DNA of 61,751 nucleotides, counting the filler, from Squatina squatina (lineage: Eukaryota): the NCBI GenBank assembly GCA_031763465.1. It is 4 parts of 4 records of this genome, joined end to end, with 100 filler letters (N's around TTAATTAATTAA, not from the genome) between each part and the next. Parts side by side here need not be neighbours in the genome. Positions count along the whole stretch, not along the records: positions 1 to 15,080 come from JARFOE010000189.1; positions 15,181 to 32,880 come from JARFOE010000058.1; positions 32,981 to 48,299 come from JARFOE010557049.1; positions 48,400 to 61,751 come from JARFOE010000016.1. One strand, 5' to 3'. The notes beneath the pieces are model-generated. The model made no database searches. It saw only the letters and a list, made by a program, of their open reading frames with translations, and had not been told where the DNA came from. Of the stretch, positions 1 through 61,751 are shown in pieces (the stretch's first letter is position 1; each line of letters begins with the position of its first letter). The position numbers and the translations under genes were made by a program.

Positions 1-90
1 CTCCACAGATGCTGCCTGACCTGCTGAGTATTTACACCATTTTCTGCTTTTAGTTCAGATTCCAGCATCTGCAGTATTTTGCTTTTGTAT
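1..90 (+). mobile_element. 3' tail of Penelope-derived, hammerhead-associated short repeat (ribozyme core would lie just upstream of the window)
   Basis: CTCCACAGATGCTGCCTGACCTGCTGAG...TCCAGCATCTGCAGTATTTTGCTTTTG matches the tails at 27490-27590, 43737-43830, 51758-51825 and 61592-61680. Confidence 0.8.
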
Positions 91-94
91 TTGT

Positions 95-895
95 GCCGAT
101 AGTGACGTTGCCTGCCTGGTGCCAGGGTTACGGATATCTCCTCACAGCTGGAGAATAATTTAGAGTGGGAGGGGGAGGATCTAGTTGTTGCGGTCCATGT
201 AGGAAGCAATTACATAGATAGAACTCGGAATGAGATTCTGCTGAGAGTATTTGAGGATCTAGGGTCAAAATTAAAAAGGAGAACCTCAAAAGTAGTCATT
301 TCTGGACTGTTACCTGAGCTAAGTGCAAATTGGCATAGGGACAAGCAGATCAGAGAGTTAACTGAGTGGCTCCAAGAGTGGTGTGATAGGAAGGGGTTTT
401 GATTTGTGGGGCACTGGCACCAGTATTGAAGAAAGAGGGAGCTGTTCCATTGGGCGGTCTCCACTTAAACTAGGCTGGGACCAGTATCCTGGCGAATCAA
501 ATAACTAGGGCTGTAGATGGGGCTTTAAACTAAAAGTGGGGGGAACTGGGGGAAGAGGTCAGGTGAAGGGAAATTTAGAAATCTAAAGAGAAAAGTCAAG
601 GCACTGGAGCAGTGTAGCGATTTGGGTAAAGATAAACAGGAAGTGACAGAGTTTAAAGGTAATTGTGCATCAGTGAATAAGATGAAAGCAGGGAACAATG
701 GTAAAAGGTTAAAACTAAAGGCTCTTTACCTGAATGCATGAAGCATTTGTAACAAGATAGATGAACTAGAGCACAAATGGAGATAAATGGGTACGACCTA
801 ATCGTCATTACAGAGACATGGTTGCAACGTAACCAGGGTTGGGGACAAAATATTCCAGGGTTCTTGGTGTTTCGTAAAGACGGGCAGACTGAAGC
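95..895 (+). mobile_element. Decayed CR1-clade LINE: ORF1 SGNH/esterase-like end and start of ORF2 AP endonuclease
   Basis: Translates to CLPGARVTDIS...VAVHVGSN...RTSKVVISGLLP, then LKALYLNA*SICNKIDEL and YDLIVITETWLQ; stops and frameshifts present. Confidence 0.85.
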
Positions 896-2234
896 NNNNN
901 NNNNNNNNNNNNNNNNNNNNNNNNNNNNNNNNNNNNNNNNNNNNNNNNNNNNNNNNNNNNNNNNNNNNNNNNNNNNNNNNNNNNNNNNNNNNNNNAAGGG
1001 CAGGAAAGGGGAAGGGGCAGGAAACTAGAAGACACAATTTAAAAAATGGTTTTGCCTCTCTATGCAACTTCAACAGTGATGACAGAATGTGCTCATTTTA
1101 AATATTTAAAATTCAACAAGAAAGGGGATCAAGGTTTTATTGAAAACATTTTTTGACATTCAATGCAGATTAAAAATATGAATCATAGTTTTTTAAAAGC
1201 TGCAGTCATTATTCTTTCAGTGGCTTGCACAATGGGGTAGAATTCTAATTAATCTTGTGATTGCTGGGTGAATTGCATTAAAGCTCCATTAAATACTGAT
1301 GCACAATTATTTTTCAGTTGAATGACTTTTCTTCTCCTCCTCCATCTGCCTCGCAGAGATAACCTCAAAAGCCCACCAGAGGCTTTGGTTTCTCTAATCC
1401 TCGGACTGAGTGCTGTAATCAATCCTTTCATTGCAGTCGGTGCAGAAGGAATAAACGAGCACCACTCCGGTGTGTTGAGACCTCACAGGGGTACATCACC
1501 ATCCCCATTAGGAAGGGGGAGTATTCATGTAGCCAAAAGCATCATCCCAGTACCTATCACTTAAAAGATATGTTTTAAAAAAAAACGCTCATTATTCTGC
1601 TAATTTAGAAAAAAATATAGTTTTATAATGCATTATTTAAATAAACAAAATAATAGCTTTTAAAAGATCATACATATCCACTTAAACAGGTAGGATTCCA
1701 GCACAGAAAGGACACCTAGTTATTGCCAGCTAAATATTATTACAGCACAAACATATGAATTTTGAGCAAGTAAACATTTAATAAAATGTGCATTTCTTGA
1801 ATGCTTAGGGATAGGATCATTAAAATTACATCCCACTCGATGGATTAGATGTTCAGCAGAGAAATAAATCGAGGGGTTGAGAAGGTAAGTTCCCTGTGGT
1901 ATTGTTCGCACTTTGGGATTGGCCAGGTGAAATCCAGTGGTCTCCTCAGATCCTTCGTATTGCTATGGTGCTATGCTCCGAGGTACTTGGAAAGGTTTGC
2001 AACAAGCAATGTAAAGTGGCATTTATCCTCCGTCACTCACCATATGCCCACCCCCATTCTGAAATCAATTTAAATTAAAATAGGATGTAAAATGATTGGC
2101 TTCCAGAAATGGAAACACAAAAGTAATACTTAAACTCTTGGATTTTTTTTGGCAGAAGGAAATTCTACCCTTGTCACCACTTAAATACTGATAATTCCCC
2201 AATCTTCTTTTGTTCTCCCCTCGTCTCCTGCAAG

Positions 2235-2362
2235 TGGGCTCCAAAGGTTAAATTAAGAGGAGAGATTACGCAGATTAAGGTTGCATTCCCCAGAATTTAG
2301 AAGGTTAAGACTGAAGTTTTCAAGATAGTAAGGGGAACAGATAGGATAGAGAGAAACTATTT
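2235..2362 (+). mobile_element. CR1 LINE 3' RT fragment
   Basis: GAGGAGAGATTACGCAGATTAAGGTTGCATTCCCCAGAATTTAGAAGGTTAAG resembles the EERL..LGL.SLEFRRLR motif seen in other CR1 copies here. Confidence 0.65.
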
Positions 2363-4427
2363 NNNNNNNNNNNNNNNNNNNNNNNNNNNNNNNNNNNNNN
2401 NNNNNNNNNNNNNNNNNNNNNNNNNNNNNNNNNNNNNNNNNNNNNNNNNNNNNNNNNNNNNNGGTTTCTTTTTGAAACAGCGCATGTTAAATTAGACATA
2501 GTTGCCATGACTTGTATTGCTTTCTGCACCTGTTTTTAATTTATCAAAAACAGACGCAGATTCACTGCATTGCTAACAACAGAGCTTCTGAAAATAGGCT
2601 ACAAGTGCAAGTGAAAAGTGAGCCAGAAATACACACAAAACTTCCTCTGCGTTGACACAAATCTTTTGAAAAATTATTCCATTTTGGCTTTCCGTGAAGG
2701 TGAAGTATTGGCTTTGTCTTATCACAACTGAAGACATTGGCGTTTAAATGACTTTACTTTCCAATGAGATATATATTTAACATCAGTCCACATGCATTAG
2801 AAATAAATATTATGGCGAGATTTCTTTTTTCATCTGACTTACCTTTATTGTGGAATTATTTTGAACCCATTTGAACTGAGGTAAATTAGATATTTGATTG
2901 CATCAACTATACTATTTCGACTGGGATAATGATTCCGACTTTATTGCCCTCCAAGAGTGCATTCATTTTAAAACAGACCTCATTATATACATCTGGGGTC
3001 ATCCACCAACAAACATTTACAGCCACTCAACAGTATTTTCCATGATTTACTGGATTGCTTGGAGCAATTGTCATGACTAAATTTTGATGAAGGAAAATCA
3101 TAGTGAGGTTGCTCACAGACTGATCCTCTTTTAACCTTTGTCCAGCTTTTTAGATTTAACAATTTTCTTCAGCTTTCTATCATCCTTTAAAGAGTGCCCT
3201 GACTCAATTCTGGGGAACAGTTCCACAGGTGCTGCAAATCTCCTAATACCTCACTGCAGTTCTTCATCAGTGAGTCTAGGCAGTTTATGTTGGATATTCG
3301 ACAACATAGTGCATTGCTTGGTCCTTTCCATATCCAACATGCACATACATAGATTACCAGTAAAGGGGTCCTTTGATAATAGATTAGAAGCAGNNNNNNN
3401 NNNNNNNNNNNNNNNNNNNNNNNNNNNNNNNNNNNNNNNNNNNNNNNNNNNNNNNNNNNNNNNNNNNNNNNNNNNNNNNNNNNNNNNNNNNNNAACCTTT
3501 TCATACCAGCATTCGTAATCCAGCAAGGATAATCCTTCAATTGGATTCAAGGTATCTGTTTTCTCCAGCCTGCTTACCTGTGCTGGATTAGAGAGGCCAA
3601 AAGCACTGATTACCTTGGTCCACACTTCTTAAATGCTAATGAGATTAGGCGCAAACTCCTATCCAGGTTTTCTCAAATCAATTCATTCATTGCTGTAATA
3701 TGGAGTTACCTTAATCACACCAGGATACATTAATCACTCTTAGGGTCAGAAGTGTTGATTGGTGATGTCCAGTGGCCACAGTGGAAGTTTTTAAAATAAA
3801 TAAATGACATGAATACATTTTGATTTTTTTTAATGTGTATGTGTATGTGTTGGTGTTGCATCACTATAAAGTTATGCGAACCTTTAAAGTAGATTAAGTA
3901 GGAAGCTTTGATTTAGTTTTCAACACAATGAAAAGTATTGTGGAAGATAAAAGCGGTTAAGAATTCTAGTTGTCACGTTGAATAATAATTCCAGGAAAAC
4001 TTTTCGAGCTTTTCAGCCTGCCTCATTATTTATGTTTGTCAACCAGCTGCACTCGACTCCTGACCTAGGATGTTGCTGAATTGAGCGCTGAATACATCTG
4101 ATTTATATGACACCCAACTTATATTTCTTAACATATGATTTGTGAGAGGAGAGCATGCTCCTCCTAGCTCCAGAGGAAGTTGTTTTTTTAAAATAAACAG
4201 ATTTGAACTCTGTTCTTGGCGGCTGCTGAAGAATTCTGAGCTGGGCAGGCCCAGCACCAATTTCACCAAGGGGTCCTTCAACAGGCGTTCGGCCACTCGT
4301 TTACATATATGCACCTGTTTAAGGCAGNNNNNNNNNNNNNNNNNNNNNNNNNNNNNNNNNNNNNNNNNNNNNNNNNNNNNNNNNNNNNNNNNNNNNNNNN
4401 NNNNNNNNNNNNNNNNNNNNNNNNNNN

Positions 4428-4752
4428 AACCTCGCTTTAACATACATTAAAACATCATGTGATATGCCTCACATTAAAGGGGGAGGGTACATTGGAAGGT
4501 TTTTGCGACATGTGGGAGAGGACAAAGAGGGATCCAAAGTAACAGGTAGCAGGCTTCTTAGTGAGAGCTCACGGGACGGTCGGAAGTGCAACATCTACGG
4601 GGGCCGAACTTGATCACCTTGGATCTGCAGGAAACCAGGTTGTCTGAGTCTATTTTATAACCGTAATAGTTACTATACTATAGATATCTGAGTAATAAAC
4701 TTGCCTCTGGCCAATACGCTTGAGTCTGAATCACGAGGAGTCGTTACATACA
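4428..4752 (+). mobile_element. Possible 3' part of a solo LTR
   Basis: TATA-like ACATTAAAGGGGGAG, AATAAA near 4694 and a terminal ...TTACATACA; 5' end hidden by a gap. Confidence 0.3.
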
Positions 4753-5769
4753 TGTTATGCTTAATTGCCAGCAGATCATCTACCATGCAGGCAAAAACAG
4801 TGGTTGAAATGCACCTTACTATGTTGCGGAGTGATGATATGTGTTGAATCATGGGGTGTTGTGTTGATTTCAGTGTCAGACTCCAATGAAAACAAAGCCT
4901 AAACTCTGTTTCATTGCGGTGAATGAGCAGTCAATCCCTACAAATCATCGTTCCTACCTCTTTACTCCCATCTGTAAACATGAATAACTTGAATGCTAAT
5001 GTTTAATTTGATGAACAAGAAATAAGGAATAACATGCATGCTTTTGCTTAAAACAAAGCACGTAGCTTTGATCAGTAATCTGTCTAACATACCATGGGTC
5101 ATGTCAGTTTTTGCAAACAGTATACAATAGACCCACTGATCAGCTCCTTTGCTTCAAAATCACATTCTGCACTTCTACCTTCTGATATTATACAAACCAG
5201 TTCTGGTTGCCATAACAGCCATTAAGTGGGTGCAAATCAGTAGACTAACAAATCAACCTGTCTATCAGTACTGCTGCTATAACAATAGTCTATTTAGCTG
5301 AGGTTGTGCTGTAGCTGGTTTTGCAAAGCAAAGATTCATGAATCATATTCAGTAGTTGGCAATTAGATTCGTATCTTTTAAAGTTTATTAAAAAAAATAA
5401 AAGTAGACATGGAACCCATTACATATAATGTGTGAGATGTCATAATGAATTGTAAGGTCAACATGACATTGTTTGTCAATGTCTAAATGGCTGCTTCCAC
5501 TGTAAATATATATCCTGTCTTAGAATAATATCGTGGGCTTCCTGCATTTTAGACACAGTATAGCTAATTTGAGCTGTCTTTGAAAGAAAATTTCCCTGAA
5601 TGTTTAATAACATTTAAAAATAGCTAAATGCAATTTCCTCTTTTGTTCTCTCTTAAATCCTCCTTCTCCTAACACTGTAACTTCTAGTGCAGCTCAGTGC
5701 ATGTGTTCCAGCACCCTTCGACAAACTTGCCCTGTTGGCTATCCTTCAGGTGTGAGCCGAGCTAGTGAA

Positions 5770-5971
5770 AGTCTTGTAGTTAGTTTGACTGTGGAGGGGG
5801 CTAAAAAAGCAAAGCCATCTTGTCCTAATTGATGTCCACACACATGCCATTTTCCAGGATGGGTCACTGGATAGGCATCAGGAGTGAAATGCTGGCAAAA
5901 TTCCCCTAGGAATGCTGAGATCACTGAGGTAGTTGCTATTCACAGCTGAGGTTGGGTAACTCAGCACAGAC
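5770..5971 (-). mobile_element. tRNA-derived SINE fragment (second shark SINE family)
   Basis: CAGCTGAGGTTGGGTAACTCAGCACAGAC and GATGTCCACACACATGCCATTTTCCAG are shared with copies at 16350-16610 and 21210-21600. Confidence 0.55.
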
Positions 5972-6755
5972 NNNNNNNNNNNNNNNNNNNNNNNNNNNNN
6001 NNNNNNNNNNNNNNNNNNNNNNNNNNNNNNNNNNNNNNNNNNNNNNNNNNNNNNNNNNNNNNNNNNNNNNNTAGGCTTGGTTTTAACAAGCGTAAGAAAT
6101 TTCAAGAAAACTTTGCAAAAATATCGCAAAGCTCAGTGCTGGGGATGGGCTTCCCAGCCTCGGCGTTGGATCTGACCAGAAGTTTCGATTGACAGATCGC
6201 AAATGCCGGTTATGCGGGCTTACGATGTACATACAGCCCCATAACCGGCTTTTGCGATGTCACCCCGGGTGCGTGGGAACGTCGTTCCCACCCGGGGAGA
6301 TCGCAATTTCAGGGCCCAGTGCAAGTCTTTTCTTCTCTCGGATGCACCTTCTCTCAGGCGGCCCCCACTGACTGACCTACCTGCCCGCCGGCCGGCCTGT
6401 CACCGCCGAAGCTCCGCGCACAATGGCCCCCTGTTGCCCTTGGTTACCGTCGCTAAGGAGCGCCGCCGCTCCCGGCATGCAGCGCCGAAGCGTCGCCAAG
6501 TGTCGCAAAGCTGGCGCACGGTCGGCGGCAAAAAGCCGTAAAGGGGAGCACCGCCGCGGGTGGGGAGGAGAAGAAGAAGAAATGGAGCTGGGGATCGAGT
6601 AAGCCAAGAAGGGAGAGAGAGAGAAAAAAAATTAGCGAGACAGATCGGAGCATTCATGTAGCGGGGAGAAAAGTAAAAGGTGCAGGCGGATCGTTTTGGC
6701 TTAAATAGAGAGTCCTCCTTCCTATTCCCCTCACCCCAGCACAACAGCGCGTACA

Positions 6756-7107
6756 ATGGACGAGAACATGGAGGAGGACGCCAGCTACCAGCAGCAGCTG
6801 ATGATGGACGATCACAACCACAACAACAACTGGGAGGCCAACGCGGACGCCTATCAGCAGCAGCAGCAGCACCACCACCATCACCACCACCACCATCATC
6901 ACCATCATCACAACCATCACCCCAGCCAGCCAGCTCTGCCCGAGCCGGGGGGGACGCCGCCAACACAGCCCGACCCCAAAGAGCTCCTCCAACGCCGCAT
7001 GTCCGTCAACGGGGGAGAGCGAGGGCCGGCAGCGCACCGGGAGCCCGAGCCCGAGCCCATGGCCAGTAAAGTAACCCTGAACATTAACAGCTCAGCCTCC
7101 AAGTTCT
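6756..7107 (+). CDS. CACUL1: CDK2-associated cullin domain protein 1, coding exon 1
   Basis: MDENMEEDASYQQQLMMDDHNHNNNWEA...VTLNINSSASKF matches mammalian MEESMEEE..YEAMMDDQNHNNWEA...TININTSTSKF; phase-1 donor T|GTAAGT at 7108. Confidence 0.95.
6855..6920 (+). repeat. (CAG)5(CAC/CAT)~14 coding trinucleotide repeat (poly-Gln/poly-His)
   Basis: Directly visible within CACUL1 exon 1. Confidence 0.95.
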
Positions 7108-7447
7108 GTAAGTCACGCAAGAGGGAACCGCCCCATCTCCCAAATTTGAGCGTTACGTGCGTCGACAAGTGATTGTTAAGCGAATAAGGATTTCATAGTT
7201 TTTACTTTTAGATGGGTGTGTAGATTTTAACGCTCTGATTTAATCTGTTGAAGACCTGGAATTTGCTTACTTTACCATGACAAATACCACCTGCATTCTT
7301 CAGTCTGCTCAGNNNNNNNNNNNNNNNNNNNNNNNNNNNNNNNNNNNNNNNNNNNNNNNNNNNNNNNNNNNNNNNNNNNNNNNNNNNNNNNNNNNNNNNN
7401 NNNNNNNNNNNNGTAAATTGTGTTTATATTTTTAAATTTCTGTTTAG

Positions 7448-7574
7448 TGATGAACGAAATAACAACAGAAGACTACCAGCGTACTTATAGGCCGAAGCTG
7501 GACAGTGCCAGTGATCAGCTTTTGACACAGTCTCCTGGAGACTGCATCCCTATTTCTTATGAGCAAATTTACAG
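7448..7574 (+). CDS. CACUL1: CACUL1 coding exon 2 (127 bp)
   Basis: TTTAG| acceptor, AG|GTGAGA donor; [42 protein letters not shown]; phase matches exon 1. Confidence 0.92.
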
Positions 7575-10281
7575 GTGAGAATTGTAGCCATCAATAATAC
7601 CGCTGTTGAAAGAAGTGATCTGAATTTAATGATTTTACTTTGTGAAAACCATGCTTATGATGCCATATTTTACAATGAAACCAGACTTTCAAATGTTTAC
7701 AAATTTGAGTGATTTTGTAAGGTTTGGGAGACCATTAATACCTGGCCATCCCAGAAACTAGAAGCGATTTTTTTTATTTTTAAACTTGTTAATCTGGTTT
7801 CCAAATGACCACAGGAAGATAATTGGTTGCCTTTTATTTGCTCTTGAGATTTAAAACAATTACTTTCCCTCCTCCCCGCCACGCCACCCTCTGTTTTATT
7901 CCTTTGGTTGAATACTGTGGCAGTTATATTGTTCTTCCTGATTCTGGATTGGTTCCCAGGCCAGTCTGAAGTGACACCCACCGCCCCCCAAACCCATTAA
8001 AATAAGTGGTGCTGTATGGCCCTCAGCTAATCTATATTTCCTGTATAAATTGGAACTCCTTTCCACAGTATCCTTGATTCTTTTTTTTTTAAAAAGACAC
8101 CGGTTCAGGGAATAATCTATCAGTCTTTTCTGAGCGAGCCCATTACACTTTGCTCACATGTGACTCACCTAACATGCTCATATTTCATATTCATAAAACA
8201 GTGACAAATCAAACTCCAACTATGAACAGTAACAAAAATCTACCAATTTTAACAAAAGGTGGCAACTGAACTCGACAAATTATTCAAACTGTAAGAATGT
8301 AAAATAAAAGTGGAAAGAATATTTGAATTTGTCTCCATAATGACAGTGACAGTATTTCAAAAACATAATTCATTACACGTCAAGCTCTTTAGAATATCCT
8401 GAGTGATTTGATAAAGTACTATATAAACTGAGGGTACTTTCATTGTTTCTTCACCATATCCCTAACATTGTTTTAACTCCGGTCAGAAATATAAGTTTTG
8501 TGAAGTTATGTCCTACCACCCTAACGTCTAGCCTACAATTTTCCATGTGTATCCTCTACTTTTTTTTTTAAAAAAGATAAAATTGAGTGCATAGTTAAAT
8601 TAAAATAAAGAATAATAACAACCAAATCTGCAGTTTTATAATTTCCATAAAAGTATGGACACAATCTTGTAATTCAAACTCAAAAATACAGGTATCCCCA
8701 CAGTGTTATGTAATAAAAGCAGAATTTGACTTATTGAATCACTATAAATCATTAGTTTGGATATACTTTGTTAAATGACTTAAAATTGTGCATCTTCCGA
8801 CCCACTGTGACCAATCCCATGGAACATCTGAGTTGCTTATTGCATGTGCCTATATCCATCACACTTGTAGTGCCATAGCATTTCACATACAAATTTTATG
8901 GTATTCTTGCAGCTGATTGATTCAGATTTTGCATTCATAAAGCTTGACCTGAACAAGTAGTTTGGCATTCATGAAGTATTAATGAATCACAACTGAACAA
9001 CTTAGCAAGAAGCAGACAGAAATGAAAGCCACTGGTTATGATATTTGGGAAAAACACTTAACAATCAAAATGGGCAGTCAGCAAAATTATCATTTATAAA
9101 ATAAAAATGAACTAGTGAAATAGCTCCATATATTTTTTTGAATATCCCATCGCCCAACATTTTGGCTTTCCACTAAGTTTGATGCCGGAAATAAGTTTTG
9201 TGACATGAAGACACGATTTACAGAAAACTGATTAAATTTAACTATTGAACAAACAGATCTGTGCCTGTGTTGAGAAGCCTGTGCATTGAATGCTTACGTG
9301 TTATTACTGTTGGCTAAAGCTAGTCAAACAGGCTAGAGCTCTTGGTATACACCAGTATGTACAAATTGTAGAATATTTTATGATTTGCCAGCAAGACTGG
9401 TCAGTCGGATTGTGGTAGACTTGTTTTTATATAAGCTGCTGCTTCCCCTTCTCTGTGTTGTCAGACAAACATTATGGGGCTTTCGTAGAAACCAGTGTAA
9501 GTTATGACTGGAATAAACCATACATGTACAGTATTTGAAGTTGGTTGTGCACTTTATGTTCAAAAGAGCAGCTATGCTTTTATTTCTGTTTCAGGACAGC
9601 CACCTCCAACCCCTCTAGTCATTCTCCTTGCCCTTTGGCAGAAATACCACTTTGTTTTTTTTCTTGCTGCCACTTTGCAGGCTTAGGCAGGTGAGGTCCT
9701 TCCCTGCTCCTCCCTACTCCCCTGTTTTTTTTTCTTAGTACACTTGATCAGCAATTGAACAGATTGCTATTTGCCCCATCCCTTGCTGAGGAGAAAACCA
9801 GTATATGGGGAAGACTCGGGCAAGAAGGATTCTGGAAAGGGGTTGGGGTGGTGGTGGGGGTTTGGTGGGGAAGTTATGCTTGTTTCTTCTTTAAGCTGAG
9901 GTGTTATTACTGGGAATAAGGTTTATAATGTTTAAAAACTATAACATTTATTATAAAATCATTAAACTTATCTATCGCTTAGCTATATAATACGCAGTGA
10001 TTAAATTGGAAGCCTGTACTTCTCCAATAAGCCTAGAGCATGAGTTCTTGTCACTGTCCTCTGAATAAAATCAGCAAAGTAGTATGCTACCATTCCCAGC
10101 ATGCCCAGCTCCAAGACTTTATTTTCTGCTTGATAACAAGACAGGCTAATCTCAGACTGTCAGGACTTGTTAAGTCTCGTGNNNNNNNNNNNNNNNNNNN
10201 NNNNNNNNNNNNNNNNNNNNNNNNNNNNNNNNNNNNNNNNNNNNNNNNNNNNNNNNNNNNNNNNNNNNNNNNNNNNNNNNN

Positions 10282-10382
10282 CAAATTTTACATTGAAACC
10301 AAACTTAACAGAGATTTGAAAGATGACCTCATAAAGTTGTTTACAGAACAGGTTGCAGAAAAGCATGTTCCCACCTTAATGC
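10282..10382 (+). CDS. CACUL1: CACUL1 internal exon (5' edge lost in gap)
   Basis: [33 protein letters not shown], donor C|GTAAGT. Confidence 0.95.
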
Positions 10383-11179
10383 GTAAGTAGTGTTGATACT
10401 TTCCGCATCTTGGTTTTTGTGCCAGAGTTGGCTTAATTCCGAAGCTGAAATGAAAACCTTCATTCAGAATTGTACTTTTGGTATGCATTTTAGCAAGTGC
10501 TGCCTTTGGACACGTTGGACATTAACAGTAATTACGGGGTTGCCACTGATTTGAGGTGCCGTCATCAGGGAAAGAAATCACACTCTCTCCTAAGCCCTGA
10601 TCTTTGCTGTCAGCATGTTTACTGGACATTCCTAGGATGTGTCTTGGATAGTTTTTTGACAAAACTAGGGTTTCTTGGACAGCAGTTGCAGTGTACATGA
10701 AAGTTAGATTGTCATTGCCGATGTGTTCTGATTTCAGCTCATATTATCTCCTGTATTTGCCTGCTTCATTTCTTTTTTTCTATTTGAGAAATTAGCAGTG
10801 AATTCCACCTTCTTGGATTATTCTTCTGTTACAAAACTGCAGTTCAGTTAACGTGGCTCATGGCAATAGGTTGCATGATTTTTATTTAGAGCTGGAAATA
10901 TAGCTTCTGTCGTTAGACATGATCTTAAGCTCCACAGCAAATTAAAGTCAAAAAGGAGGACATTTTCCAGGTAAATGAAATATACCCTGATAATTATATG
11001 GTAGTTTATTTTCTCTTCTGATTATACAAGAATAAAATATACAGAGCAGGAGGGACGGAGAATGCAATCAACAATTTACAGATGGATTTAGGTCAGTATT
11101 GCAATTGGGCAGATGTTTATTTTATATTCAGGAGTACTAAACTTTTGCATATTGGGCAAAAGTGAGTGACTTAAGTACT

Positions 11180-11331
11180 CTTCTCTTAGGCAGCCCCTTG
11201 GGTTTGAGGATGACTTGCTTCCACTCCAGAGTTGTGGGTTCTGAGGTGGCCGAAAAGTCCAATGTGGGAACCGCACACAGGGCCGCAGGTGGGGCAGGTG
11301 ATACTTGTCCGCCAGAGAGACTGGAAACGAT
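11180..11331 (-). mobile_element. Probable RTE-type LINE 3' end
   Basis: TCTTAGGCAGCCCCTTGGGTTTGAGGATGACTTGCTTCCACT resembles recalled elasmobranch RTE 3' termini; runs into a gap. Confidence 0.45.
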
Positions 11332-12055
11332 NNNNNNNNNNNNNNNNNNNNNNNNNNNNNNNNNNNNNNNNNNNNNNNNNNNNNNNNNNNNNNNNNNNNN
11401 NNNNNNNNNNNNNNNNNNNNNNNNNNNNNNNAAGCAGAAGGAAATGTATCCAGGAACAGCAAGGAAAATTAAATAAGGTATTGGTATTGCAGAACTTACC
11501 AGCTCAAAATCATAAACTAGTTTATTTGTGTGCACTTTAGCGTAATTTTGTTTAAATGGGTAAAGAATGAAGATGTTTGCCTTCTTGTGAAGAAATTATT
11601 TGACTATTGGTTGGAAGGTGTGCTATCACACTGGAAAGCAGCACCTAATATTGAATTCTTAATCCTGTGAATGAAATTATCCCATTTATACTGCAGGTCA
11701 GTTAACCAATAATGGGGGAAGGGAAAGGATGTTCCAGGTGGAAAATAAGTCTTGCTTATCATCTATTTCTGGTTCAAAAAGCTGATTAATTTTGCTTTTG
11801 AACTTCTGCTTACAGGGGACAGATTGCAAAAGTGTTTACATTTTAGTTATATGCAGTAATCAATTGCAGTTTTTAATCAACTTTATTTGTATCATAGGGA
11901 AAAGTTGTCAAATGCATACAATCATGCGACAAACAAAGTAAAATTTTCATTTTAGTGCATAGTTGTTGCAACAAATTACATCTGCTATACCTGCTTAAAA
12001 TATAGATGTTAGCTGTGATAATAATCTTGTTTGTTCTATGTATATTTTTTTCCAG

Positions 12056-12194
12056 ATTGGGCACAGCTGGCACCAAGTCTCTTTTCTAAATTTATCCCAA
12101 ATATCCTTCCCCCTGCTTTGGAATCCAAGCTCTCAGAGTATGCTGCTCAAGACCAAAAACTCCAGCGAGAATTGATGCAGAATGGCTTTGCCAG
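12056..12194 (+). CDS. CACUL1: CACUL1 internal exon (139 bp)
   Basis: TTTTTTTCCAG| acceptor, AG|GTAAAA donor; [45 protein letters not shown]. Confidence 0.95.
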
Positions 12195-12509
12195 GTAAAA
12201 TTTAGACTCCATGCTTCAAACCTACCATCGTAAATATGGCTGCTTATTTATTTACCTGAAGTTATTAGTTCACCCATCCAGCAAGACCCTCCAGTCACCC
12301 CTTCCTCCAGTCATGGTATCCAACTGCTTTTTAAAAAACTGATTTCCGGGCTTTCACTTGCACTCTGCACGGAATTGTATGTATTGAGCACTTTGTGTGA
12401 TGAAAAACTTGCTGGAATCGGTCCTAAATTTGTGTTTGAACTGTGCCTTTGTTCTATTCTCACAGTTTAGTGCTAGCGATTACTCCTAGGACTCTGCTCT
12501 AAACGTGAG

Positions 12510-12821
12510 CGTCAGATGTAGCTCAGTGGGTAGCACTATTGCCTCTAAGTCAGAAGGTTGTGGGTTCAAGTCCCACTCCAGAGACTGGAGCACAAAAGCC
12601 TAAGCTGACACTCCAGTGCAGGGCTGTGGGAGTGCTGCGTTCTGAGGTGTGCCGTCTTTCGGATGAGACGTTAAACCAAGGCCCGTCTGCTCTCTTAGGT
12701 GGACGTAAAAGACCCCATTGCACTATTTCAAAGAAGATCAGGGTAATTCTCCCCAGTGTCCTGGCCAATATTTATCCCTCAATCAACATCACAAAAACAG
12801 ATTGCCTGCTCATTATCACAT
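12510..12821 (+). mobile_element. DeuSINE (SacSINE1/AmnSINE1-like) with tRNA-derived head
   Basis: A box TAGCTCAGTGG, B box GGTTCAAGTCC, Deu-domain-like GCCGTCTTTCGGATGAGACGTTAAACC...GTCCTGGCCAATATTTATCCCTCAA. Confidence 0.85.
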
Positions 12822-13959
12822 NNNNNNNNNNNNNNNNNNNNNNNNNNNNNNNNNNNNNNNNNNNNNNNNNNNNNNNNNNNNNNNNNNNNNNNNNNNNNNN
12901 NNNNNNNNNNNNNNNNNNNNNAAGCCCTCTGTTTCTACTGGCTGTAAGAGTGAAAAAGATCTCCTCAGTCCTACTGGCTGCTAGACATTCAGGCCTAGTT
13001 GGTCATGCTAAATGCATTCAAATGAAAGCAAGGCGATATGTTGCATAAGATGATTATTAAGTAATTACATTCATGTTTGCACTAAAACAAAGTTATACTA
13101 TTTGGTAAAGTCACCTATTTTAGTAAAGGAAAATTGATTATTAATTTGGTATTGGATGTCTGAATTGTGATCTGCAGTACCTTGGGTGTGTACCGCTCTT
13201 TCAATAAAATTATCCAGTTTGCTGCAAATTTGCCAGGATTTATTTTTGTAACCATGGAGATGTATATAAATAATGGCATTTATTTCTATTTCAGAATGTC
13301 TCAGATAATTATTTGGTGAGCCAGTAAAGGTTTAGGTTTTATTTTGGTTTTTGTTTGTGGCCTGTGGTGTGGATGTGGTTTTTATTTCTTCCGGTATGTT
13401 AAATGTTTTTTTTCTGTCGTTCAACCCACACCCCTATCAGAACTGTGGGTTGGTCTAAACTTCTCAGGACTCAATTTGCTAATTCTGTGATATTTCACAC
13501 ACTTGCCTTTATAATTTAGCTTCCATCATATGCTGTAGAACTTATAACAGGGTTTTTTTTCCCCTACTGAAGACCCAGCAGCTGGACTTCGATTTTTGCA
13601 TTTTATCCCATGTTTATCGATCTGCTAAAATGCCCGCCTTGGCTTCAGTGTTGACTTATTTGGCCAAATGTCACTTGCCTGGCTGAATTCTTATGACACG
13701 GAGTATTGTAAACTTAAGTTTAAAACAAATAATTATTGCACTTCCGGAGTATTAATAAATATTGAATATATATGCAGTTTAAAGCGGTTGAGAACCGCCC
13801 AATTACAACATGGCCGGTTGAATCCTGGTTGATGGTCTGTAGGGTCAGAGATAATATGGTGAATTATAGAAGCAACTGCTATCCACTCTTTACACCAGTG
13901 AGTTGGTAAAGTAAAGTCAAAGGAATCTCCCATTTTCCCTTTCTCTAAGTTTCTTTAAC

Positions 13960-14186
13960 CCATCTCCAACCACATATCTCACAATCCAAGTGCCTCCGAT
14001 TTGTTTCTGTATTGCCTATTGCACCATAACCTGGTCAAAGTCACCAATGACATCCTGTGTGACTACATTATGATGTGGTATCCATAACCTCACACAACCT
14101 TTGATAAGGTTGACCACTCTATCCTTCGCCACTGTGTCTCCTCCATGGGCCTCCTTCATAGTACTGCCCTCGCCCCATTTTGATCC
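13960..14186 (+). mobile_element. L2-clade LINE RT fragment
   Basis: CTGGTCAAAGTCACCAATGACATCCTGTGTGAC = LVKVTNDILCD, an L2 RT motif. Confidence 0.7.
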
Positions 14187-14286
14187 NNNNNNNNNNNNNN
14201 NNNNNNNNNNNNNNNNNNNNNNNNNNNNNNNNNNNNNNNNNNNNNNNNNNNNNNNNNNNNNNNNNNNNNNNNNNNNNNNNNNNNNN

Positions 14287-15023
14287 CGCGGGGCTGGGTC
14301 TACGGCCGGTTCATGTGCTACTTCGTCTTCCTGATGCAGCCCGTCACCGTGTTCGTGTCGGTCTTCACCCTGACGGTGATCGCCGTGGACCGCTACCACG
14401 CCACCGTGCACCCGCTCAAGAGGAGGCTCAGCATCCCCACCTGCGCCTACCTGCTGGCTGCCATCTGGCTGCTGGCCTGCCTGCTGGCCGCTCCGGCCCT
14501 GGTGCACACCTACTACGTGGAGTTCCACCACTTGACCATCTGCGAGGAGTTCTGGGTGGGGCTGGAGAAGCCGCGCCTGCTCTACGCCTACAGCACCCTG
14601 GTGGTCACCTACCTGCTGCCCTTCTCGGTCATCTCCCTGTCCTACCTGCGCATCTCGGTCAAGCTGAAGAACCGGGTGGTGCCCGGCCACTTGACCCGGG
14701 GCCAGGCCGAGTGGGAGCGGGCCAGGCGCAGGAAGACCTTCCGCCTGCTGGTGCTGGTGGTGGCCGTCTTCGGCCTCTGCTGGCTTCCCCTCCACCTCTT
14801 CAACGTGGTCAAGGACATCGACATCGACCTGATCGACAAGCAGTACTTCAACCTGATCCAGCTGCTGTGCCACTGGCTGGCCATGAGCTCCGCCTGCTAC
14901 AACGCCTTCATCTACGCCTGGCTCCACGACAGCTTCCGAGGGGAGCTCAAGAAGATGTTCACCTGGCGCAGCCAGAAAGTGGCTCCAACGGCGCACTGTG
15001 TCATGGCCAGCGTGGTTTTGTAA
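14287..15023 (+). CDS. PRLHR: Prolactin-releasing peptide receptor (class A GPCR); N-terminal third lost in gap
   Basis: [67 protein letters not shown] and C-terminal SVVL PDZ-type motif; intronless, high GC3; downstream of CACUL1 on the same strand as in mammals. Confidence 0.95.
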
Positions 15024-15080
15024 ATAAAGCGCAGCTCAGTAGCAAAACAACAAACCCAGACTGTCTCTTAAGCACCGATC

Positions 15081-15180
15081 NNNNNNNNNNNNNNNNNNNN
15101 NNNNNNNNNNNNNNNNNNNNNNNNTTAATTAATTAANNNNNNNNNNNNNNNNNNNNNNNNNNNNNNNNNNNNNNNNNNNN
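15081..15180. other. Artificial scaffold linker (N44-TTAATTAATTAA-N44)
   Basis: Six-frame stop spacer centred in exactly 100 nt; identical at 32881 and 48300. Confidence 0.97.
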
Positions 15181-15490
15181 GATGCAAAAAATAGCGATTG
15201 CTGGTACAGGATCCACACCTTAACCCGCCTTGGCAACGACAGGGTAAAACCCTGTTGTTGCCAATGCCTGGGGACTCGCCGGTGAGCCACCCTCCAATTC
15301 AGGGGGCGGCTCACCAGTGACGCAGAGAGGGGTCGTCCACGATGTCCCCAGCGATGAGACCATAGTGCCACCGGGCAGCCAGACCCAATTGGTGTTATGC
15401 CAAAAAAAAATTTATACGCTGCTTTCGTGCCTGGGTAGCACTGCTGATCGGCGCTACCCAGGCGCGACCACACCCAGTTCAGCCCCCCTG
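15181..15490. mobile_element. GC-rich non-autonomous DNA transposon (MITE-like) fragment
   Basis: CpG-rich, internal hairpins, ends ACCCAGTTCAGCCCCC similar to the terminus at 19191-19208. Confidence 0.45.
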
Positions 15491-16349
15491 GAACCTTGTC
15501 TTTATGGATTGCTGCTGCACTTGCTTATGCTATTCACAGCAGGCTACCAAGGGAGATGGGCTACTGATTCTAATATATTTATGGAAATGACACAATCTAG
15601 AATTGTTTTTTTAAGCTAACATTGATTTTGTACTTAAGTTGTCCATTTACTCTGTTGTTTCATTGGTGGAAGTTGGAATTCCACTCCCTATGACAGCATG
15701 AGCATTTTAATGTTCTATCTGGAGTTTAACTAATTTGGTGAGAGGGAAAACCATATCGTTAGAACAAAGGGTCTCTAACCAGCATTTGATTTATCTTTTC
15801 TCTTTCAGATGCCAGTAGTTCTGCGTGTTTCTGGCATTTTCTGTCTTTATTTCAGGTTTTGCATTTTCATATTTTAATTTTTAATCTCATCAATAAATTA
15901 ATTCTTTCTTTACTGTTAGGCACAGAAGAGAAGGGCAGAGCCAACTCCAGAAACATCCGGACGAAAAGATTGGAAAAAAATGAAGAATTGAAGTTTCTTG
16001 CTCAAATGAAGACTGCATCTCAGTTAACACGATAGTTTCTTTTTGCTGCCTTTTCTCTCTTGTATATTCATTAGAAAAATAGTCAGATGATGCAGTATAA
16101 TAAATTCTACAGAATTTTAAATGCATTCGCAAGGTACATNNNNNNNNNNNNNNNNNNNNNNNNNNNNNNNNNNNNNNNNNNNNNNNNNNNNNNNNNNNNN
16201 NNNNNNNNNNNNNNNNNNNNNNNNNNNNNNNNNNNNNNNGGACCCACCACTGAATGCTCCTGCTGAACCCATGAAAAATTCCCCCCTAAGTGCTACTTCA
16301 CAGGAAGTGCATGCAAACAAAAGATGATTAAGTTATAGCTAGATTGGCT

Positions 16350-16610
16350 TGGGCTATACGTTGACTTTAAGAGCCAAGACTACCCCTTTGTTCTCATCGC
16401 AACCTTGCCAGTTAGGGTGCTATAGTTTGCCTCAGTGCTCCGGGTTAGGGAGGGGGAAAATCAGCTTTCCAGTGATCTGTTCTGGAAATGGCATGTGCGT
16501 GGACATTGGATGAGAGTCAATAAACCTACCATCGCTCTTTGTCTAGGCCCATATATGTAGAATGAACATTTGCATTCTGATCCTACACCCCACCAAGAAG
16601 TGGAAGAGGT
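16350..16610 (+). mobile_element. Decayed tRNA-derived SINE (second family)
   Basis: GCCTCAGTGCTCCGGGTTAGGGAGGGGGAAAATCAGC...GTGCGTGGACATTGG shared with the copies at 5770 and 21210. Confidence 0.5.
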
Positions 16611-17329
16611 AAATTAGATATTTTATTAAAAAGCAAAATGAAAATATCTGGCTCTGCCGCATTTATTGCATGTAATTTGAGAGTTAGAATAAGTGTGATA
16701 TATTTGCTATTATTAATTTGATGACTTAGGGGTGGGATTTGGTGCCAATGAGTGAGGCAGGCAATAATTATTTGCTAAAATACATCATTTTACATTGTTT
16801 CTCTCAAACAAACATAATGAAAAATGCTTCAAAATATAACAAAGCGATAATAGTAAGTGGGAAAGATAATTTGTAAAGAAATTACACTGACTACTGAAGT
16901 TAATGGTATGGAACTCCATCTAAATTTACCTCATAAAGTTGAAAACAATCAGCATGTTCAAGGATTTAAATGAGGTCTAAAACAATATTGAATTGAGTTT
17001 GTTTATTGCAGTAAAATGAATCAAACTACAATTAAGTATTTGAGCCTGCTAATGTCAGACAAATATGAGCCACATAATGCAGTTATTTTATAATTAAGAA
17101 ATAATAGGCCCATAGTGAGTTTTATCCATTGATTAAGTGTCATGATTCGCATAGTTCAGCCTACTTTCTCACTAAGCACATCTTGTGGTGATCAGGTGGT
17201 TACATAAGTGAGTTTGTAGCTGTGTAAACTTTGCTAGAGTTAGGCATGGGAGATTATGAAATGACAAAGAAAATTACAGAGGAGATCAGTAGTGCTGGAT
17301 ACATCATCAGCTTTCATATATACTTTAAA

Positions 17330-17476
17330 AACTTCATTCATGGGATGTAGTCGTTGCGGGCAAGGCCAGCATTTATTGCCCATCCCTAATTGCCCTTGAG
17401 AAGATGGTGGTGAGCTGCTTTCTTGAACTGCTGCAGTCCGTGTGGTGAAGGTTCTCCCACAGTGCTGTCAGGTAGG
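17330..17476 (-). mobile_element. LINE 3' end (CR1-like family)
   Basis: Reverse complement of the 3' tail at 48460-48550 (GCTCACCACCA..TTCTCAAGGG.AATTAG.GATGGG.AATAAATGCTGGCCTTGCC). Confidence 0.75.
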
Positions 17477-18644
17477 NNNNNNNNNNNNNNNNNNNNNNNN
17501 NNNNNNNNNNNNNNNNNNNNNNNNNNNNNNNNNNNNNNNNNNNNNNNNNNNNNNNNNNNNNNNNNNNNNNNNNNNNGAAGTTTTCACCGCCCCCGGACCA
17601 CCAGCTACTTGCGTACAGATCTTTCTGGTCGGGGGCCTCCGCACACAGGAAGCCTCCGACCGGAAGTTTTGGGGCATTATCTTGTAAGATACTGTGGGGG
17701 GATGGATTTATCTGTAGGTATTCTGTCCTGCTTCAAGGATAAGAAATGGAGATGAAAAATCGTCTTCAATTTACAAATTAAAAAGACATCATCGGTAAAT
17801 GTCATGGTTTACCATACAGCATAATGAACTTATCACTGAGCACTACTATCAGTACTACTAAACTGTAATAACACTAATTACTCATATCAAATCTGCTTCA
17901 ATGTTTTTGTTTCCTTCCATGTCTTTAGGTCGTCCTGTAGAACTCCCTAGTAAAAGGCACTGGAAATTGAACTGACTGTAGTCTTGTACCAGTGCTGATC
18001 ATTGCTCAGCAATGGCTCAGAGGTGCCAGAGCAACAAAGCTTCTCAATGTCCCTCTTTCTATGAAGCAGTGTCATTTATACTGCCAGTCTGGGGCCATTT
18101 GCAGCTCACTTCCCTTTTTCAAGGCACATGTGTTCTGTGCATCTCTGAGCCTTCCAGTTCTGGAATGTAGTTATGGCTTGGAATGGCTTTCTTCCCTTAT
18201 CTTGCTCTCCAGCAAAAGAAGGCATAGGGACTGGTTATTAAGACATAAGGTTATCCTGGCTTTAATGCAGCCAAAAATGGGCCTAATCAAATAAAACTAT
18301 TGATCCTATTTTTTCCCTGTTTCTCTGGAGAAATGCTTTGTCTTCACTTGGCAACTGCTTGCAGTGGCATGGTTGAAATCAGAGCCTAACTGTGTGAGTC
18401 CCATCTCGCTGTGGTGGAGAACGTTGCAGCGTTCCTGAGAATTGGCTGTTATAAATCTGACTTTCTTTCAACACTTTTCATTTGTGCTCACCAGCAAGTT
18501 AGTTTCAGCTAACAGGCCTGCACCTAATATGAACTGAAATTTAACCTGATGCATGAACTGACTGAGGTATCATGCTAACATTCTATCCTAATACAGCTTG
18601 GGTGTACACCAAAAGTAGTATGGAACGTCCACTGTATACTCCTA

Positions 18645-19208
18645 GGGGCCGAAATTGTCCTGTTCTGCACCTCCCGTTAGCACCTACGGGAGTTGCTAAA
18701 GGGTCGCGAAACTGTTTTCGCCCAGGGGGGTGAGGTGGTGGGGCGGCAGTGCTACCAGCTCCCGTGATATTGTGTGGGAGTTAGCAGAGGTGCAAACATG
18801 GTAGCGCCGCGCTGTGCCCCGCTATTGCGCCCCAGGCTGCTGCGCCTCCGGCGATGACCTCGTCACCATGAGCGTCCCGCGGCGAACACCCTTTCCTCGT
18901 GGGCCATGAACTGGGTCAGCCTCCACTCCCGGGGCGGAAGTTAAAAGGGAGGTGCGCTGCGCTGCACGCTGCCATTTTTTTCTTCTGCCATTTCACTGGT
19001 CAGCCCATTTTCCATTGATGTCGTGTGCTCTGGGCCGCGATCATGCAGCCCACACTCCATTTGGGTGCTTGAGATTGCGTTCCATTTCCTGTGAGGGCCG
19101 GTAACCCAAATTCCATGGCCGGAGCAGGTCTTCCGCACCGGGCACAGGAAGCTCTGCCCCGACTCGGTTACCGCCCCCAAACGGGATGTAACCCAATTTC
19201 GACGCCCC
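18645..19208. mobile_element. Complete GC-rich MITE with terminal inverted repeats (PIF/Harbinger-like)
   Basis: Left end CTA|GGGGCCGAAATTG, right end CAATTTCGACGCCCC|TAA; ~560 bp, no coding capacity. Confidence 0.7.
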
Positions 19209-20049
19209 TAATCTCTCCGGTAGGTGGAAAACACGTTACTGACAGATAATATACTTTAGGCTTAACTACAGATTTTATTTATTATAACCTAAAAATCTAA
19301 ACTGAATCAAAATAAACCAGTCGAGCGAGAGAGCAATACTGTATCTGCACTGACACATTCAAATGTTTTCAGAAACCAAAATAGTAATAGTGCTTGATGT
19401 CTTGGAGAATCCTTTCCAGAATTCTTAAATTGAACCGCTTCATGCCTTACACGGAGTATATTTCTGGCAATACAGAGTTCGAGCTCACTGCCTTAATATA
19501 GTATGCTCGGACTGAGTTAACTAAATGTAAGCAGTTATTGCAAGGGCTTATGCCAAAAGAAATGTTTCATGTAGTTTCCAGACAACAACTACCTTACTTT
19601 TAGAAGATCTCCTGATACGTCAGACATTATAGATAATTGTTTTTCCGGCTCCCTTAGTTGGCCCATTTGTACATGTACTGCTTTTCAAAAGCCTGAGGTG
19701 TTTAGTCAAATAATCTGGACCTGATGCAATTAGTATGTCAATTACCCTCTTCCTGGATGTTGATTGAGCTCAAACATGCCCACAGAAAGATGCACAATGT
19801 TTGTGGTTTAATTTAAGCTTAGACTACGAAGGAAGTACTTTCAGTAGTAGCTAGCAGGACTCTATTTTAAAGTCCCAGTACATGGGCCTTGCTTCAATTT
19901 CATACGAAGATATATAGCATAGAAATATTTTATTACATGGAAGTCGCAGCCATCAAAAAGAGTGTTCCCAAAGCAAGAGAATGGCCAATGTGACCTTTAG
20001 CAAATTGTTAGTGAGTAACATTGCTATAGAGAAATTGTTTGCCTATATT

Positions 20050-20370
20050 TAAAGAAAGAAGGAAGACTTGCATCTCTATAGCACCTTCTAACTCCAAGAA
20101 GTATCTCAAAGTACTTTACGCAATGAATTACTTTTCAGAGTACAATAACTGTTGTGCTCACCAGAAAGCTAGTTTCAACTGACTTTGTGCACAGCAAGAC
20201 CTTGCAAAAGGCAATGAGGGAAACAATTAATCGGATTTTTTGATGGTGTTTGTTGAGGGTGGAAAAGTGTCCAGGACACCAGAACTCCGTATCCTCCATG
20301 GAATCTTTAATTTCCATCTGAAGTAAAGAAAAAGGCAGACAGACCCTCATGTCTCAGTCTCATCTAAAGG
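20050..20370 (-). mobile_element. Decayed DeuSINE
   Basis: AAGAAAGAAGGAAGACTTGCATCTCTATAGCACCTT tail and TTGAGGG...CCAGGACACCAGAACTCC, reverse complement of the 12510 family. Confidence 0.65.
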
Positions 20371-21209
20371 ATTTATTACTTATTGTTGTGTGTAATTGGG
20401 ATGTGCATCTGTAGCCTACCATTTAAGGTGCAACATTTCAGAATACCAGTCTGTTGTACCACAGTGCCACTCTACTGGATCGCTTACATTTGTGTCTGTT
20501 TATAATTATATCAAGGGAAAAGCTTGTCACTTGGAATAGGATTGTTGTAAAGAGCTTTAGTATGTCCAATATCTATTGTGGTTTTTTACTGAAGCAAAAA
20601 ATGGGGTCTGAAAAATTAGTTATATAGTTCATTTGACACGGACCAAAACGTTGACTGCATTAGATTATTTTCTGTCCATATACCAATTTGCTTAGTAATG
20701 AGGTTCTTGTCAAAACTGACTGTCCCTGAAAATAGGATGTGGTATAGCCAGAAGCAAAGCAGATAAATTCATTCAGGATATTTTTATAAATGCCAAAGCA
20801 TCTGTTATCATTGCAATACCTGCATCCATTCTGAATTTTATATAGAAGTAGTTCAACGGTTCACTGTGGGGGCAGCAACAAAGCAACTCCAGGTACTGAA
20901 AGGACCTATGTCCCGTGTAAAAGGTTAGTGATCTAATTGTATTTATCATGTCACCAAAGAGCATTCTGAATATGTTAATTAAAAATATCTTCATTAGAAT
21001 TCAGTTTCTTTTTTCTGGGGCAAACATGCAGTTACAGGCTCTGCAGCCACCGCCACCACCCGCTCCAGGCAGCTTAAGCTCCTCGTTTGCTTCTTTTACT
21101 GATTTTCATCCCAAATTTGGCAACTTGTAAGATTTCTTGAAATCCCATGATTTGTGTGTGTCAGTGCTTGGGTCTGTGGTTGAGAATTTTTTTAAATTTT
21201 AATTTTCAC

Positions 21210-21600
21210 CCCTTGACTCCCCTTCTCAAGGAGTTAATTCTTGCTGGGGTACAGATCCATAAGCACTGTCAGCTCTGGCACCTGACCTAACAGGCCATTT
21301 TCGTGTATAAGTCCAGGCAGTGAATATCATTAGGATGTTTGACACAAATGCCATCGCAGCCAAGCCTGATTCCATCCTCACCCAATTTTGACACATGAGG
21401 ATTTTACAGCAGGATTCCTTGAATCAGAATCTGGTTGAGTTTCTCCACCCTTCCCACGACTGCCGCCCCATCACCATTAGCCCAGGAGAATGAAAGCCCA
21501 TTGTAGCATTGCATTGCTGCCCTGGTTGAGATCAATTAACTCAGTGCACACCAGGGGTTCAGCCTGGGACTTCGTGGTTTGCATGACTCAGTAATACACT
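21210..21600 (-). mobile_element. tRNA-derived SINE (second family)
   Basis: GGTTGAGATCAATTAACTCAGTGCACACCAGGGGTTCAGCCTGGGAC...GACTCAGTA head-like region, shared with 5770 and 24321. Confidence 0.55.
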
Positions 21601-22059
21601 GTCTACTAAATATCGTGAGATATTTGTAATGTCTTCTCTGGTCTCTTCTCCAGTAATTTAACAAAAGGTACAAGCAAATAAGGAGCAGTTATGCATCCTT
21701 CCACTTAACTCTTTGAGTCACCAAAATAATGAATAGAGCTCACACTTGTAATCAACTTTTAAATAATAGTGTATCTTTTTAAAAATGTCTTATCACCACG
21801 GGGGCCTAAGTAATCTAAACTATATCTGGCAAATTTCAAACCACTTTCTTTTTCAGAGTTTCAAACTGGTTACTTTCAAAGAATCTCAATGTTGACTCTT
21901 GATTTTAAACAGAACCCTCCTTTATATTCCAAAAAGAGTTACCAGGACTTGTGGGATTTTGGGTATCTAACTATTCAAACTTAAAAAGGAGTTGTCAGTC
22001 ATAAACAAACTGAACCAATCACCCAGCATTAACGTAAGTTTGAATAGTACCTCCTTTCA

Positions 22060-22205
22060 TCCGTTATCAACGAAACTTGCAGCAGAGCTGCCATGCTTAT
22101 GTGTATCAGAACAATGACTACACTTCAAAAGTAATTTGTGTGAAGTGTTTGAAGATATTTCTCAGATGTGTTAAAGCACTATATAAATACAGGTCTTTCT
22201 TTTTC
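22060..22205 (+). mobile_element. DeuSINE/L2-type 3' tail
   Basis: ACAATGACTACACTTCAAAAGTAATT...GTTAAAGCACTATATAAATACAGGTCTTTCTTT. Confidence 0.6.
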
Positions 22206-23439
22206 CTCCTTATTTCTGTGGTTCAGTGGAGCAGAGAAGTTGAGAATGGCTCCAGTCAAAAGGGAATTACATCAGCACATCGACTTTCCTGTGATTGTGC
22301 CAACGGGGTTGANNNNNNNNNNNNNNNNNNNNNNNNNNNNNNNNNNNNNNNNNNNNNNNNNNNNNNNNNNNNNNNNNNNNNNNNNNNNNNNNNNNNNNNN
22401 NNNNNNNNNNNNATTCAAAGATCTCCAGAAACTTTTGATTTAGAAACTCTTCACTTCCACCTTGAAGAGCTGACCCTGACAGCTGCTGTGTCTCGTGGAA
22501 CTCTGTGTAACTTACCCCGAGCACAGTACCAAACCCAAGAAACTCAGAGCTGCTTTGCCACTGTCTCTAGACTTGACATGCTCAAAGTGCACCCTATAGC
22601 AACACTGGCAATGTCACAGGAGAGCTGTGGAAGCTCAAGGAAACTTGAGGGTAGCTATATAAAGGCAGAAACTGGGCTGAAATGGCTTCCACCTAAATTT
22701 CTTTGCAAAAAAAGTTTCCTATGTTGTTCCCACATGCAAAGTGCAGCAGAAACGGCGAGCAACTCCATCCCCTTCTTTTTTTGACCCTGCTGAAGGATAT
22801 CAGAAAGAAACCAGTGAAGCTGTTGATAGTCTGAGCANNNNNNNNNNTCACCCACGTGCCAGGAACACTACACATGCCGTATTGAGTGATTAATCGATGT
22901 TGCAATCGATACAGTACAACCTTAAGCTTAGTCAGCCCTCATTGAACTCTCCCAGGTGGTCTTTGGCAGATCTTTTGCATATGTGTTAATGTAGTTGGTT
23001 TCCATTGTTGGGTAATTGCCCTAGCTTGGCAGATTGGCTTCTAATAAGTTAATACTACAGTTCAAAAGTTTGAGAAGTTTCAGGTTTGGATATTTTTTTT
23101 TCACTGAACCACAGCAGACGTGGAATGATGACATGAACCCCTTAGGCGCAAACCCACATGCAATTCTAAATATGACTACAATTGGTAGGGATTGGGGTAC
23201 TACTCAGGAAAAGCTGCTATCTGTTAGCTGAAAACCCTGCAAAAAAAGCTTATTCAACTGGTTTGTCTATTTAACTCTTTCACGAACAAGTTCCAAACTA
23301 TTGTAATTTCAACTGATTTTTACAGCTAGCTGTATTTTATTGCTATTGGAAAAGACTCTATCATAAATAAAATTGCTTGGTCACTTAGTCAGATACACAA
23401 GTGTCTGGATGGACTAATACTAATTGTCCTCAGAAGTGT

Positions 23440-24190
23440 CATGGTGTGTGGTGGAAATTATATGCGCATATCCAGAGCTCCTTGGGAAAATAATCTTGGC
23501 CCAACCATCTTAGCTGTTTCACCAATGTGTTTCCCTCTGTTATGAGGTCAGGAGTGAGGCTGTTCCCTGGTGAGTCCAGAGTATTCAACTCCTCTGACAG
23601 TGAAGCCTCCCATGCCAGCCTACATAAGGACCTGGCTAACATTCAGGCCTGTGCAGACAAGTGGCAGGTAACATTCATGCCACATAATGCCACGTAATGA
23701 AAATTTTGAATAAGGGAAAGCCCAGCCATTTTCTCGTGATCTTCAATGGTGCTACCATTTCCGAGTACCCCGACTTTCAACATCTTGACGGTTACAGTTT
23801 ATCAGATCCTTAATCAAACCAGCCACTCAACGAGCTCAACACTATCCAGGACTGATCAGTTTGATTGATTGGCACCCATGTCAGCAGGCTTAATATCCAA
23901 CCACTCCATCACCAGTGCACTGTGGTTGCAGTATGTATAATCTACAGGATGCACTGCGACAGTTCACCAAGTTCACTTCAACACCTCCTGCCTCTTTTGC
24001 CACAGAGAAGGTCAAAAACAGCAATATTGTGAGGAAAGCAACATCTCCAAGCTCCCCTTTAAGTTGCACACCATCCTGACTTGGATATAGAATTGTTGTT
24101 CCTTCAATGGCACTAGACCAATATCCTGGAATTCCTTACCTCACACCATTGTGAAAGCACCGTCACCACAAGGAAAGCCACAACAGTTTT
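23440..24190 (+). mobile_element. Decayed CR1-like LINE RT/3' region
   Basis: GACCTGGCTAACATTCAGGCCTGTGCAGACAAGTGGCAGGTAACATTCATGCC = DLANIQACADKWQVTFMP; later WNSLP motif. Confidence 0.75.
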
Positions 24191-25623
24191 TCTCATTCAG
24201 GCCAGTATTTAAAATTGAAGNNNNNNNNNNNNNNNNNNNNNNNNNNNNNNNNNNNNNNNNNNNNNNNNNNNNNNNNNNNNNNNNNNNNNNNNNNNNNNNN
24301 NNNNNNNNNNNNNNNNNNNNGCTAGCTCAACATACACCAGAGATCAAGCCTAGAACCTTCCAGTGCTGATGATCTTTGCCTACCGGTCCATTATGGAGAA
24401 AAGATCATTTTAACTTCCGTCCACAACCCCAACTTATGTTTACAACATCCTTTTTACAATCTCCTTTTTCCATTGTGTTTCACGAGGTAAAGTGTTCAGA
24501 TAAGCATTTTTACATTTTCTTCTCAGATAAGATTTAAATACAAATGAACTATTACATTTCTTAGCAAACATTATATATANNNNNNNNNNAGCACAGTGTC
24601 GTTATGCATGGTAAATTAAATATGCACAATAAACATTTCAAAGAGTTTAAAAAAATCATATTTTTATTATTTAAGCTGTAGTTTCTCACAAATGTACAAC
24701 AAAATTTTCAAAATGAATATTAACTTTTAATCCGATTGATATTTTACTACTAGGTTCAATAAACAAAAAAAGTAATTTGATGTTGACTGTACATTAGGAT
24801 ACAAAGTTTATAATAAAAATGCATATTGATTATTAAATGTCTTCTGCCCACAATAAATGTAAAACAAAATCAAGAATATTAAATTGCATTCCCTGAGATT
24901 GTTCCATCATATTTATTACTAATCTATTTTGATAATCATTGTTGCTGCTTTTGGTGAGAGATAAGCTCATTGGAATCAATGTACCAGATGAATAATTTAA
25001 ATTCAATAACACTCTGTTGCCATCAATAATAAAACTGGGAAAGATGCAGTACAGCTTTAATTGAGTTTGTCAGACACTTTTCTTTATATGAACAGATCAC
25101 AGTGATTTAAATATTATATACATAGGAAGCACAACCTTTGCACAGAAAAGGGTTAAAAGCCACAGCAAGACATTGTGGCTCTTTTGCTGATTGAAAGATG
25201 AAAGGAAAGGCTCTTTTAGCAATGTGTTTACTGTAAATAGAGGCTCTGAATGCAGTGTGGCGGTCAATGGGCAAAGTTGTATTTTCACTCAATACCGCAG
25301 TTAGTAATTGAGTACAATAACGCATTAATCCTTTAATTTCATTATGTTGCAAGAAAAGCATTTCCTACATAAACGTCCCACAAGTACAAGTGTGAAAAGC
25401 TATGACTAAACCACATAGCATTGTAATAAATAAATAAACGTGCTAGCCCACTGCTCTCACCTGCTGAACCTGGCAGCTATACGGGAAGGAGATGTACTGG
25501 CGTCTTCTCTGGTACAGTGCAGTNNNNNNNNNNNNNNNNNNNNNNNNNNNNNNNNNNNNNNNNNNNNNNNNNNNNNNNNNNNNNNNNNNNNNNNNNNNNN
25601 NNNNNNNNNNNNNNNNNNNNNNN

Positions 25624-26098
25624 CGCGGGTCGTGAAGCAAGCGGACATCCGCTGTCGGCATGTTATTTAAACGGGAGGCCTTTAGCGCCCCAGGCCGCCA
25701 TCTTTATTTGTCGGCCAACTCTTGGGTCGGCCCGACAATGGCGGCCCTAGTGTGGACTCCGTCTTGGGTGCCGGGCTGCTTGTCCGGTCTCACGTGTCCC
25801 TGGTGGCCCAATGGCGACTACCAAATGACCATGCGGAGTGCACAATGGCCCTCCCCTTCAAGCGAAGGGGAGAGGCAGTGTAGCCCATGGAGCATCCACA
25901 TAGCACTGGACTCAGCGCCGCATTACCGCCCTGGGAGCACCCTGCAAAGGAAGTAGAGCACCGGAGACAGCGTTCCACTTCCTTTGAGGGGTGTATGGCC
26001 CAATTCCGCGTCGGGGATGGGACTTCTGGGCCAGGCGATAACAATCCAAGCCCTGCAAGGTTACCGCCCCCAAACGGGGTGCAGGGCAATTTTGCCCC
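25624..26098. mobile_element. GC-rich MITE related to 18645-19208, left end in gap
   Basis: Ends GGTTACCGCCCCCAAACGGGG...CAATTTTGCCCC, nearly identical to the subterminal sequence at 19167-19208. Confidence 0.7.
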
Positions 26099-26754
26099 TT
26101 CTAACTCTTACTCTCTCTCGCTTTCAAATGCATCATTAAAACCTATCTTGCGTGACCCGATCTAAATTTCTTCACATTGTGCTTGGCGTCCACCGCTTGC
26201 CCTTGCAAATTGCACTGAGATGTTCTTTCTTGTGAGAAATGTCATACAAGTATAAATTGTTGCAGTGTTTCCATGTTCGTTTCCTGTTCTGCAGACTAGA
26301 AAGAGTAGGGTAGATGTTAACTGTTGAGTGGCTGACTGATGGAGTGCGCTGACTTCAGGCTTGTGCAACAGCAAGCGGCCCAGAGGCAACCTGGCCAGCA
26401 GCAAGAGGGCTACAGTGGTCCACATTAGTCTTGTACAGCCTGGAGGAGCAGGCCCACAGAAATAATTTTGTCGTTTTTTTAACCTCTTTGGTTGTACTGC
26501 TGGGTAAAACTGGGCAGAACATTCATGGCCAGCTTTCTCCCAAAATGGCAATCAGGGTCTTATGTGGGTTGTATTAAAAGGACCTACCACCTGAAACATG
26601 CAGGCACTTTGGCCATCCTGAGGTAGGCTCCTTTTAGGACAGCATTGACCGGCTTGGGACTTCGAACAGGGCAGTAAGATTTCCCTCGCAATTTTTTGGG
26701 ACGTTACTTACTGCCTTGGTTCAGCCCTTGGAATCCATGAAAATCTTCAGCAGG

Positions 26755-27178
26755 AAAAAGAACATCTGTAAATGCTGGGAAGTTGTAATTAAAACAAATT
26801 GTGAGACTACACGGTAAGGTCGGTCAGCAGCTTTAAAAAAACGGATGGTTAACATTTTGGGTGTAAGCAATTCAGCAGAATTAGAAATTATAAAATAAAA
26901 AAGAGTGAGAACAACAGGTGTAAGGAAAAGTTAATAATGTTGCCTTCTATCACACAGAGGTAGGTTTACTGTTTTTTTTGAAAGAGGTAAAAATTAATGA
27001 AAAATATACAAAGGACTTCTCAGTGAGGTAATCAAAAGGCAATAAAAGATATGAAAATAATTTATTTTCCAGTTCTGACAAAGGATTTATACCCACCATG
27101 TTAGTCAGTGCTTTTTCTCTTTTTAGATGGTAATGAATCTGTTATATATTTCCATCCTTCACTGTTTTTATTTAAAGG
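26755..27178. mobile_element. Old inverted pair of Penelope-derived hammerhead-associated repeats
   Basis: Minus-strand arm ~26755-26880 and plus-strand arm ~27068-27178 (CCAGTTCTGACAAAGG...ATGTTAGTC...CTGTTTTTATTT); heavily diverged. Confidence 0.55.
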
Positions 27179-27489
27179 AGTTCGCTTCTTATCTGAATGC
27201 ATATGTATTAAGTCATAATATGGTATCACTTTTGCCAAACAAAGTCATTGATCTTAACAAAGGTTTAATTTGATCAGAGTTAAAACTGCATTCATGTATT
27301 ACCTTAGGCATTGGATTTCATCGTAAATGGTATTAGATTAAATGGTTTTATGGTCATTTATGGCTGCCATTATGTTATCAATGTTACATATAGAGATAAG
27401 AATCAAAGTTTTAAAAAAAATCAATAATCTGTATAGAATTAGCCTTTAGCGTATGCATGTAGGAGAACAGAACAAGGCATTGTACGTTA

Positions 27490-27627
27490 GATACAAAAGC
27501 AAAATACTGCGGATGCTGGAAACTGAAATGAAAATAGAAAATTCTGGAAATACTCAGCAAGTCAGGCTGCATCTGTGGAGAGAGAAACAGAGTTAAGGTT
27601 TCAGGTTGATGACCCTTCGTCAGAACC
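27490..27627 (-). mobile_element. Short Penelope-derived element with hammerhead core (27591-27627)
   Basis: Reverse complement reads GGTT CTGACGA AGGGTCATCAACCT GAAA CCTT AACT followed by the family tail. Confidence 0.85.
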
Positions 27628-30600
27628 ATATCCACCATATTATATGTGAATCATACATGTTACTGTATAGAAGTCATACACCATTTGCAAGAAACTGCAC
27701 AAGCAAATTCAGGCACTTGTGCAGGAAAAGTCATACAAACATATAAAAGTTTATGTTTGCGTATTTACAATGTTAAGTATTTATATTCATTTGGTGATGT
27801 TAATTCTTGTCTATTTCTTGTTAGTCAATATCTACAGGCCAGCAAAGCATTTTCACCATTGGTGGACTCTATGGACTTTCTCCCAGACATCAGGGAAGGT
27901 CCCAGCCAGAGTGGCAATGTTGAATATGTGACTTTGAACCAATTAGTCATGCACCAGATTTATGCACATGCAGTTGCTTTAAAATGGCACCAAAGAGAAC
28001 AATTCTGTGATATTGAAGGGTCACCAGGTGTACAGCATCTGTGCAAAGGGTGGACTTCAGCAGCAAATAGCTGCATTCTCCTGTGCGATTGCAAATATTG
28101 TATAACTTCCATACAGTAGCGTGTGTGATTCACATGATATTCAGCCAGATGTACAGTAGGACTTTTGAACGAGAGAGCAATAAGGACACACAGTTTTAAC
28201 TTGTAATTGCTTTTGTTGTGTTAAAAACTTTGACTGAAGGCTACAAATCTATGGGTCGTCTGTAACTATGAAGATACAAAGAAATGATGGAAAACATGAA
28301 TGACAAAGTTACTATCGTCACCTCTTTCTGAACTCTCATGATAGCTTAGTAACACTAAAACAAGTTTTTTTTTTATTTGAAGCTGCCAGTAAAAATGCTT
28401 TTCTCATTTATAATTAAACTTAGTGAATACATTAGCCCCAAGGTGCTGCAGGGCAAACAGACAATGGACATTCCGTCGCGCTTTCAGCCAAGTTAATTGG
28501 CTTTCAAATGTGACATTAACCAAAAGCAGCACTATTCTACATAAACTTTGCTTTCTTAGTCTGAGCTCTGATACACAATAGGGAGACTATAACAGCAGAG
28601 ATCTCATATATGATTGTCTCGCTTTATAGCTGCCATACCATAAAACAAATCAAGTTACATAGAAGAAGGAGTTTATTACGATGCATTTAAAGCTAATCAC
28701 AGCTCACTTTAATTGCCTCTTACAGTTTAACACAATACAACTAATTAATGGCAATACGTGAGAAAAAGCAAAGCTGATCCAAATAAACTCTACAGGACAA
28801 AAGAAGTGATCTTCAAAATCACTTGTGTTATTCAAAACCAAGAAGGCCTTATTGGAAAATCAATATTCAGCTTTAAAATGAAAAATGGCTGNNNNNNNNN
28901 NNNNNNNNNNNNNNNNNNNNNNNNNNNNNNNNNNNNNNNNNNNNNNNNNNNNNNNNNNNNNNNNNNNNNNNNNNNNNNNNNNNNNNNNNNNTCACTGCAG
29001 AACTGTGATTCTATTTCTATTTAGCTGTATGTCTAAGTACTGGAAAAAAATTACTAACTGTATTTATACAGGTACATCTGCTCAAATTGGAGTCTGGTGC
29101 ATTTATGCTCATCCTCCCTCTTCCATGTTTCTTGGCAATTTTGCTTTCAATTCCTCACAATGTATAATGATGGGACTGCAACAAAGGGACTGAAACACTT
29201 GATACTGGGCCATTTACTCATCCTACTTATTGCAGGATGCCTGTGATGCAAATCCATTGTCATAATGTTTCATTAGTCCAGATGGATCACATCATTTTGT
29301 GAACGATAACGTTTTGTGAATTGTGCTGAAGTAGAGAACATGGGATGGGTCCAATCATGACTGCCTGACAGAAATAATCATTGTGAAAGACCAACGTGAT
29401 GCACCATTATGCTATTGGCCAATTATCCCCAGGTGGCTATTTTAAGTGTGCTCATACAATATAAAATGTAGCATAAATATAATTGGACATAATTGCGGAC
29501 AGGAAAGAGTCATCCATAATTATAAATATCACCACAATTATACAAAGAGCTCTTTTTACTTCCTTACTCCTTTCCCTGCACTCTTCTGTTTGTATGCTCT
29601 GTCCCTTCCTGTCACACTCTGGTTATCATTACCCATATCACTACGCTGCACTATTGCCTTGACCTTTCTCTTTAACATTGTAAATTTCCTCTCACCTGAA
29701 CCCTCCCCCCACCACCCCCTACTATCTTTGTATTATCTTTGCAATTCACAGAAAATCCTCGATAACATATTAACTCCCTTAGTTAGCCATGCAAGTGTCA
29801 CGGCCTGTTGGGCCAAACGGCCTCCTTCTGGAATGTATGATTCTATGATCAATGATTTTACCTTGACTGGACAAGCCTCAAGTGCTTTTCCCCCTTCCAG
29901 TGTCAAGTGCTCATCAGCTCAAACATATGTGGCTTGAGTCCAATGCTCCCCAAAGATGTAGATCCTATCCCCAAATTTTGTGGTAGGCTCATTGGCATAG
30001 TTGGTGACTTGCTATGGACTGCTGGTGTCTTCAAGGGTCTATCAGTGGCACCAATGGAGCCCCAGAATACTGGAAAGGTGCCATGCCATTCCAAGGTAAC
30101 AAAGGAGGTCTGGGTAGGGCCTCGCAGAAACAGACCAGCAGAACTCTTCAGCTCTTGAAAGAGATATCAGTTTGTTGCTGCAAGGTAGCCAATTCCCTCC
30201 AGGATTGAATATCTTTCCCTGGGGTATTTTAGGGCCTTTACTAGGCCCATAATGAAGCATATTCCTGCTCTCAGCAGGAACGGGGTTCTGTTGGGTGGTA
30301 TGGTGGGCAGAATTTCCCAGGAAGGCCCAGGAACTCCCTCAGACATGGCTTCCAACAACATAAGGGGGAGTGGACAGAAGATCTGTCCATTACCCCCCTG
30401 GAAAACAGCAGGATGGAAAACATAGGGTGGAATCCCTGTGGAACTTGGTTGTGCTTAATTTTCCAATGCCCAATTGCGAGATCAGCTGGGATTCCTCCTT
30501 GGCCCCGATCGGAATTTTACAGTCAAAGAAGATTCAGTACTGTTCAGAAAGCCTGCACTATCAATCTTCCATCTGCAGAATCAGTCGTTAATTTTAACAG

Positions 30601-30935
30601 CAACATAATGTGGAGTCAAGTTTTCAACATCTCTTTCTCACTTTCTGTCTTCAATCTTGTGCAAATCCATAACATTTCAAAGTGTCAAAATGATAAAAAT
30701 AATAGCNNNNNNNNNNNNNNNNNNNNNNNNNNNNNNNNNNNNNNNNNNNNNNNNNNNNNNNNNNNNNNNNNNNNNNNNNNNNNNNNNNNNNNNNNNNNNN
30801 NNNNNNTTTGATAATTGCTCCTGTGAAGCGCCTTGGGACATTTTTACCACATTAAAGGCGCTATATTGTTGTCCGTAATGCGAGTTCTGAGTTCTGGAAG
30901 TTTCGGAATTTAACATCCTATTTACTGTTCCGCAG

Positions 30936-31086
30936 GCTCTTTGCAACTGGCATAAAGTTGAACTACGAGCAGCGACGAGGTGCCAGCTCGCGAAGCCTAA
31001 ACACGGACGTCTCCATTAACTGGATGGAGCTGCTGGAGTGCCTCTTCCCTATGGATTTGCAGACCGTTATGCCCCAATATACCGAG
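30936..31086 (+). CDS. Unidentified internal coding exon (151 bp)
   Basis: Acceptor TTTACTGTTCCGCAG|, donor GAG|GTGAGA, open frame LFATGIKLNYEQRRGASSRSLNTDVSINWMELLECLFPMDLQTVMPQYTE, raised GC/CpG; protein not recognised. Confidence 0.7.
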
Positions 31087-31981
31087 GTGAGAACTATGGG
31101 TGCTAGCATAGGCAGATGCTAACTTGTGCACACACTCAGATACTCCTAGTACACAAGCCACGACTGACTTCTTCCCTCTCCGTGACTTCAACTTTGTTTG
31201 GTTCATAAAGTAGAAACTGTTTTCTTTAAAACTTCCTCAGTTGGCTGTTGGAACAGAACAGAGTCTCATTTGTAGATCTGAGCAAATGTTTGTTGTACAA
31301 ATGCATGGCTTTATATTTGTCTTTATTAAGGTGCTGTCTTTATGATAAATGCACAGTACCTTGTCTGGATCTCCCAGTTGACAATAAATCATTTCAGCAT
31401 TGATTTTCTGAGTGTTTCTTTCTTGCAGTGTCCTCCTGTCAGGATTAAAATTCCTTGACTCTGGAGGCGAATTTTATTCTCTATTTTGCTGCATTCTGTT
31501 TGTTTGATTATAAATGTAATTTGTGCGTTCTGCAGAATTTAAACTTGTTTTCCATCTTCTGTTTCCAGCAGTCCTAAGATGCCAAAAAGCAACGACATGG
31601 GTCTACTGCCTATGGCTTTGGTGTTTATGCTTTAACTCAGTACCATCTAATGAGACTCGCAAACAACAAGTAAGGATTCAGGTGGAACCTAACTGACAGA
31701 GTATCATCCCACCGTCAGTTGGGAGATGTTAGTGGTAAAGACATTGAGGTACATACCTAAGTATCTAAAACAGATGGTGCATGGTGTTAGTCAGCCTGCT
31801 AGTTGAGTTTTTTTCTTATCTTTTGTAATGTCGGGGAAGGCAGGCTGGAAAATTAAATATATTTTTCTACTTGACATTCAGNNNNNNNNNNNNNNNNNNN
31901 NNNNNNNNNNNNNNNNNNNNNNNNNNNNNNNNNNNNNNNNNNNNNNNNNNNNNNNNNNNNNNNNNNNNNNNNNNNNNNNNN

Positions 31982-32265
31982 TTACACATTAGTAATTAAA
32001 CTGACAGCAGTATTGTGTTACACTTTAGTAATAATATTGTGAGCAGGGTATTGTTACAGCTCCATTAAGAATGCTGTCAGCATGGTTTTGGTACATTTCA
32101 TTAATAATCCTGACAGCAGAGTATTGTTCTTCAGTAATAATGCTGACCGCAGGCTATTGTTATACTTCAGTAATAATACTGACAGCAGGGTATTGTTACA
32201 CTGATTATTATTGCTGACAGCATAGTATTGTTCCACTTCAATAATAATACTGATAGCAGTATTTT
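31982..32265. repeat. Degenerate ~36-bp minisatellite, about 8 visible units
   Basis: Consensus TTACACTTCAGTAATAATACTGACAGCAGGGTATTG; left end truncated by gap. Confidence 0.85.
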
Positions 32266-32880
32266 AGGTGACAGCAATACAAATGCTTTTTATAAAATTT
32301 CTTTCAAAAGCAGTCTTTTGTACATTTTCACTTACAAACTAAGCATAATAAAAGTAAACACAGGTTATGACAGAACTATTATTTCCTACTGGATGAATTA
32401 AAAAATCTATTTTATCCAAGGCGAATAGAACTCTGAAACTCTCCAACTTCTCAAGGTCCTTCAGGTGTTGTGGAAAAGGACAGAAAGTAGATGATGAAGC
32501 TGTCTTGATGTGTTAAGCTGTCACAATGGATACATCCTCACAGCACCTCATTCATCAACAGCTGTAATGTTGAAAGGGTATTCTTCAGGCTGAAAGCCGT
32601 GACCTCAAATTAATAGTGGCTCAGTTGGTGATAAATGCTGTCTTCTCTTGGGCTTCAATATAGACATTAACCAGCCAGTAACCTCTACTATATTGGGGCA
32701 CTTAGATGTTTAGTGTTGTGTGATTCATAAATCAGACGAGCTCACAAGCACTGCTGCAGTGTCATAGCCCCCAAGTTGCATCAGCATGAATCTGACAGCA
32801 GTGGCCCTTTTCCTTGTAAAAGGACCTTGCAAGCCTATATACAATACAGTTGAATATTTTCAGCCATTAAAAAATAGCGG

Positions 32881-32980
32881 NNNNNNNNNNNNNNNNNNNN
32901 NNNNNNNNNNNNNNNNNNNNNNNNTTAATTAATTAANNNNNNNNNNNNNNNNNNNNNNNNNNNNNNNNNNNNNNNNNNNN
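32881..32980. other. Artificial scaffold linker
   Basis: N44-TTAATTAATTAA-N44. Confidence 0.97.
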
Positions 32981-34700
32981 TGCCTTTTAGCGAATTTCGT
33001 ATCCATGTTGCCACTGTCCCTTTTATTCCATGGGCATTCACATTGCTGGCAAGCCAACTACGTAGCACGTTGTTGAACACATTTTGGAAATCCAAATACA
33101 CCATGTCAACCGCCTTTGCCTCGTCAACCCTCACCACGATCTCATCAAAAATCTTGATCAAGTCAGTTAAACACGACTTGCTTTTAACAAATCTGTGTTG
33201 GCTTTTCTTACTTAATCCAAACTTGCCAAGTGACTGTTCATTGTGTCTTGATTATTGTTTCTAAAAATGTCCGCACTACCAAAGGTTAAACTGACTGGCC
33301 TATAGTTCTTCGGTTTATCTTTACACCCTTTGAACAAGATTGTAGCATTTGGAGTTCTCCAGTCCTAAGGCACCACCCCCTATGGTTGATTGGAAGATTA
33401 CAGCCAGGACCTGTGCGATTCCAATTACCTCCTCTACCTCCTCCTTCACTGTGTATATGGCAGTATCTTCTTCCTTATTGAAGACAGATGCGATGTACTG
33501 ATTTAATACCTCAGTAATACGCTCTGCTCCATGCCTACATCTCAATTTTGTTGCTGATCAGCCCCACCTATTCTCTTACTACTGTTTTCTTATTTTTATG
33601 ACAACAGAAGATATTTGGATTGCATTTTATTGGTTCCCATTCTATTCTCATTTGCCCCTCTTACTTTCTGGTTCACTTATCCACTGAACTTTGTATTTTA
33701 AGCCTGATTCTCAGATATATTCTGGACCTGACATCTGTCTTACACGCACTTTTTCTGCTTCATCTTAATCTCTATTTTCTTCATCATGCAGTGAGCTCTG
33801 CCTTCAGTTGCCCTATATTTCCACCTACCGTGAATGCACCTCGACTGTATCCAAACTATTTCCTTTTTAACTGCAGCCCATTGTTCCACTGCAGTTCTGC
33901 CTGCCAATCTTTGATTCTAATTTACCCGGGCCTGAGCTATTCTCATCCCAATGAACTATGCCTTCCTCCAATAAATATTTGAATCTAGATTGCTCCCTGC
34001 CCTTTTCCATAGTTAACCCATACATTATGATACAATGATCACTGTTCCCTAAATGTTCACCTGCTGACACTTCCTCCACTTGACCTACATCATTTCCCAA
34101 AACCAGATCCAGCAATGCCTCCTTCCTCGTTCGGCTGGAAACATACTGAACAAGAAAGTTCTCCTGAACATACTTCTGAAATTCTTCCCCCTCTCTGCCT
34201 TTGCACAATTACTATCACAGTCTATATTAGGAGAGTTGCAGTTCCCCGTTATCACTACTCTATACTGCTTGCATCACTCTGTAACATCTGAGCAAATTTG
34301 CTACTGCATGTTTGTCTCATTAGTTGATGACCTGTAGAAAACATGTAGTAGTGCAATGACACGTCTGTTTTGCTTAATTCGAGCCATGTAGTTTCCGTCC
34401 TAGTCCCCTCCAGGCTGTCGTATCTCTCCCCAGCTAGGTAGGGTCGGGGTTAAATTTCCAGGGTCTGCGGTAACATTCTGCAACATTCTCCTTATTCAAT
34501 AAAGTCATACCAAGCCCTATCTTTCCTGGACTCCCTATATCCAAAAATATTTAACACCCAGTTCTACCATTTTTTGTGCCAGGTCTCCGTCATTGCTACG
34601 ATATCATTTTCCCATGTGCCTACCACTTATCAACCTTGTTCATTTTGCTTCTTGCATTCACATACATACATTATAAAACGATCTGAGACCACCCGGTGTT
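32981..34700 (-). mobile_element. Decayed CR1 LINE ORF2 (endonuclease to RT)
   Basis: TRKEALLDLVLGN...HLGNSDHCII and AVDMVYLDFQNVF..V...L...NAHGIKG motifs on the minus strand. Confidence 0.9.
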
Positions 34701-34974
34701 TCCTCTTAGTCTAACCCCACCCAGTAGCCTTTGGTATTGGAGAGTAATTGCCATATGTTAACACTTATGACGGCAGCTTCCATCACTTTGCTGATTATTG
34801 ATTGTAGAATGAGAGGGCGGTAATTGGCCATATTGACCAATAGTTGCCAGTGTTGTTGCCCGCTGCATGAAAATAGATATTAAATACCTTCCAGCCCAAC
34901 CAGCCGCAGCCTGACGTACAAACCCTGCCAAAGTGATGCTGCTTGTTGCTCGAATTGGCTGATCATTGCAGCAA

Positions 34975-36440
34975 TAGCAACGTTCATTTATACAGCGCCT
35001 TCACTTAGTCTAACGCCCCAAGGCACTCCACAGGGGCGAAATCAGAAAGTATTTGACACCAAGCCACATAAGGATATATACGTTCAACGCAGTAAGTTTT
35101 AATTAGCACCCTAAACTAGGAGAGTGAAGTAGAGAGGTTTAGGTACAGCAATCAAGAGTATAGGGCACTGACAGCTGAGGGAAACGCCAGCAATTCTGCA
35201 GTAAAGGAAGTGGGTGATGCAAAAGAGACCAGAGAAGAAATAGCGCCGAGATCTCAGAGAGTTTTCGAGCTGGAGCAGGTTGCAGACATAATGAGGGACG
35301 AGGCCATGGATGGTTTGAATATGAATATGAGAATTGCAAAATGGAGACATTTCTGGAACAGTAGTCAATATAGATCAGCAAGCACAGGACAGATGTATGA
35401 ATGGGACTGGTTGCGAATTATGTTATGGGCAGCAGACTTTTTGGATCTCACGTTTACGGAGGGTGGTAGATGGGAGGCTGCAGAGGATAGTATTGGTAAA
35501 GTCAAGTCTGGAGATGCCAAACCATGGCTGAGGCTCTTAATAACAGATAGGGTTGAGCTGATCAATATTACACAGTCTTTTGAAGGAGAGGATATGGAAT
35601 TAACAGCTCAAATAGAAAGCAGAGGTTGGCAACAATCCCGTTCAACCTTAGACACTGGCCAGGGAGAGTGATGGAAATGACGGGTGTCAGACCTGCGGTT
35701 TTACAACACAAATGCAGTGGAGTGGTTAAGAGGCGTGATGGTTCGGTAGAGCAGTGTGTCATTGGTGTACATATGAAATCTGAAGATTTTTCTGACAATG
35801 CTGCCAAGGAGCAGCATATAGATCAGAAATAGGAGCGAGCCACAGACAGATTCTTGGGGAACTCTGGAGGTAAACGGTGCGGGAGCAGGGAGATAAGCTA
35901 CTGCAGGATATTCTCCAGCTCTGACTCTGAAGGTGCAGGTGGAAGCAGGTGATGGCTGTCCCACAGAGCTATAAAAATCAGGCGAGGATTTGGAGGAGGA
36001 TGGTGTAGTGAAACTTGTCAAGAGGGAAATAATGAAGAGGGATTGTGCACCAAGGTCACAACCACATGGGACATGACTTGTGATTTTCCTAAGGCCCGTT
36101 TCAGTGCTGTGGCTGGGGTGGTAACAAGATTGGGGAGATTCCAGCATGGGGTTGTGTGAAAGATAGGCAAGGATTTGGGCAATGGAAAAGACATTCATGC
36201 TATTTGGAGGTGAAAAGGAGGTTGGAGATGGTGCTGCAGTTTTCAAAGATAGAGGGGCCAGGTGTGATTTGCTCGGAAGAGTTGATGAGGTCAGATTTGG
36301 AAGGGCATGGAACAATACTGGAGCAGAGGGAATCATTCTCAATATCAGCCAGCATGGGGCCAGGGAGTGAAGTGGATGTTCGGCAATTTAATGGGAGGAG
36401 GGTTGAGAGAGTAGGACACAAAATTGAGTCGCAATCTGAG
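34975..36440 (-). mobile_element. Decayed L2-clade LINE (RT and 3' tail)
   Basis: QSCYHPSHSTETGLRKIT, VPQESVCGSLLFLIYMLLLG, FHMYTNDTLLY (degenerate YADD); tail shared with DeuSINEs. Confidence 0.85.
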
Positions 36441-36444
36441 TTCT

Positions 36445-37352
36445 GAGGATGGTGGAAAAAGGCTCCAAGATGATATAGACGGGCTAAGTGAGTGGGCAAG
36501 AACAGGCCAGATGGGATTTAAGGTGGAAATTGTGACATTATCCACTGTGGCAGGAAAAACAGAAATGCTGAGTATTTTCTAAATGGTGAGGGCTTGGGAA
36601 ATGCTGATCTTCAACGGGACCTGGGTGTCCTTGTAGACGAGTCACTGAAAGCTTACATGCAGGTGCAGCAAAGAATTGTGAAGGCAAATGGTATGCTGGC
36701 CTTTATTACAAGAGGATTTGAGTACTGGAGTAAAGATGTCTTGGTGGAAATATATAGGGTCTTGGGGTGACTGCACCTGGAGTATTGTGCACAGTTTTGT
36801 TCACCTTACCTTAGTAAGGATTTACTTGCCATAGAGGGAGTGCAAAGAAGGTTCATCAGACTGATCCCTGTGATGGTGGAATCGTCGTATGAGGAGAGAT
36901 TGAATGGACTAGTCCTGTATTCTCCAGAGTTTAGAAGAATGAGAGGTGATCTCATTGAAACATCCAAAATTCTTACCGGGCTGGACAGGGTAGATGTGGC
37001 GAGGATCTTTTCTCTGCCTGCGGAGTGGGTGGGGGGGCTCCAGAACCATGGACAAAGTCTCAGAATAAGTGGTAGACCAGTTAGGAATGAGATGATTAGA
37101 AATATCTTCACTCAGAGGGTGGTGAATCTTTGGAATTGTCTACCCAAGACGGCTCTGGAGGCTCAGTCATTGAGTATCTTCAAGACAGAGATCGATAGAT
37201 TTCCATATGAAAGACATCAAGGGATATAGGGATAGTTCAAGAAAATGGCATTGAGTTAGAAGATCAGACACGATCTGGTTGATTTGCAGAGCAGGCTCGA
37301 GAGGCCAAATGGCCTATTCCTGCTCCTATTTCACAAGTCCTTATATTCTTAT
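36445..37352 (+). mobile_element. CR1 LINE 3' portion
   Basis: QRRFIRLIP...YEERLNGLVLYSPEFRRMRGDLIET...FTQRVVNLWNCLP and 3' UTR ATGGCCTATTCCTGCTCCT. Confidence 0.92.
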
Positions 37353-40300
37353 GAACTGGGACACTTGGACAAGAGGAGCTCGGAGATGGCATTCCTGAAA
37401 ATAGGGGAACATGAGGAATTGAGGAGAATACAGTAACTGTGTAATTAGAAAGAGATAACAGGCAAATTTAGAGAAAACAGCAAATGTTTAATTAGAAATG
37501 GAGGATTGGGTAATTTGCGGGAAAAATGAGGTACTGATAAATTAGAAACATAGAACAGCAGAATTATGGTGAATACTGCGGCTGTTTAGTTGTAAATGTG
37601 GATCGGGGGTAGATATTAATCATTTATTTAGAAGTATGGGAAATGGGAAGATACTAACTGTTCAAAAACAACTGGAGGTTTCGAAAGTGTCAGGGAAACA
37701 TTAATTGTTTCATTGAAAACAAAGGCGAGAATCACAATCTTATGGGATGGAACGTGACATGGTAATGCAATGGTTAAATTTGCTTCCTAATTTCCCTATT
37801 GGCTTTGGATGATGCTGTTTGATTGCAAACCGATTCCTCCGGATTGTAGCTGGGTGCAGTCGCATCACAGTTTGATGGAGTTAAAACCTCTGCCTGCAGC
37901 GTGACTGGTCCCTTATGTACGGTTGGTCGTCTGATTCCAGTTAAGTGAGCGTGTGCCTCTTACACACAGCTACCTGCAACTCACAATCACTGCCCTAAGA
38001 AGCTGGACAGAGGCCGGATTGGTCGAGCTCGGGCCCCACGGGGACCTGCAACCAAGTGGAGTTTGTCTATTGGAGAAGCTCAGGATCAAGTGGAAATTTG
38101 AAAGGAAATTAATAAATTAAACTCATTCACAATTAAAGTACTGAAGCTATTGTTAGCGAAATGTTTTCGTCAGGTTCTTGAACATTGGAGTGAGGTTTCA
38201 GAGGCTTATTAAGCACACAGTATATGCAATAGTGCTTTACCATACAAGGTATGTTAATACCCTCAACCACAGCTCCTGACGGCTGGTTGGGGATTCAAAT
38301 GTGTTGTTCTAAAATCAGTATCTTAGACATTACAAAGGCTCATTGCAAACTGACACTGTTCTACTGCTTGTACATGGTAATCCACACAATATTACCTTAC
38401 AGAAATATATAAAAGTTAAATTACAATATCGAGTATATAGGTAAATAGAGAATGTAATCATGGATTCATCTTTCTGCAATGATATTGTTTCGTGGTAAAA
38501 GCACCTTTTCCTTTGGGATAAACGTATAATTTATTTAGTTCTCTATATCATCAATAACTTCAGTCTTGATCCAGTTAATTGCAAAACGACCAAGTGAAAC
38601 CTTTGATTATATGTCAATTGTTACTTCTGTATCATTCTGTAACAATCATGATGCCAGTCCAGATGTTTTCCTTTAGATAATTGACAGCTTTTCAACACTG
38701 TTGTCAAATGATTAAAAGTTCTCTGCAATGTATCAATCAGTTTGCAATGACATGTTTTAATTGCATTTCTTTTGCTTCATCTTGAAACTGCCTATAGCTG
38801 CAGGGTCAGTCCCGCCCATCAGCCCAGTGCTCGATAAATAGCCTTATTATAAATGGCGTGCTTAACAGGCCAAGTCCAAAGATGACTGCAAAGTTGAGAT
38901 AAAGAATACATATAACATGAACAGACTTCAGGACCTTCCGGTTATCACGTCTTTTACATTGCACTCTGCCGTAGCGTTATATTATTTAAGGTCAACACTA
39001 AACTATATCTTGTCAGCTGTTTATAGATACATCGGTCTATTCTATTGCACATATGTCTCAGCTCTCCAGAGCCATGTTAACCATTTCTCAAGTGGAGGGT
39101 AAACGCGGACAAGGACTGGTTGAGTAGAATGATCTGTTTCCCTGATAACAATTTCCAACATTTTGAGCACCAGCTGAGAATTCGGTAAATATCTCCGAAC
39201 AAAATATCTAATGTCACATGGACTAGTCAAGTTCCTGCTGTCTCTATCATTAGACACTGACATGGAGTCAGGGCCCCGTTCTATTTGTCCAGGAGACAAT
39301 GGAGGGCGGAGTCTGAGGGTGAGACCAGCGCCTGCAACATTCACACCAAGATTGCTAATTACAACGAACCCTAATTGTTGCACATTGTTTCTACACTAAA
39401 GGGAACTTTATTATTTAACCTGGGGCATCTCATTCCAGTGCCTGCAAAGTAAGGCAGTTAACGCTGGCGCCCACATGTTCCACTTCACTGCTGAAGCTCA
39501 ATCATGACTGTTCTCTTTGATTCCTGAGCGGGAATTGCTCTGTTTCTGATCATCCTGAGAAAGCAGCAGACAGCTAGCACACGGCACAAAGTGGAAGAAG
39601 TGTCACCTGATTTTCACAACACTAATCTATCTACCTGTCTACCATCTATCTGCCATCCCCTGAGAACGGATTTCTATAATGTTACAAAGCGTTGTTAGTT
39701 CGGCGACAATAACTCCGCTTGTGATTCATGCTCAATTGTTTTTTTTATTTAATTATAAGCTTTTTTGCAGCTGGTGCTTTTTTTCTTCCATTGATAAATA
39801 ATGACACACAAATGATACAAAGTGTTTCCCAGGCTGCGACACCCTGCGAGAATGTTCTCTAATTTCAGAGAACAAGACAAGCCCGGGACTGACCAGCTCC
39901 ATCTCTCCAGGCCCACCACGCGGCTGTGTTGTGCCAGACCCTCGAGAACGGCCTGGTCGTAAGGGGACATCGTTTTTTTCTTATACTGTAACACAACATT
40001 GACCAGTGCTTAAATAATATGCAGATTGTTCGTTCAGCTGAGGCTGCAGCCTATAATTTTTTGAACCACTGCCTCTGTGCTACAAGTTTTATGTTTAGCC
40101 CATTCTCTATAAGGGTATACATGGAGAGAGGATTAAATTGCCCTTCTCTCACATTTGCTCCACTACTAAAATGATAAAAGAAATGAATGCTGTCATAGAT
40201 TGACGTTTTCAATCAACTTAAACCATTCTAGCATCCCCGTAATATAATCAATGTAATTATTGGCTTCCAGCGAGAGGAGGTTCTATTCTCATACATATTA

Positions 40301-40529
40301 AAGTAATGGTCGTACTTGGCTTGTTTGCTCTTGTTGCTGACTCGGAAGTTATCATTCCAAAAACATAAATGTGTGCTCCACATCTGCTCTGCATTGAGAT
40401 AAGGAACGAATTAATATTAATCAATGTGTTCCAGGCTCTTTTATTCGCTGTAGCTGGGAGATATAACAGCGAATCGATGCTAATATCACTGATGCTTAAG
40501 GTCCTTCGTATCTGTGTAACTTTCTGGGA

Positions 40530-41250
40530 CTCCAGTGGTACCGACCAGTACCGGTGGAGCGTGGTTACATCCATTGCAAGTGGAGGGTTACCACGGTCAC
40601 AGGGGAAGCATGGTTACCACGAGTGTAATTTTGTGATTCCATTGTTACTGGAGTAGCAGGCTCATTACTCGTGTTAGTGCCGCTACCAACAGAGAAGCAT
40701 GGTTACCAGTAGTGTAACTGCAGAGTACCAATAGTACTGAAGGACTACCGTCACCTCGAGATGAAGCACTTGTACAGGAGGAACCCATGGACATCTAGTA
40801 GCAGTGGAAGGTTACCACCAGCATGTTCAATGGTAGAATTAGTTTACTGCTACTGCTATTACCATAGGAGCGCGTTCAAGTGCAGGCATGCTTCTGGTAT
40901 TGAGGAGCATTGACAAATCTCGTGTAAGTGTAGGGGCGCCAATAGTACTGAAGGAGCACGACTGGTACCGAAGGAGCAGAGACACTTCCAATATCAGTGC
41001 AGGGTACCTGTAGTACTGCAGGAGCACGGTCACCTGCAGTCTAAGTGTAGGGTTCCATTTAATCAGAGGAGTACAGTCATGACTTATGCTACCGGACTGC
41101 GTTTGCCCCCATTTTTGCAGGATTTGTTTCACGGCCTCTAGTGGAGGAGTTGGGGAAAGAGAAGAGGATCAAGGCCTGGGTCATGCCGATTAGTACAAGG
41201 GAAGCTGCCATTACCAGGCGTGTCGGTATAGGGTCATCAATAGTACTGGG
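40530..41250. repeat. Degenerate ~48-bp tandem repeat array
   Basis: Units resembling AGCATGGTTACCAGTAGTGTAACTGCAGAGTACCAATAGTACTGAAGG start near 40607, 40696, 40906 and 41023, with partial units between. Confidence 0.7.
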
Positions 41251-41409
41251 AGATTTCACTTTCCACTGGTAGAAAATGTTTTAATTATGTAATGTTAAAA
41301 GGTCCACTAACAATTTCACACATTTTTTCTAACCTGACGTTTCAGACATGAAAAACAACTTCATTGAATCTATTTGTTAAATGACTGTAACTAATGCTAA
41401 TTATGCTTT

Positions 41410-41460
41410 AACCTGATTGATACTCTGGAGGATTGGTGTGCGGATAAATAGAGGTTCCCT
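41410..41460 (+). promoter_or_regulatory. Putative core promoter of the GPR139-like gene
   Basis: Inverted CCAAT (GATTGG 41431) and TATA-like GATAAATAG (41443) about 85 nt upstream of the ATG. Confidence 0.4.
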
Positions 41461-41529
41461 TCAATTGCCAGAGCCGTGCGCCAGTCAGAATCACTGAGCT
41501 GCTAAATATTTCGTCAGTTCTCACAGAAA

Positions 41530-42946
41530 ATGGGGGGACCAGTTATTCTACTGATTAAAGAGATTTACTATCCGATTCTAGCAGCCGTCGGTGTCCCCGG
41601 TGAGCCATTATATAACCTGTTTGCTGTTAATCGGTTTTACCTGTCGCCCTGTTCATAAAGCCTGTTTGAAAAGGTAATATCTTTCATTGATGTCAGCACA
41701 GCCGTTAGGAAACGAGTTCCTGAACCGTGTGTCTGCACTTCCCGTGTTACTCTTAATCTGATAACATTAAGGTAGTTAAACTGTTCTCTGAAGCTCCAAA
41801 TCCAGGATTTTAGCGGATTTCTGGACCATACTCTCACCCTGTGCGGAGTGAGCACTGCAGCAGCTCAGTAAAATGTGTGAGTGGGTTTCCCAAGTAATGG
41901 CTCCAATACTAATCCAGTTCTCACCCTGCCCCATGTTGATAATCACACACAATAATGTTACATTTTCTCAACAGTTATCTCCATATGTATATCAGTCAGA
42001 CATTGGATCATTATTTCACTCCTCTCTCTTTCTTACAGCAAATTTGATGACTATTGTGATTCTCTCCCGAGGAAACTGCGGCCTTTCCAAGTGTATCTCT
42101 GTCTACATGGTGGCCATGGCAACAGCAGATCTACTGGTCATGATCTTCAATGTAATGGTATATTATATTTTCAGTTATCACTTTCCACTTTCCTTCCTGT
42201 CCCACACTCCCGTGTGTAAGTTCATTCTATACATGACTACAGTCAACCTTGACTTGTCTGTTTGGTTCACCGTCTCCATCACATTTGACCGATTTGTCGC
42301 TCTCTGCTGTCAGAAGTTTAAAACAAAGTATTGCACCGAGAGAACTGCGGTCTCAGTTATAACAGCTTTCACGGTCTTGATCTTTTTAAAGGACATCCCT
42401 GTTTTGTTTGCAGTTGAACCTCAGCAAACAGTTAACGAGGTGCAGTGGGGCTGCGGGTTAAGTGCGGCATTTTTTTCCTCAGATGCAGGTGTAACTTACG
42501 TCTGGTTTCACAGTGCCTGGGTCGTTTGGCTTCCTTTTTCTGTTATTGCCTTGTTTAATTATTTGACAATCTGACGTATTTTAGTGGCCAATGGAGCCCG
42601 CAGAGGACTCCGGAGTCACAAGAGTCAAAATCAGTGTGATCCAGAGATGGAGACCCGAAGGAAATCCATCATTTTACTCTTCACTATATCGGGCAGTTTT
42701 ATATTGTTGTGGCTAACATATGCCGTGGGTTTGGTAACTACCATACTGGCAAACCCCATTTATTACCGAGGCGACCTCACAGACCCTGGATATATCGCCA
42801 CTGAAATCGGATCCATGCTGAAGTATTTGAGTTCCTGTCCGAACACGTGTATTTATGCAGCGACCCAGAGGAAGTTCAGAGAAGAGCTGAAGAATGTGCT
42901 GAAATCTCCCTGGACCCTGATTCTGAGTTTAGTGGAAAAATACTAA
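41530..42946 (+). pseudogene. GPR139/GPR142-like orphan class A GPCR (exon 1 41530-41599, exon 2 42039-42946) with a single in-frame TGA at 42572-42574
   Basis: Exon 1 MGGPVILLIKEIYYPILAAVGVP G|GTGAG; exon 2 TTACAG|CA ANLMTIVILSRGNCGLSKCISVYMVAMATADLL, TFDRFVA, RRKSIILLFTISGSF, NTCIYAATQRKFREEL; the two provided ORFs are in the same frame. Confidence 0.88.
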
Positions 42947-43736
42947 TGAAAAGAACCAAGTCAAAGGACCCCTTCCTTGTAACAAAAGTTGAATTTCAAC
43001 TCATTTTCCATGTAAAAATATCCTTCTTTCTGGTAATATAAACAATGGGAGAGTTCATGCGTAAACATTTCTTCCACCATGCGTTTGATGTCTGATTTAC
43101 ATCCGCTTTTCACACTTCTTTCACTTAGTAAACATAACCTATTCCTGCAAATTCAGCACATTTCAAGTTCAGGGACCAAAGATGAGATTCAGCAGTGAAG
43201 TCAGACAGGTGGGTAACAGAGGATTCCACCTCACACTGCAGGTACTGGGATCGGACATGCCACTTTAAAATCATCAATAAAGTTTAATTCAGTGCTGTAA
43301 CGATCAAAGGGGGTGTGATCGGCCATACGGGTAATTTTCATCGGAGCTCGGGTCTCTCGATCAGATATCATTCCTCATTGGCAATGTCATGGGATCAGTG
43401 TTAGAATGAAGGAAATTGTCTGAACTCAGTTCATCGACGTGACCTTTCACACCTTTTGTCACAGATACTGACTGAAAATCTCGATTGTCCACGTACTGGT
43501 TTCTCTCATTCAGCAAAAAGACGGAGTCTGCACTTGTGCGCTGTCGATAGAAGTAACATGAGTAATACTGATCATATTCTGTCAGTCAGTCTCTTAAACA
43601 AAAGATTAAATGAATGTAATAATGAATATTTAAGCATAACATTATTAACTAATACAGTTGATTCAAGTTATCAATTAAACAAATACAACCAGAAATTCCG
43701 ATGAAATCAACCTGATCTTCAGTATCCTGTACAACA

Positions 43737-45890
43737 GCAAAATATTGTGAATGCTGGAATGCGAAAGAAAAACAGAAAATGCTGCAAACACTCAGCAGGC
43801 CAGACAGCATCCGTGGAAAGCGAAATAGAGTTAACGTTTCAGGTCAGAGACCTTTCATCAGAACTGAATAAGTTAGGGATGTAACAGATTTTAAGTAGGT
43901 GCAGAGGCAGTAAAAGCGGGAGGGGAGGGAAGAACAAAGGGGACGATCTGTGATAGGGTGGAGGGCCGTAGTGATCAAATGTTGCAAGTGAGAATGTCAG
44001 AAAGATCAACAGATGGCGCCGGAAAACTAGCGGCGTGAATTATGGACTGAAATTTTTGAAGAGGATGTTGAGTCCGGAAGGCTGTAAAGCGCCTAATCGA
44101 AGGATGAGGGGCTGTTCTTCGAGCTTGCATTGAGCCTCGTTGGAACAGACCAGGAGACCGAGGACAGGCAGGTCAGATTGGGAGTGTAGCGGAGAATTAA
44201 AGTGACAGGCGACCGGAAGCTCGGGGTCACGCTTAGAGACTGAATGGAGGTGTTCTGCAAAACCGTCAGCCAGACTGCGTTTGCTGTCCCCAATGAAGAG
44301 GAGACCGCATCACCAGCAGTGAATAGAGTATAGTAAATTACATAAAGTACAAGAAAATCGCTGTATCACCTGGAAGGTTCGTTTCAGGCCCTGAATTGTG
44401 GGAAGGGAGGAGGTGAAGGGGAGGAGTTGCATCTCCTGCACTTGCACGGGAAGGAGCTGTGGGAAGGGGAGAGGGTGATGTGGGTGATTGAAGAGGGGAC
44501 CAGGTGTTGTGGGGGAATGGTCGCTTTGGAATGACGAAAGAGGAAGGGAGTGGAAGATGTGTTGGTGGTGGGATCATACTGGAGTGGCAGAAATGGCAGA
44601 GGATGATCTCTTGATTGATATGGTTATTGGGGTGGAAAGTGTGGATTACTGGTTATGGGAGGCAGGCGAATGGGTGAGAGCAGAGATGCGGCAAATTGGA
44701 TAGACAGGGTCGAAGGTCATGTCAACCAAGGTAGAGGGGAATCCTCGGTTGAGGAAAAAGTAAGATATATTGAACGCGTTCGTATGGAATGTAACAATGT
44801 CAGAACAGATGAGATGGAGATGGAGGAACTGCGAGAATGGAATTGAGCCCTTACAGGAAGCAGGGTGGGAGGAACTGTAGTCCAGGTAACAGTGGGAGTG
44901 AGCCGGCTTACAATAGATGTTTGTGGTTCACCTATCCCCTGTAATGGAGACAGATAATTCGACGAAGAGAAGGGAAGAGTCAGAGATTGTTCATGTGAAG
45001 GTGAGTGCAGGGTGGAAATCTGAAGCAAAGTGAATTAAATTTTCCAATTCTGGATGAGACCAGGAAACAGCACCGATACAGTCATCAATGTTGCAGAAAA
45101 AGAGGTTATGGACGTGGCCTGCTAGGAGTCGTACAAAGAATGTTCCACAAGTCCCAGGAAAAGGCAGCCATCGCTAGGACCCAATAGGGTTACCTTCGAA
45201 ATACCTTTAATTTGGAATAAGTGAGTAGAATCAAAGAAGAAGTTGTTCAATGTGAAAACTAGTTCTGCCAGGCGGAGGAGGGTGGTGGTTGATGGAGATT
45301 ATTGGGCCTCTGTTCAAGGAAGGAGCAGAGCGCCGTCAGGCCATCTTGGTGAGGGATGGAAGTTTAGAAGGATCGGATTTCCATGGTGAAAAGGAGATGG
45401 TTGGGTCCAGGAAACTGGAAACTGTTAAACTGGCGGAGGCATCAGAACAGTCCCGAATGTAGGTGGGAAGAGACGGGGCAAGAGGAGAAAACATAGAGTC
45501 GAGATAGGAAGAAATCAATTCCATGGGCCAAGGAAAGACTGAAACAATGGGTCTTTCATTTTAGATGTTGGGAAGGAGCAAGAAGCGGGTTGTGCAGGGT
45601 TGGGGGAGTATGAGGTTGACCGCCGTAGTAGGAAGATATTAAGTGGAGATGAGATCACTGTCAGCCTTGGAAACAATGGAGTAGTATTTGGTAGTGGCGT
45701 CATGGTCCAAGGGAAGGTAGGAGGAGGCATCAGAGAGTTGGCATTCGGTCTGCGCATTGCAGAGGTTGATTCGCCAAACAACAACAGCACATCCTTGTCA
45801 GTAGGTTTAATGACAATGTTGGGGTTGGATCTGGGAGCACAGAGTGCTGCGAGTTCAGAGGGAGGGAGGTTGGAGTGAGTCAGGGGAGCA
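43737..45890 (-). mobile_element. Penelope-like retroelement (RT + GIY-YIG endonuclease), decayed, with 3' pLTR
   Basis: Minus strand: NIVIKPTDK, ELISSYLDSMFSPL..SLPTYIRD, NIDDCIG (YIDD), and NLLYSIHC..CGLLFIGDSKRSLADGFAEHLHSV..RDPELPVACHFNS. Confidence 0.92.
43829..43865 (-). ncRNA. Minimal type I hammerhead ribozyme (intact core)
   Basis: AGUU CUGAUGA A AGGUC-UCU-GACCU GAAA CG UU AACU: stem I AGUU/AACU, 5-bp stem II, loopless palindromic stem III (ACGU), GUU cleavage triplet. Confidence 0.85.
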
Positions 45891-46349
45891 GAGAAATTGT
45901 CAGTCCATATTAATTTATCTCACACTGTATGTGTTCCTGGATTCCAGATTCCCATTTTATGTGAACACTGTAATTACATATTCTCACACAAGCCTCAATG
46001 ATTCCCATGTGTTCTAATTTGAATAATTATCCAACGGCATTTGCTGGGCCTTACTTTTTACCTGCTACATTTATTGGATAATTAAAACATATTTTTCTTC
46101 ATTCTTAATATTTATCCCGACATAGAATCCACGGTGCCTCTTATTATGTTCTAACTGGATGAATCCATTTTAGTTCCACATCCACCAGCTGTTTGTTAAC
46201 CACTTTCTGCTTTTGTACTCCAGTGCTGGGATCTCCCAGACCTGCTCCATTGTGGAGTCCCACACACACAGTCGACGGATTATGGGACAACTCCTCAGCT
46301 TTCATTTCATTGACATGAACAGAAGATCGCTAGCAATGCAAGTGGCAGA

Positions 46350-46520
46350 GAATCGTAGAATCATGGAAGCACACGAGGAGGCTATTTGGCCTGTCATGCC
46401 CCTCCCAGCTCTTTGAAATAGGAATCCAATTAGTCCAAACCCACGGCCCTTTCCCCACAGCCCAGCAAACCAGTCCTTTCTAATTATGCATGCAATTACC
46501 TCTGAAAGTTACTAATTTTA
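46350..46520 (-). mobile_element. CR1 3' UTR fragment
   Basis: AGAATCATGGAAGCACACGAGGAGGCTATTTGGCCTGTCATGCC resembles reverse-complemented CR1 tails. Confidence 0.5.
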
Positions 46521-46529
46521 CAACAACAT

Positions 46530-46972
46530 CAGCAGTGGCTCTGCAGTAACACTCTCGCTCCTGAATCAGACAGTGGTGGGTTCATGTACTTCTCCAGAGA
46601 CTGAATAAATAATCTGTGCTGGTACTTCAATGCCGTACTGAGTGCACCGCACTGTCTTTCAGATCAGTTGTTAAACTGAGGCCCCGTCAGGTCTCACAGG
46701 TGGAAATAAAATATCCTGCAACAATATTTTAAAGAGAAGGGGAGTTCTCCACGATATCCGGGCCAATGTTCATCCCTCAACCAACATCACTAAAACAGAT
46801 TAGCTGGAAATTATCACAGTGCTTTTTTTGGGAGCGTGCTGTGAACAATTTGGCTGTCGCACTTTCTACATTGCAATCGTGTCTGCTCTTCAAAAATAAT
46901 TCATACACTGTAAATTTCTTTGTGAGGTCCTGGAGTCATGAACGAAGCTGCACACAAGCAAGTCTTTCTTTA
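46530..46972 (+). mobile_element. DeuSINE, near full length
   Basis: tRNA-like head (GTGGCTC...GGGTTCATGTAC), Deu domain and tail ending GCAAGTCTTTCTT; homologous to 12510-12821. Confidence 0.8.
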
Positions 46973-47059
46973 GTTATTAAGGAATCTGCTTCGATGACTC
47001 TTTCTTCAGGTCTTCTCTCCATCATTTGCCAGTTACTGACTATTGGTTATCAAGACATG

Positions 47060-48299
47060 AATAAGTAGTGGTAATGGAGGACACGGTATAAATCAGGAAC
47101 AAAGAAGTGCATGTACCAAAGGTAACACAGTAATCATTGGGAACTTTAATCAACATATAGACTGGGCAAACAAGATTAGCACTAGTGCTGTGGAGGGCGA
47201 ATTCCTGGAATGTATCGGAGATAGTTTTCTAGATCAGTATGTTGAGGAACCAATGAGGGAACAGGCTACTTTAGATCTTGTACTGTGCAATGGGAAGGGG
47301 TTAATCAATAACCTTGTTGTAAAGGGGCCCTTGGGGCTGAGCGACCATAATATGATAGAATTCTTCATTAATTTTGAAAGTGATGTAGTTCATTCCGAAA
47401 CTAAGGTCTTAAATCTAAACAAAGAAAACTATGAAGGTACGACGCATGAGTTGGCTGCGGCTGATTGGGAAACTAGACTCAAGTGTATGACGGTAGAAAA
47501 ACAATGGCTAAAATTTAAAGAAATAATACATAATTTGTAGCAAATATGTATTCCTTTAAGACACGGAAAACCAAAAAGAAAACTGGCCCAACTGTGGCTA
47601 GCATGAAAAGTTAAAGATAATGTTAAAACAAAGGAAGAGGCTTTTAAAGTTGCCAGAAAAAGCAGCAAGCCAGAGGACTGGGAGCATGTTAAAATTCAAC
47701 AAAGGAGGGAAATGAAAGTGATAAAGAAAGGGGAAATAGAACATGAGAGTAAACTAGTAAGAAACATAACAATGTACTGCAAAAGTTTTATGGGTATGTA
47801 AAAAGGAAAAGACTAGCGAAGGCAGATGTGGGTCCTTTACAGACAGAGATGGGAGAACTAATAATGGAGAATAAGGATATGGCAGGGAAGTCAAACAAAT
47901 ACCTAGTGTCTGTCTTCAAGGAGGAAAACACAAAAAAATTCCCAGAAATACTAAAGAACCAAGGATCTGGCGAGAATCATAAACTGGAAGAAAACCTGGA
48001 AGATGCAGGTTTAATAAACAATCTCAGAATAAAGGATCCCCTCGGAAGTAGTGATCATAACATGGTAGACTTTAGCATTCAATTTGAAAGTGAGGAACGT
48101 GAATCAGAAACAGCTGTGTTCAACTGAAATAAGGGGAATTATGAAGGACTGGGCAAATAGATCAGCAGGTAAGATAGTAGAGAAGCAATGGCAGACATTC
48201 AAGGAGATAATTCATGACTCTTAGCAAAAATACATCGCAGAGAGGAGGAAAGATTCGAAAGGAGGGACGAAACAACCATGGCTAACCAGGGAAGTAAGG
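47060..48299 (+). mobile_element. CR1 LINE ORF2 endonuclease region; two juxtaposed fragments
   Basis: FLDQYVEEPMREQATLDLVLCN...PLGLSDHNMIEF, and again at ~48000 INNLRIKDPLGSSDHNMVDF. Confidence 0.9.
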
Positions 48300-48399
48300 N
48301 NNNNNNNNNNNNNNNNNNNNNNNNNNNNNNNNNNNNNNNNNNNTTAATTAATTAANNNNNNNNNNNNNNNNNNNNNNNNNNNNNNNNNNNNNNNNNNNN
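48300..48399. other. Artificial scaffold linker
   Basis: N44-TTAATTAATTAA-N44. Confidence 0.97.
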
Positions 48400-48550
48400 C
48401 TGGGTCAAAAATGTTGGAACTCCCTCCTGAACAGCACTGTGAGAGTGCCTTCATCACATGAACTGCTCACCACCACCTTCTCAAGGGTAATTAGAGATGG
48501 GTAATAAATGCTGGCCTTGCCAGCAATGCCCGCCTCCCATGAATGAATAA
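48400..48550 (+). mobile_element. CR1-like LINE 3' end
   Basis: TGGAACTCCCTCCTGAACAGCACTGTG...AATAAATGCTGGCCTTGCCAGC...ATGAATGAATAA. Confidence 0.75.
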
Positions 48551-49069
48551 TTAAGTTGTTGGCCGATTTGCACATTAATAACGCCGTGCATTGTTCACAG
48601 AGTTATTTTTTCAACAAATTCTGGCCCATAGTTTTCTTTACAAAGCCATGGTTTATGCCTGGAGTTTATTAGGATAAGAATAAGAAGCCTATTAAATTAA
48701 ATATAAAATTCAAATCATCTGGAGATAATTTAATTTCCCCAAATTGAAGTACAAAATGACTTTCCACCTTTTGCCCCTGCAACCGCAACAGGCGAGCTGC
48801 ATCAGAGCATCGCTGCTGTCCTCATTTATTCTGATGAGACCGGAGGATGAATTTGCTTTGATCCTCGAGCCTCTCTGTTCTGGCCCAATGTTGCTGCTGC
48901 TATCAGAATTGCATCCAGTTTAGGGTGCTAAGGAATTTAGGCACAGAATCATTTAAGTTGAAAGAAAAAAAAATACTTTGAGATGCTCACTATAAATACA
49001 CAATACGTCATGAATCTGAACAAAATCCTGTAATGTGTTAAAATAGAGTTATATTTCAGTCAATCAGAG

Positions 49070-49345
49070 TTTAGGAACGTAGGAACAGAAGTAGGCCATT
49101 CAGTCCCTTGCACCTGCTCCGCCATTCAATTGGATCATGGCTGATCAGTAGCTTAACTCCATCTATCTGTTCCGTAACCCTTAATGCTCTTGTTCAACAA
49201 AATCCAATTAATCTCACACTTGAAATATTCAAGTGACCTAGCCTCAACAGCTTTTTGGGGGATAGAGTTCCAGATCTCCACTACCCTTTGTGTGAAGAAG
49301 TGCTTTCTGACCCCTGAACTCTAATTTTAAGCTTATGCCCCTTTG
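49070..49345 (-). mobile_element. CR1 LINE 3' end
   Basis: TAGGAACAGAAGTAGGCCATTCAG...AGAGTTCCAGATCTCCACTACCCTTTGTGTGAAGAA (FFTQRVV.IWNS on the minus strand). Confidence 0.8.
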
Positions 49346-50057
49346 ATAGAATAAAACCAACAAAAACATTTTTTGGGGTGAAGTTATTAAAAGTATTTTA
49401 GGCTTGGATGTTATGAAAAATATCTTCATTTCAGATTACTGAAAGTATAATTTTATTCATCACAGCTTTTAGGCAAGACTTGCTTTTTCAACCCTGTCAC
49501 GTAAACCAGTTTTACATCATTGTAATTACATTTTTTTCATGCAGATTATCCGTTGCTCATTGGCATTCAGCACAAATAGATGAGACACCATTTTAACAAA
49601 TAATTTATATATTTTTAAAGGATATTAGGCCAAACTTTTATATAAAATAACAAATATAGAGTATTTAAATCAACTCTTATAAAAATAAAAATAGTAGTGG
49701 TTTCATGCCAATATTTATTATTGTTGTTGTTGAATCAGGTGACAGCTGCTGTTTATAATGATACTTAATAGGTCATGCGAGAAGTGGAATCTCAGTTGCA
49801 CAGCAGTATAACCACATCTCCATACGCAACACAACTGAACATCTTCAGTGTGGAAGTTCTCTCTAAAAGCTACAAGGCTTTTTGAATACNNNNNNNNNNN
49901 NNNNNNNNNNNNNNNNNNNNNNNNNNNNNNNNNNNNNNNNNNNNNNNNNNNNNNNNNNNNNNNNNNNNNNNNNNNNNNNNNNNNNNNNNTCTCTAAAAGC
50001 TACAAGGCTTTTTGAATACAATCTTCTAAACAGAAGCTGCTATTATATACTGTTTAC

Positions 50058-50151
50058 CTTTACAAGCTCCTGTTGAGGCCATATTTGGATGGGTTCTACT
50101 TGCTGAGGTGTCTGGGTCTGTATTCCATATGTGTTGAGAAACACTTGCAGG
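50058..50151 (-). CDS. PHKB: Phosphorylase kinase regulatory subunit beta, internal exon (94 bp)
   Basis: TTTGTAG| [31 protein letters not shown] |GTAAAC. Confidence 0.95.
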
Positions 50152-50903
50152 CTACAAACACAGAATCGGCATTTTTATATTAATATAACTAATGCTAATA
50201 ATAGTGTTGTAAAGTGGAATATACGATTTTATTATGCAAGTTAATAATGCCTAAGACACAAGTTATAACTAAATTAGTATTCTCAGCGCAGCAGCTGTAT
50301 AATCTCTTTGCTAAAGAACAAATAAATACTGTAGATGAAGCAGAGGCTTAGAATAGCTTGTCTAATGGGCTATGCATCACATACCGCTGGCTTTCAGCAA
50401 TCAAAGACACATGAACTACCACATCATTTTCTGAAAGGCCCTGAAAGACACAATAAAAATGGATAAATGTCAAGTATCAAGCAAATTATAAAAATATACT
50501 ATTAACTTGGAAACAGAAGTAAAAAGGAGCAAAATAAAATATATTGATTAGTCTGTTTCTTTACAATATCTACTGCCTTATAATCAATCCAATTTTGCTG
50601 AGAGAGCAATTCAACACTCTACAGCTAAAACCCATTAATCTAACAACTACCCAAAGGGGTTTAATGTCAATGCTATTTTATATGATGCATAACTTGGTGT
50701 TTGGTGCAATACATTCTCCTATGCTATCAGTGGAGTGTCACGGTAAGGTTCTGAGTGTAATGGTGCAAAGCAAAACCCATTACCATCTCCTACACTCTCT
50801 GAANNNNNNNNNNNNNNNNNNNNNNNNNNNNNNNNNNNNNNNNNNNNNNNNNNNNNNNNNNNNNNNNNNNNNNNNNNNNNNNNNNNNNNNNNNNNNNNNN
50901 NNN

Positions 50904-51125
50904 AATACATTGCAATGGCCAACATTCATCCCTCAACTAACACAGGCAAAACAGATGAACTTATCATATATTTCAGTAGCTGTTTAAGGGACTTTCCTGC
51001 TTTCCTATCAGTTGCGTGTCTGCCGACAAAACAACAATGACTGCGTTTCAAAAATAATTTGTTGGCTGCGAAGCACTTCAGGATGTCTAATAAGGCACCA
51101 TCTAAATGCAAGTTATTCCTTTCAT
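50904..51125 (+). mobile_element. DeuSINE 3' half
   Basis: TGGCCAACATTCATCCCTCAAC...TAAGGCACCATCTAAATGCAAGTT. Confidence 0.6.
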
Positions 51126-51401
51126 CTTCTGACCTCTCAGTTTGAGAAGTTTGAGAAGTAAACAAGCAAATTTAATTGCTCNNNNNNNNNNTTGGATGAA
51201 TCATAAGCCAAAGCAGAGTCAGAGGCTTTGGCCAGCAGACCCCTCAGTTAGAGTGCGGTGTGATGTCGTACAAGGGTCGCCTAAAAAAATGAGGAGAATA
51301 CTCATTCACAAAATTAGGGTTCATTTAAAAAAAACTCAAACAAATGAAGATTTATTAGAATGCATTAGGAAAATGACAAAGCAGAGATCTGTCTGAAGTA
51401 C

Positions 51402-51599
51402 CTTGATTTCTGCTGGTTTGTAGTAACGCCGTGAGTGGTCCTCCAATCCTGTTCTATATCCATCTCTTAAGAAGCGTTTCAATCCATGTTTTCCCTTTAG
51501 CTTGCTAACAACTTTCTCAAAAGTTTGTTCAAACAAGGCATCATCATCCACTGCAAAAGCTGGGTAACTTATACATGGCAGTAGAGCAGCATCTGTATT
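51402..51599 (-). CDS. PHKB: PHKB internal exon (198 bp)
   Basis: TTTTTCCAG| [66 protein letters not shown] |GTACTT. Confidence 0.96.
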
Positions 51600-51662
51600 C
51601 TGGAAAAATATTGCAGAATATGATTAATCATCTTGCTGTGATTGCCTAGCAGCAAAATATTC

Positions 51663-51825
51663 TACTAAAAATGCTGGAAAAACTCAGCAGGTCAGGCAGC
51701 ATCTGTGGAGAGAGAAAAAGTGTTCTGACGAAGGGTCATGGACCTGAAAAGTTAACTCTGCTGAGTTTTTCCAGCATTTTTTGTTTATATTTCAGATTCC
51801 AGCATCCGCAGTATTTTGCTTTTGT
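51663..51825. mobile_element. Fold-back Penelope-derived mini-element with hammerhead core (51721-51757, + strand) and 12-bp flanking direct repeat
   Basis: 24-bp perfect inverted repeat 51667-51690/51758-51781; core TGTT CTGACGA AGGGTCATGGACCT GAAA AGTT AACT; AGCAAAATATTC at 51651-51662 and 51826-51837. Confidence 0.85.
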
Positions 51826-52056
51826 AGCAAAATATTCGATATGATTCAAACTTGCACACAATATATTAAATAATGGTCATAAATTTACATATAATTATTC
51901 ATTTGAATGACAAACCATGGTTCTACAAGATTACACTCTGGCCGTTATATTGAAATNNNNNNNNNNNNNNNNNNNNNNNNNNNNNNNNNNNNNNNNNNNN
52001 NNNNNNNNNNNNNNNNNNNNNNNNNNNNNNNNNNNNNNNNNNNNNNNNNNNNNNNN

Positions 52057-52432
52057 AGGAAAGTGATCAGCTGTGAGGTGGGAGCTTTTATAGTACATTT
52101 CAGGCTGTCATCTAATCAGCTGGATCAATGGCCATTCAACTCCCACCTCTGGCTGTCAGACGTGGTTCCTGAGCTGCATGAAGCCCATGGGCAGCCAGCG
52201 AAATTTGAAAGGTAGGTTGAAAAAGGCACTTAAGGGTCTGACAATAAGGTGATAATGTTTTGAATTAGGTCGCCCGCCTCTGACATTTGGGTCGCTGCTG
52301 CACCGGCGCCCAAGGGAAAGGCGTGTGGGGGAGGGATGACAGAGGGTTCCCGACCCTTTCCAACTTATTTCAAATTTCCTACTCGACCTGCATCTGATCG
52401 CACCCGCATGGACCCCAGAAAATTCCAGCCAA
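52057..52432. mobile_element. MITE-like repeat fragment
   Basis: GC-rich patch ending GGACCCCAGAAAATTCCAGCC, a TIR-like end similar to other MITEs here. Confidence 0.4.
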
Positions 52433-52844
52433 AGTTTCAAATGCACATTATGGTAAAAACTGAGCAAATAACTTTCATTTCCCATTATATTTGTACTTGT
52501 AATCAACATGCTAAATTCATGCATGATTATAAAAATATTAAATACAATAAGAATCTTGTGAAACAGCATACCTTGAGTGTAGTTCAGTGCTGCCATTGTT
52601 ATATTTGCTTCCCCTTTCCCACATACCATAATCTGGCCTACGGTAGCTTCTTTCCACACAGAAAACAAGATTTTGAATAAAAGATACCTATTAAGCAATG
52701 TAACAAAATAGTTAAGGCACAGGAAGAGGACATTCAGTAATTTGTTTAATCAGACTAAGCTGTAGTGACTGAGGTTTTTTCCTCAATATTTAAGTGTACA
52801 TCTTCCTCACCTTATTGCTGTATTCAAGTGATTGGGAACAAAAA

Positions 52845-52992
52845 ATGGTTGAAAATCTTAGAATAAAGAATACACTGAGGAAACGTGATCATAATGTGAG
52901 AGAATTTCATATTAAGTTTGAGGGTGATGTAGTTAAATCTGAAACTAGGGTCTTAAATCTAAATAGAGGTATGAGGGGGGAGTTGGCTGAGG
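52845..52992 (+). mobile_element. CR1 endonuclease-end fragment
   Basis: DHNVREFHIKFEGDVVKSETRVLNLNR, homologous to 47340-47430. Confidence 0.75.
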
Positions 52993-53092
52993 NNNNNNNN
53001 NNNNNNNNNNNNNNNNNNNNNNNNNNNNNNNNNNNNNNNNNNNNNNNNNNNNNNNNNNNNNNNNNNNNNNNNNNNNNNNNNNNNNNNNNNNN

Positions 53093-53182
53093 TTCAGAAG
53101 ATAACACTTCATCACCTGTATGTACATTGAACACAGAATGTAGGCAGCTTGATGGATTTGAATGCTGCTTGAAATGTTCCAC
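53093..53182 (-). CDS. PHKB: PHKB internal exon (3' end lost in gap)
   Basis: TTTTAAATAG| [30 protein letters not shown]. Confidence 0.93.
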
Positions 53183-53199
53183 CTATTTAAAAATAAATT

Positions 53200-53865
53200 A
53201 ATTGAGTAACTGAGCACTTGGACAAGTATGAGTTGATCAAAGAGTATCAGAATGAATTTGAAGAACAGTTCATGTCTGACTAATCCAGTTGAATTTTTTG
53301 AAGAGGTTATTAACATGGTGGATAAGGGAATGTCTGTAATGGGACTTCCAGAAGGCATTTGTTTAGGTTCCACACAAGAGATTATTAGCAAAAACGAAAG
53401 CGCAAGGAACTGGGAGGTAATCTTGTGACAGAGGCTGATAATTGGTTGAGAGTTAGCCAACAGAAAAGTAGGGATGAAGGGAACCTACTCTGATTGGCAG
53501 GTTGTGACAGGTGATATTGCCCAGGGATCTGTACTGGGGCCTCAGTTTTTCAACATATATATAAATAATTTGAATAAAGAAATAGAGTTATATNNNNNNN
53601 NNNNNNNNNNNNNNNNNNNNNNNNNNNNNNNNNNNNNNNNNNNNNNNNNNNNNNNNNNNNNNNNNNNNNNNNNNNNNNNNNNNNNNNNNNNNNAGGGAGT
53701 TAGATGTGGCCCTTATGGCTAAAGGGATCAGGGGGTATGGAGAGAAAGCAGGTACAGGGTACTGAGTTGACTGATCAGTCATGATCATATTGAATGGCGG
53801 TGTAGGCTCGAAGGGCCGAATGGCCTAATTCTGCACCTATTTTCTATGTTTCTATATTTCTATAT
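53200..53865 (+). mobile_element. CR1 RT fragment and 3' tail (gapped)
   Basis: SDWQVVTGDIAQGSVLGPQFFNIYINNL; tail GGCCGAATGGCCTAATTCTGCACCT(ATTTTCT/ATGTTTCT)n. Confidence 0.85.
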
Positions 53866-54395
53866 AAATGTAAGTTCTTTCTTCTAGGCAAAACGTTTTA
53901 TGAGAAAGGAGGAAAGAAATGAAGAAAACAATTATTCTGCTTACTGTCTTTTTTCCTCAACACATTTTCCATCAGCTGAGAAAGCAATGGGCAACACCAT
54001 CACAAACTTTGCCAAGATTACCACTAATTCCATTTTGCTTGACAATCTCATGATACGGCAAATTGAATATCTGTATATTGTTTAGATGAGGTGCTCTGGT
54101 GCAAAAATTGTGAAAGAGACATCTTAAGTGCAATATGAGTAATGTTACCTTGGGGAAAAGAACTGGTAAGAACATGGTTAAAATTGCAATTTTCTTAAGA
54201 TAGGAGCAAGAAAGTTCATTCACAAGCTCTAATCTCCTGGATAATACAAGCCTACAAAAGGTTCTTTTAAAAGTGATATGAATTTTTATTTTTATAATTA
54301 AACATACTTGTTTCCGTCTGTTCATAGTCATTACTGTAGGTAAAAGCAATCCTAAATGAAAGGTCAAAATGTATTTCTAGACATTAGTCTTTTAC

Positions 54396-54495
54396 CTTTT
54401 CAGCTTGGCGCATATAGCAGTAGAGAATTCCTCGCATGCATTTTACAGCGGAGTATTCCAGTTCATGAGTCCTTCCCTTGTCATCGTCAATGCGC
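54396..54495 (-). CDS. PHKB: PHKB internal exon (100 bp)
   Basis: TCTAG| [33 protein letters not shown] |GTAAAA. Confidence 0.96.
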
Positions 54496-54659
54496 CTAGA
54501 CAAGGGAGATAAGCCGTGAAAATTTATCAAGATAAAAATCAAGTACTTTTAGCAATATGCCCAGTCCCATCATGTCGAAATTAAAATTTGAAGTTATAAA
54601 TAGTAATATTAGTCTAAAATAGTGATGCAAATCAATACATTCTGAACAATTTAATGTAA

Positions 54660-55105
54660 AACCTGGGATGGTAGGGATGATGTACGAAGAGAGATTGGGT
54701 AGATTAGGCTTATATTCGCTCGGGTTTAGAAGAATGAGAGGGGATCTCATTGAAGGCTTATATTCGCTCGAGTTTATAAGAATGAGAGGGGATCTCATTG
54801 AAACTTACAAAATTCTAACAGGACTGGACAGACTAGATGCAGGAAGGATGTTCCNNNNNNNNNNNNNNNNNNNNNNNNNNNNNNNNNNNNNNNNNNNNNN
54901 NNNNNNNNNNNNNNNNNNNNNNNNNNNNNNNNNNNNNNNNNNNNNNNNNNNNNNAAGGAATGGTTAAAATGAAGCCAAGGAAGATACAGGGCTATAGGGA
55001 GAGAGTGTGAGAGTGGGATTAGTTTTGGATTGCTTTAACAAAGAACTGGCACACATACGATGGGCCAAATGGGCTCCTTCTATACTGTAAACACCTATGG
55101 TTCTG
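54660..55105 (+). mobile_element. CR1 3' fragment with an internal 48-bp tandem duplication
   Basis: YEERLGRLGLYSLGFRRMRGDLIE-GLYSLEFIRMRGDLIETYKIL. Confidence 0.85.
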
Positions 55106-55430
55106 TTGGCAGCATCACATTGTAGCACACAAAACTATCAGTGCAGAGTTTATACCAATGCTCTGCTGCTAGAAATGTATTCTGTCCAAAACAAGATCAT
55201 AATCCCTTAGGTGTAAAACTCCCATCCAATATAGGAGAATTGGTAGGTATTCTATGCACAGATGCTTCTAAAATTTACAGTATTGTCACATCAATTTNNN
55301 NNNNNNNGTACACTTCTGCTTGCAGCTTATGGATTACCAAGCTTTGCATAAACACAAAGCTTGTAATAACATATGTAATTAATAAATGTTTTGGTACTAC
55401 AACCCAGACATCCACAAGGATTGTACTTAC

Positions 55431-55569
55431 CTATAAGCGAGTGATACAGCCCAAGCACTGGCAGCACAATAAAGGCAATCTCGAACTTTAGCATTTTTAC
55501 AATTACCAACTGTTTTGCTGGGGAAAAGACCTGTTGCAGGACTCTGGTAGTTCAGTACAGTTGATTTTA
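55431..55569 (-). CDS. PHKB: PHKB internal exon (139 bp)
   Basis: TTTCTTTTCAG| [46 protein letters not shown] |GTAAGT; phase compatible with the exon at 54495. Confidence 0.96.
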
Positions 55570-55822
55570 CTGAAAAGAAACAAAAAGCTAGTCAGAGATA
55601 GTTCAACAAATGTGTGTCTATATTGTGTAAATGATGAAAGNNNNNNNNNNNNNNNNNNNNNNNNNNNNNNNNNNNNNNNNNNNNNNNNNNNNNNNNNNNN
55701 NNNNNNNNNNNNNNNNNNNNNNNNNNNNNNNNNNNNNNNNATTTACAAAACGCATTGAAAAGTATCTGGAGATAAAACAAAATTGTAGGCAAATTATTTA
55801 CAGATAAATAGCCTCATGCAAC

Positions 55823-55900
55823 CTGAACGTAGCAGTAGTGTACATATAAATAGTAAATTATGTGAGTGGTGCACATTACTGCACAGACAGGATACTCCGA
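55823..55900 (-). CDS. Candidate alternative PHKB 5' cassette exon (78 bp, phase 1-1)
   Basis: Strong acceptor TTTTCTCATCTAACTTTTTCAG|, open frame GVSCLCSNVHHSHNLLFICTLLLRS(G), weak donor CAG|GTTGCA. Confidence 0.35.
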
Positions 55901-57408
55901 CTGAAAAAGTTAGATGAGAAAAATGCAAATAAGAAATTTTGCAGTCCAGAATCTAACAATTAATAAAGAGAATTTTACAGATTAATATTTTTAACATATT
56001 GTCAGTCTGGTACAATGCTTTGAGAAAGAAAGAATTTAAACTTTATGCTGAAAGTTCAATGGGATAGTAATGAAACCTGATTTAACACATGCTTACTGTC
56101 ACGCCTACTATTTGCCAAGATTATTTGAGAAGCATTAATAGCAACTAGAAATAGACATCAAGTAGAATGATGAATAGATCTGTCAGGTAATAGTAACTGA
56201 CCTCTAGAGTAATTTAAATGGACAAATTTAATTCTAAATTTTATTTGTAAGATATTTTGGTGCGCATTTTATTGAAACATGTACCATAGCTATAGTTCTG
56301 TATAATGAATAAGATTTATGATAAAATATACCATTGGTGTTTTAAGTACTGTGCTTAACATCTACAAATACTATTTTCAAAGTTAATAAAAGCTTAGTCA
56401 TGGCATTTTTGGGCTATCGTTAAGCAGTTCCCATTATAAACAACAACAACAACTTGTACTTATATAGCACCTATAACGTGGTAAAACGTCCCAAGGCACT
56501 TCACAGGAATGTTNNNNNNNNNNCAATGTCTATGTACTAAGTGCATGAAAATTAGAGAACCTGCAACACATTTAATTTGTCATTGAATAAACAGACAACA
56601 GTAATAAAATGCAAAGAAAAAGATCCAGACTGACAGCCAAGTGGCTTTAATATTGTAAATATCAATGACTATTAATAAAAAAAGCAGTTTCAACATTTAA
56701 GATATCAGGTAATTCAAATTAAAATGTTATTAAATGTTTGGCTGATGAATTCTTGTCATTAAAATGGTAAGATGCAACAAATATTTGAATTACAGCTTAC
56801 CCAATCCAACCTTTTGAAAAAATCTGAAATATAGATGGCTCTTCTTAAATGTGCACCATCTCTATTGGATAAAAAAAATGACCCTAGCACTGGTCATTTC
56901 ATGAAGTATCGATTTTTAAATCGACAGGTTTTTGTACAATTGCAGGAGCAGGCGTCTGGTTCGAAAAGGTTTGCCATTTTAGAAGTGGGCAGAAAAATGA
57001 GTGCGCACAACAATATACATCACGTCAGTTTTCTGTTTACTTGCCCATTGGAGTCTGGGGATCCAATTTTTCTGTTGAACAATAGAATTCCTAAATACAC
57101 TAGGCTGCTGCTTGAGGGAGCCAAATAAATAATTTGGACAGGCATCCAGACAGGTTATTCTGTACTTCATGGAGAACTGCAAAAAATCTTTATTCCACAG
57201 ACAATGGAGATATATTTAACAACGCAATTACAATAGGAATTGAGTATTTATGCCAGGTGATTATGATTTCTTGGGGACATTTTTGCTCCAAATTTTACAA
57301 AAATAGATCGGAGCTGGATGAATTCTCCAAGAAGATATTCATGCTTGGAGAAGCAGCACCTGAAAAGCATACAATTTACCTGCAGCATACCTGATCCATA
57401 AACCTTAC

Positions 57409-57472
57409 CATCAATCGAAGACGAAGCGTTAAGTTTCTGCTGAGTACTTTCTATGCTGGTCAAATATGCCAT
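57409..57472 (-). CDS. Candidate alternative first coding exon of PHKB
   Basis: ATG...MAYLTSIESTQQKLNASSSID G|GTAAGG; phase-1 donor, position and strand fit a PHKB N-terminal exon. Confidence 0.4.
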
Positions 57473-58134
57473 TGAAAAGCAAACAAAACAGATATACTAT
57501 GCCTCACAATCAGCCTCTGGAAGACCAATCTTACTGACACTTGTGAAGTGGAGACCGTAAAACAGGACTGTATAATTCCATTGTTCTGCATCACTCCAAC
57601 ACATCTAAAATGGATGAACACAGTACTTTATAAACATGCCTTGTAGCGAGGATCATTTGAAAAACTGGACAGAGGAAGGAGAAAGCAGAAACTAGTTACC
57701 TGGCATTAACCGAAATTCATAAATGTCCTCTAAAGTTAAAGTCCAAGTCCAGTTTAATAACTCATAGACAAAACACTTAGGTGGGGAATAGTTTTCTTCA
57801 TTTCGGAATACAAAAATTACCTCTCCATTACTTATTTGCCACTTTTTTTTCAAACAAGTTGTTACTTCCATCTGAAACACAAGCCTTGTTTCAAACCTTA
57901 TGCACCAAGCCTGTTGGGCATCGTTGGCAAGGGCCTGGTTAATCAGCAAACATTCTGGAGGGAAATGTGGAAATAGAGGCAGTGATGACTGGCAGAGTCT
58001 AAAGGAGAAATCGTGCGAGGGTTGGCAAGGCTAATCACAAGTAGATGTGCTCGGTCGAAAGGACAGTGAGCAAGGAGGATAGGGCACTTGTGTTTGCTAC
58101 TTTTAAGAAGGTGCCTCGATGGAAGATGCACAGA

Positions 58135-58281
58135 CAGTAGCCAAAACCTTGCACCTTCCACAAGGCACAAGTCAGGAGTGTGATGGAATTTTCTTCACTT
58201 GCCTGGGTGAGTGCAGTGCCAACACTCAAGAAGCACGACACCATCCAGGACAAAGCAACCCGCTTGATCGGCACCCCATCC
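58135..58281 (+). mobile_element. CR1-like LINE fragment
   Basis: KAQVRSVMEFSSLAWVSAVPTLKKHDTIQDKATRLIG. Confidence 0.75.
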
Positions 58282-59437
58282 NNNNNNNNNNNNNNNNNNN
58301 NNNNNNNNNNNNNNNNNNNNNNNNNNNNNNNNNNNNNNNNNNNNNNNNNNNNNNNNNNNNNNNNNNNNNNNNNNNNNNNNNCACCTTGGGACATTTTACA
58401 ACAGTAAATGCATTATTATGCCAAACAAACTCAATTGAACATGAAGGGAATATATTTGGTATACTCGTGCTGAAATAAATGTTATTTTCAGTACTTAAGC
58501 AGTAGTGACTTACCCAGTGGGTAGTAACTATGAATGTTGGTGGGGTTGTCATCATCATCGAAGTTGGTTACTTCCATTTTCAACTTTCAAAAACACGCTT
58601 GTCTTGCTATGGTACATTACAGCAATTCACACAGGTTAAATAATTAACTCATACATGCAAAGGTTAGTAAACAATGATGCATTGAAATGTACAAGCGAGC
58701 ATGCATTTACTGCTACATTTTTCAAAATTACAACAGATCTCAATGAACACATTTTACTTGTAAACAAATCAATACTTTAGTTGTAAATTTAACGTCAACA
58801 TGTTTTTCAAACATGGAATTTATCTCAATGTACTCTATTTGGACAACACTGTGTGCAGTAAGTGAAGGTACAATACAGTAACTAAGAAAAATGTGTCAAA
58901 AGCCAACCTACAGACTGAAATGGAGAGATTGAAACTTTGTTAAAGAAAATGGCAGAAGCTATTTATCTCAAGATTTCTTTAATACTTTACAAAATAATTC
59001 AAATGTTTATGAATTTCGGTGTAACTTGTTTCCAAAAAGGGTGGATGCGTTCAAGATGCATGACTCTAAACGGTGCATTCTTTTTGGTAATAGGTNNNNN
59101 NNNNNNNNNNNNNNNNNNNNNNNNNNNNNNNNNNNNNNNNNNNNNNNNNNNNNNNNNNNNNNNNNNNNNNNNNNNNNNNNNNNNNNNNNNNNNNNGCCTT
59201 GTAGTGGGCATGTACAGGACAGGAGTTTGGAAATGCATTGGAGGCAAATGAAAACAGGGCCAGAGGAAGGCCGCTTTTTTGATCAGCACCGCTCTCCACC
59301 TTGCAAAGAAATAATTATGATACTGAGGTTGCACCCTGTGTGGGCAAACTCGGCCACAAAGTTCAGTTCACCCATACAAAATGGATAACATACTGGTCAG
59401 GCCTGCTGATGTCGGATTCTTGTGATTTTTTTTTCAG

Positions 59438-59532
59438 AAATCAAACCTGGTATCCTGCTTTGGATTCTGATATTCAGATGTATGTACCTCATTCTCATGC
59501 TTTCATTGACCTGAATAAAGACTTCACTGCAG
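59438..59532 (+). CDS. ITFG1: Integrin alpha FG-GAP repeat containing 1 (T-cell immunomodulatory protein), internal exon (95 bp)
   Basis: TTTTTTTTCAG| NQTWYPALDSDIQMYVPHSHAFIDLNKDFTA |GTATGT; matches WHPAL....MRIPHSHAFIDLTEDFTA; divergent from PHKB as in mammals. Confidence 0.93.
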
Positions 59533-59789
59533 GTATGTTTGATTTAAAAACTCCAGAGAAGCAAAACAAAATTAATGTAAGAGTTGTAATGACATAGTAT
59601 TTCATGGAAAAAAAGGTTTAATGGTGTAGAGTTTAATAGAAATGTTTAATGATGCAGGAGAAGTTGCTCAGTGTGGAACATGTTAAATGTAAATACATTT
59701 GTTGTAATACATTAGGCTCTTTTTAACAGGAATTATGTAACGTACCTGTAACTCTGTGGAAATCTCTCCAAATCATGCTGTTATACTTT

Positions 59790-60198
59790 TCATCAGATAT
59801 AAGAGCAGAGAGGTTGAACTGTATAAAATACTAGATAGGCCACAGCTAGAGTACTGCATATAGTTCTGGTCAACATATTACAAGAAAGATATGATTGCAC
59901 GAGAAGGTACAGAGGAGATTTACGAGGATGTTGCCAGGACTGGAGCATTGAGAAAAGAGTGGATAGGCTGGGGTTGTTTTCTTTGGAACAGCGGAGGCTG
60001 AGGGGCAATTTAATTGAGGTGTATAAAATTGTGCGGGGCATAGATAGAGTGGATAGGAAGGACCTATTTCCCATAGCAGAGAGGTTAATAACCAGGGGGC
60101 ATCGATTTAAAGTATTTGGAAGAAGGGCTAGAGGGGAGTTGAGGAGAAACCTTTTCACCCAGAGGGTGGTGGGGGTCTGGAACTCGCTGCCTGAAAGG
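59790..60198 (+). mobile_element. CR1 LINE 3' portion
   Basis: DRLGLFSLEQRRLRGNLIEVYKIVRGIDRVDR...FTQRVVGVWNSLPE. Confidence 0.92.
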
Positions 60199-60944
60199 NN
60201 NNNNNNNNNNNNNNNNNNNNNNNNNNNNNNNNNNNNNNNNNNNNNNNNNNNNNNNNNNNNNNNNNNNNNNNNNNNNNNNNNNNNNNNNNNNNNNNNNNAT
60301 GGCGTTATAAGGTTGGACCTCGGGCTCCTTATTGGGCAAGGTGGAGAAAGCTTTGCTTCGCTTCTAACTATGCTATATCTGCCCTGGGGTGTTTGCTGAC
60401 ACTGGGACCCTGAAATTGAGCAGAGTTATATCCCACATTAACATTACTCACCTTAATGAGCACAAAATTCAATTTAAAAAAAAAAAACATTTTTTTAAAT
60501 CCAAGCAACATTGTGTAACTCCGTGAGATGTTAGGTCAACCTTTTTGCATAGGTTTGTTGAAGTGAATTGCAATATGGATGATGATTTTTCAGAGTTCAA
60601 TCTTCCGTCCATTTGAATAATTGTGACACAATTTCAATCGGATTGTAGGTATCTATTTCATCTTCATATTCAGTGTTTTTTGTGAAATCCATTATTCCCT
60701 AATCAAACGTGTCTAAACCTCATTAGACTTCTAAATCAGAGCTGATAAGTGTGTTATCCACTTAGAAACTTTCTATTGAAATGTATTCAGAGAACACTAC
60801 AAAGCTGATATCAATTAAAATTAAATTCAAACAAATTTCTTGATAAGGAATGGCAGGAAATGTGGACATTAACTTGTACCATCGCCACTTGTAATAAAAG
60901 TGCAGTTACAATTATTATCCATATGCAAATATAGTCCCAATTAC

Positions 60945-61390
60945 AATGGGTCGATTAGATTCACTAGAGTTTAGAAGAATGAGAGGGGACCTCATTGAAA
61001 CTGAGAGGGTACTAGGGTCGAGAGCCTTCAATTATGAGGAAAGGTTACAGAATTTGGATTTTTCATTCGAATAAAGAAAGTTAAGAGACGATCTGGTAGA
61101 GGTGTTTGAAATAATTAAGAGTTATGATGGGTAAGTTGTGAAAATCTATTCCTACTAGTCAATACCTCTGGAAAATACATTTTAAGAATAATGGGGAGAG
61201 ATATTTTAACTAAAATGATTTTTAGGATAGGGATTTTCTTACCAGAAACAGTGGAGGAAGCAGAATCCTAAATAGCTTTTAAAAGTTAAGTGGATAAATA
61301 TTTGAAAAAAAGTTAACCAGATTTGGACAAGTTTATCAGCTCTTTCAGAGAGCCAGCGTAGGAATGATGAGTTGTAAAATTCTATAATTT
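60945..61390 (+). mobile_element. Two stacked decayed CR1 3' fragments
   Basis: SLEFRRMRGDLIET at ~60960 followed by an older NYEERLQNL...KLRDDLVEVFEIIK copy. Confidence 0.7.
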
Positions 61391-61591
61391 TGTGGCAACC
61401 TTTTTATAGCTTCAATCTTGTAAATTATGCTCAAAGTTCTAGAGTTTGCCCACTTCTGTTGTTGAACTATTTTTGTATGATTTATTTGTATTTTGGCGAA
61501 TGAGTTTGCATGGAAGCAGAATACCTTATCTACCTGCGGAATGGTCTTCCTCATTCTTTGATCATATCCAAGACTGTCTCAGTTCTATCTC

Positions 61592-61751
61592 AAGCAAAAT
61601 ACTGCAGATGCTGGAAATCTGCGATTAAAAACAGAAAATGCTAGAACTACTCAGCAGGTAAGGCAGTATCTGGGGAGAGGGAAATCATTAACGTTTTAGG
61701 TCGATGACCTTTCATCAAAACTGGAAAAGGTTAGAGATGTAACAGGTTTTA
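61592..61751 (-). mobile_element. Penelope pLTR-like copy with mutated hammerhead core (61687-61722)
   Basis: Reverse complement AGTT TTGATGA AAGGTCATCGACCT AAAA CGTT AATG; flanks match 43737-43895; runs off the window end. Confidence 0.85.

Follow-up and report, generated by a model that had tools for sequence, protein, structure and literature searches.

Hammerhead-bearing units in Squatina squatina DNA: probable cut-short insertions of a Neptune-type Penelope-like element

Copies of the unit and the element that carries one of them

We analysed a stretch of 61,751 nucleotides of Squatina squatina DNA (assembly GCA_031763465.1), hereafter the window, made of four pieces with filler separators at 15081-15180, 32881-32980 and 48300-48399. 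It holds a unit of about 135 bases in eight decayed, scattered homologous copies (c1 to c8), present in all four pieces, and the decayed open reading frame (ORF) of a Penelope-like element (PLE). The features are the following.

1..89, plus strand: c1, young; tail only, the 5' part lost at the scaffold start
15752..15880, plus strand: c2, old, with 59-70% identity to the other copies; core destroyed
26754..26886, minus strand: c3, old; core destroyed; head-to-head with c4 at a spacing of 181 bp
27058..27175, plus strand: c4, the oldest; retains 8-15 nt of the upstream pyrimidine-CAG
27492..27626, minus strand: c5, young solo unit; its first base is the initial G of helix I; one change at 16.2
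43730..43864, minus strand: c6, the unit as 3' terminus (putative pLTR part) of the PLE
43830..43864, minus strand: hammerhead of c6, the only fully canonical minimal type I hammerhead found by a descriptor scan of the window
43865..44042, minus strand: 3' UTR of the PLE; its final ~13 nt hold a branch-like motif, a short pyrimidine run and a CAG whose G is the first base of helix I
44043..45901, minus strand: decayed, 5'-truncated ORF of a putative Neptune-type PLE, with RT, Cys-rich linker and GIY-YIG endonuclease; several stops and frameshifts
51651..51662, plus strand: left copy of a 12-bp target-site duplication around c7 (right copy 51826-51837; p=0.001 against 1000 random flank pairs)
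51668..51724, minus strand: inverted arm of c7, the middle of the unit; abuts the forward arm head-to-head, the two sharing 3 nt
51722..51826, plus strand: forward arm of c7, with the hammerhead (one change at 15.2), a ~30-nt internal deletion and the tail
61590..61751, minus strand: c8, young; two core changes; goes on for 31 nt of PLE 3' UTR, where the scaffold ends

The initial annotation had placed the unit at eight positions in all four pieces, and a homologous copy indeed stands at each. With a profile built from four copies, c7 scored 77.9 bits, c2 (15753-15858) 21.7 and c3 (26766-26883) 19.6; controls reached at most 10.5 (30 local shuffles) and 5.7 (reversed window). The oldest copy, c4, reached only 2.7 under this model, and 19.0 (27067-27175) under a seven-copy model from which it had been left out, against a best score of 9.5 in 50 shuffles. 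The HMM scan of the whole window gave no ninth copy above shuffle scores; weak matches at 27969-28050, 26569-26618 and 51578-51597 fell inside the shuffle range and were not counted. The density is eight copies per 58,601 non-N bases of the window, and three of them lie inside 750 bp (chance 0.025).

The ORF next to c6, read from 45901 to 44046, aligned by tblastn to residues ~184-813 of full-length RT and GIY-YIG proteins (E down to 1e-83), and phmmer returned 1894 matches at E<=0.001. Over ~630 aa, the tblastn alignments to proteins with RVT_1 and GIY-YIG domains follow the order of a single ORF, from the RT to a C-terminal GIY-YIG endonuclease. Skates, rays and sharks supply the top named relatives (Leucoraja, Hypanus, Heptranchias, Stegostoma, Chiloscyllium). 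None of the four decayed ORF fragments matched Pfam, and the endonuclease fragment, unmatched in a word-indexed protein search, was picked up by phmmer. The linker reads CKCRRC near 44445 in the window translation and CxxxxCxxC in the relatives; a CX2-5CxxC linker between RT and endonuclease marks Neptune and Nematis (PMC8557442). The motif and the best matches, taken without a tree, point to Neptune, the linker motif being one that Nematis has as well.

This is the sole coding copy in the window, truncated at its 5' end by ~185 codons, and c6 alone is attached to Penelope coding sequence, as the initial annotation had it. In addition, c8 reaches the PLE 3' UTR over the 31 nt left before the scaffold end (p=0.001). 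The c6 hammerhead begins 180 nt past the ORF stop. No full-length or partial-tandem copy with two pLTRs was found in the window, and the unit is taken as a putative pLTR from its position and by analogy. A splice role may be inferred for the motif at the end of the 3' UTR.

We also considered the tail as an ORF start. An ATG lies 81 nt from the 3' end and is followed by a stop-free frame in c5 and c6; c1 has a stop, and the ATG is absent in c8. Comparison with the first 120 aa of nine long relatives gave nothing meaningful, and a weak test found no translated unit inside longer proteins, so the idea is unsupported. By eye, the C-terminal peptide of zebra shark protein P0151 resembles an in-frame hammerhead, to which BLAST gave no score. 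Three exact 21-mer matches in bacterial or archaeal genomes, in contigs of 67-68% GC, were set aside as chance, their homology being limited to 23-34 model positions.

Hammerhead motif and ends of the copies

A hammerhead core followed by a conserved tail had been ascribed to every copy. Three of the eight (c5, c6, c7) pass a minimal-hammerhead descriptor, where 0.07 would be expected from 100 shuffles; c2 to c4 and c8 are altered, and c1 has no core because the scaffold start falls after it. The palindromic helix III (15.2-16.2) is kept in c6 only, c5 and c7 passing except for the palindrome. In c6, cleavage is predicted between 43833 and 43832, with a helix III that could form only as a dimer. 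Among the seven copies with a visible core, four are broken: c8 by two changes, and c2, c3 and c4. Rfam gave no match at gathering score over the whole window, and no hammerhead around c6 at E<=10. Single-strand folds were not more stable than shuffles (z-scores -0.6 to +0.5; -0.09 and +0.46 for the two full units), and covariation in helices I-II did not exceed shuffles, 373 of 500 of which scored as high. The absent covariation and the four broken cores fit neutral decay.

At the 3' end, the 16-mer that had been described as the conserved tail is exact in only three of the eight copies (at 71, at 27510 on the minus strand and at 51808). The conserved end itself reaches 3 nt further, to GTA, in c1, c5, c6 and c7, and lies at a common base in four of the five young copies, 124 nt from the start of helix II. 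Homology of c4 fades ~30 nt short of this usual end.

The 5' extents differ, reaching 2.2 kb, at least 31 nt, ~8-15 nt, 0 and 0 nt upstream of helix I, with c4 and c8 extending into the PLE 3' UTR. Comparing 5' breakpoints with the predicted cleavage site had been proposed as a check. In the window, the copies keep the catalytic core 5' of that site and none starts cleanly there; c5 and c7, the two young short copies whose 5' junction can be seen, start instead at the identical G bordering helix I. If truncation points were exponentially distributed with means of 100-1000 nt, two ends would agree to within 3 nt with a probability of 0.003-0.034, a post hoc figure for two copies under an assumed model. 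In c6 and c8 the same G closes the acceptor-like series of branch motif, pyrimidines and CAG, a type of motif that occurs in the window at 0.27 per kb per strand. No homology was seen upstream of about the helix I edge in c2, and extension into the 3' UTR was not significant for c2, c3 or c5; c3 aligns with the 3' UTR end to end, yet with p=0.58. Between the short copies and the 2.2-kb one, lengths of a few hundred nt were not seen in the window.

Where they overlap, the arms of c7 agree at 26 of 27 columns. Of six testable copies, only c7 showed a target duplication; none was found for c5. Three of the four informative sites group c5 and c7 against c6 and c8, one of them a CpG and one poorly aligned, and the grouping is not significant. 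No copy has a same-strand neighbour within 9 kb, nearby copies being on opposite strands. c3 and c4 may be a single inverted insertion; their spacer showed no shared homology (p=0.28), and no duplication was found.

Origin of the short copies

Taken together, these results make it probable that the unit represents the 3'-most segment of a Neptune-type PLE and that the short copies are 5'-truncated insertions made by its RT and endonuclease. The initial annotation had offered truncated Penelope insertions as one of two readings, and this one is borne out by the PLE terminus in the window, the fixed 3' end, the varied 5' extents, and the inverted arm and duplication of c7. By analogy with Poseidon of the anole (PMC11167929), the PLE protein would nick AT-rich DNA, cDNA would begin at a fixed site inside the RNA, ~100 nt 3' of the ribozyme, giving the fixed 3' end, and synthesis would usually end early, leaving short copies. 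The template was likely uncleaved RNA, with the ribozyme a passenger, because the core 5' of the cleavage site is retained. The inserted copies would be inert afterwards, since a lone minimal hammerhead needs a partner for helix III and same-strand neighbours are lacking at close range. Several observations sit less well with truncated insertions: the start base shared by c5 and c7 (post hoc, two copies), the upstream limit of c2 near that base, the lack of intermediate lengths, the non-significant grouping of c5 with c7, the single target duplication, and the absence of an element with two pLTRs from the window.

The shared start base is what a fixed-end by-product of the PLE would leave, that is, a unit-length class copied from PLE RNA, initiated internally at the tail and ended by run-off or stalling at the helix I edge. 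Its 5' end might be set by a spliced or pLTR-initiated RNA end, or by the ribozyme fold, and the copies would look like SINEs with no independent lineage. The G shared by c5 and c7, which in c6 and c8 ends the branch motif, pyrimidines and CAG, favours this account; so do an intron of the D. virilis Penelope that ends at the 5' end of helix I (PMC4209133) and the internal RT initiation demonstrated for an anole PLE (PMC11167929). Nevertheless, only two copies are concerned, and the c7 junction may have been steered by 3 nt of helix I that are complementary to the inverted arm. Moreover, c4, c6 and c8 retain the acceptor-like sequence, hence are unspliced, no common upstream exon was seen in c5 and c7, and the branch motif lies 10-11 nt from the AG, a short spacing for a typical intron. 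We consider such a by-product unlikely. The broader proposition, a unit-length class with both ends fixed (3' by an internal RT start, 5' at the acceptor or helix I edge) at ~100 copies per Mb in a cartilaginous-fish Neptune, is slightly less doubtful, and still improbable; it covers both a strong-stop-like by-product and a SINE-like lineage.

Even less probable is an independent ribozyme-SINE, a short self-transcribed master that comes from a pLTR and is moved in trans by the PLE protein. The apparent density is high, c5 and c7 have their common 5' end and weak grouping, pLTRs suffice for trans mobilisation in Adineta (PMC3846280), and Chlamydomonas has non-autonomous PLE derivatives (PMC8557442). 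However, the unit is wholly PLE-derived, without a unique head, and identity between short and PLE-attached copies is 79-89%, a range equal to that among all young copies. In the five young copies, a scan with the Pol III A and B box consensus motifs found neither box, the best sites having 3 and 2 mismatches; the SINE head at 12509, taken as a control, matched both boxes perfectly. As for a small-RNA-derived head, ARAGORN predicted no gene and Rfam gave no match at gathering score in the window. A non-LTR retrozyme, in which tandem hammerhead repeats release monomers that circularise and reinsert, seems to us the most remote of these accounts. The type I hammerhead is there, and a preprint (bioRxiv 10.64898/2026.07.22.740005) derives animal retrozymes from PLE pLTRs and reports them in one chondrichthyan (mean family length 363 bp). 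Against it, Tandem Repeats Finder found no tandem units at the loci in the window, neighbours being opposite-strand or more than 9 kb off; the 135-nt unit is shorter than the 150-450 bp of retrozymes (PMC7229834), the folds lack stable self-pairing, and the ends are neither circularly permuted nor at the cleavage site. The retrozyme-like system or ribozyme-SINE of the initial annotation thus finds no tandem units, canonical helix III, stable fold, Pol III boxes or cleavage-site start in its favour.

The same annotation had expected very many intronic hammerheads in this genome. This claim extrapolates from four scaffolds with gaps; the majority of motifs are broken, and none of the copies was placed in an intron. 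Indeed, Pfam matched none of 112 ORFs (at least 62 and 55 aa in pieces 2 and 4), so no host exon was placed near c2 to c5, c7 or c8. A high copy density is suggested, of use for repeat annotation and little beyond, and the family may already stand in Repbase or Dfam. The PLE replication cycle and the role of the ribozyme remain open (PMC8557442, PMC11167929). If 5' ends peaked at helix I, a very large set would make initiation and stop sites countable, and the use of cleaved versus uncleaved template too. A class with both ends fixed, if true, would preserve across the genome a natural record of the points at which PLE reverse transcription begins and ends, and would rank among the larger sets of vertebrate genomic hammerheads. 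In addition, acceptor-like motifs in the unit could cause exonisation, hence a strand bias in introns.

Relation to known hammerhead-bearing elements

Metazoan non-LTR retrozymes (PMC7229834; bioRxiv 10.64898/2026.07.22.740005) are likewise short, non-coding, low-GC kin of PLE pLTRs with a type I hammerhead. They are tandem (150-450 bp), mostly have canonical ribozymes and yield circular RNAs, whereas the present copies appear, from their sequence, monomeric, linear, 3'-fixed and mostly catalytically broken. In Poseidon of Anolis carolinensis (Frangieh et al. 2024, PMC11167929), the hammerhead lies ~110-125 nt upstream of a fixed insertion end, as here, and the main RT start is at 111-118 nt, compared with our 124 nt. 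Poseidon insertions come from uncleaved RNA, and hammerhead mutants had no effect on insertion. Poseidon belongs to a different clade, and its ORF begins at helix II, whereas no ORF start is supported in the present unit. Within the Neptune clade (Craig et al. 2021, PMC8557442), the linker motif is common to Nematis, and full-length or partial-tandem copies have no counterpart here. The structure of c7 fits the head-to-head inverted pLTRs described for PLEs with duplications of 8-10 bp (PMC3846280), ours being 12 bp.

There is also a likeness with the dispersed solo minimal hammerheads described in 2014 (PMC4209133), mostly single motifs ascribed to truncated PLEs. They share the type I minimal core, C-G-U-U after GAAA, a 3-4 bp helix I, one additional base ahead of helix II and a U-rich 5' flank; the c6 hammerhead follows the pattern of their Fig. 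S3, their opposite-strand pairs lie 100-700 bp apart, a range that includes c3 and c4, and a Drosophila intron ends at helix I. That survey counted ~4,000 motifs per genome in the coelacanth and ~9,000 in Xenopus. The density here would exceed these, if the window is representative, at 51 descriptor-passing motifs per Mb (extrapolated from the window; 95% interval 11-150). Cartilaginous fish are absent from its Table S1 and Fig. S3, and we found no specific report of hammerheads in sharks or skates in the literature. Hammerhead tails of cut-short PLEs are a pattern known since 2014, to which the present copies add the cartilaginous fish as a lineage.

The parent element and its terminal fragments

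The repeat makes up the terminal 3′ portion of a Neptune-type Penelope-like element (PLE). This conclusion follows from c6, one of the eight copies (c1-c8), which lies at 43730-43864 (-) downstream of a decayed reading frame:

45901-44046 (-): PLE ORF, interrupted by several stops and frameshifts, ~185 N-terminal codons missing

This ORF aligns to residues ~184-813 of full-length proteins with RT and GIY-YIG domains (best shark protein alignments, E 1e-83) and contains the Cys-rich linker described as a mark of Neptune and Nematis elements (PMC8557442). The unit starts 180 nt past the ORF stop, and the element ends with it at 43730. Skate, stingray and sharks supplied the top named relatives of the protein. 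Across the 150 phmmer hits, no other stretch of the window emerged as PLE coding sequence; the one match elsewhere traced to the N-terminal region, host-like in character, of a single fusion protein. The initial annotation saw a single copy joined to Penelope coding sequence; this holds for c6, but c8 also runs 31 nt into the PLE 3′ UTR, as far as the scaffold end (p=0.001).

Two further observations concern the parent element. At its 5′ junction, 45894-45909 is a 16-nt inverted copy (14/16, reached by 0/300 random 16-mers) of its own ORF-stop region, 44041-44056, possibly a template switch during integration. In addition, the RefSeq models P0001, P0002, P0004 and P0005 (skate, stingray, sevengill shark) terminate in this PLE's endonuclease domain, P0001 fusing it to a DUF4518 N-terminus and others bearing host-like names; they may represent exonisation or misannotation.

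A first HMM, built from c1, c5, c6 and c8, scored c7 at 77.9 bits, c2 at 21.7, c3 at 19.6 and c4 at 2.7 (maximum of 30 local shuffles, 10.5), and a second, built from the seven copies other than c4, gave c4 19.0 bits (maximum of 50 shuffles, 9.5). Because these scores exceed the shuffle maxima, for c4 with the seven-copy HMM, all eight copies are genuine, as first proposed; neither HMM found a ninth above shuffle scores in the whole window. The five young copies are 79-89% identical to each other; for the three old ones, identity is 59-72%. Describing each copy as a hammerhead core plus conserved tail was nevertheless too generous: c5, c6 and c7 match the minimal-hammerhead descriptor (chance expectation 0.07), but only 3/8 copies have the exact 16-mer tail and only c6 the palindromic positions required for dimeric helix III. 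The c8 core carries two changes, those of c2-c4 are destroyed, and c1 starts downstream of the core. Rfam gave no match at gathering score in the whole window and no hammerhead match at E<=10 around c6; a relaxed own descriptor was likewise used in PMC4209133. Helix covariation was not above shuffles, no copy has a same-strand neighbour within 9 kb in the window, and cleavage was not seen for the monomeric isolated minimal hammerheads reported in PMC4209133. On these grounds the dispersed copies would most likely be inert. Overall, this is a genuine family of fragments from the PLE terminus, most of them defunct as ribozymes.

Insertion structures and template

The 3′ end is identical to the base in c1, c5, c6 and c7 and ~4 nt shorter in c8, and the 5′ extents vary: c6 reaches 2.2 kb upstream, c4 retains 8-15 nt of 3′ UTR (anchored p=0.007), the scaffold start cuts c1, and c2 and c3 are too old for a 5′-end call. 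In c7, the forward arm is preceded by an inverted one (51668-51724), the two meeting head-to-head and overlapping by 3 nt; they are identical in 26/27 shared columns and are bracketed by a 12-bp duplication (51651-51662 and 51826-51837; p=0.001). No target duplication was found in the other five of the six testable copies. A unit that forms the PLE end, with a fixed 3′ end, variable 5′ extents and the c7 inversion and duplication, supports 5′-truncated Penelope insertion, one of the two origins originally offered, as the likely source of the short copies.

The c7 duplication (51651-51662) opens with 9 nt that match, in reverse complement, the 3′ tail of the element itself, a hint that target and template paired during insertion. 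The head-to-head copies c3 and c4, separated by 181 bp, may derive from a single old insertion. Of the eight copies, three fall inside 900 bp (26754-27626; chance ~0.025); this cluster may reflect a compound insertion or a preference for existing copies.

The sequence itself shows where the unit lies, a 3′ end that is fixed, 5′ extents that vary, an inversion accompanied by a duplication, and decay. For anole Poseidon, PMC11167929 describes a PLE protein that nicks AT-rich DNA, cDNA synthesis that begins within the RNA, 111-118 nt beyond where helix II starts, normal insertion by ribozyme mutants, and uncleaved RNA as the main substrate. By analogy, the PLE protein here would nick AT-rich DNA and cDNA synthesis would begin at an internal RNA site. 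The predicted cleavage site lies 103 nt from the 3′ end, and each of the seven copies whose 5′ part is visible continues ~30 nt upstream of it; their template was likely uncleaved RNA for this reason. The c7 inverted arm, ending 0-7 nt from that site, is the one ambiguous case.

The shared 5′ end of two short copies

Copies c5 (27492-27626, -) and c7 share their first base, the G opening helix I, an agreement with a probability of 0.003-0.034 under simple truncation models, post hoc and with two copies. A fixed 5′ end at helix I for the short copies is doubtful, and somewhat less probable still is that they are a fixed-end PLE by-product, arising at the helix I edge through splicing of the template or a favoured stopping point. 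In c6 and c8 that G ends a branch-motif, pyrimidine and CAG sequence, and PMC4209133 places an intron end at helix I in D. virilis Penelope, so either route is possible; copies of intermediate length were absent from the window. However, only two copies are concerned, and helix I complementarity may have guided the joining at the c7 junction. The common end would also suit an independent non-autonomous ribozyme-SINE derived from the PLE terminal repeat (pLTR), the other origin first offered, which we consider very improbable. Copies c5 and c7 group against c6 and c8 at 3/4 informative sites, too few to mean much, and none of the five young copies contains the Pol III A and B box motifs, while the SINE head at 12509, our positive control, matches both exactly; this speaks against a Pol III SINE. 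We retain truncated PLE insertion as the likely reading.

A second acceptor-like site lies inside the unit (43810-43830, -; 27572-27592, -): its branch motif overlaps the position of hammerhead cleavage and leads into 14-16 nt of pyrimidines and CAG, with ATG coming next in c5. Judged by these motifs, it could cause exonisation or mark a PLE 5′ UTR intron.

Other features of the window
12509-12820 (+): tRNA-type SINE-like repeat, exact A and B boxes
46546-46818: second copy of this repeat
27644-28135: ~490-bp MITE-like element with terminal inverted repeats of 47 nt (85%); it begins 17 nt from the c5 5′ end
14184-15023 (+): rhodopsin-family GPCR frame
41852-42946 (+): rhodopsin-family GPCR frame, in-frame stop near 42572
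36771-37331, 47061-48127, 53721-54853, 59839-61002: repeated fragments, by translation presumably CR1/L2-type LINE ORF2
31982-32259: 36-bp minisatellite, ~8 copies
6705-7172 (+): His/Gln-rich first-exon-like ORF, no Pfam match, which we take to resemble CACUL1

Density and known systems

Besides the spacers (15081-15180, 32881-32980, 48300-48399), the window holds many 10- and 100-N gaps, and its four pieces presumably represent scaffolds from a draft assembly that is fragmented. The density is 137 copies per Mb (95% interval 59-269), from eight in 58,601 non-N bases, and 51 per Mb (11-150) for motifs that pass the descriptor, in a non-random sample of four scaffolds where c3 and c4 are perhaps one event and 2/8 copies lie at scaffold ends, repeats being common break points in short-read assemblies. 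A Pfam search with 112 ORFs of pieces 2 and 4 (>=62 and >=55 aa) found no host exon around c2-c5, c7 or c8, and none of the eight copies was placed in an intron.

The initial label of a retrozyme-like system is not supported at these loci. Active animal retrozymes are described as two or more successive units whose hammerheads are complete (bioRxiv 10.64898/2026.07.22.740005), in tandem units of 150-450 bp (PMC7229834), whereas our loci hold single 135-nt units, no tandems, and a fold no better than shuffles. The c7 structure resembles the head-to-head inverted pLTRs of rotifer Penelope elements (PMC3846280); the duplication is 12 bp here and 8-10 bp there. Helix II and the 3′ end are 124 nt apart, against 111-118 nt in anole Poseidon (PMC11167929).

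Dispersed hammerheads from truncated PLEs are an already known pattern: according to PMC4209133, PLE pLTRs carry minimal hammerheads, which occur for the most part as dispersed single motifs 'probably related to truncated PLEs', alongside opposite-strand pairs like c3 and c4. Its Table S1 and Fig. S3 contain no cartilaginous fish that we could find, and our search returned no literature on PLE hammerheads of sharks or skates; one chondrichthyan is among the retrozyme-positive genomes of the 2026 preprint, and Penelope appears in the repeat list of the whale shark paper. Minimal hammerheads number ~4,000 in coelacanth and ~9,000 in Xenopus (PMC4209133), and up to 120,000 in axolotl according to a section heading of PMC7229834. 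If the window is representative, the count in Squatina squatina would exceed those of coelacanth and Xenopus.

Follow-up and report, generated by a model that had tools for sequence, protein, structure and literature searches.

Between positions 43865 and 43829 on the minus strand of the analysed Squatina squatina DNA (the window, 61,751 nucleotides in all) we read a complete, 37-nt minimal type I hammerhead ribozyme (min-HHR). The interpretation we favour, with a probability of roughly 0.8, is that this motif sits at the 3′ pseudo-LTR (pLTR) of a broken, 5′-truncated and likely Neptune Penelope-like element (PLE), and that the lone copy is now likely an inert leftover. The initial annotation had described a full CUGAUGA...GAAA core, a stem I of AGUU and AACU, a 5-bp stem II and a loopless ACGU palindrome ahead of a GUU site; each of these is present (Table 1), together with an unpaired A and an A-U pair closing stem II that the annotation had omitted. 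From 5′ to 3′ the motif runs AGUU, CUGAUGA, A, the 5-bp stem II with its 3-nt loop, GAAA, CG, UU and AACU, which is a type I topology with a helix I of 4 bp and a helix II of 5 bp, and the fold model assigns the stem II pairs probabilities of 0.98–1.0. The predicted cut falls between 43833 and 43832 by hammerhead numbering.

Table 1. Coordinates of the ribozyme, its parent element and the family copies in the window
Feature	Position	Strand	Basis or remark
Stem I 5′ arm, AGUU	43862..43865	-	pairs with 43832-43829
Catalytic core C3-A9 (CUGAUGA), intact	43855..43861	-	sequence and descriptor match
Unpaired extra A between A9 and 10.1	43854..43854	-	descriptor match; trait typical of PLE min-HHRs
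Stem-loop II, 5 bp (AGGUC/GACCU), 3-nt loop	43841..43853	-	fold, alignment of window copies
Core G12-A15.1 (GAAA), intact	43837..43840	-	sequence and descriptor match
Helix III palindrome ACGU, loopless; pairs only with a second copy	43834..43837	-	sequence and descriptor match
GUU triplet; predicted scissile bond 43833/43832	43833..43835	-	sequence; site inferred from hammerhead numbering
Stem I 3′ arm, AACU	43829..43832	-	sequence, alignment of window copies
Tail of ~100 nt after the ribozyme	43730..43828	-	end point common to all 5 window copies
3′ UTR / pLTR, 174 nt, pyrimidine-rich	43866..44039	-	between ORF stop and ribozyme; covered by family contigs
GIY-YIG endonuclease with CxxC/His and degenerate Cys linker (CxxxxCxx-S, last Cys lost)	44040..44475	-	
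Degenerate Penelope-like reverse transcriptase (RT) and thumb	44476..45898	-	5′-truncated at residue 280 of the 904-aa relative
Short copy, ribozyme and tail	27492..27626	-	palindrome broken, one stem II mismatch
Inverted pair of family fragments	51668..51826	.	plus-strand ribozyme: C15.2 changed, 30-nt tail deletion
Copy running off the window end	61593..61751	-	C3 and G12 changed
Tail only; ribozyme part beyond the window	1..89	+	family similarity

Descriptor searches single out the focal motif. It is the sole window match to the core pattern, which also matched in 1 of 100 shuffles, and to the full min-HHR descriptor, which matched in none of 300 block-wise dinucleotide shuffles; all window matches obtained when one mismatch is allowed are copies of the same family. 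A wider descriptor admitting helix III loops and core variants returned one match from the 164 core starts in the window, and with it no helix III of a stable monomer form was found in the focal motif. Rfam hammerhead models, proposed as a check in the initial annotation, gave no match over the window up to E 5, and the two Rfam matches obtained were to unrelated lncRNA models, far under their gathering scores. The folding energy of the motif is ordinary (z –1.39).

The motif agrees closely with the class of min-HHRs in PLE pLTRs defined by Cervera and De la Pena in 2014 (PMC4209133), as it has the intact CUGANGA...GAAA core with a NUH site, the palindrome at 15.2/16.2 that makes a loopless helix III, and the unpaired base between 9 and 10.1. 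It also shares with the members described in that paper the type I fold, a short helix I, a U-rich 5′ flank, the position at the 3′ pLTR and the presence of a single ribozyme in 5′-truncated copies, and its CGUU end recurs in 15 of the 56 aligned members (counted by eye). What differs is stem II, which is rather short with its 5 bp and is closed by A10.1-U11.1 instead of the usual G10.1-C11.1, a consensus trait found in more than 80% of members and no strict requirement; A-U is compatible with membership because it also occurs in 3 of the 56 (again by eye). Cartilaginous fish are absent from the species listed there. Judged by its sequence, we regard the motif as confirmed to be a genuine, sequence-intact min-HHR of this class.

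The ribozyme was said to lie directly 3′ of a Penelope RT/GIY-YIG ORF; it does lie 3′ of it, but the motif begins 174 nt beyond the stop codon (44042-44040). Window positions 45898-44058 align to residues 280-901 of a 904-aa RT plus GIY-YIG protein (E 1e-76); ~6 stops and ~9 frameshifts interrupt the match, counts that come from a frameshift-aware alignment and depend on its penalties. The start at residue 280 and these lesions together indicate that the element is 5′-truncated and dead, as the initial annotation had held for the ORF. Pfam gave no match on the broken ORF pieces, and relatives were sought with read-through pieces carrying X at stops: for the RT piece, 15 of 141 candidates were relatives, the endonuclease piece gave 1,896 with E no higher than 0.001, and the 89-aa endonuclease piece had no match among longer proteins. 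RVT_1 and GIY-YIG occur together in 3 of the 4 relatives scanned, which supports a single-ORF EN+ PLE through intact relatives, and the endonuclease CxxC and His positions are invariant in a 7-sequence alignment. When 10 of the 165 relatives found were looked up, 7 were named, 6 of them shark or ray proteins and 1 from a sea urchin, which makes a cartilaginous-fish host, either shark or ray, likely. Penelope-like endonuclease pieces also lie inside the shark/ray gene models mucin-2 and receptor-transporting protein 3-like (P0020, P0023), where they are probably annotation artefacts or exonised repeats.

The CX2-5CxxC linker, degenerate in the window, is intact in 7 of the 8 relatives scanned. 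It marks Neptune and Nematis and not Poseidon (PMC8557442), and a published survey found only Neptune and Poseidon in the vertebrates that it sampled. Since the linker is absent from Poseidon and only these two clades occur in the sampled vertebrates, the parent element is likely of the Neptune clade, an assignment made from motifs. As in the Neptune EN+ PLEs of Craig et al. 2021 (PMC8557442), an RT, this linker and a GIY-YIG domain with CCHH are found in the focal element, and its family has the ribozyme near the 3′ end and inverted truncated copies; unlike them, the focal copy is truncated, broken and devoid of the last linker Cys. It lies within a gap-free stretch (32981-48299) and lacks the tandem pLTR-ORF-pLTR arrangement: neither the element nor the sequence upstream of it contains another pLTR or ribozyme. 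5′-truncated PLE copies normally keep only the 3′ ribozyme (PMC4209133). No target-site duplication of the focal insertion was found. The 5′ truncation point and the ORF stop/pLTR junction share a 16-nt, 88% complementary inverted match (45894-45909 and 44041-44056) that recalls the inverted 5′ structures of PLEs and may be chance (5 such pairs per 3.1 kb).

The ribozyme-plus-tail unit is present in 5 copies in the 58,637 non-N bases of the window, the 4 others being 78–84% identical to the focal one. Of the 4 copies that bear the motif only the focal one is intact, the other 3 being damaged in core or palindrome; these lie 7.8–17.7 kb away across 5–15 assembly gaps, distances that are uncertain because the window is interrupted by 39 runs of N, the majority exactly 100 bases long. 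The cut site is followed by the end motif at 97 nt in 3/3 undeleted copies. Over the 4 window copies 39/43 stem cells are paired (14/15 in stem I), with 3 one-sided and 0 two-sided stem changes and no excess over shuffles; at 10.1/11.1 two other copies have G-U, a one-sided change from A-U. The fragments at 51668-51826 form a head-to-head pair, one on each strand, an inverted arrangement typical of PLEs. Both short copies with a visible 5′ end start within a few bases of the stem I 5′ arm (27623-27626 and 51722-51725), and if the element transcript starts at stem I such copies would be run-off cDNAs from an upstream tail site.

Only dispersed monomers and no tandem units occur in the window, so the copies here are not retrozymes. 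The non-LTR retrozymes of Cervera and De la Pena 2020 (PMC7229834) are likewise PLE-derived with a type I ribozyme, are non-coding, and have monomer derivatives that the short window copies resemble, but they form tandem repeats, whereas the family here is dispersed and the focal copy is attached to a PLE ORF. A preprint (Li et al. 2026, bioRxiv 10.64898/2026.07.22.740005) describes retrozymes from a single chondrichthyan genome, and its supplementary tables may include the present family. Our search of openly accessible papers found no published description of this likely Neptune ribozyme family of cartilaginous fish.

In 4 of 17 sequencing runs, from four other organisms, 10,680–23,066 contigs per run align to 43650-44250. 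The ribozyme-plus-tail family is high-copy, although contig depth measures neither copy number nor expression because the runs consist of contigs. Among the 40 of 124 difference rows listed, the 37-nt motif has 2 differences, both in loop II; as they are confined to that loop, the A-U pair and GUU appear to be the common family state and not damage. A depth drop at 43860-43880 was considered as a sign of 5′ truncation and ruled out, as the loose ends at 43866 run on into sequence of the family. The pyrimidine-rich tail was likewise rejected as a splice acceptor: the focal copy has no AG there, the AG form at 43812 is a minority in 3/4 runs, and the whole sense strand is 64–71% pyrimidine. The endonuclease end (44070-44240) is covered by very many contigs in all four runs at a depth comparable to that of the ribozyme region, which suggests that related families share it. 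A tail motif matched 2 loci in viral and 22 in metagenome collections, in each case by chance; 0/24 of these matches could be extended.

Published PLE work allows us to propose how the focal copy came about. In an active family, tandem elements would give one transcript with two ribozymes, the two ACGU palindromes would pair into helix III with stem I forming between the partners, and the cut after GUU would follow, likely at a slow rate and assisted by the element's protein. For the focal insertion, reverse transcription would have begun ~100 nt 3′ of the cut site and stopped after ~2.2 kb. Because the insertion spans the scissile bond, its template RNA would have been uncut or rejoined, and the window copies, which end ~100 nt past the cut site, likely came from uncut RNA. 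The focal copy would then have decayed. We propose that core and stems are conserved in the family because active lineages needed them; the focal copy itself most likely kept them by chance.

The closest assayed comparison is the Poseidon element PAc of Anolis carolinensis (Frangieh et al. 2024, PMC11167929). In PAc as in the focal element, the pLTR ends in the ribozyme, the tail behind it stops at a constant 3′ point, and insertions run across the cut site. PAc insertions extend 85–92 nt past that site, compared with ~97–103 nt in the focal family; PAc reverse transcription starts 111–118 nt into the ORF, the cut being at +26. Ribozyme mutants of this element still inserted and uncut RNA was the main substrate, and the ribozyme cleaved only with the element's protein (PMC11167929). 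PAc is intact and was assayed, and it differs in clade from the focal element, which has the Cys linker.

The dimer-dependence that the initial annotation took as established for PLE minimal type I hammerheads is so published for the class, and Lunse et al. (RNA Biol) reportedly found that PLE hammerheads cleave as dimers. For Schistosoma mansoni, no cleavage of the min-HHR monomer and low cleavage of dimers are described (PMC4209133), and in published work 1 of 9 Xenopus dimer elements cleaved, the other 8 remaining without cleavage. The further suggestion that this copy may still self-cleave fares less well: in the animal we consider it unlikely, because the 5′-truncated element has no upstream pLTR, second ribozyme or working protein, the 3 other motif-bearing window copies are lesioned, published monomers are inactive and the Anolis ribozyme needs its protein. 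It is possible that an engineered tandem dimer of the focal motif could cleave in vitro. In a nearest-neighbour model that ignores tertiary contacts and was run without a known-active control, the active dimer has –9.7 kcal/mol compared with –20.5 kcal/mol for the best fold, and in two longer contexts it lies 12.9 and 16.3 kcal/mol above the best fold within the same limits, which argues weakly against an active dimer. A hammerhead with A-U at 10.1/11.1 or with GUU as its triplet would be expected to cleave more slowly; our literature search found no report of what A10.1-U11.1 or GUU does to the rate.

It is nevertheless conceivable, though unlikely, that minus-strand RNA is made from the focal copy and cleaves in vivo, either in trans with family RNA or with Neptune protein supplied by an active element elsewhere. 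This would agree with the intact core, palindrome and stems, with GUU being a cleavable triplet, with a very abundant family (10,680–23,066 contigs per run) whose thousands of copies may supply partners in trans, and with the switching on of the Anolis ribozyme by its PLE protein (PMC11167929). However, even cis dimers cleave weakly, cleavage in trans needs 12 short intermolecular pairs that are predicted to lose to other folds, and for the Anolis element no in vivo reads were found at the cut site (PMC11167929). Nor is a minus-strand host gene seen at the locus: the closest candidate gene is a plus-strand GPCR, separated by ~780 nt from the 3′ end of the element, and its read-through transcripts would carry the ribozyme's non-catalytic strand. 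This GPCR (41852-42946) is intronless, of the rhodopsin family (7tm_1, E 5.5e-14) and, with an in-frame stop at 42572-42574, likely a pseudogene.

In a related and decidedly improbable scenario, the intact minority of copies, the focal one included, would be genome-wide latent cut sites in sharks at which the Neptune protein triggers the cutting of host transcripts. This assumes about 1 ribozyme-plus-tail copy per 12 kb in sharks, and intact copies would have to pair with each other, either in trans or over the length of a long pre-mRNA; the cutting itself would accompany expression of the element. Were it true that intact monomers cut host RNA, shark genomes would contain very many sites of importance to gene expression.

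That selection has kept the focal ribozyme for a host role, for example in ending or destabilising a transcript, is very improbable. Among the 40 of 124 difference rows listed, 0 differences fall in the 34 core and stem positions and 38 in the 281 flanking ones (13.5%), and at the flanking rate the chance of 0/34 is ~0.007. Local constraint would yield this pattern, but so would picking an intact copy from a very large family; the signal is blunted by the partial row list and because the copy was picked for being intact, with 1 of the 4 motif-bearing window copies in that state. At this divergence ~0.7% of copies would be intact by chance, which amounts to many in a large family. A co-opted monomer should moreover have acquired a stable helix III, and none is present. 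Hardly credible, and already largely refuted, is a chance resemblance to a hammerhead, which would fit the silence of Rfam, the z of only –1.39 and the lack of any pair changed on both sides among the 4 copies, but not the 0/300 shuffles, the agreement of the PLE 3′ end position and all four signature features with the published class, or the fact that all one-mismatch window matches are family copies.

On our preferred reading of the focal motif as an inert min-HHR of a likely Neptune PLE, the described ribozyme class would be extended to a Neptune family of cartilaginous fish. The family is more useful than the focal copy, as its very high copy number would permit a strong test of covariation and of strand depletion, and such family-wide tests would bear on whether PLE ribozymes act in vivo.

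The window also contains other gene-like and repeat sequences. After an assembly gap, a second GPCR-like ORF lies on the plus strand at 14184-15023, which by eye we take to resemble prolactin-releasing peptide receptors. A GC-rich plus-strand ORF (6705-7172), which encodes a long stretch of His as well as stretches of Gln, is likely the first coding exon of a host gene. A CR1/L2-type LINE-like fragment with an Exo_endo_phos_2 match lies at 47061-48127 on the plus strand, and further CR1/L2-type LINE-like fragments were recognised by eye at 36771-37229, 54626-54967 and 59839-60399.
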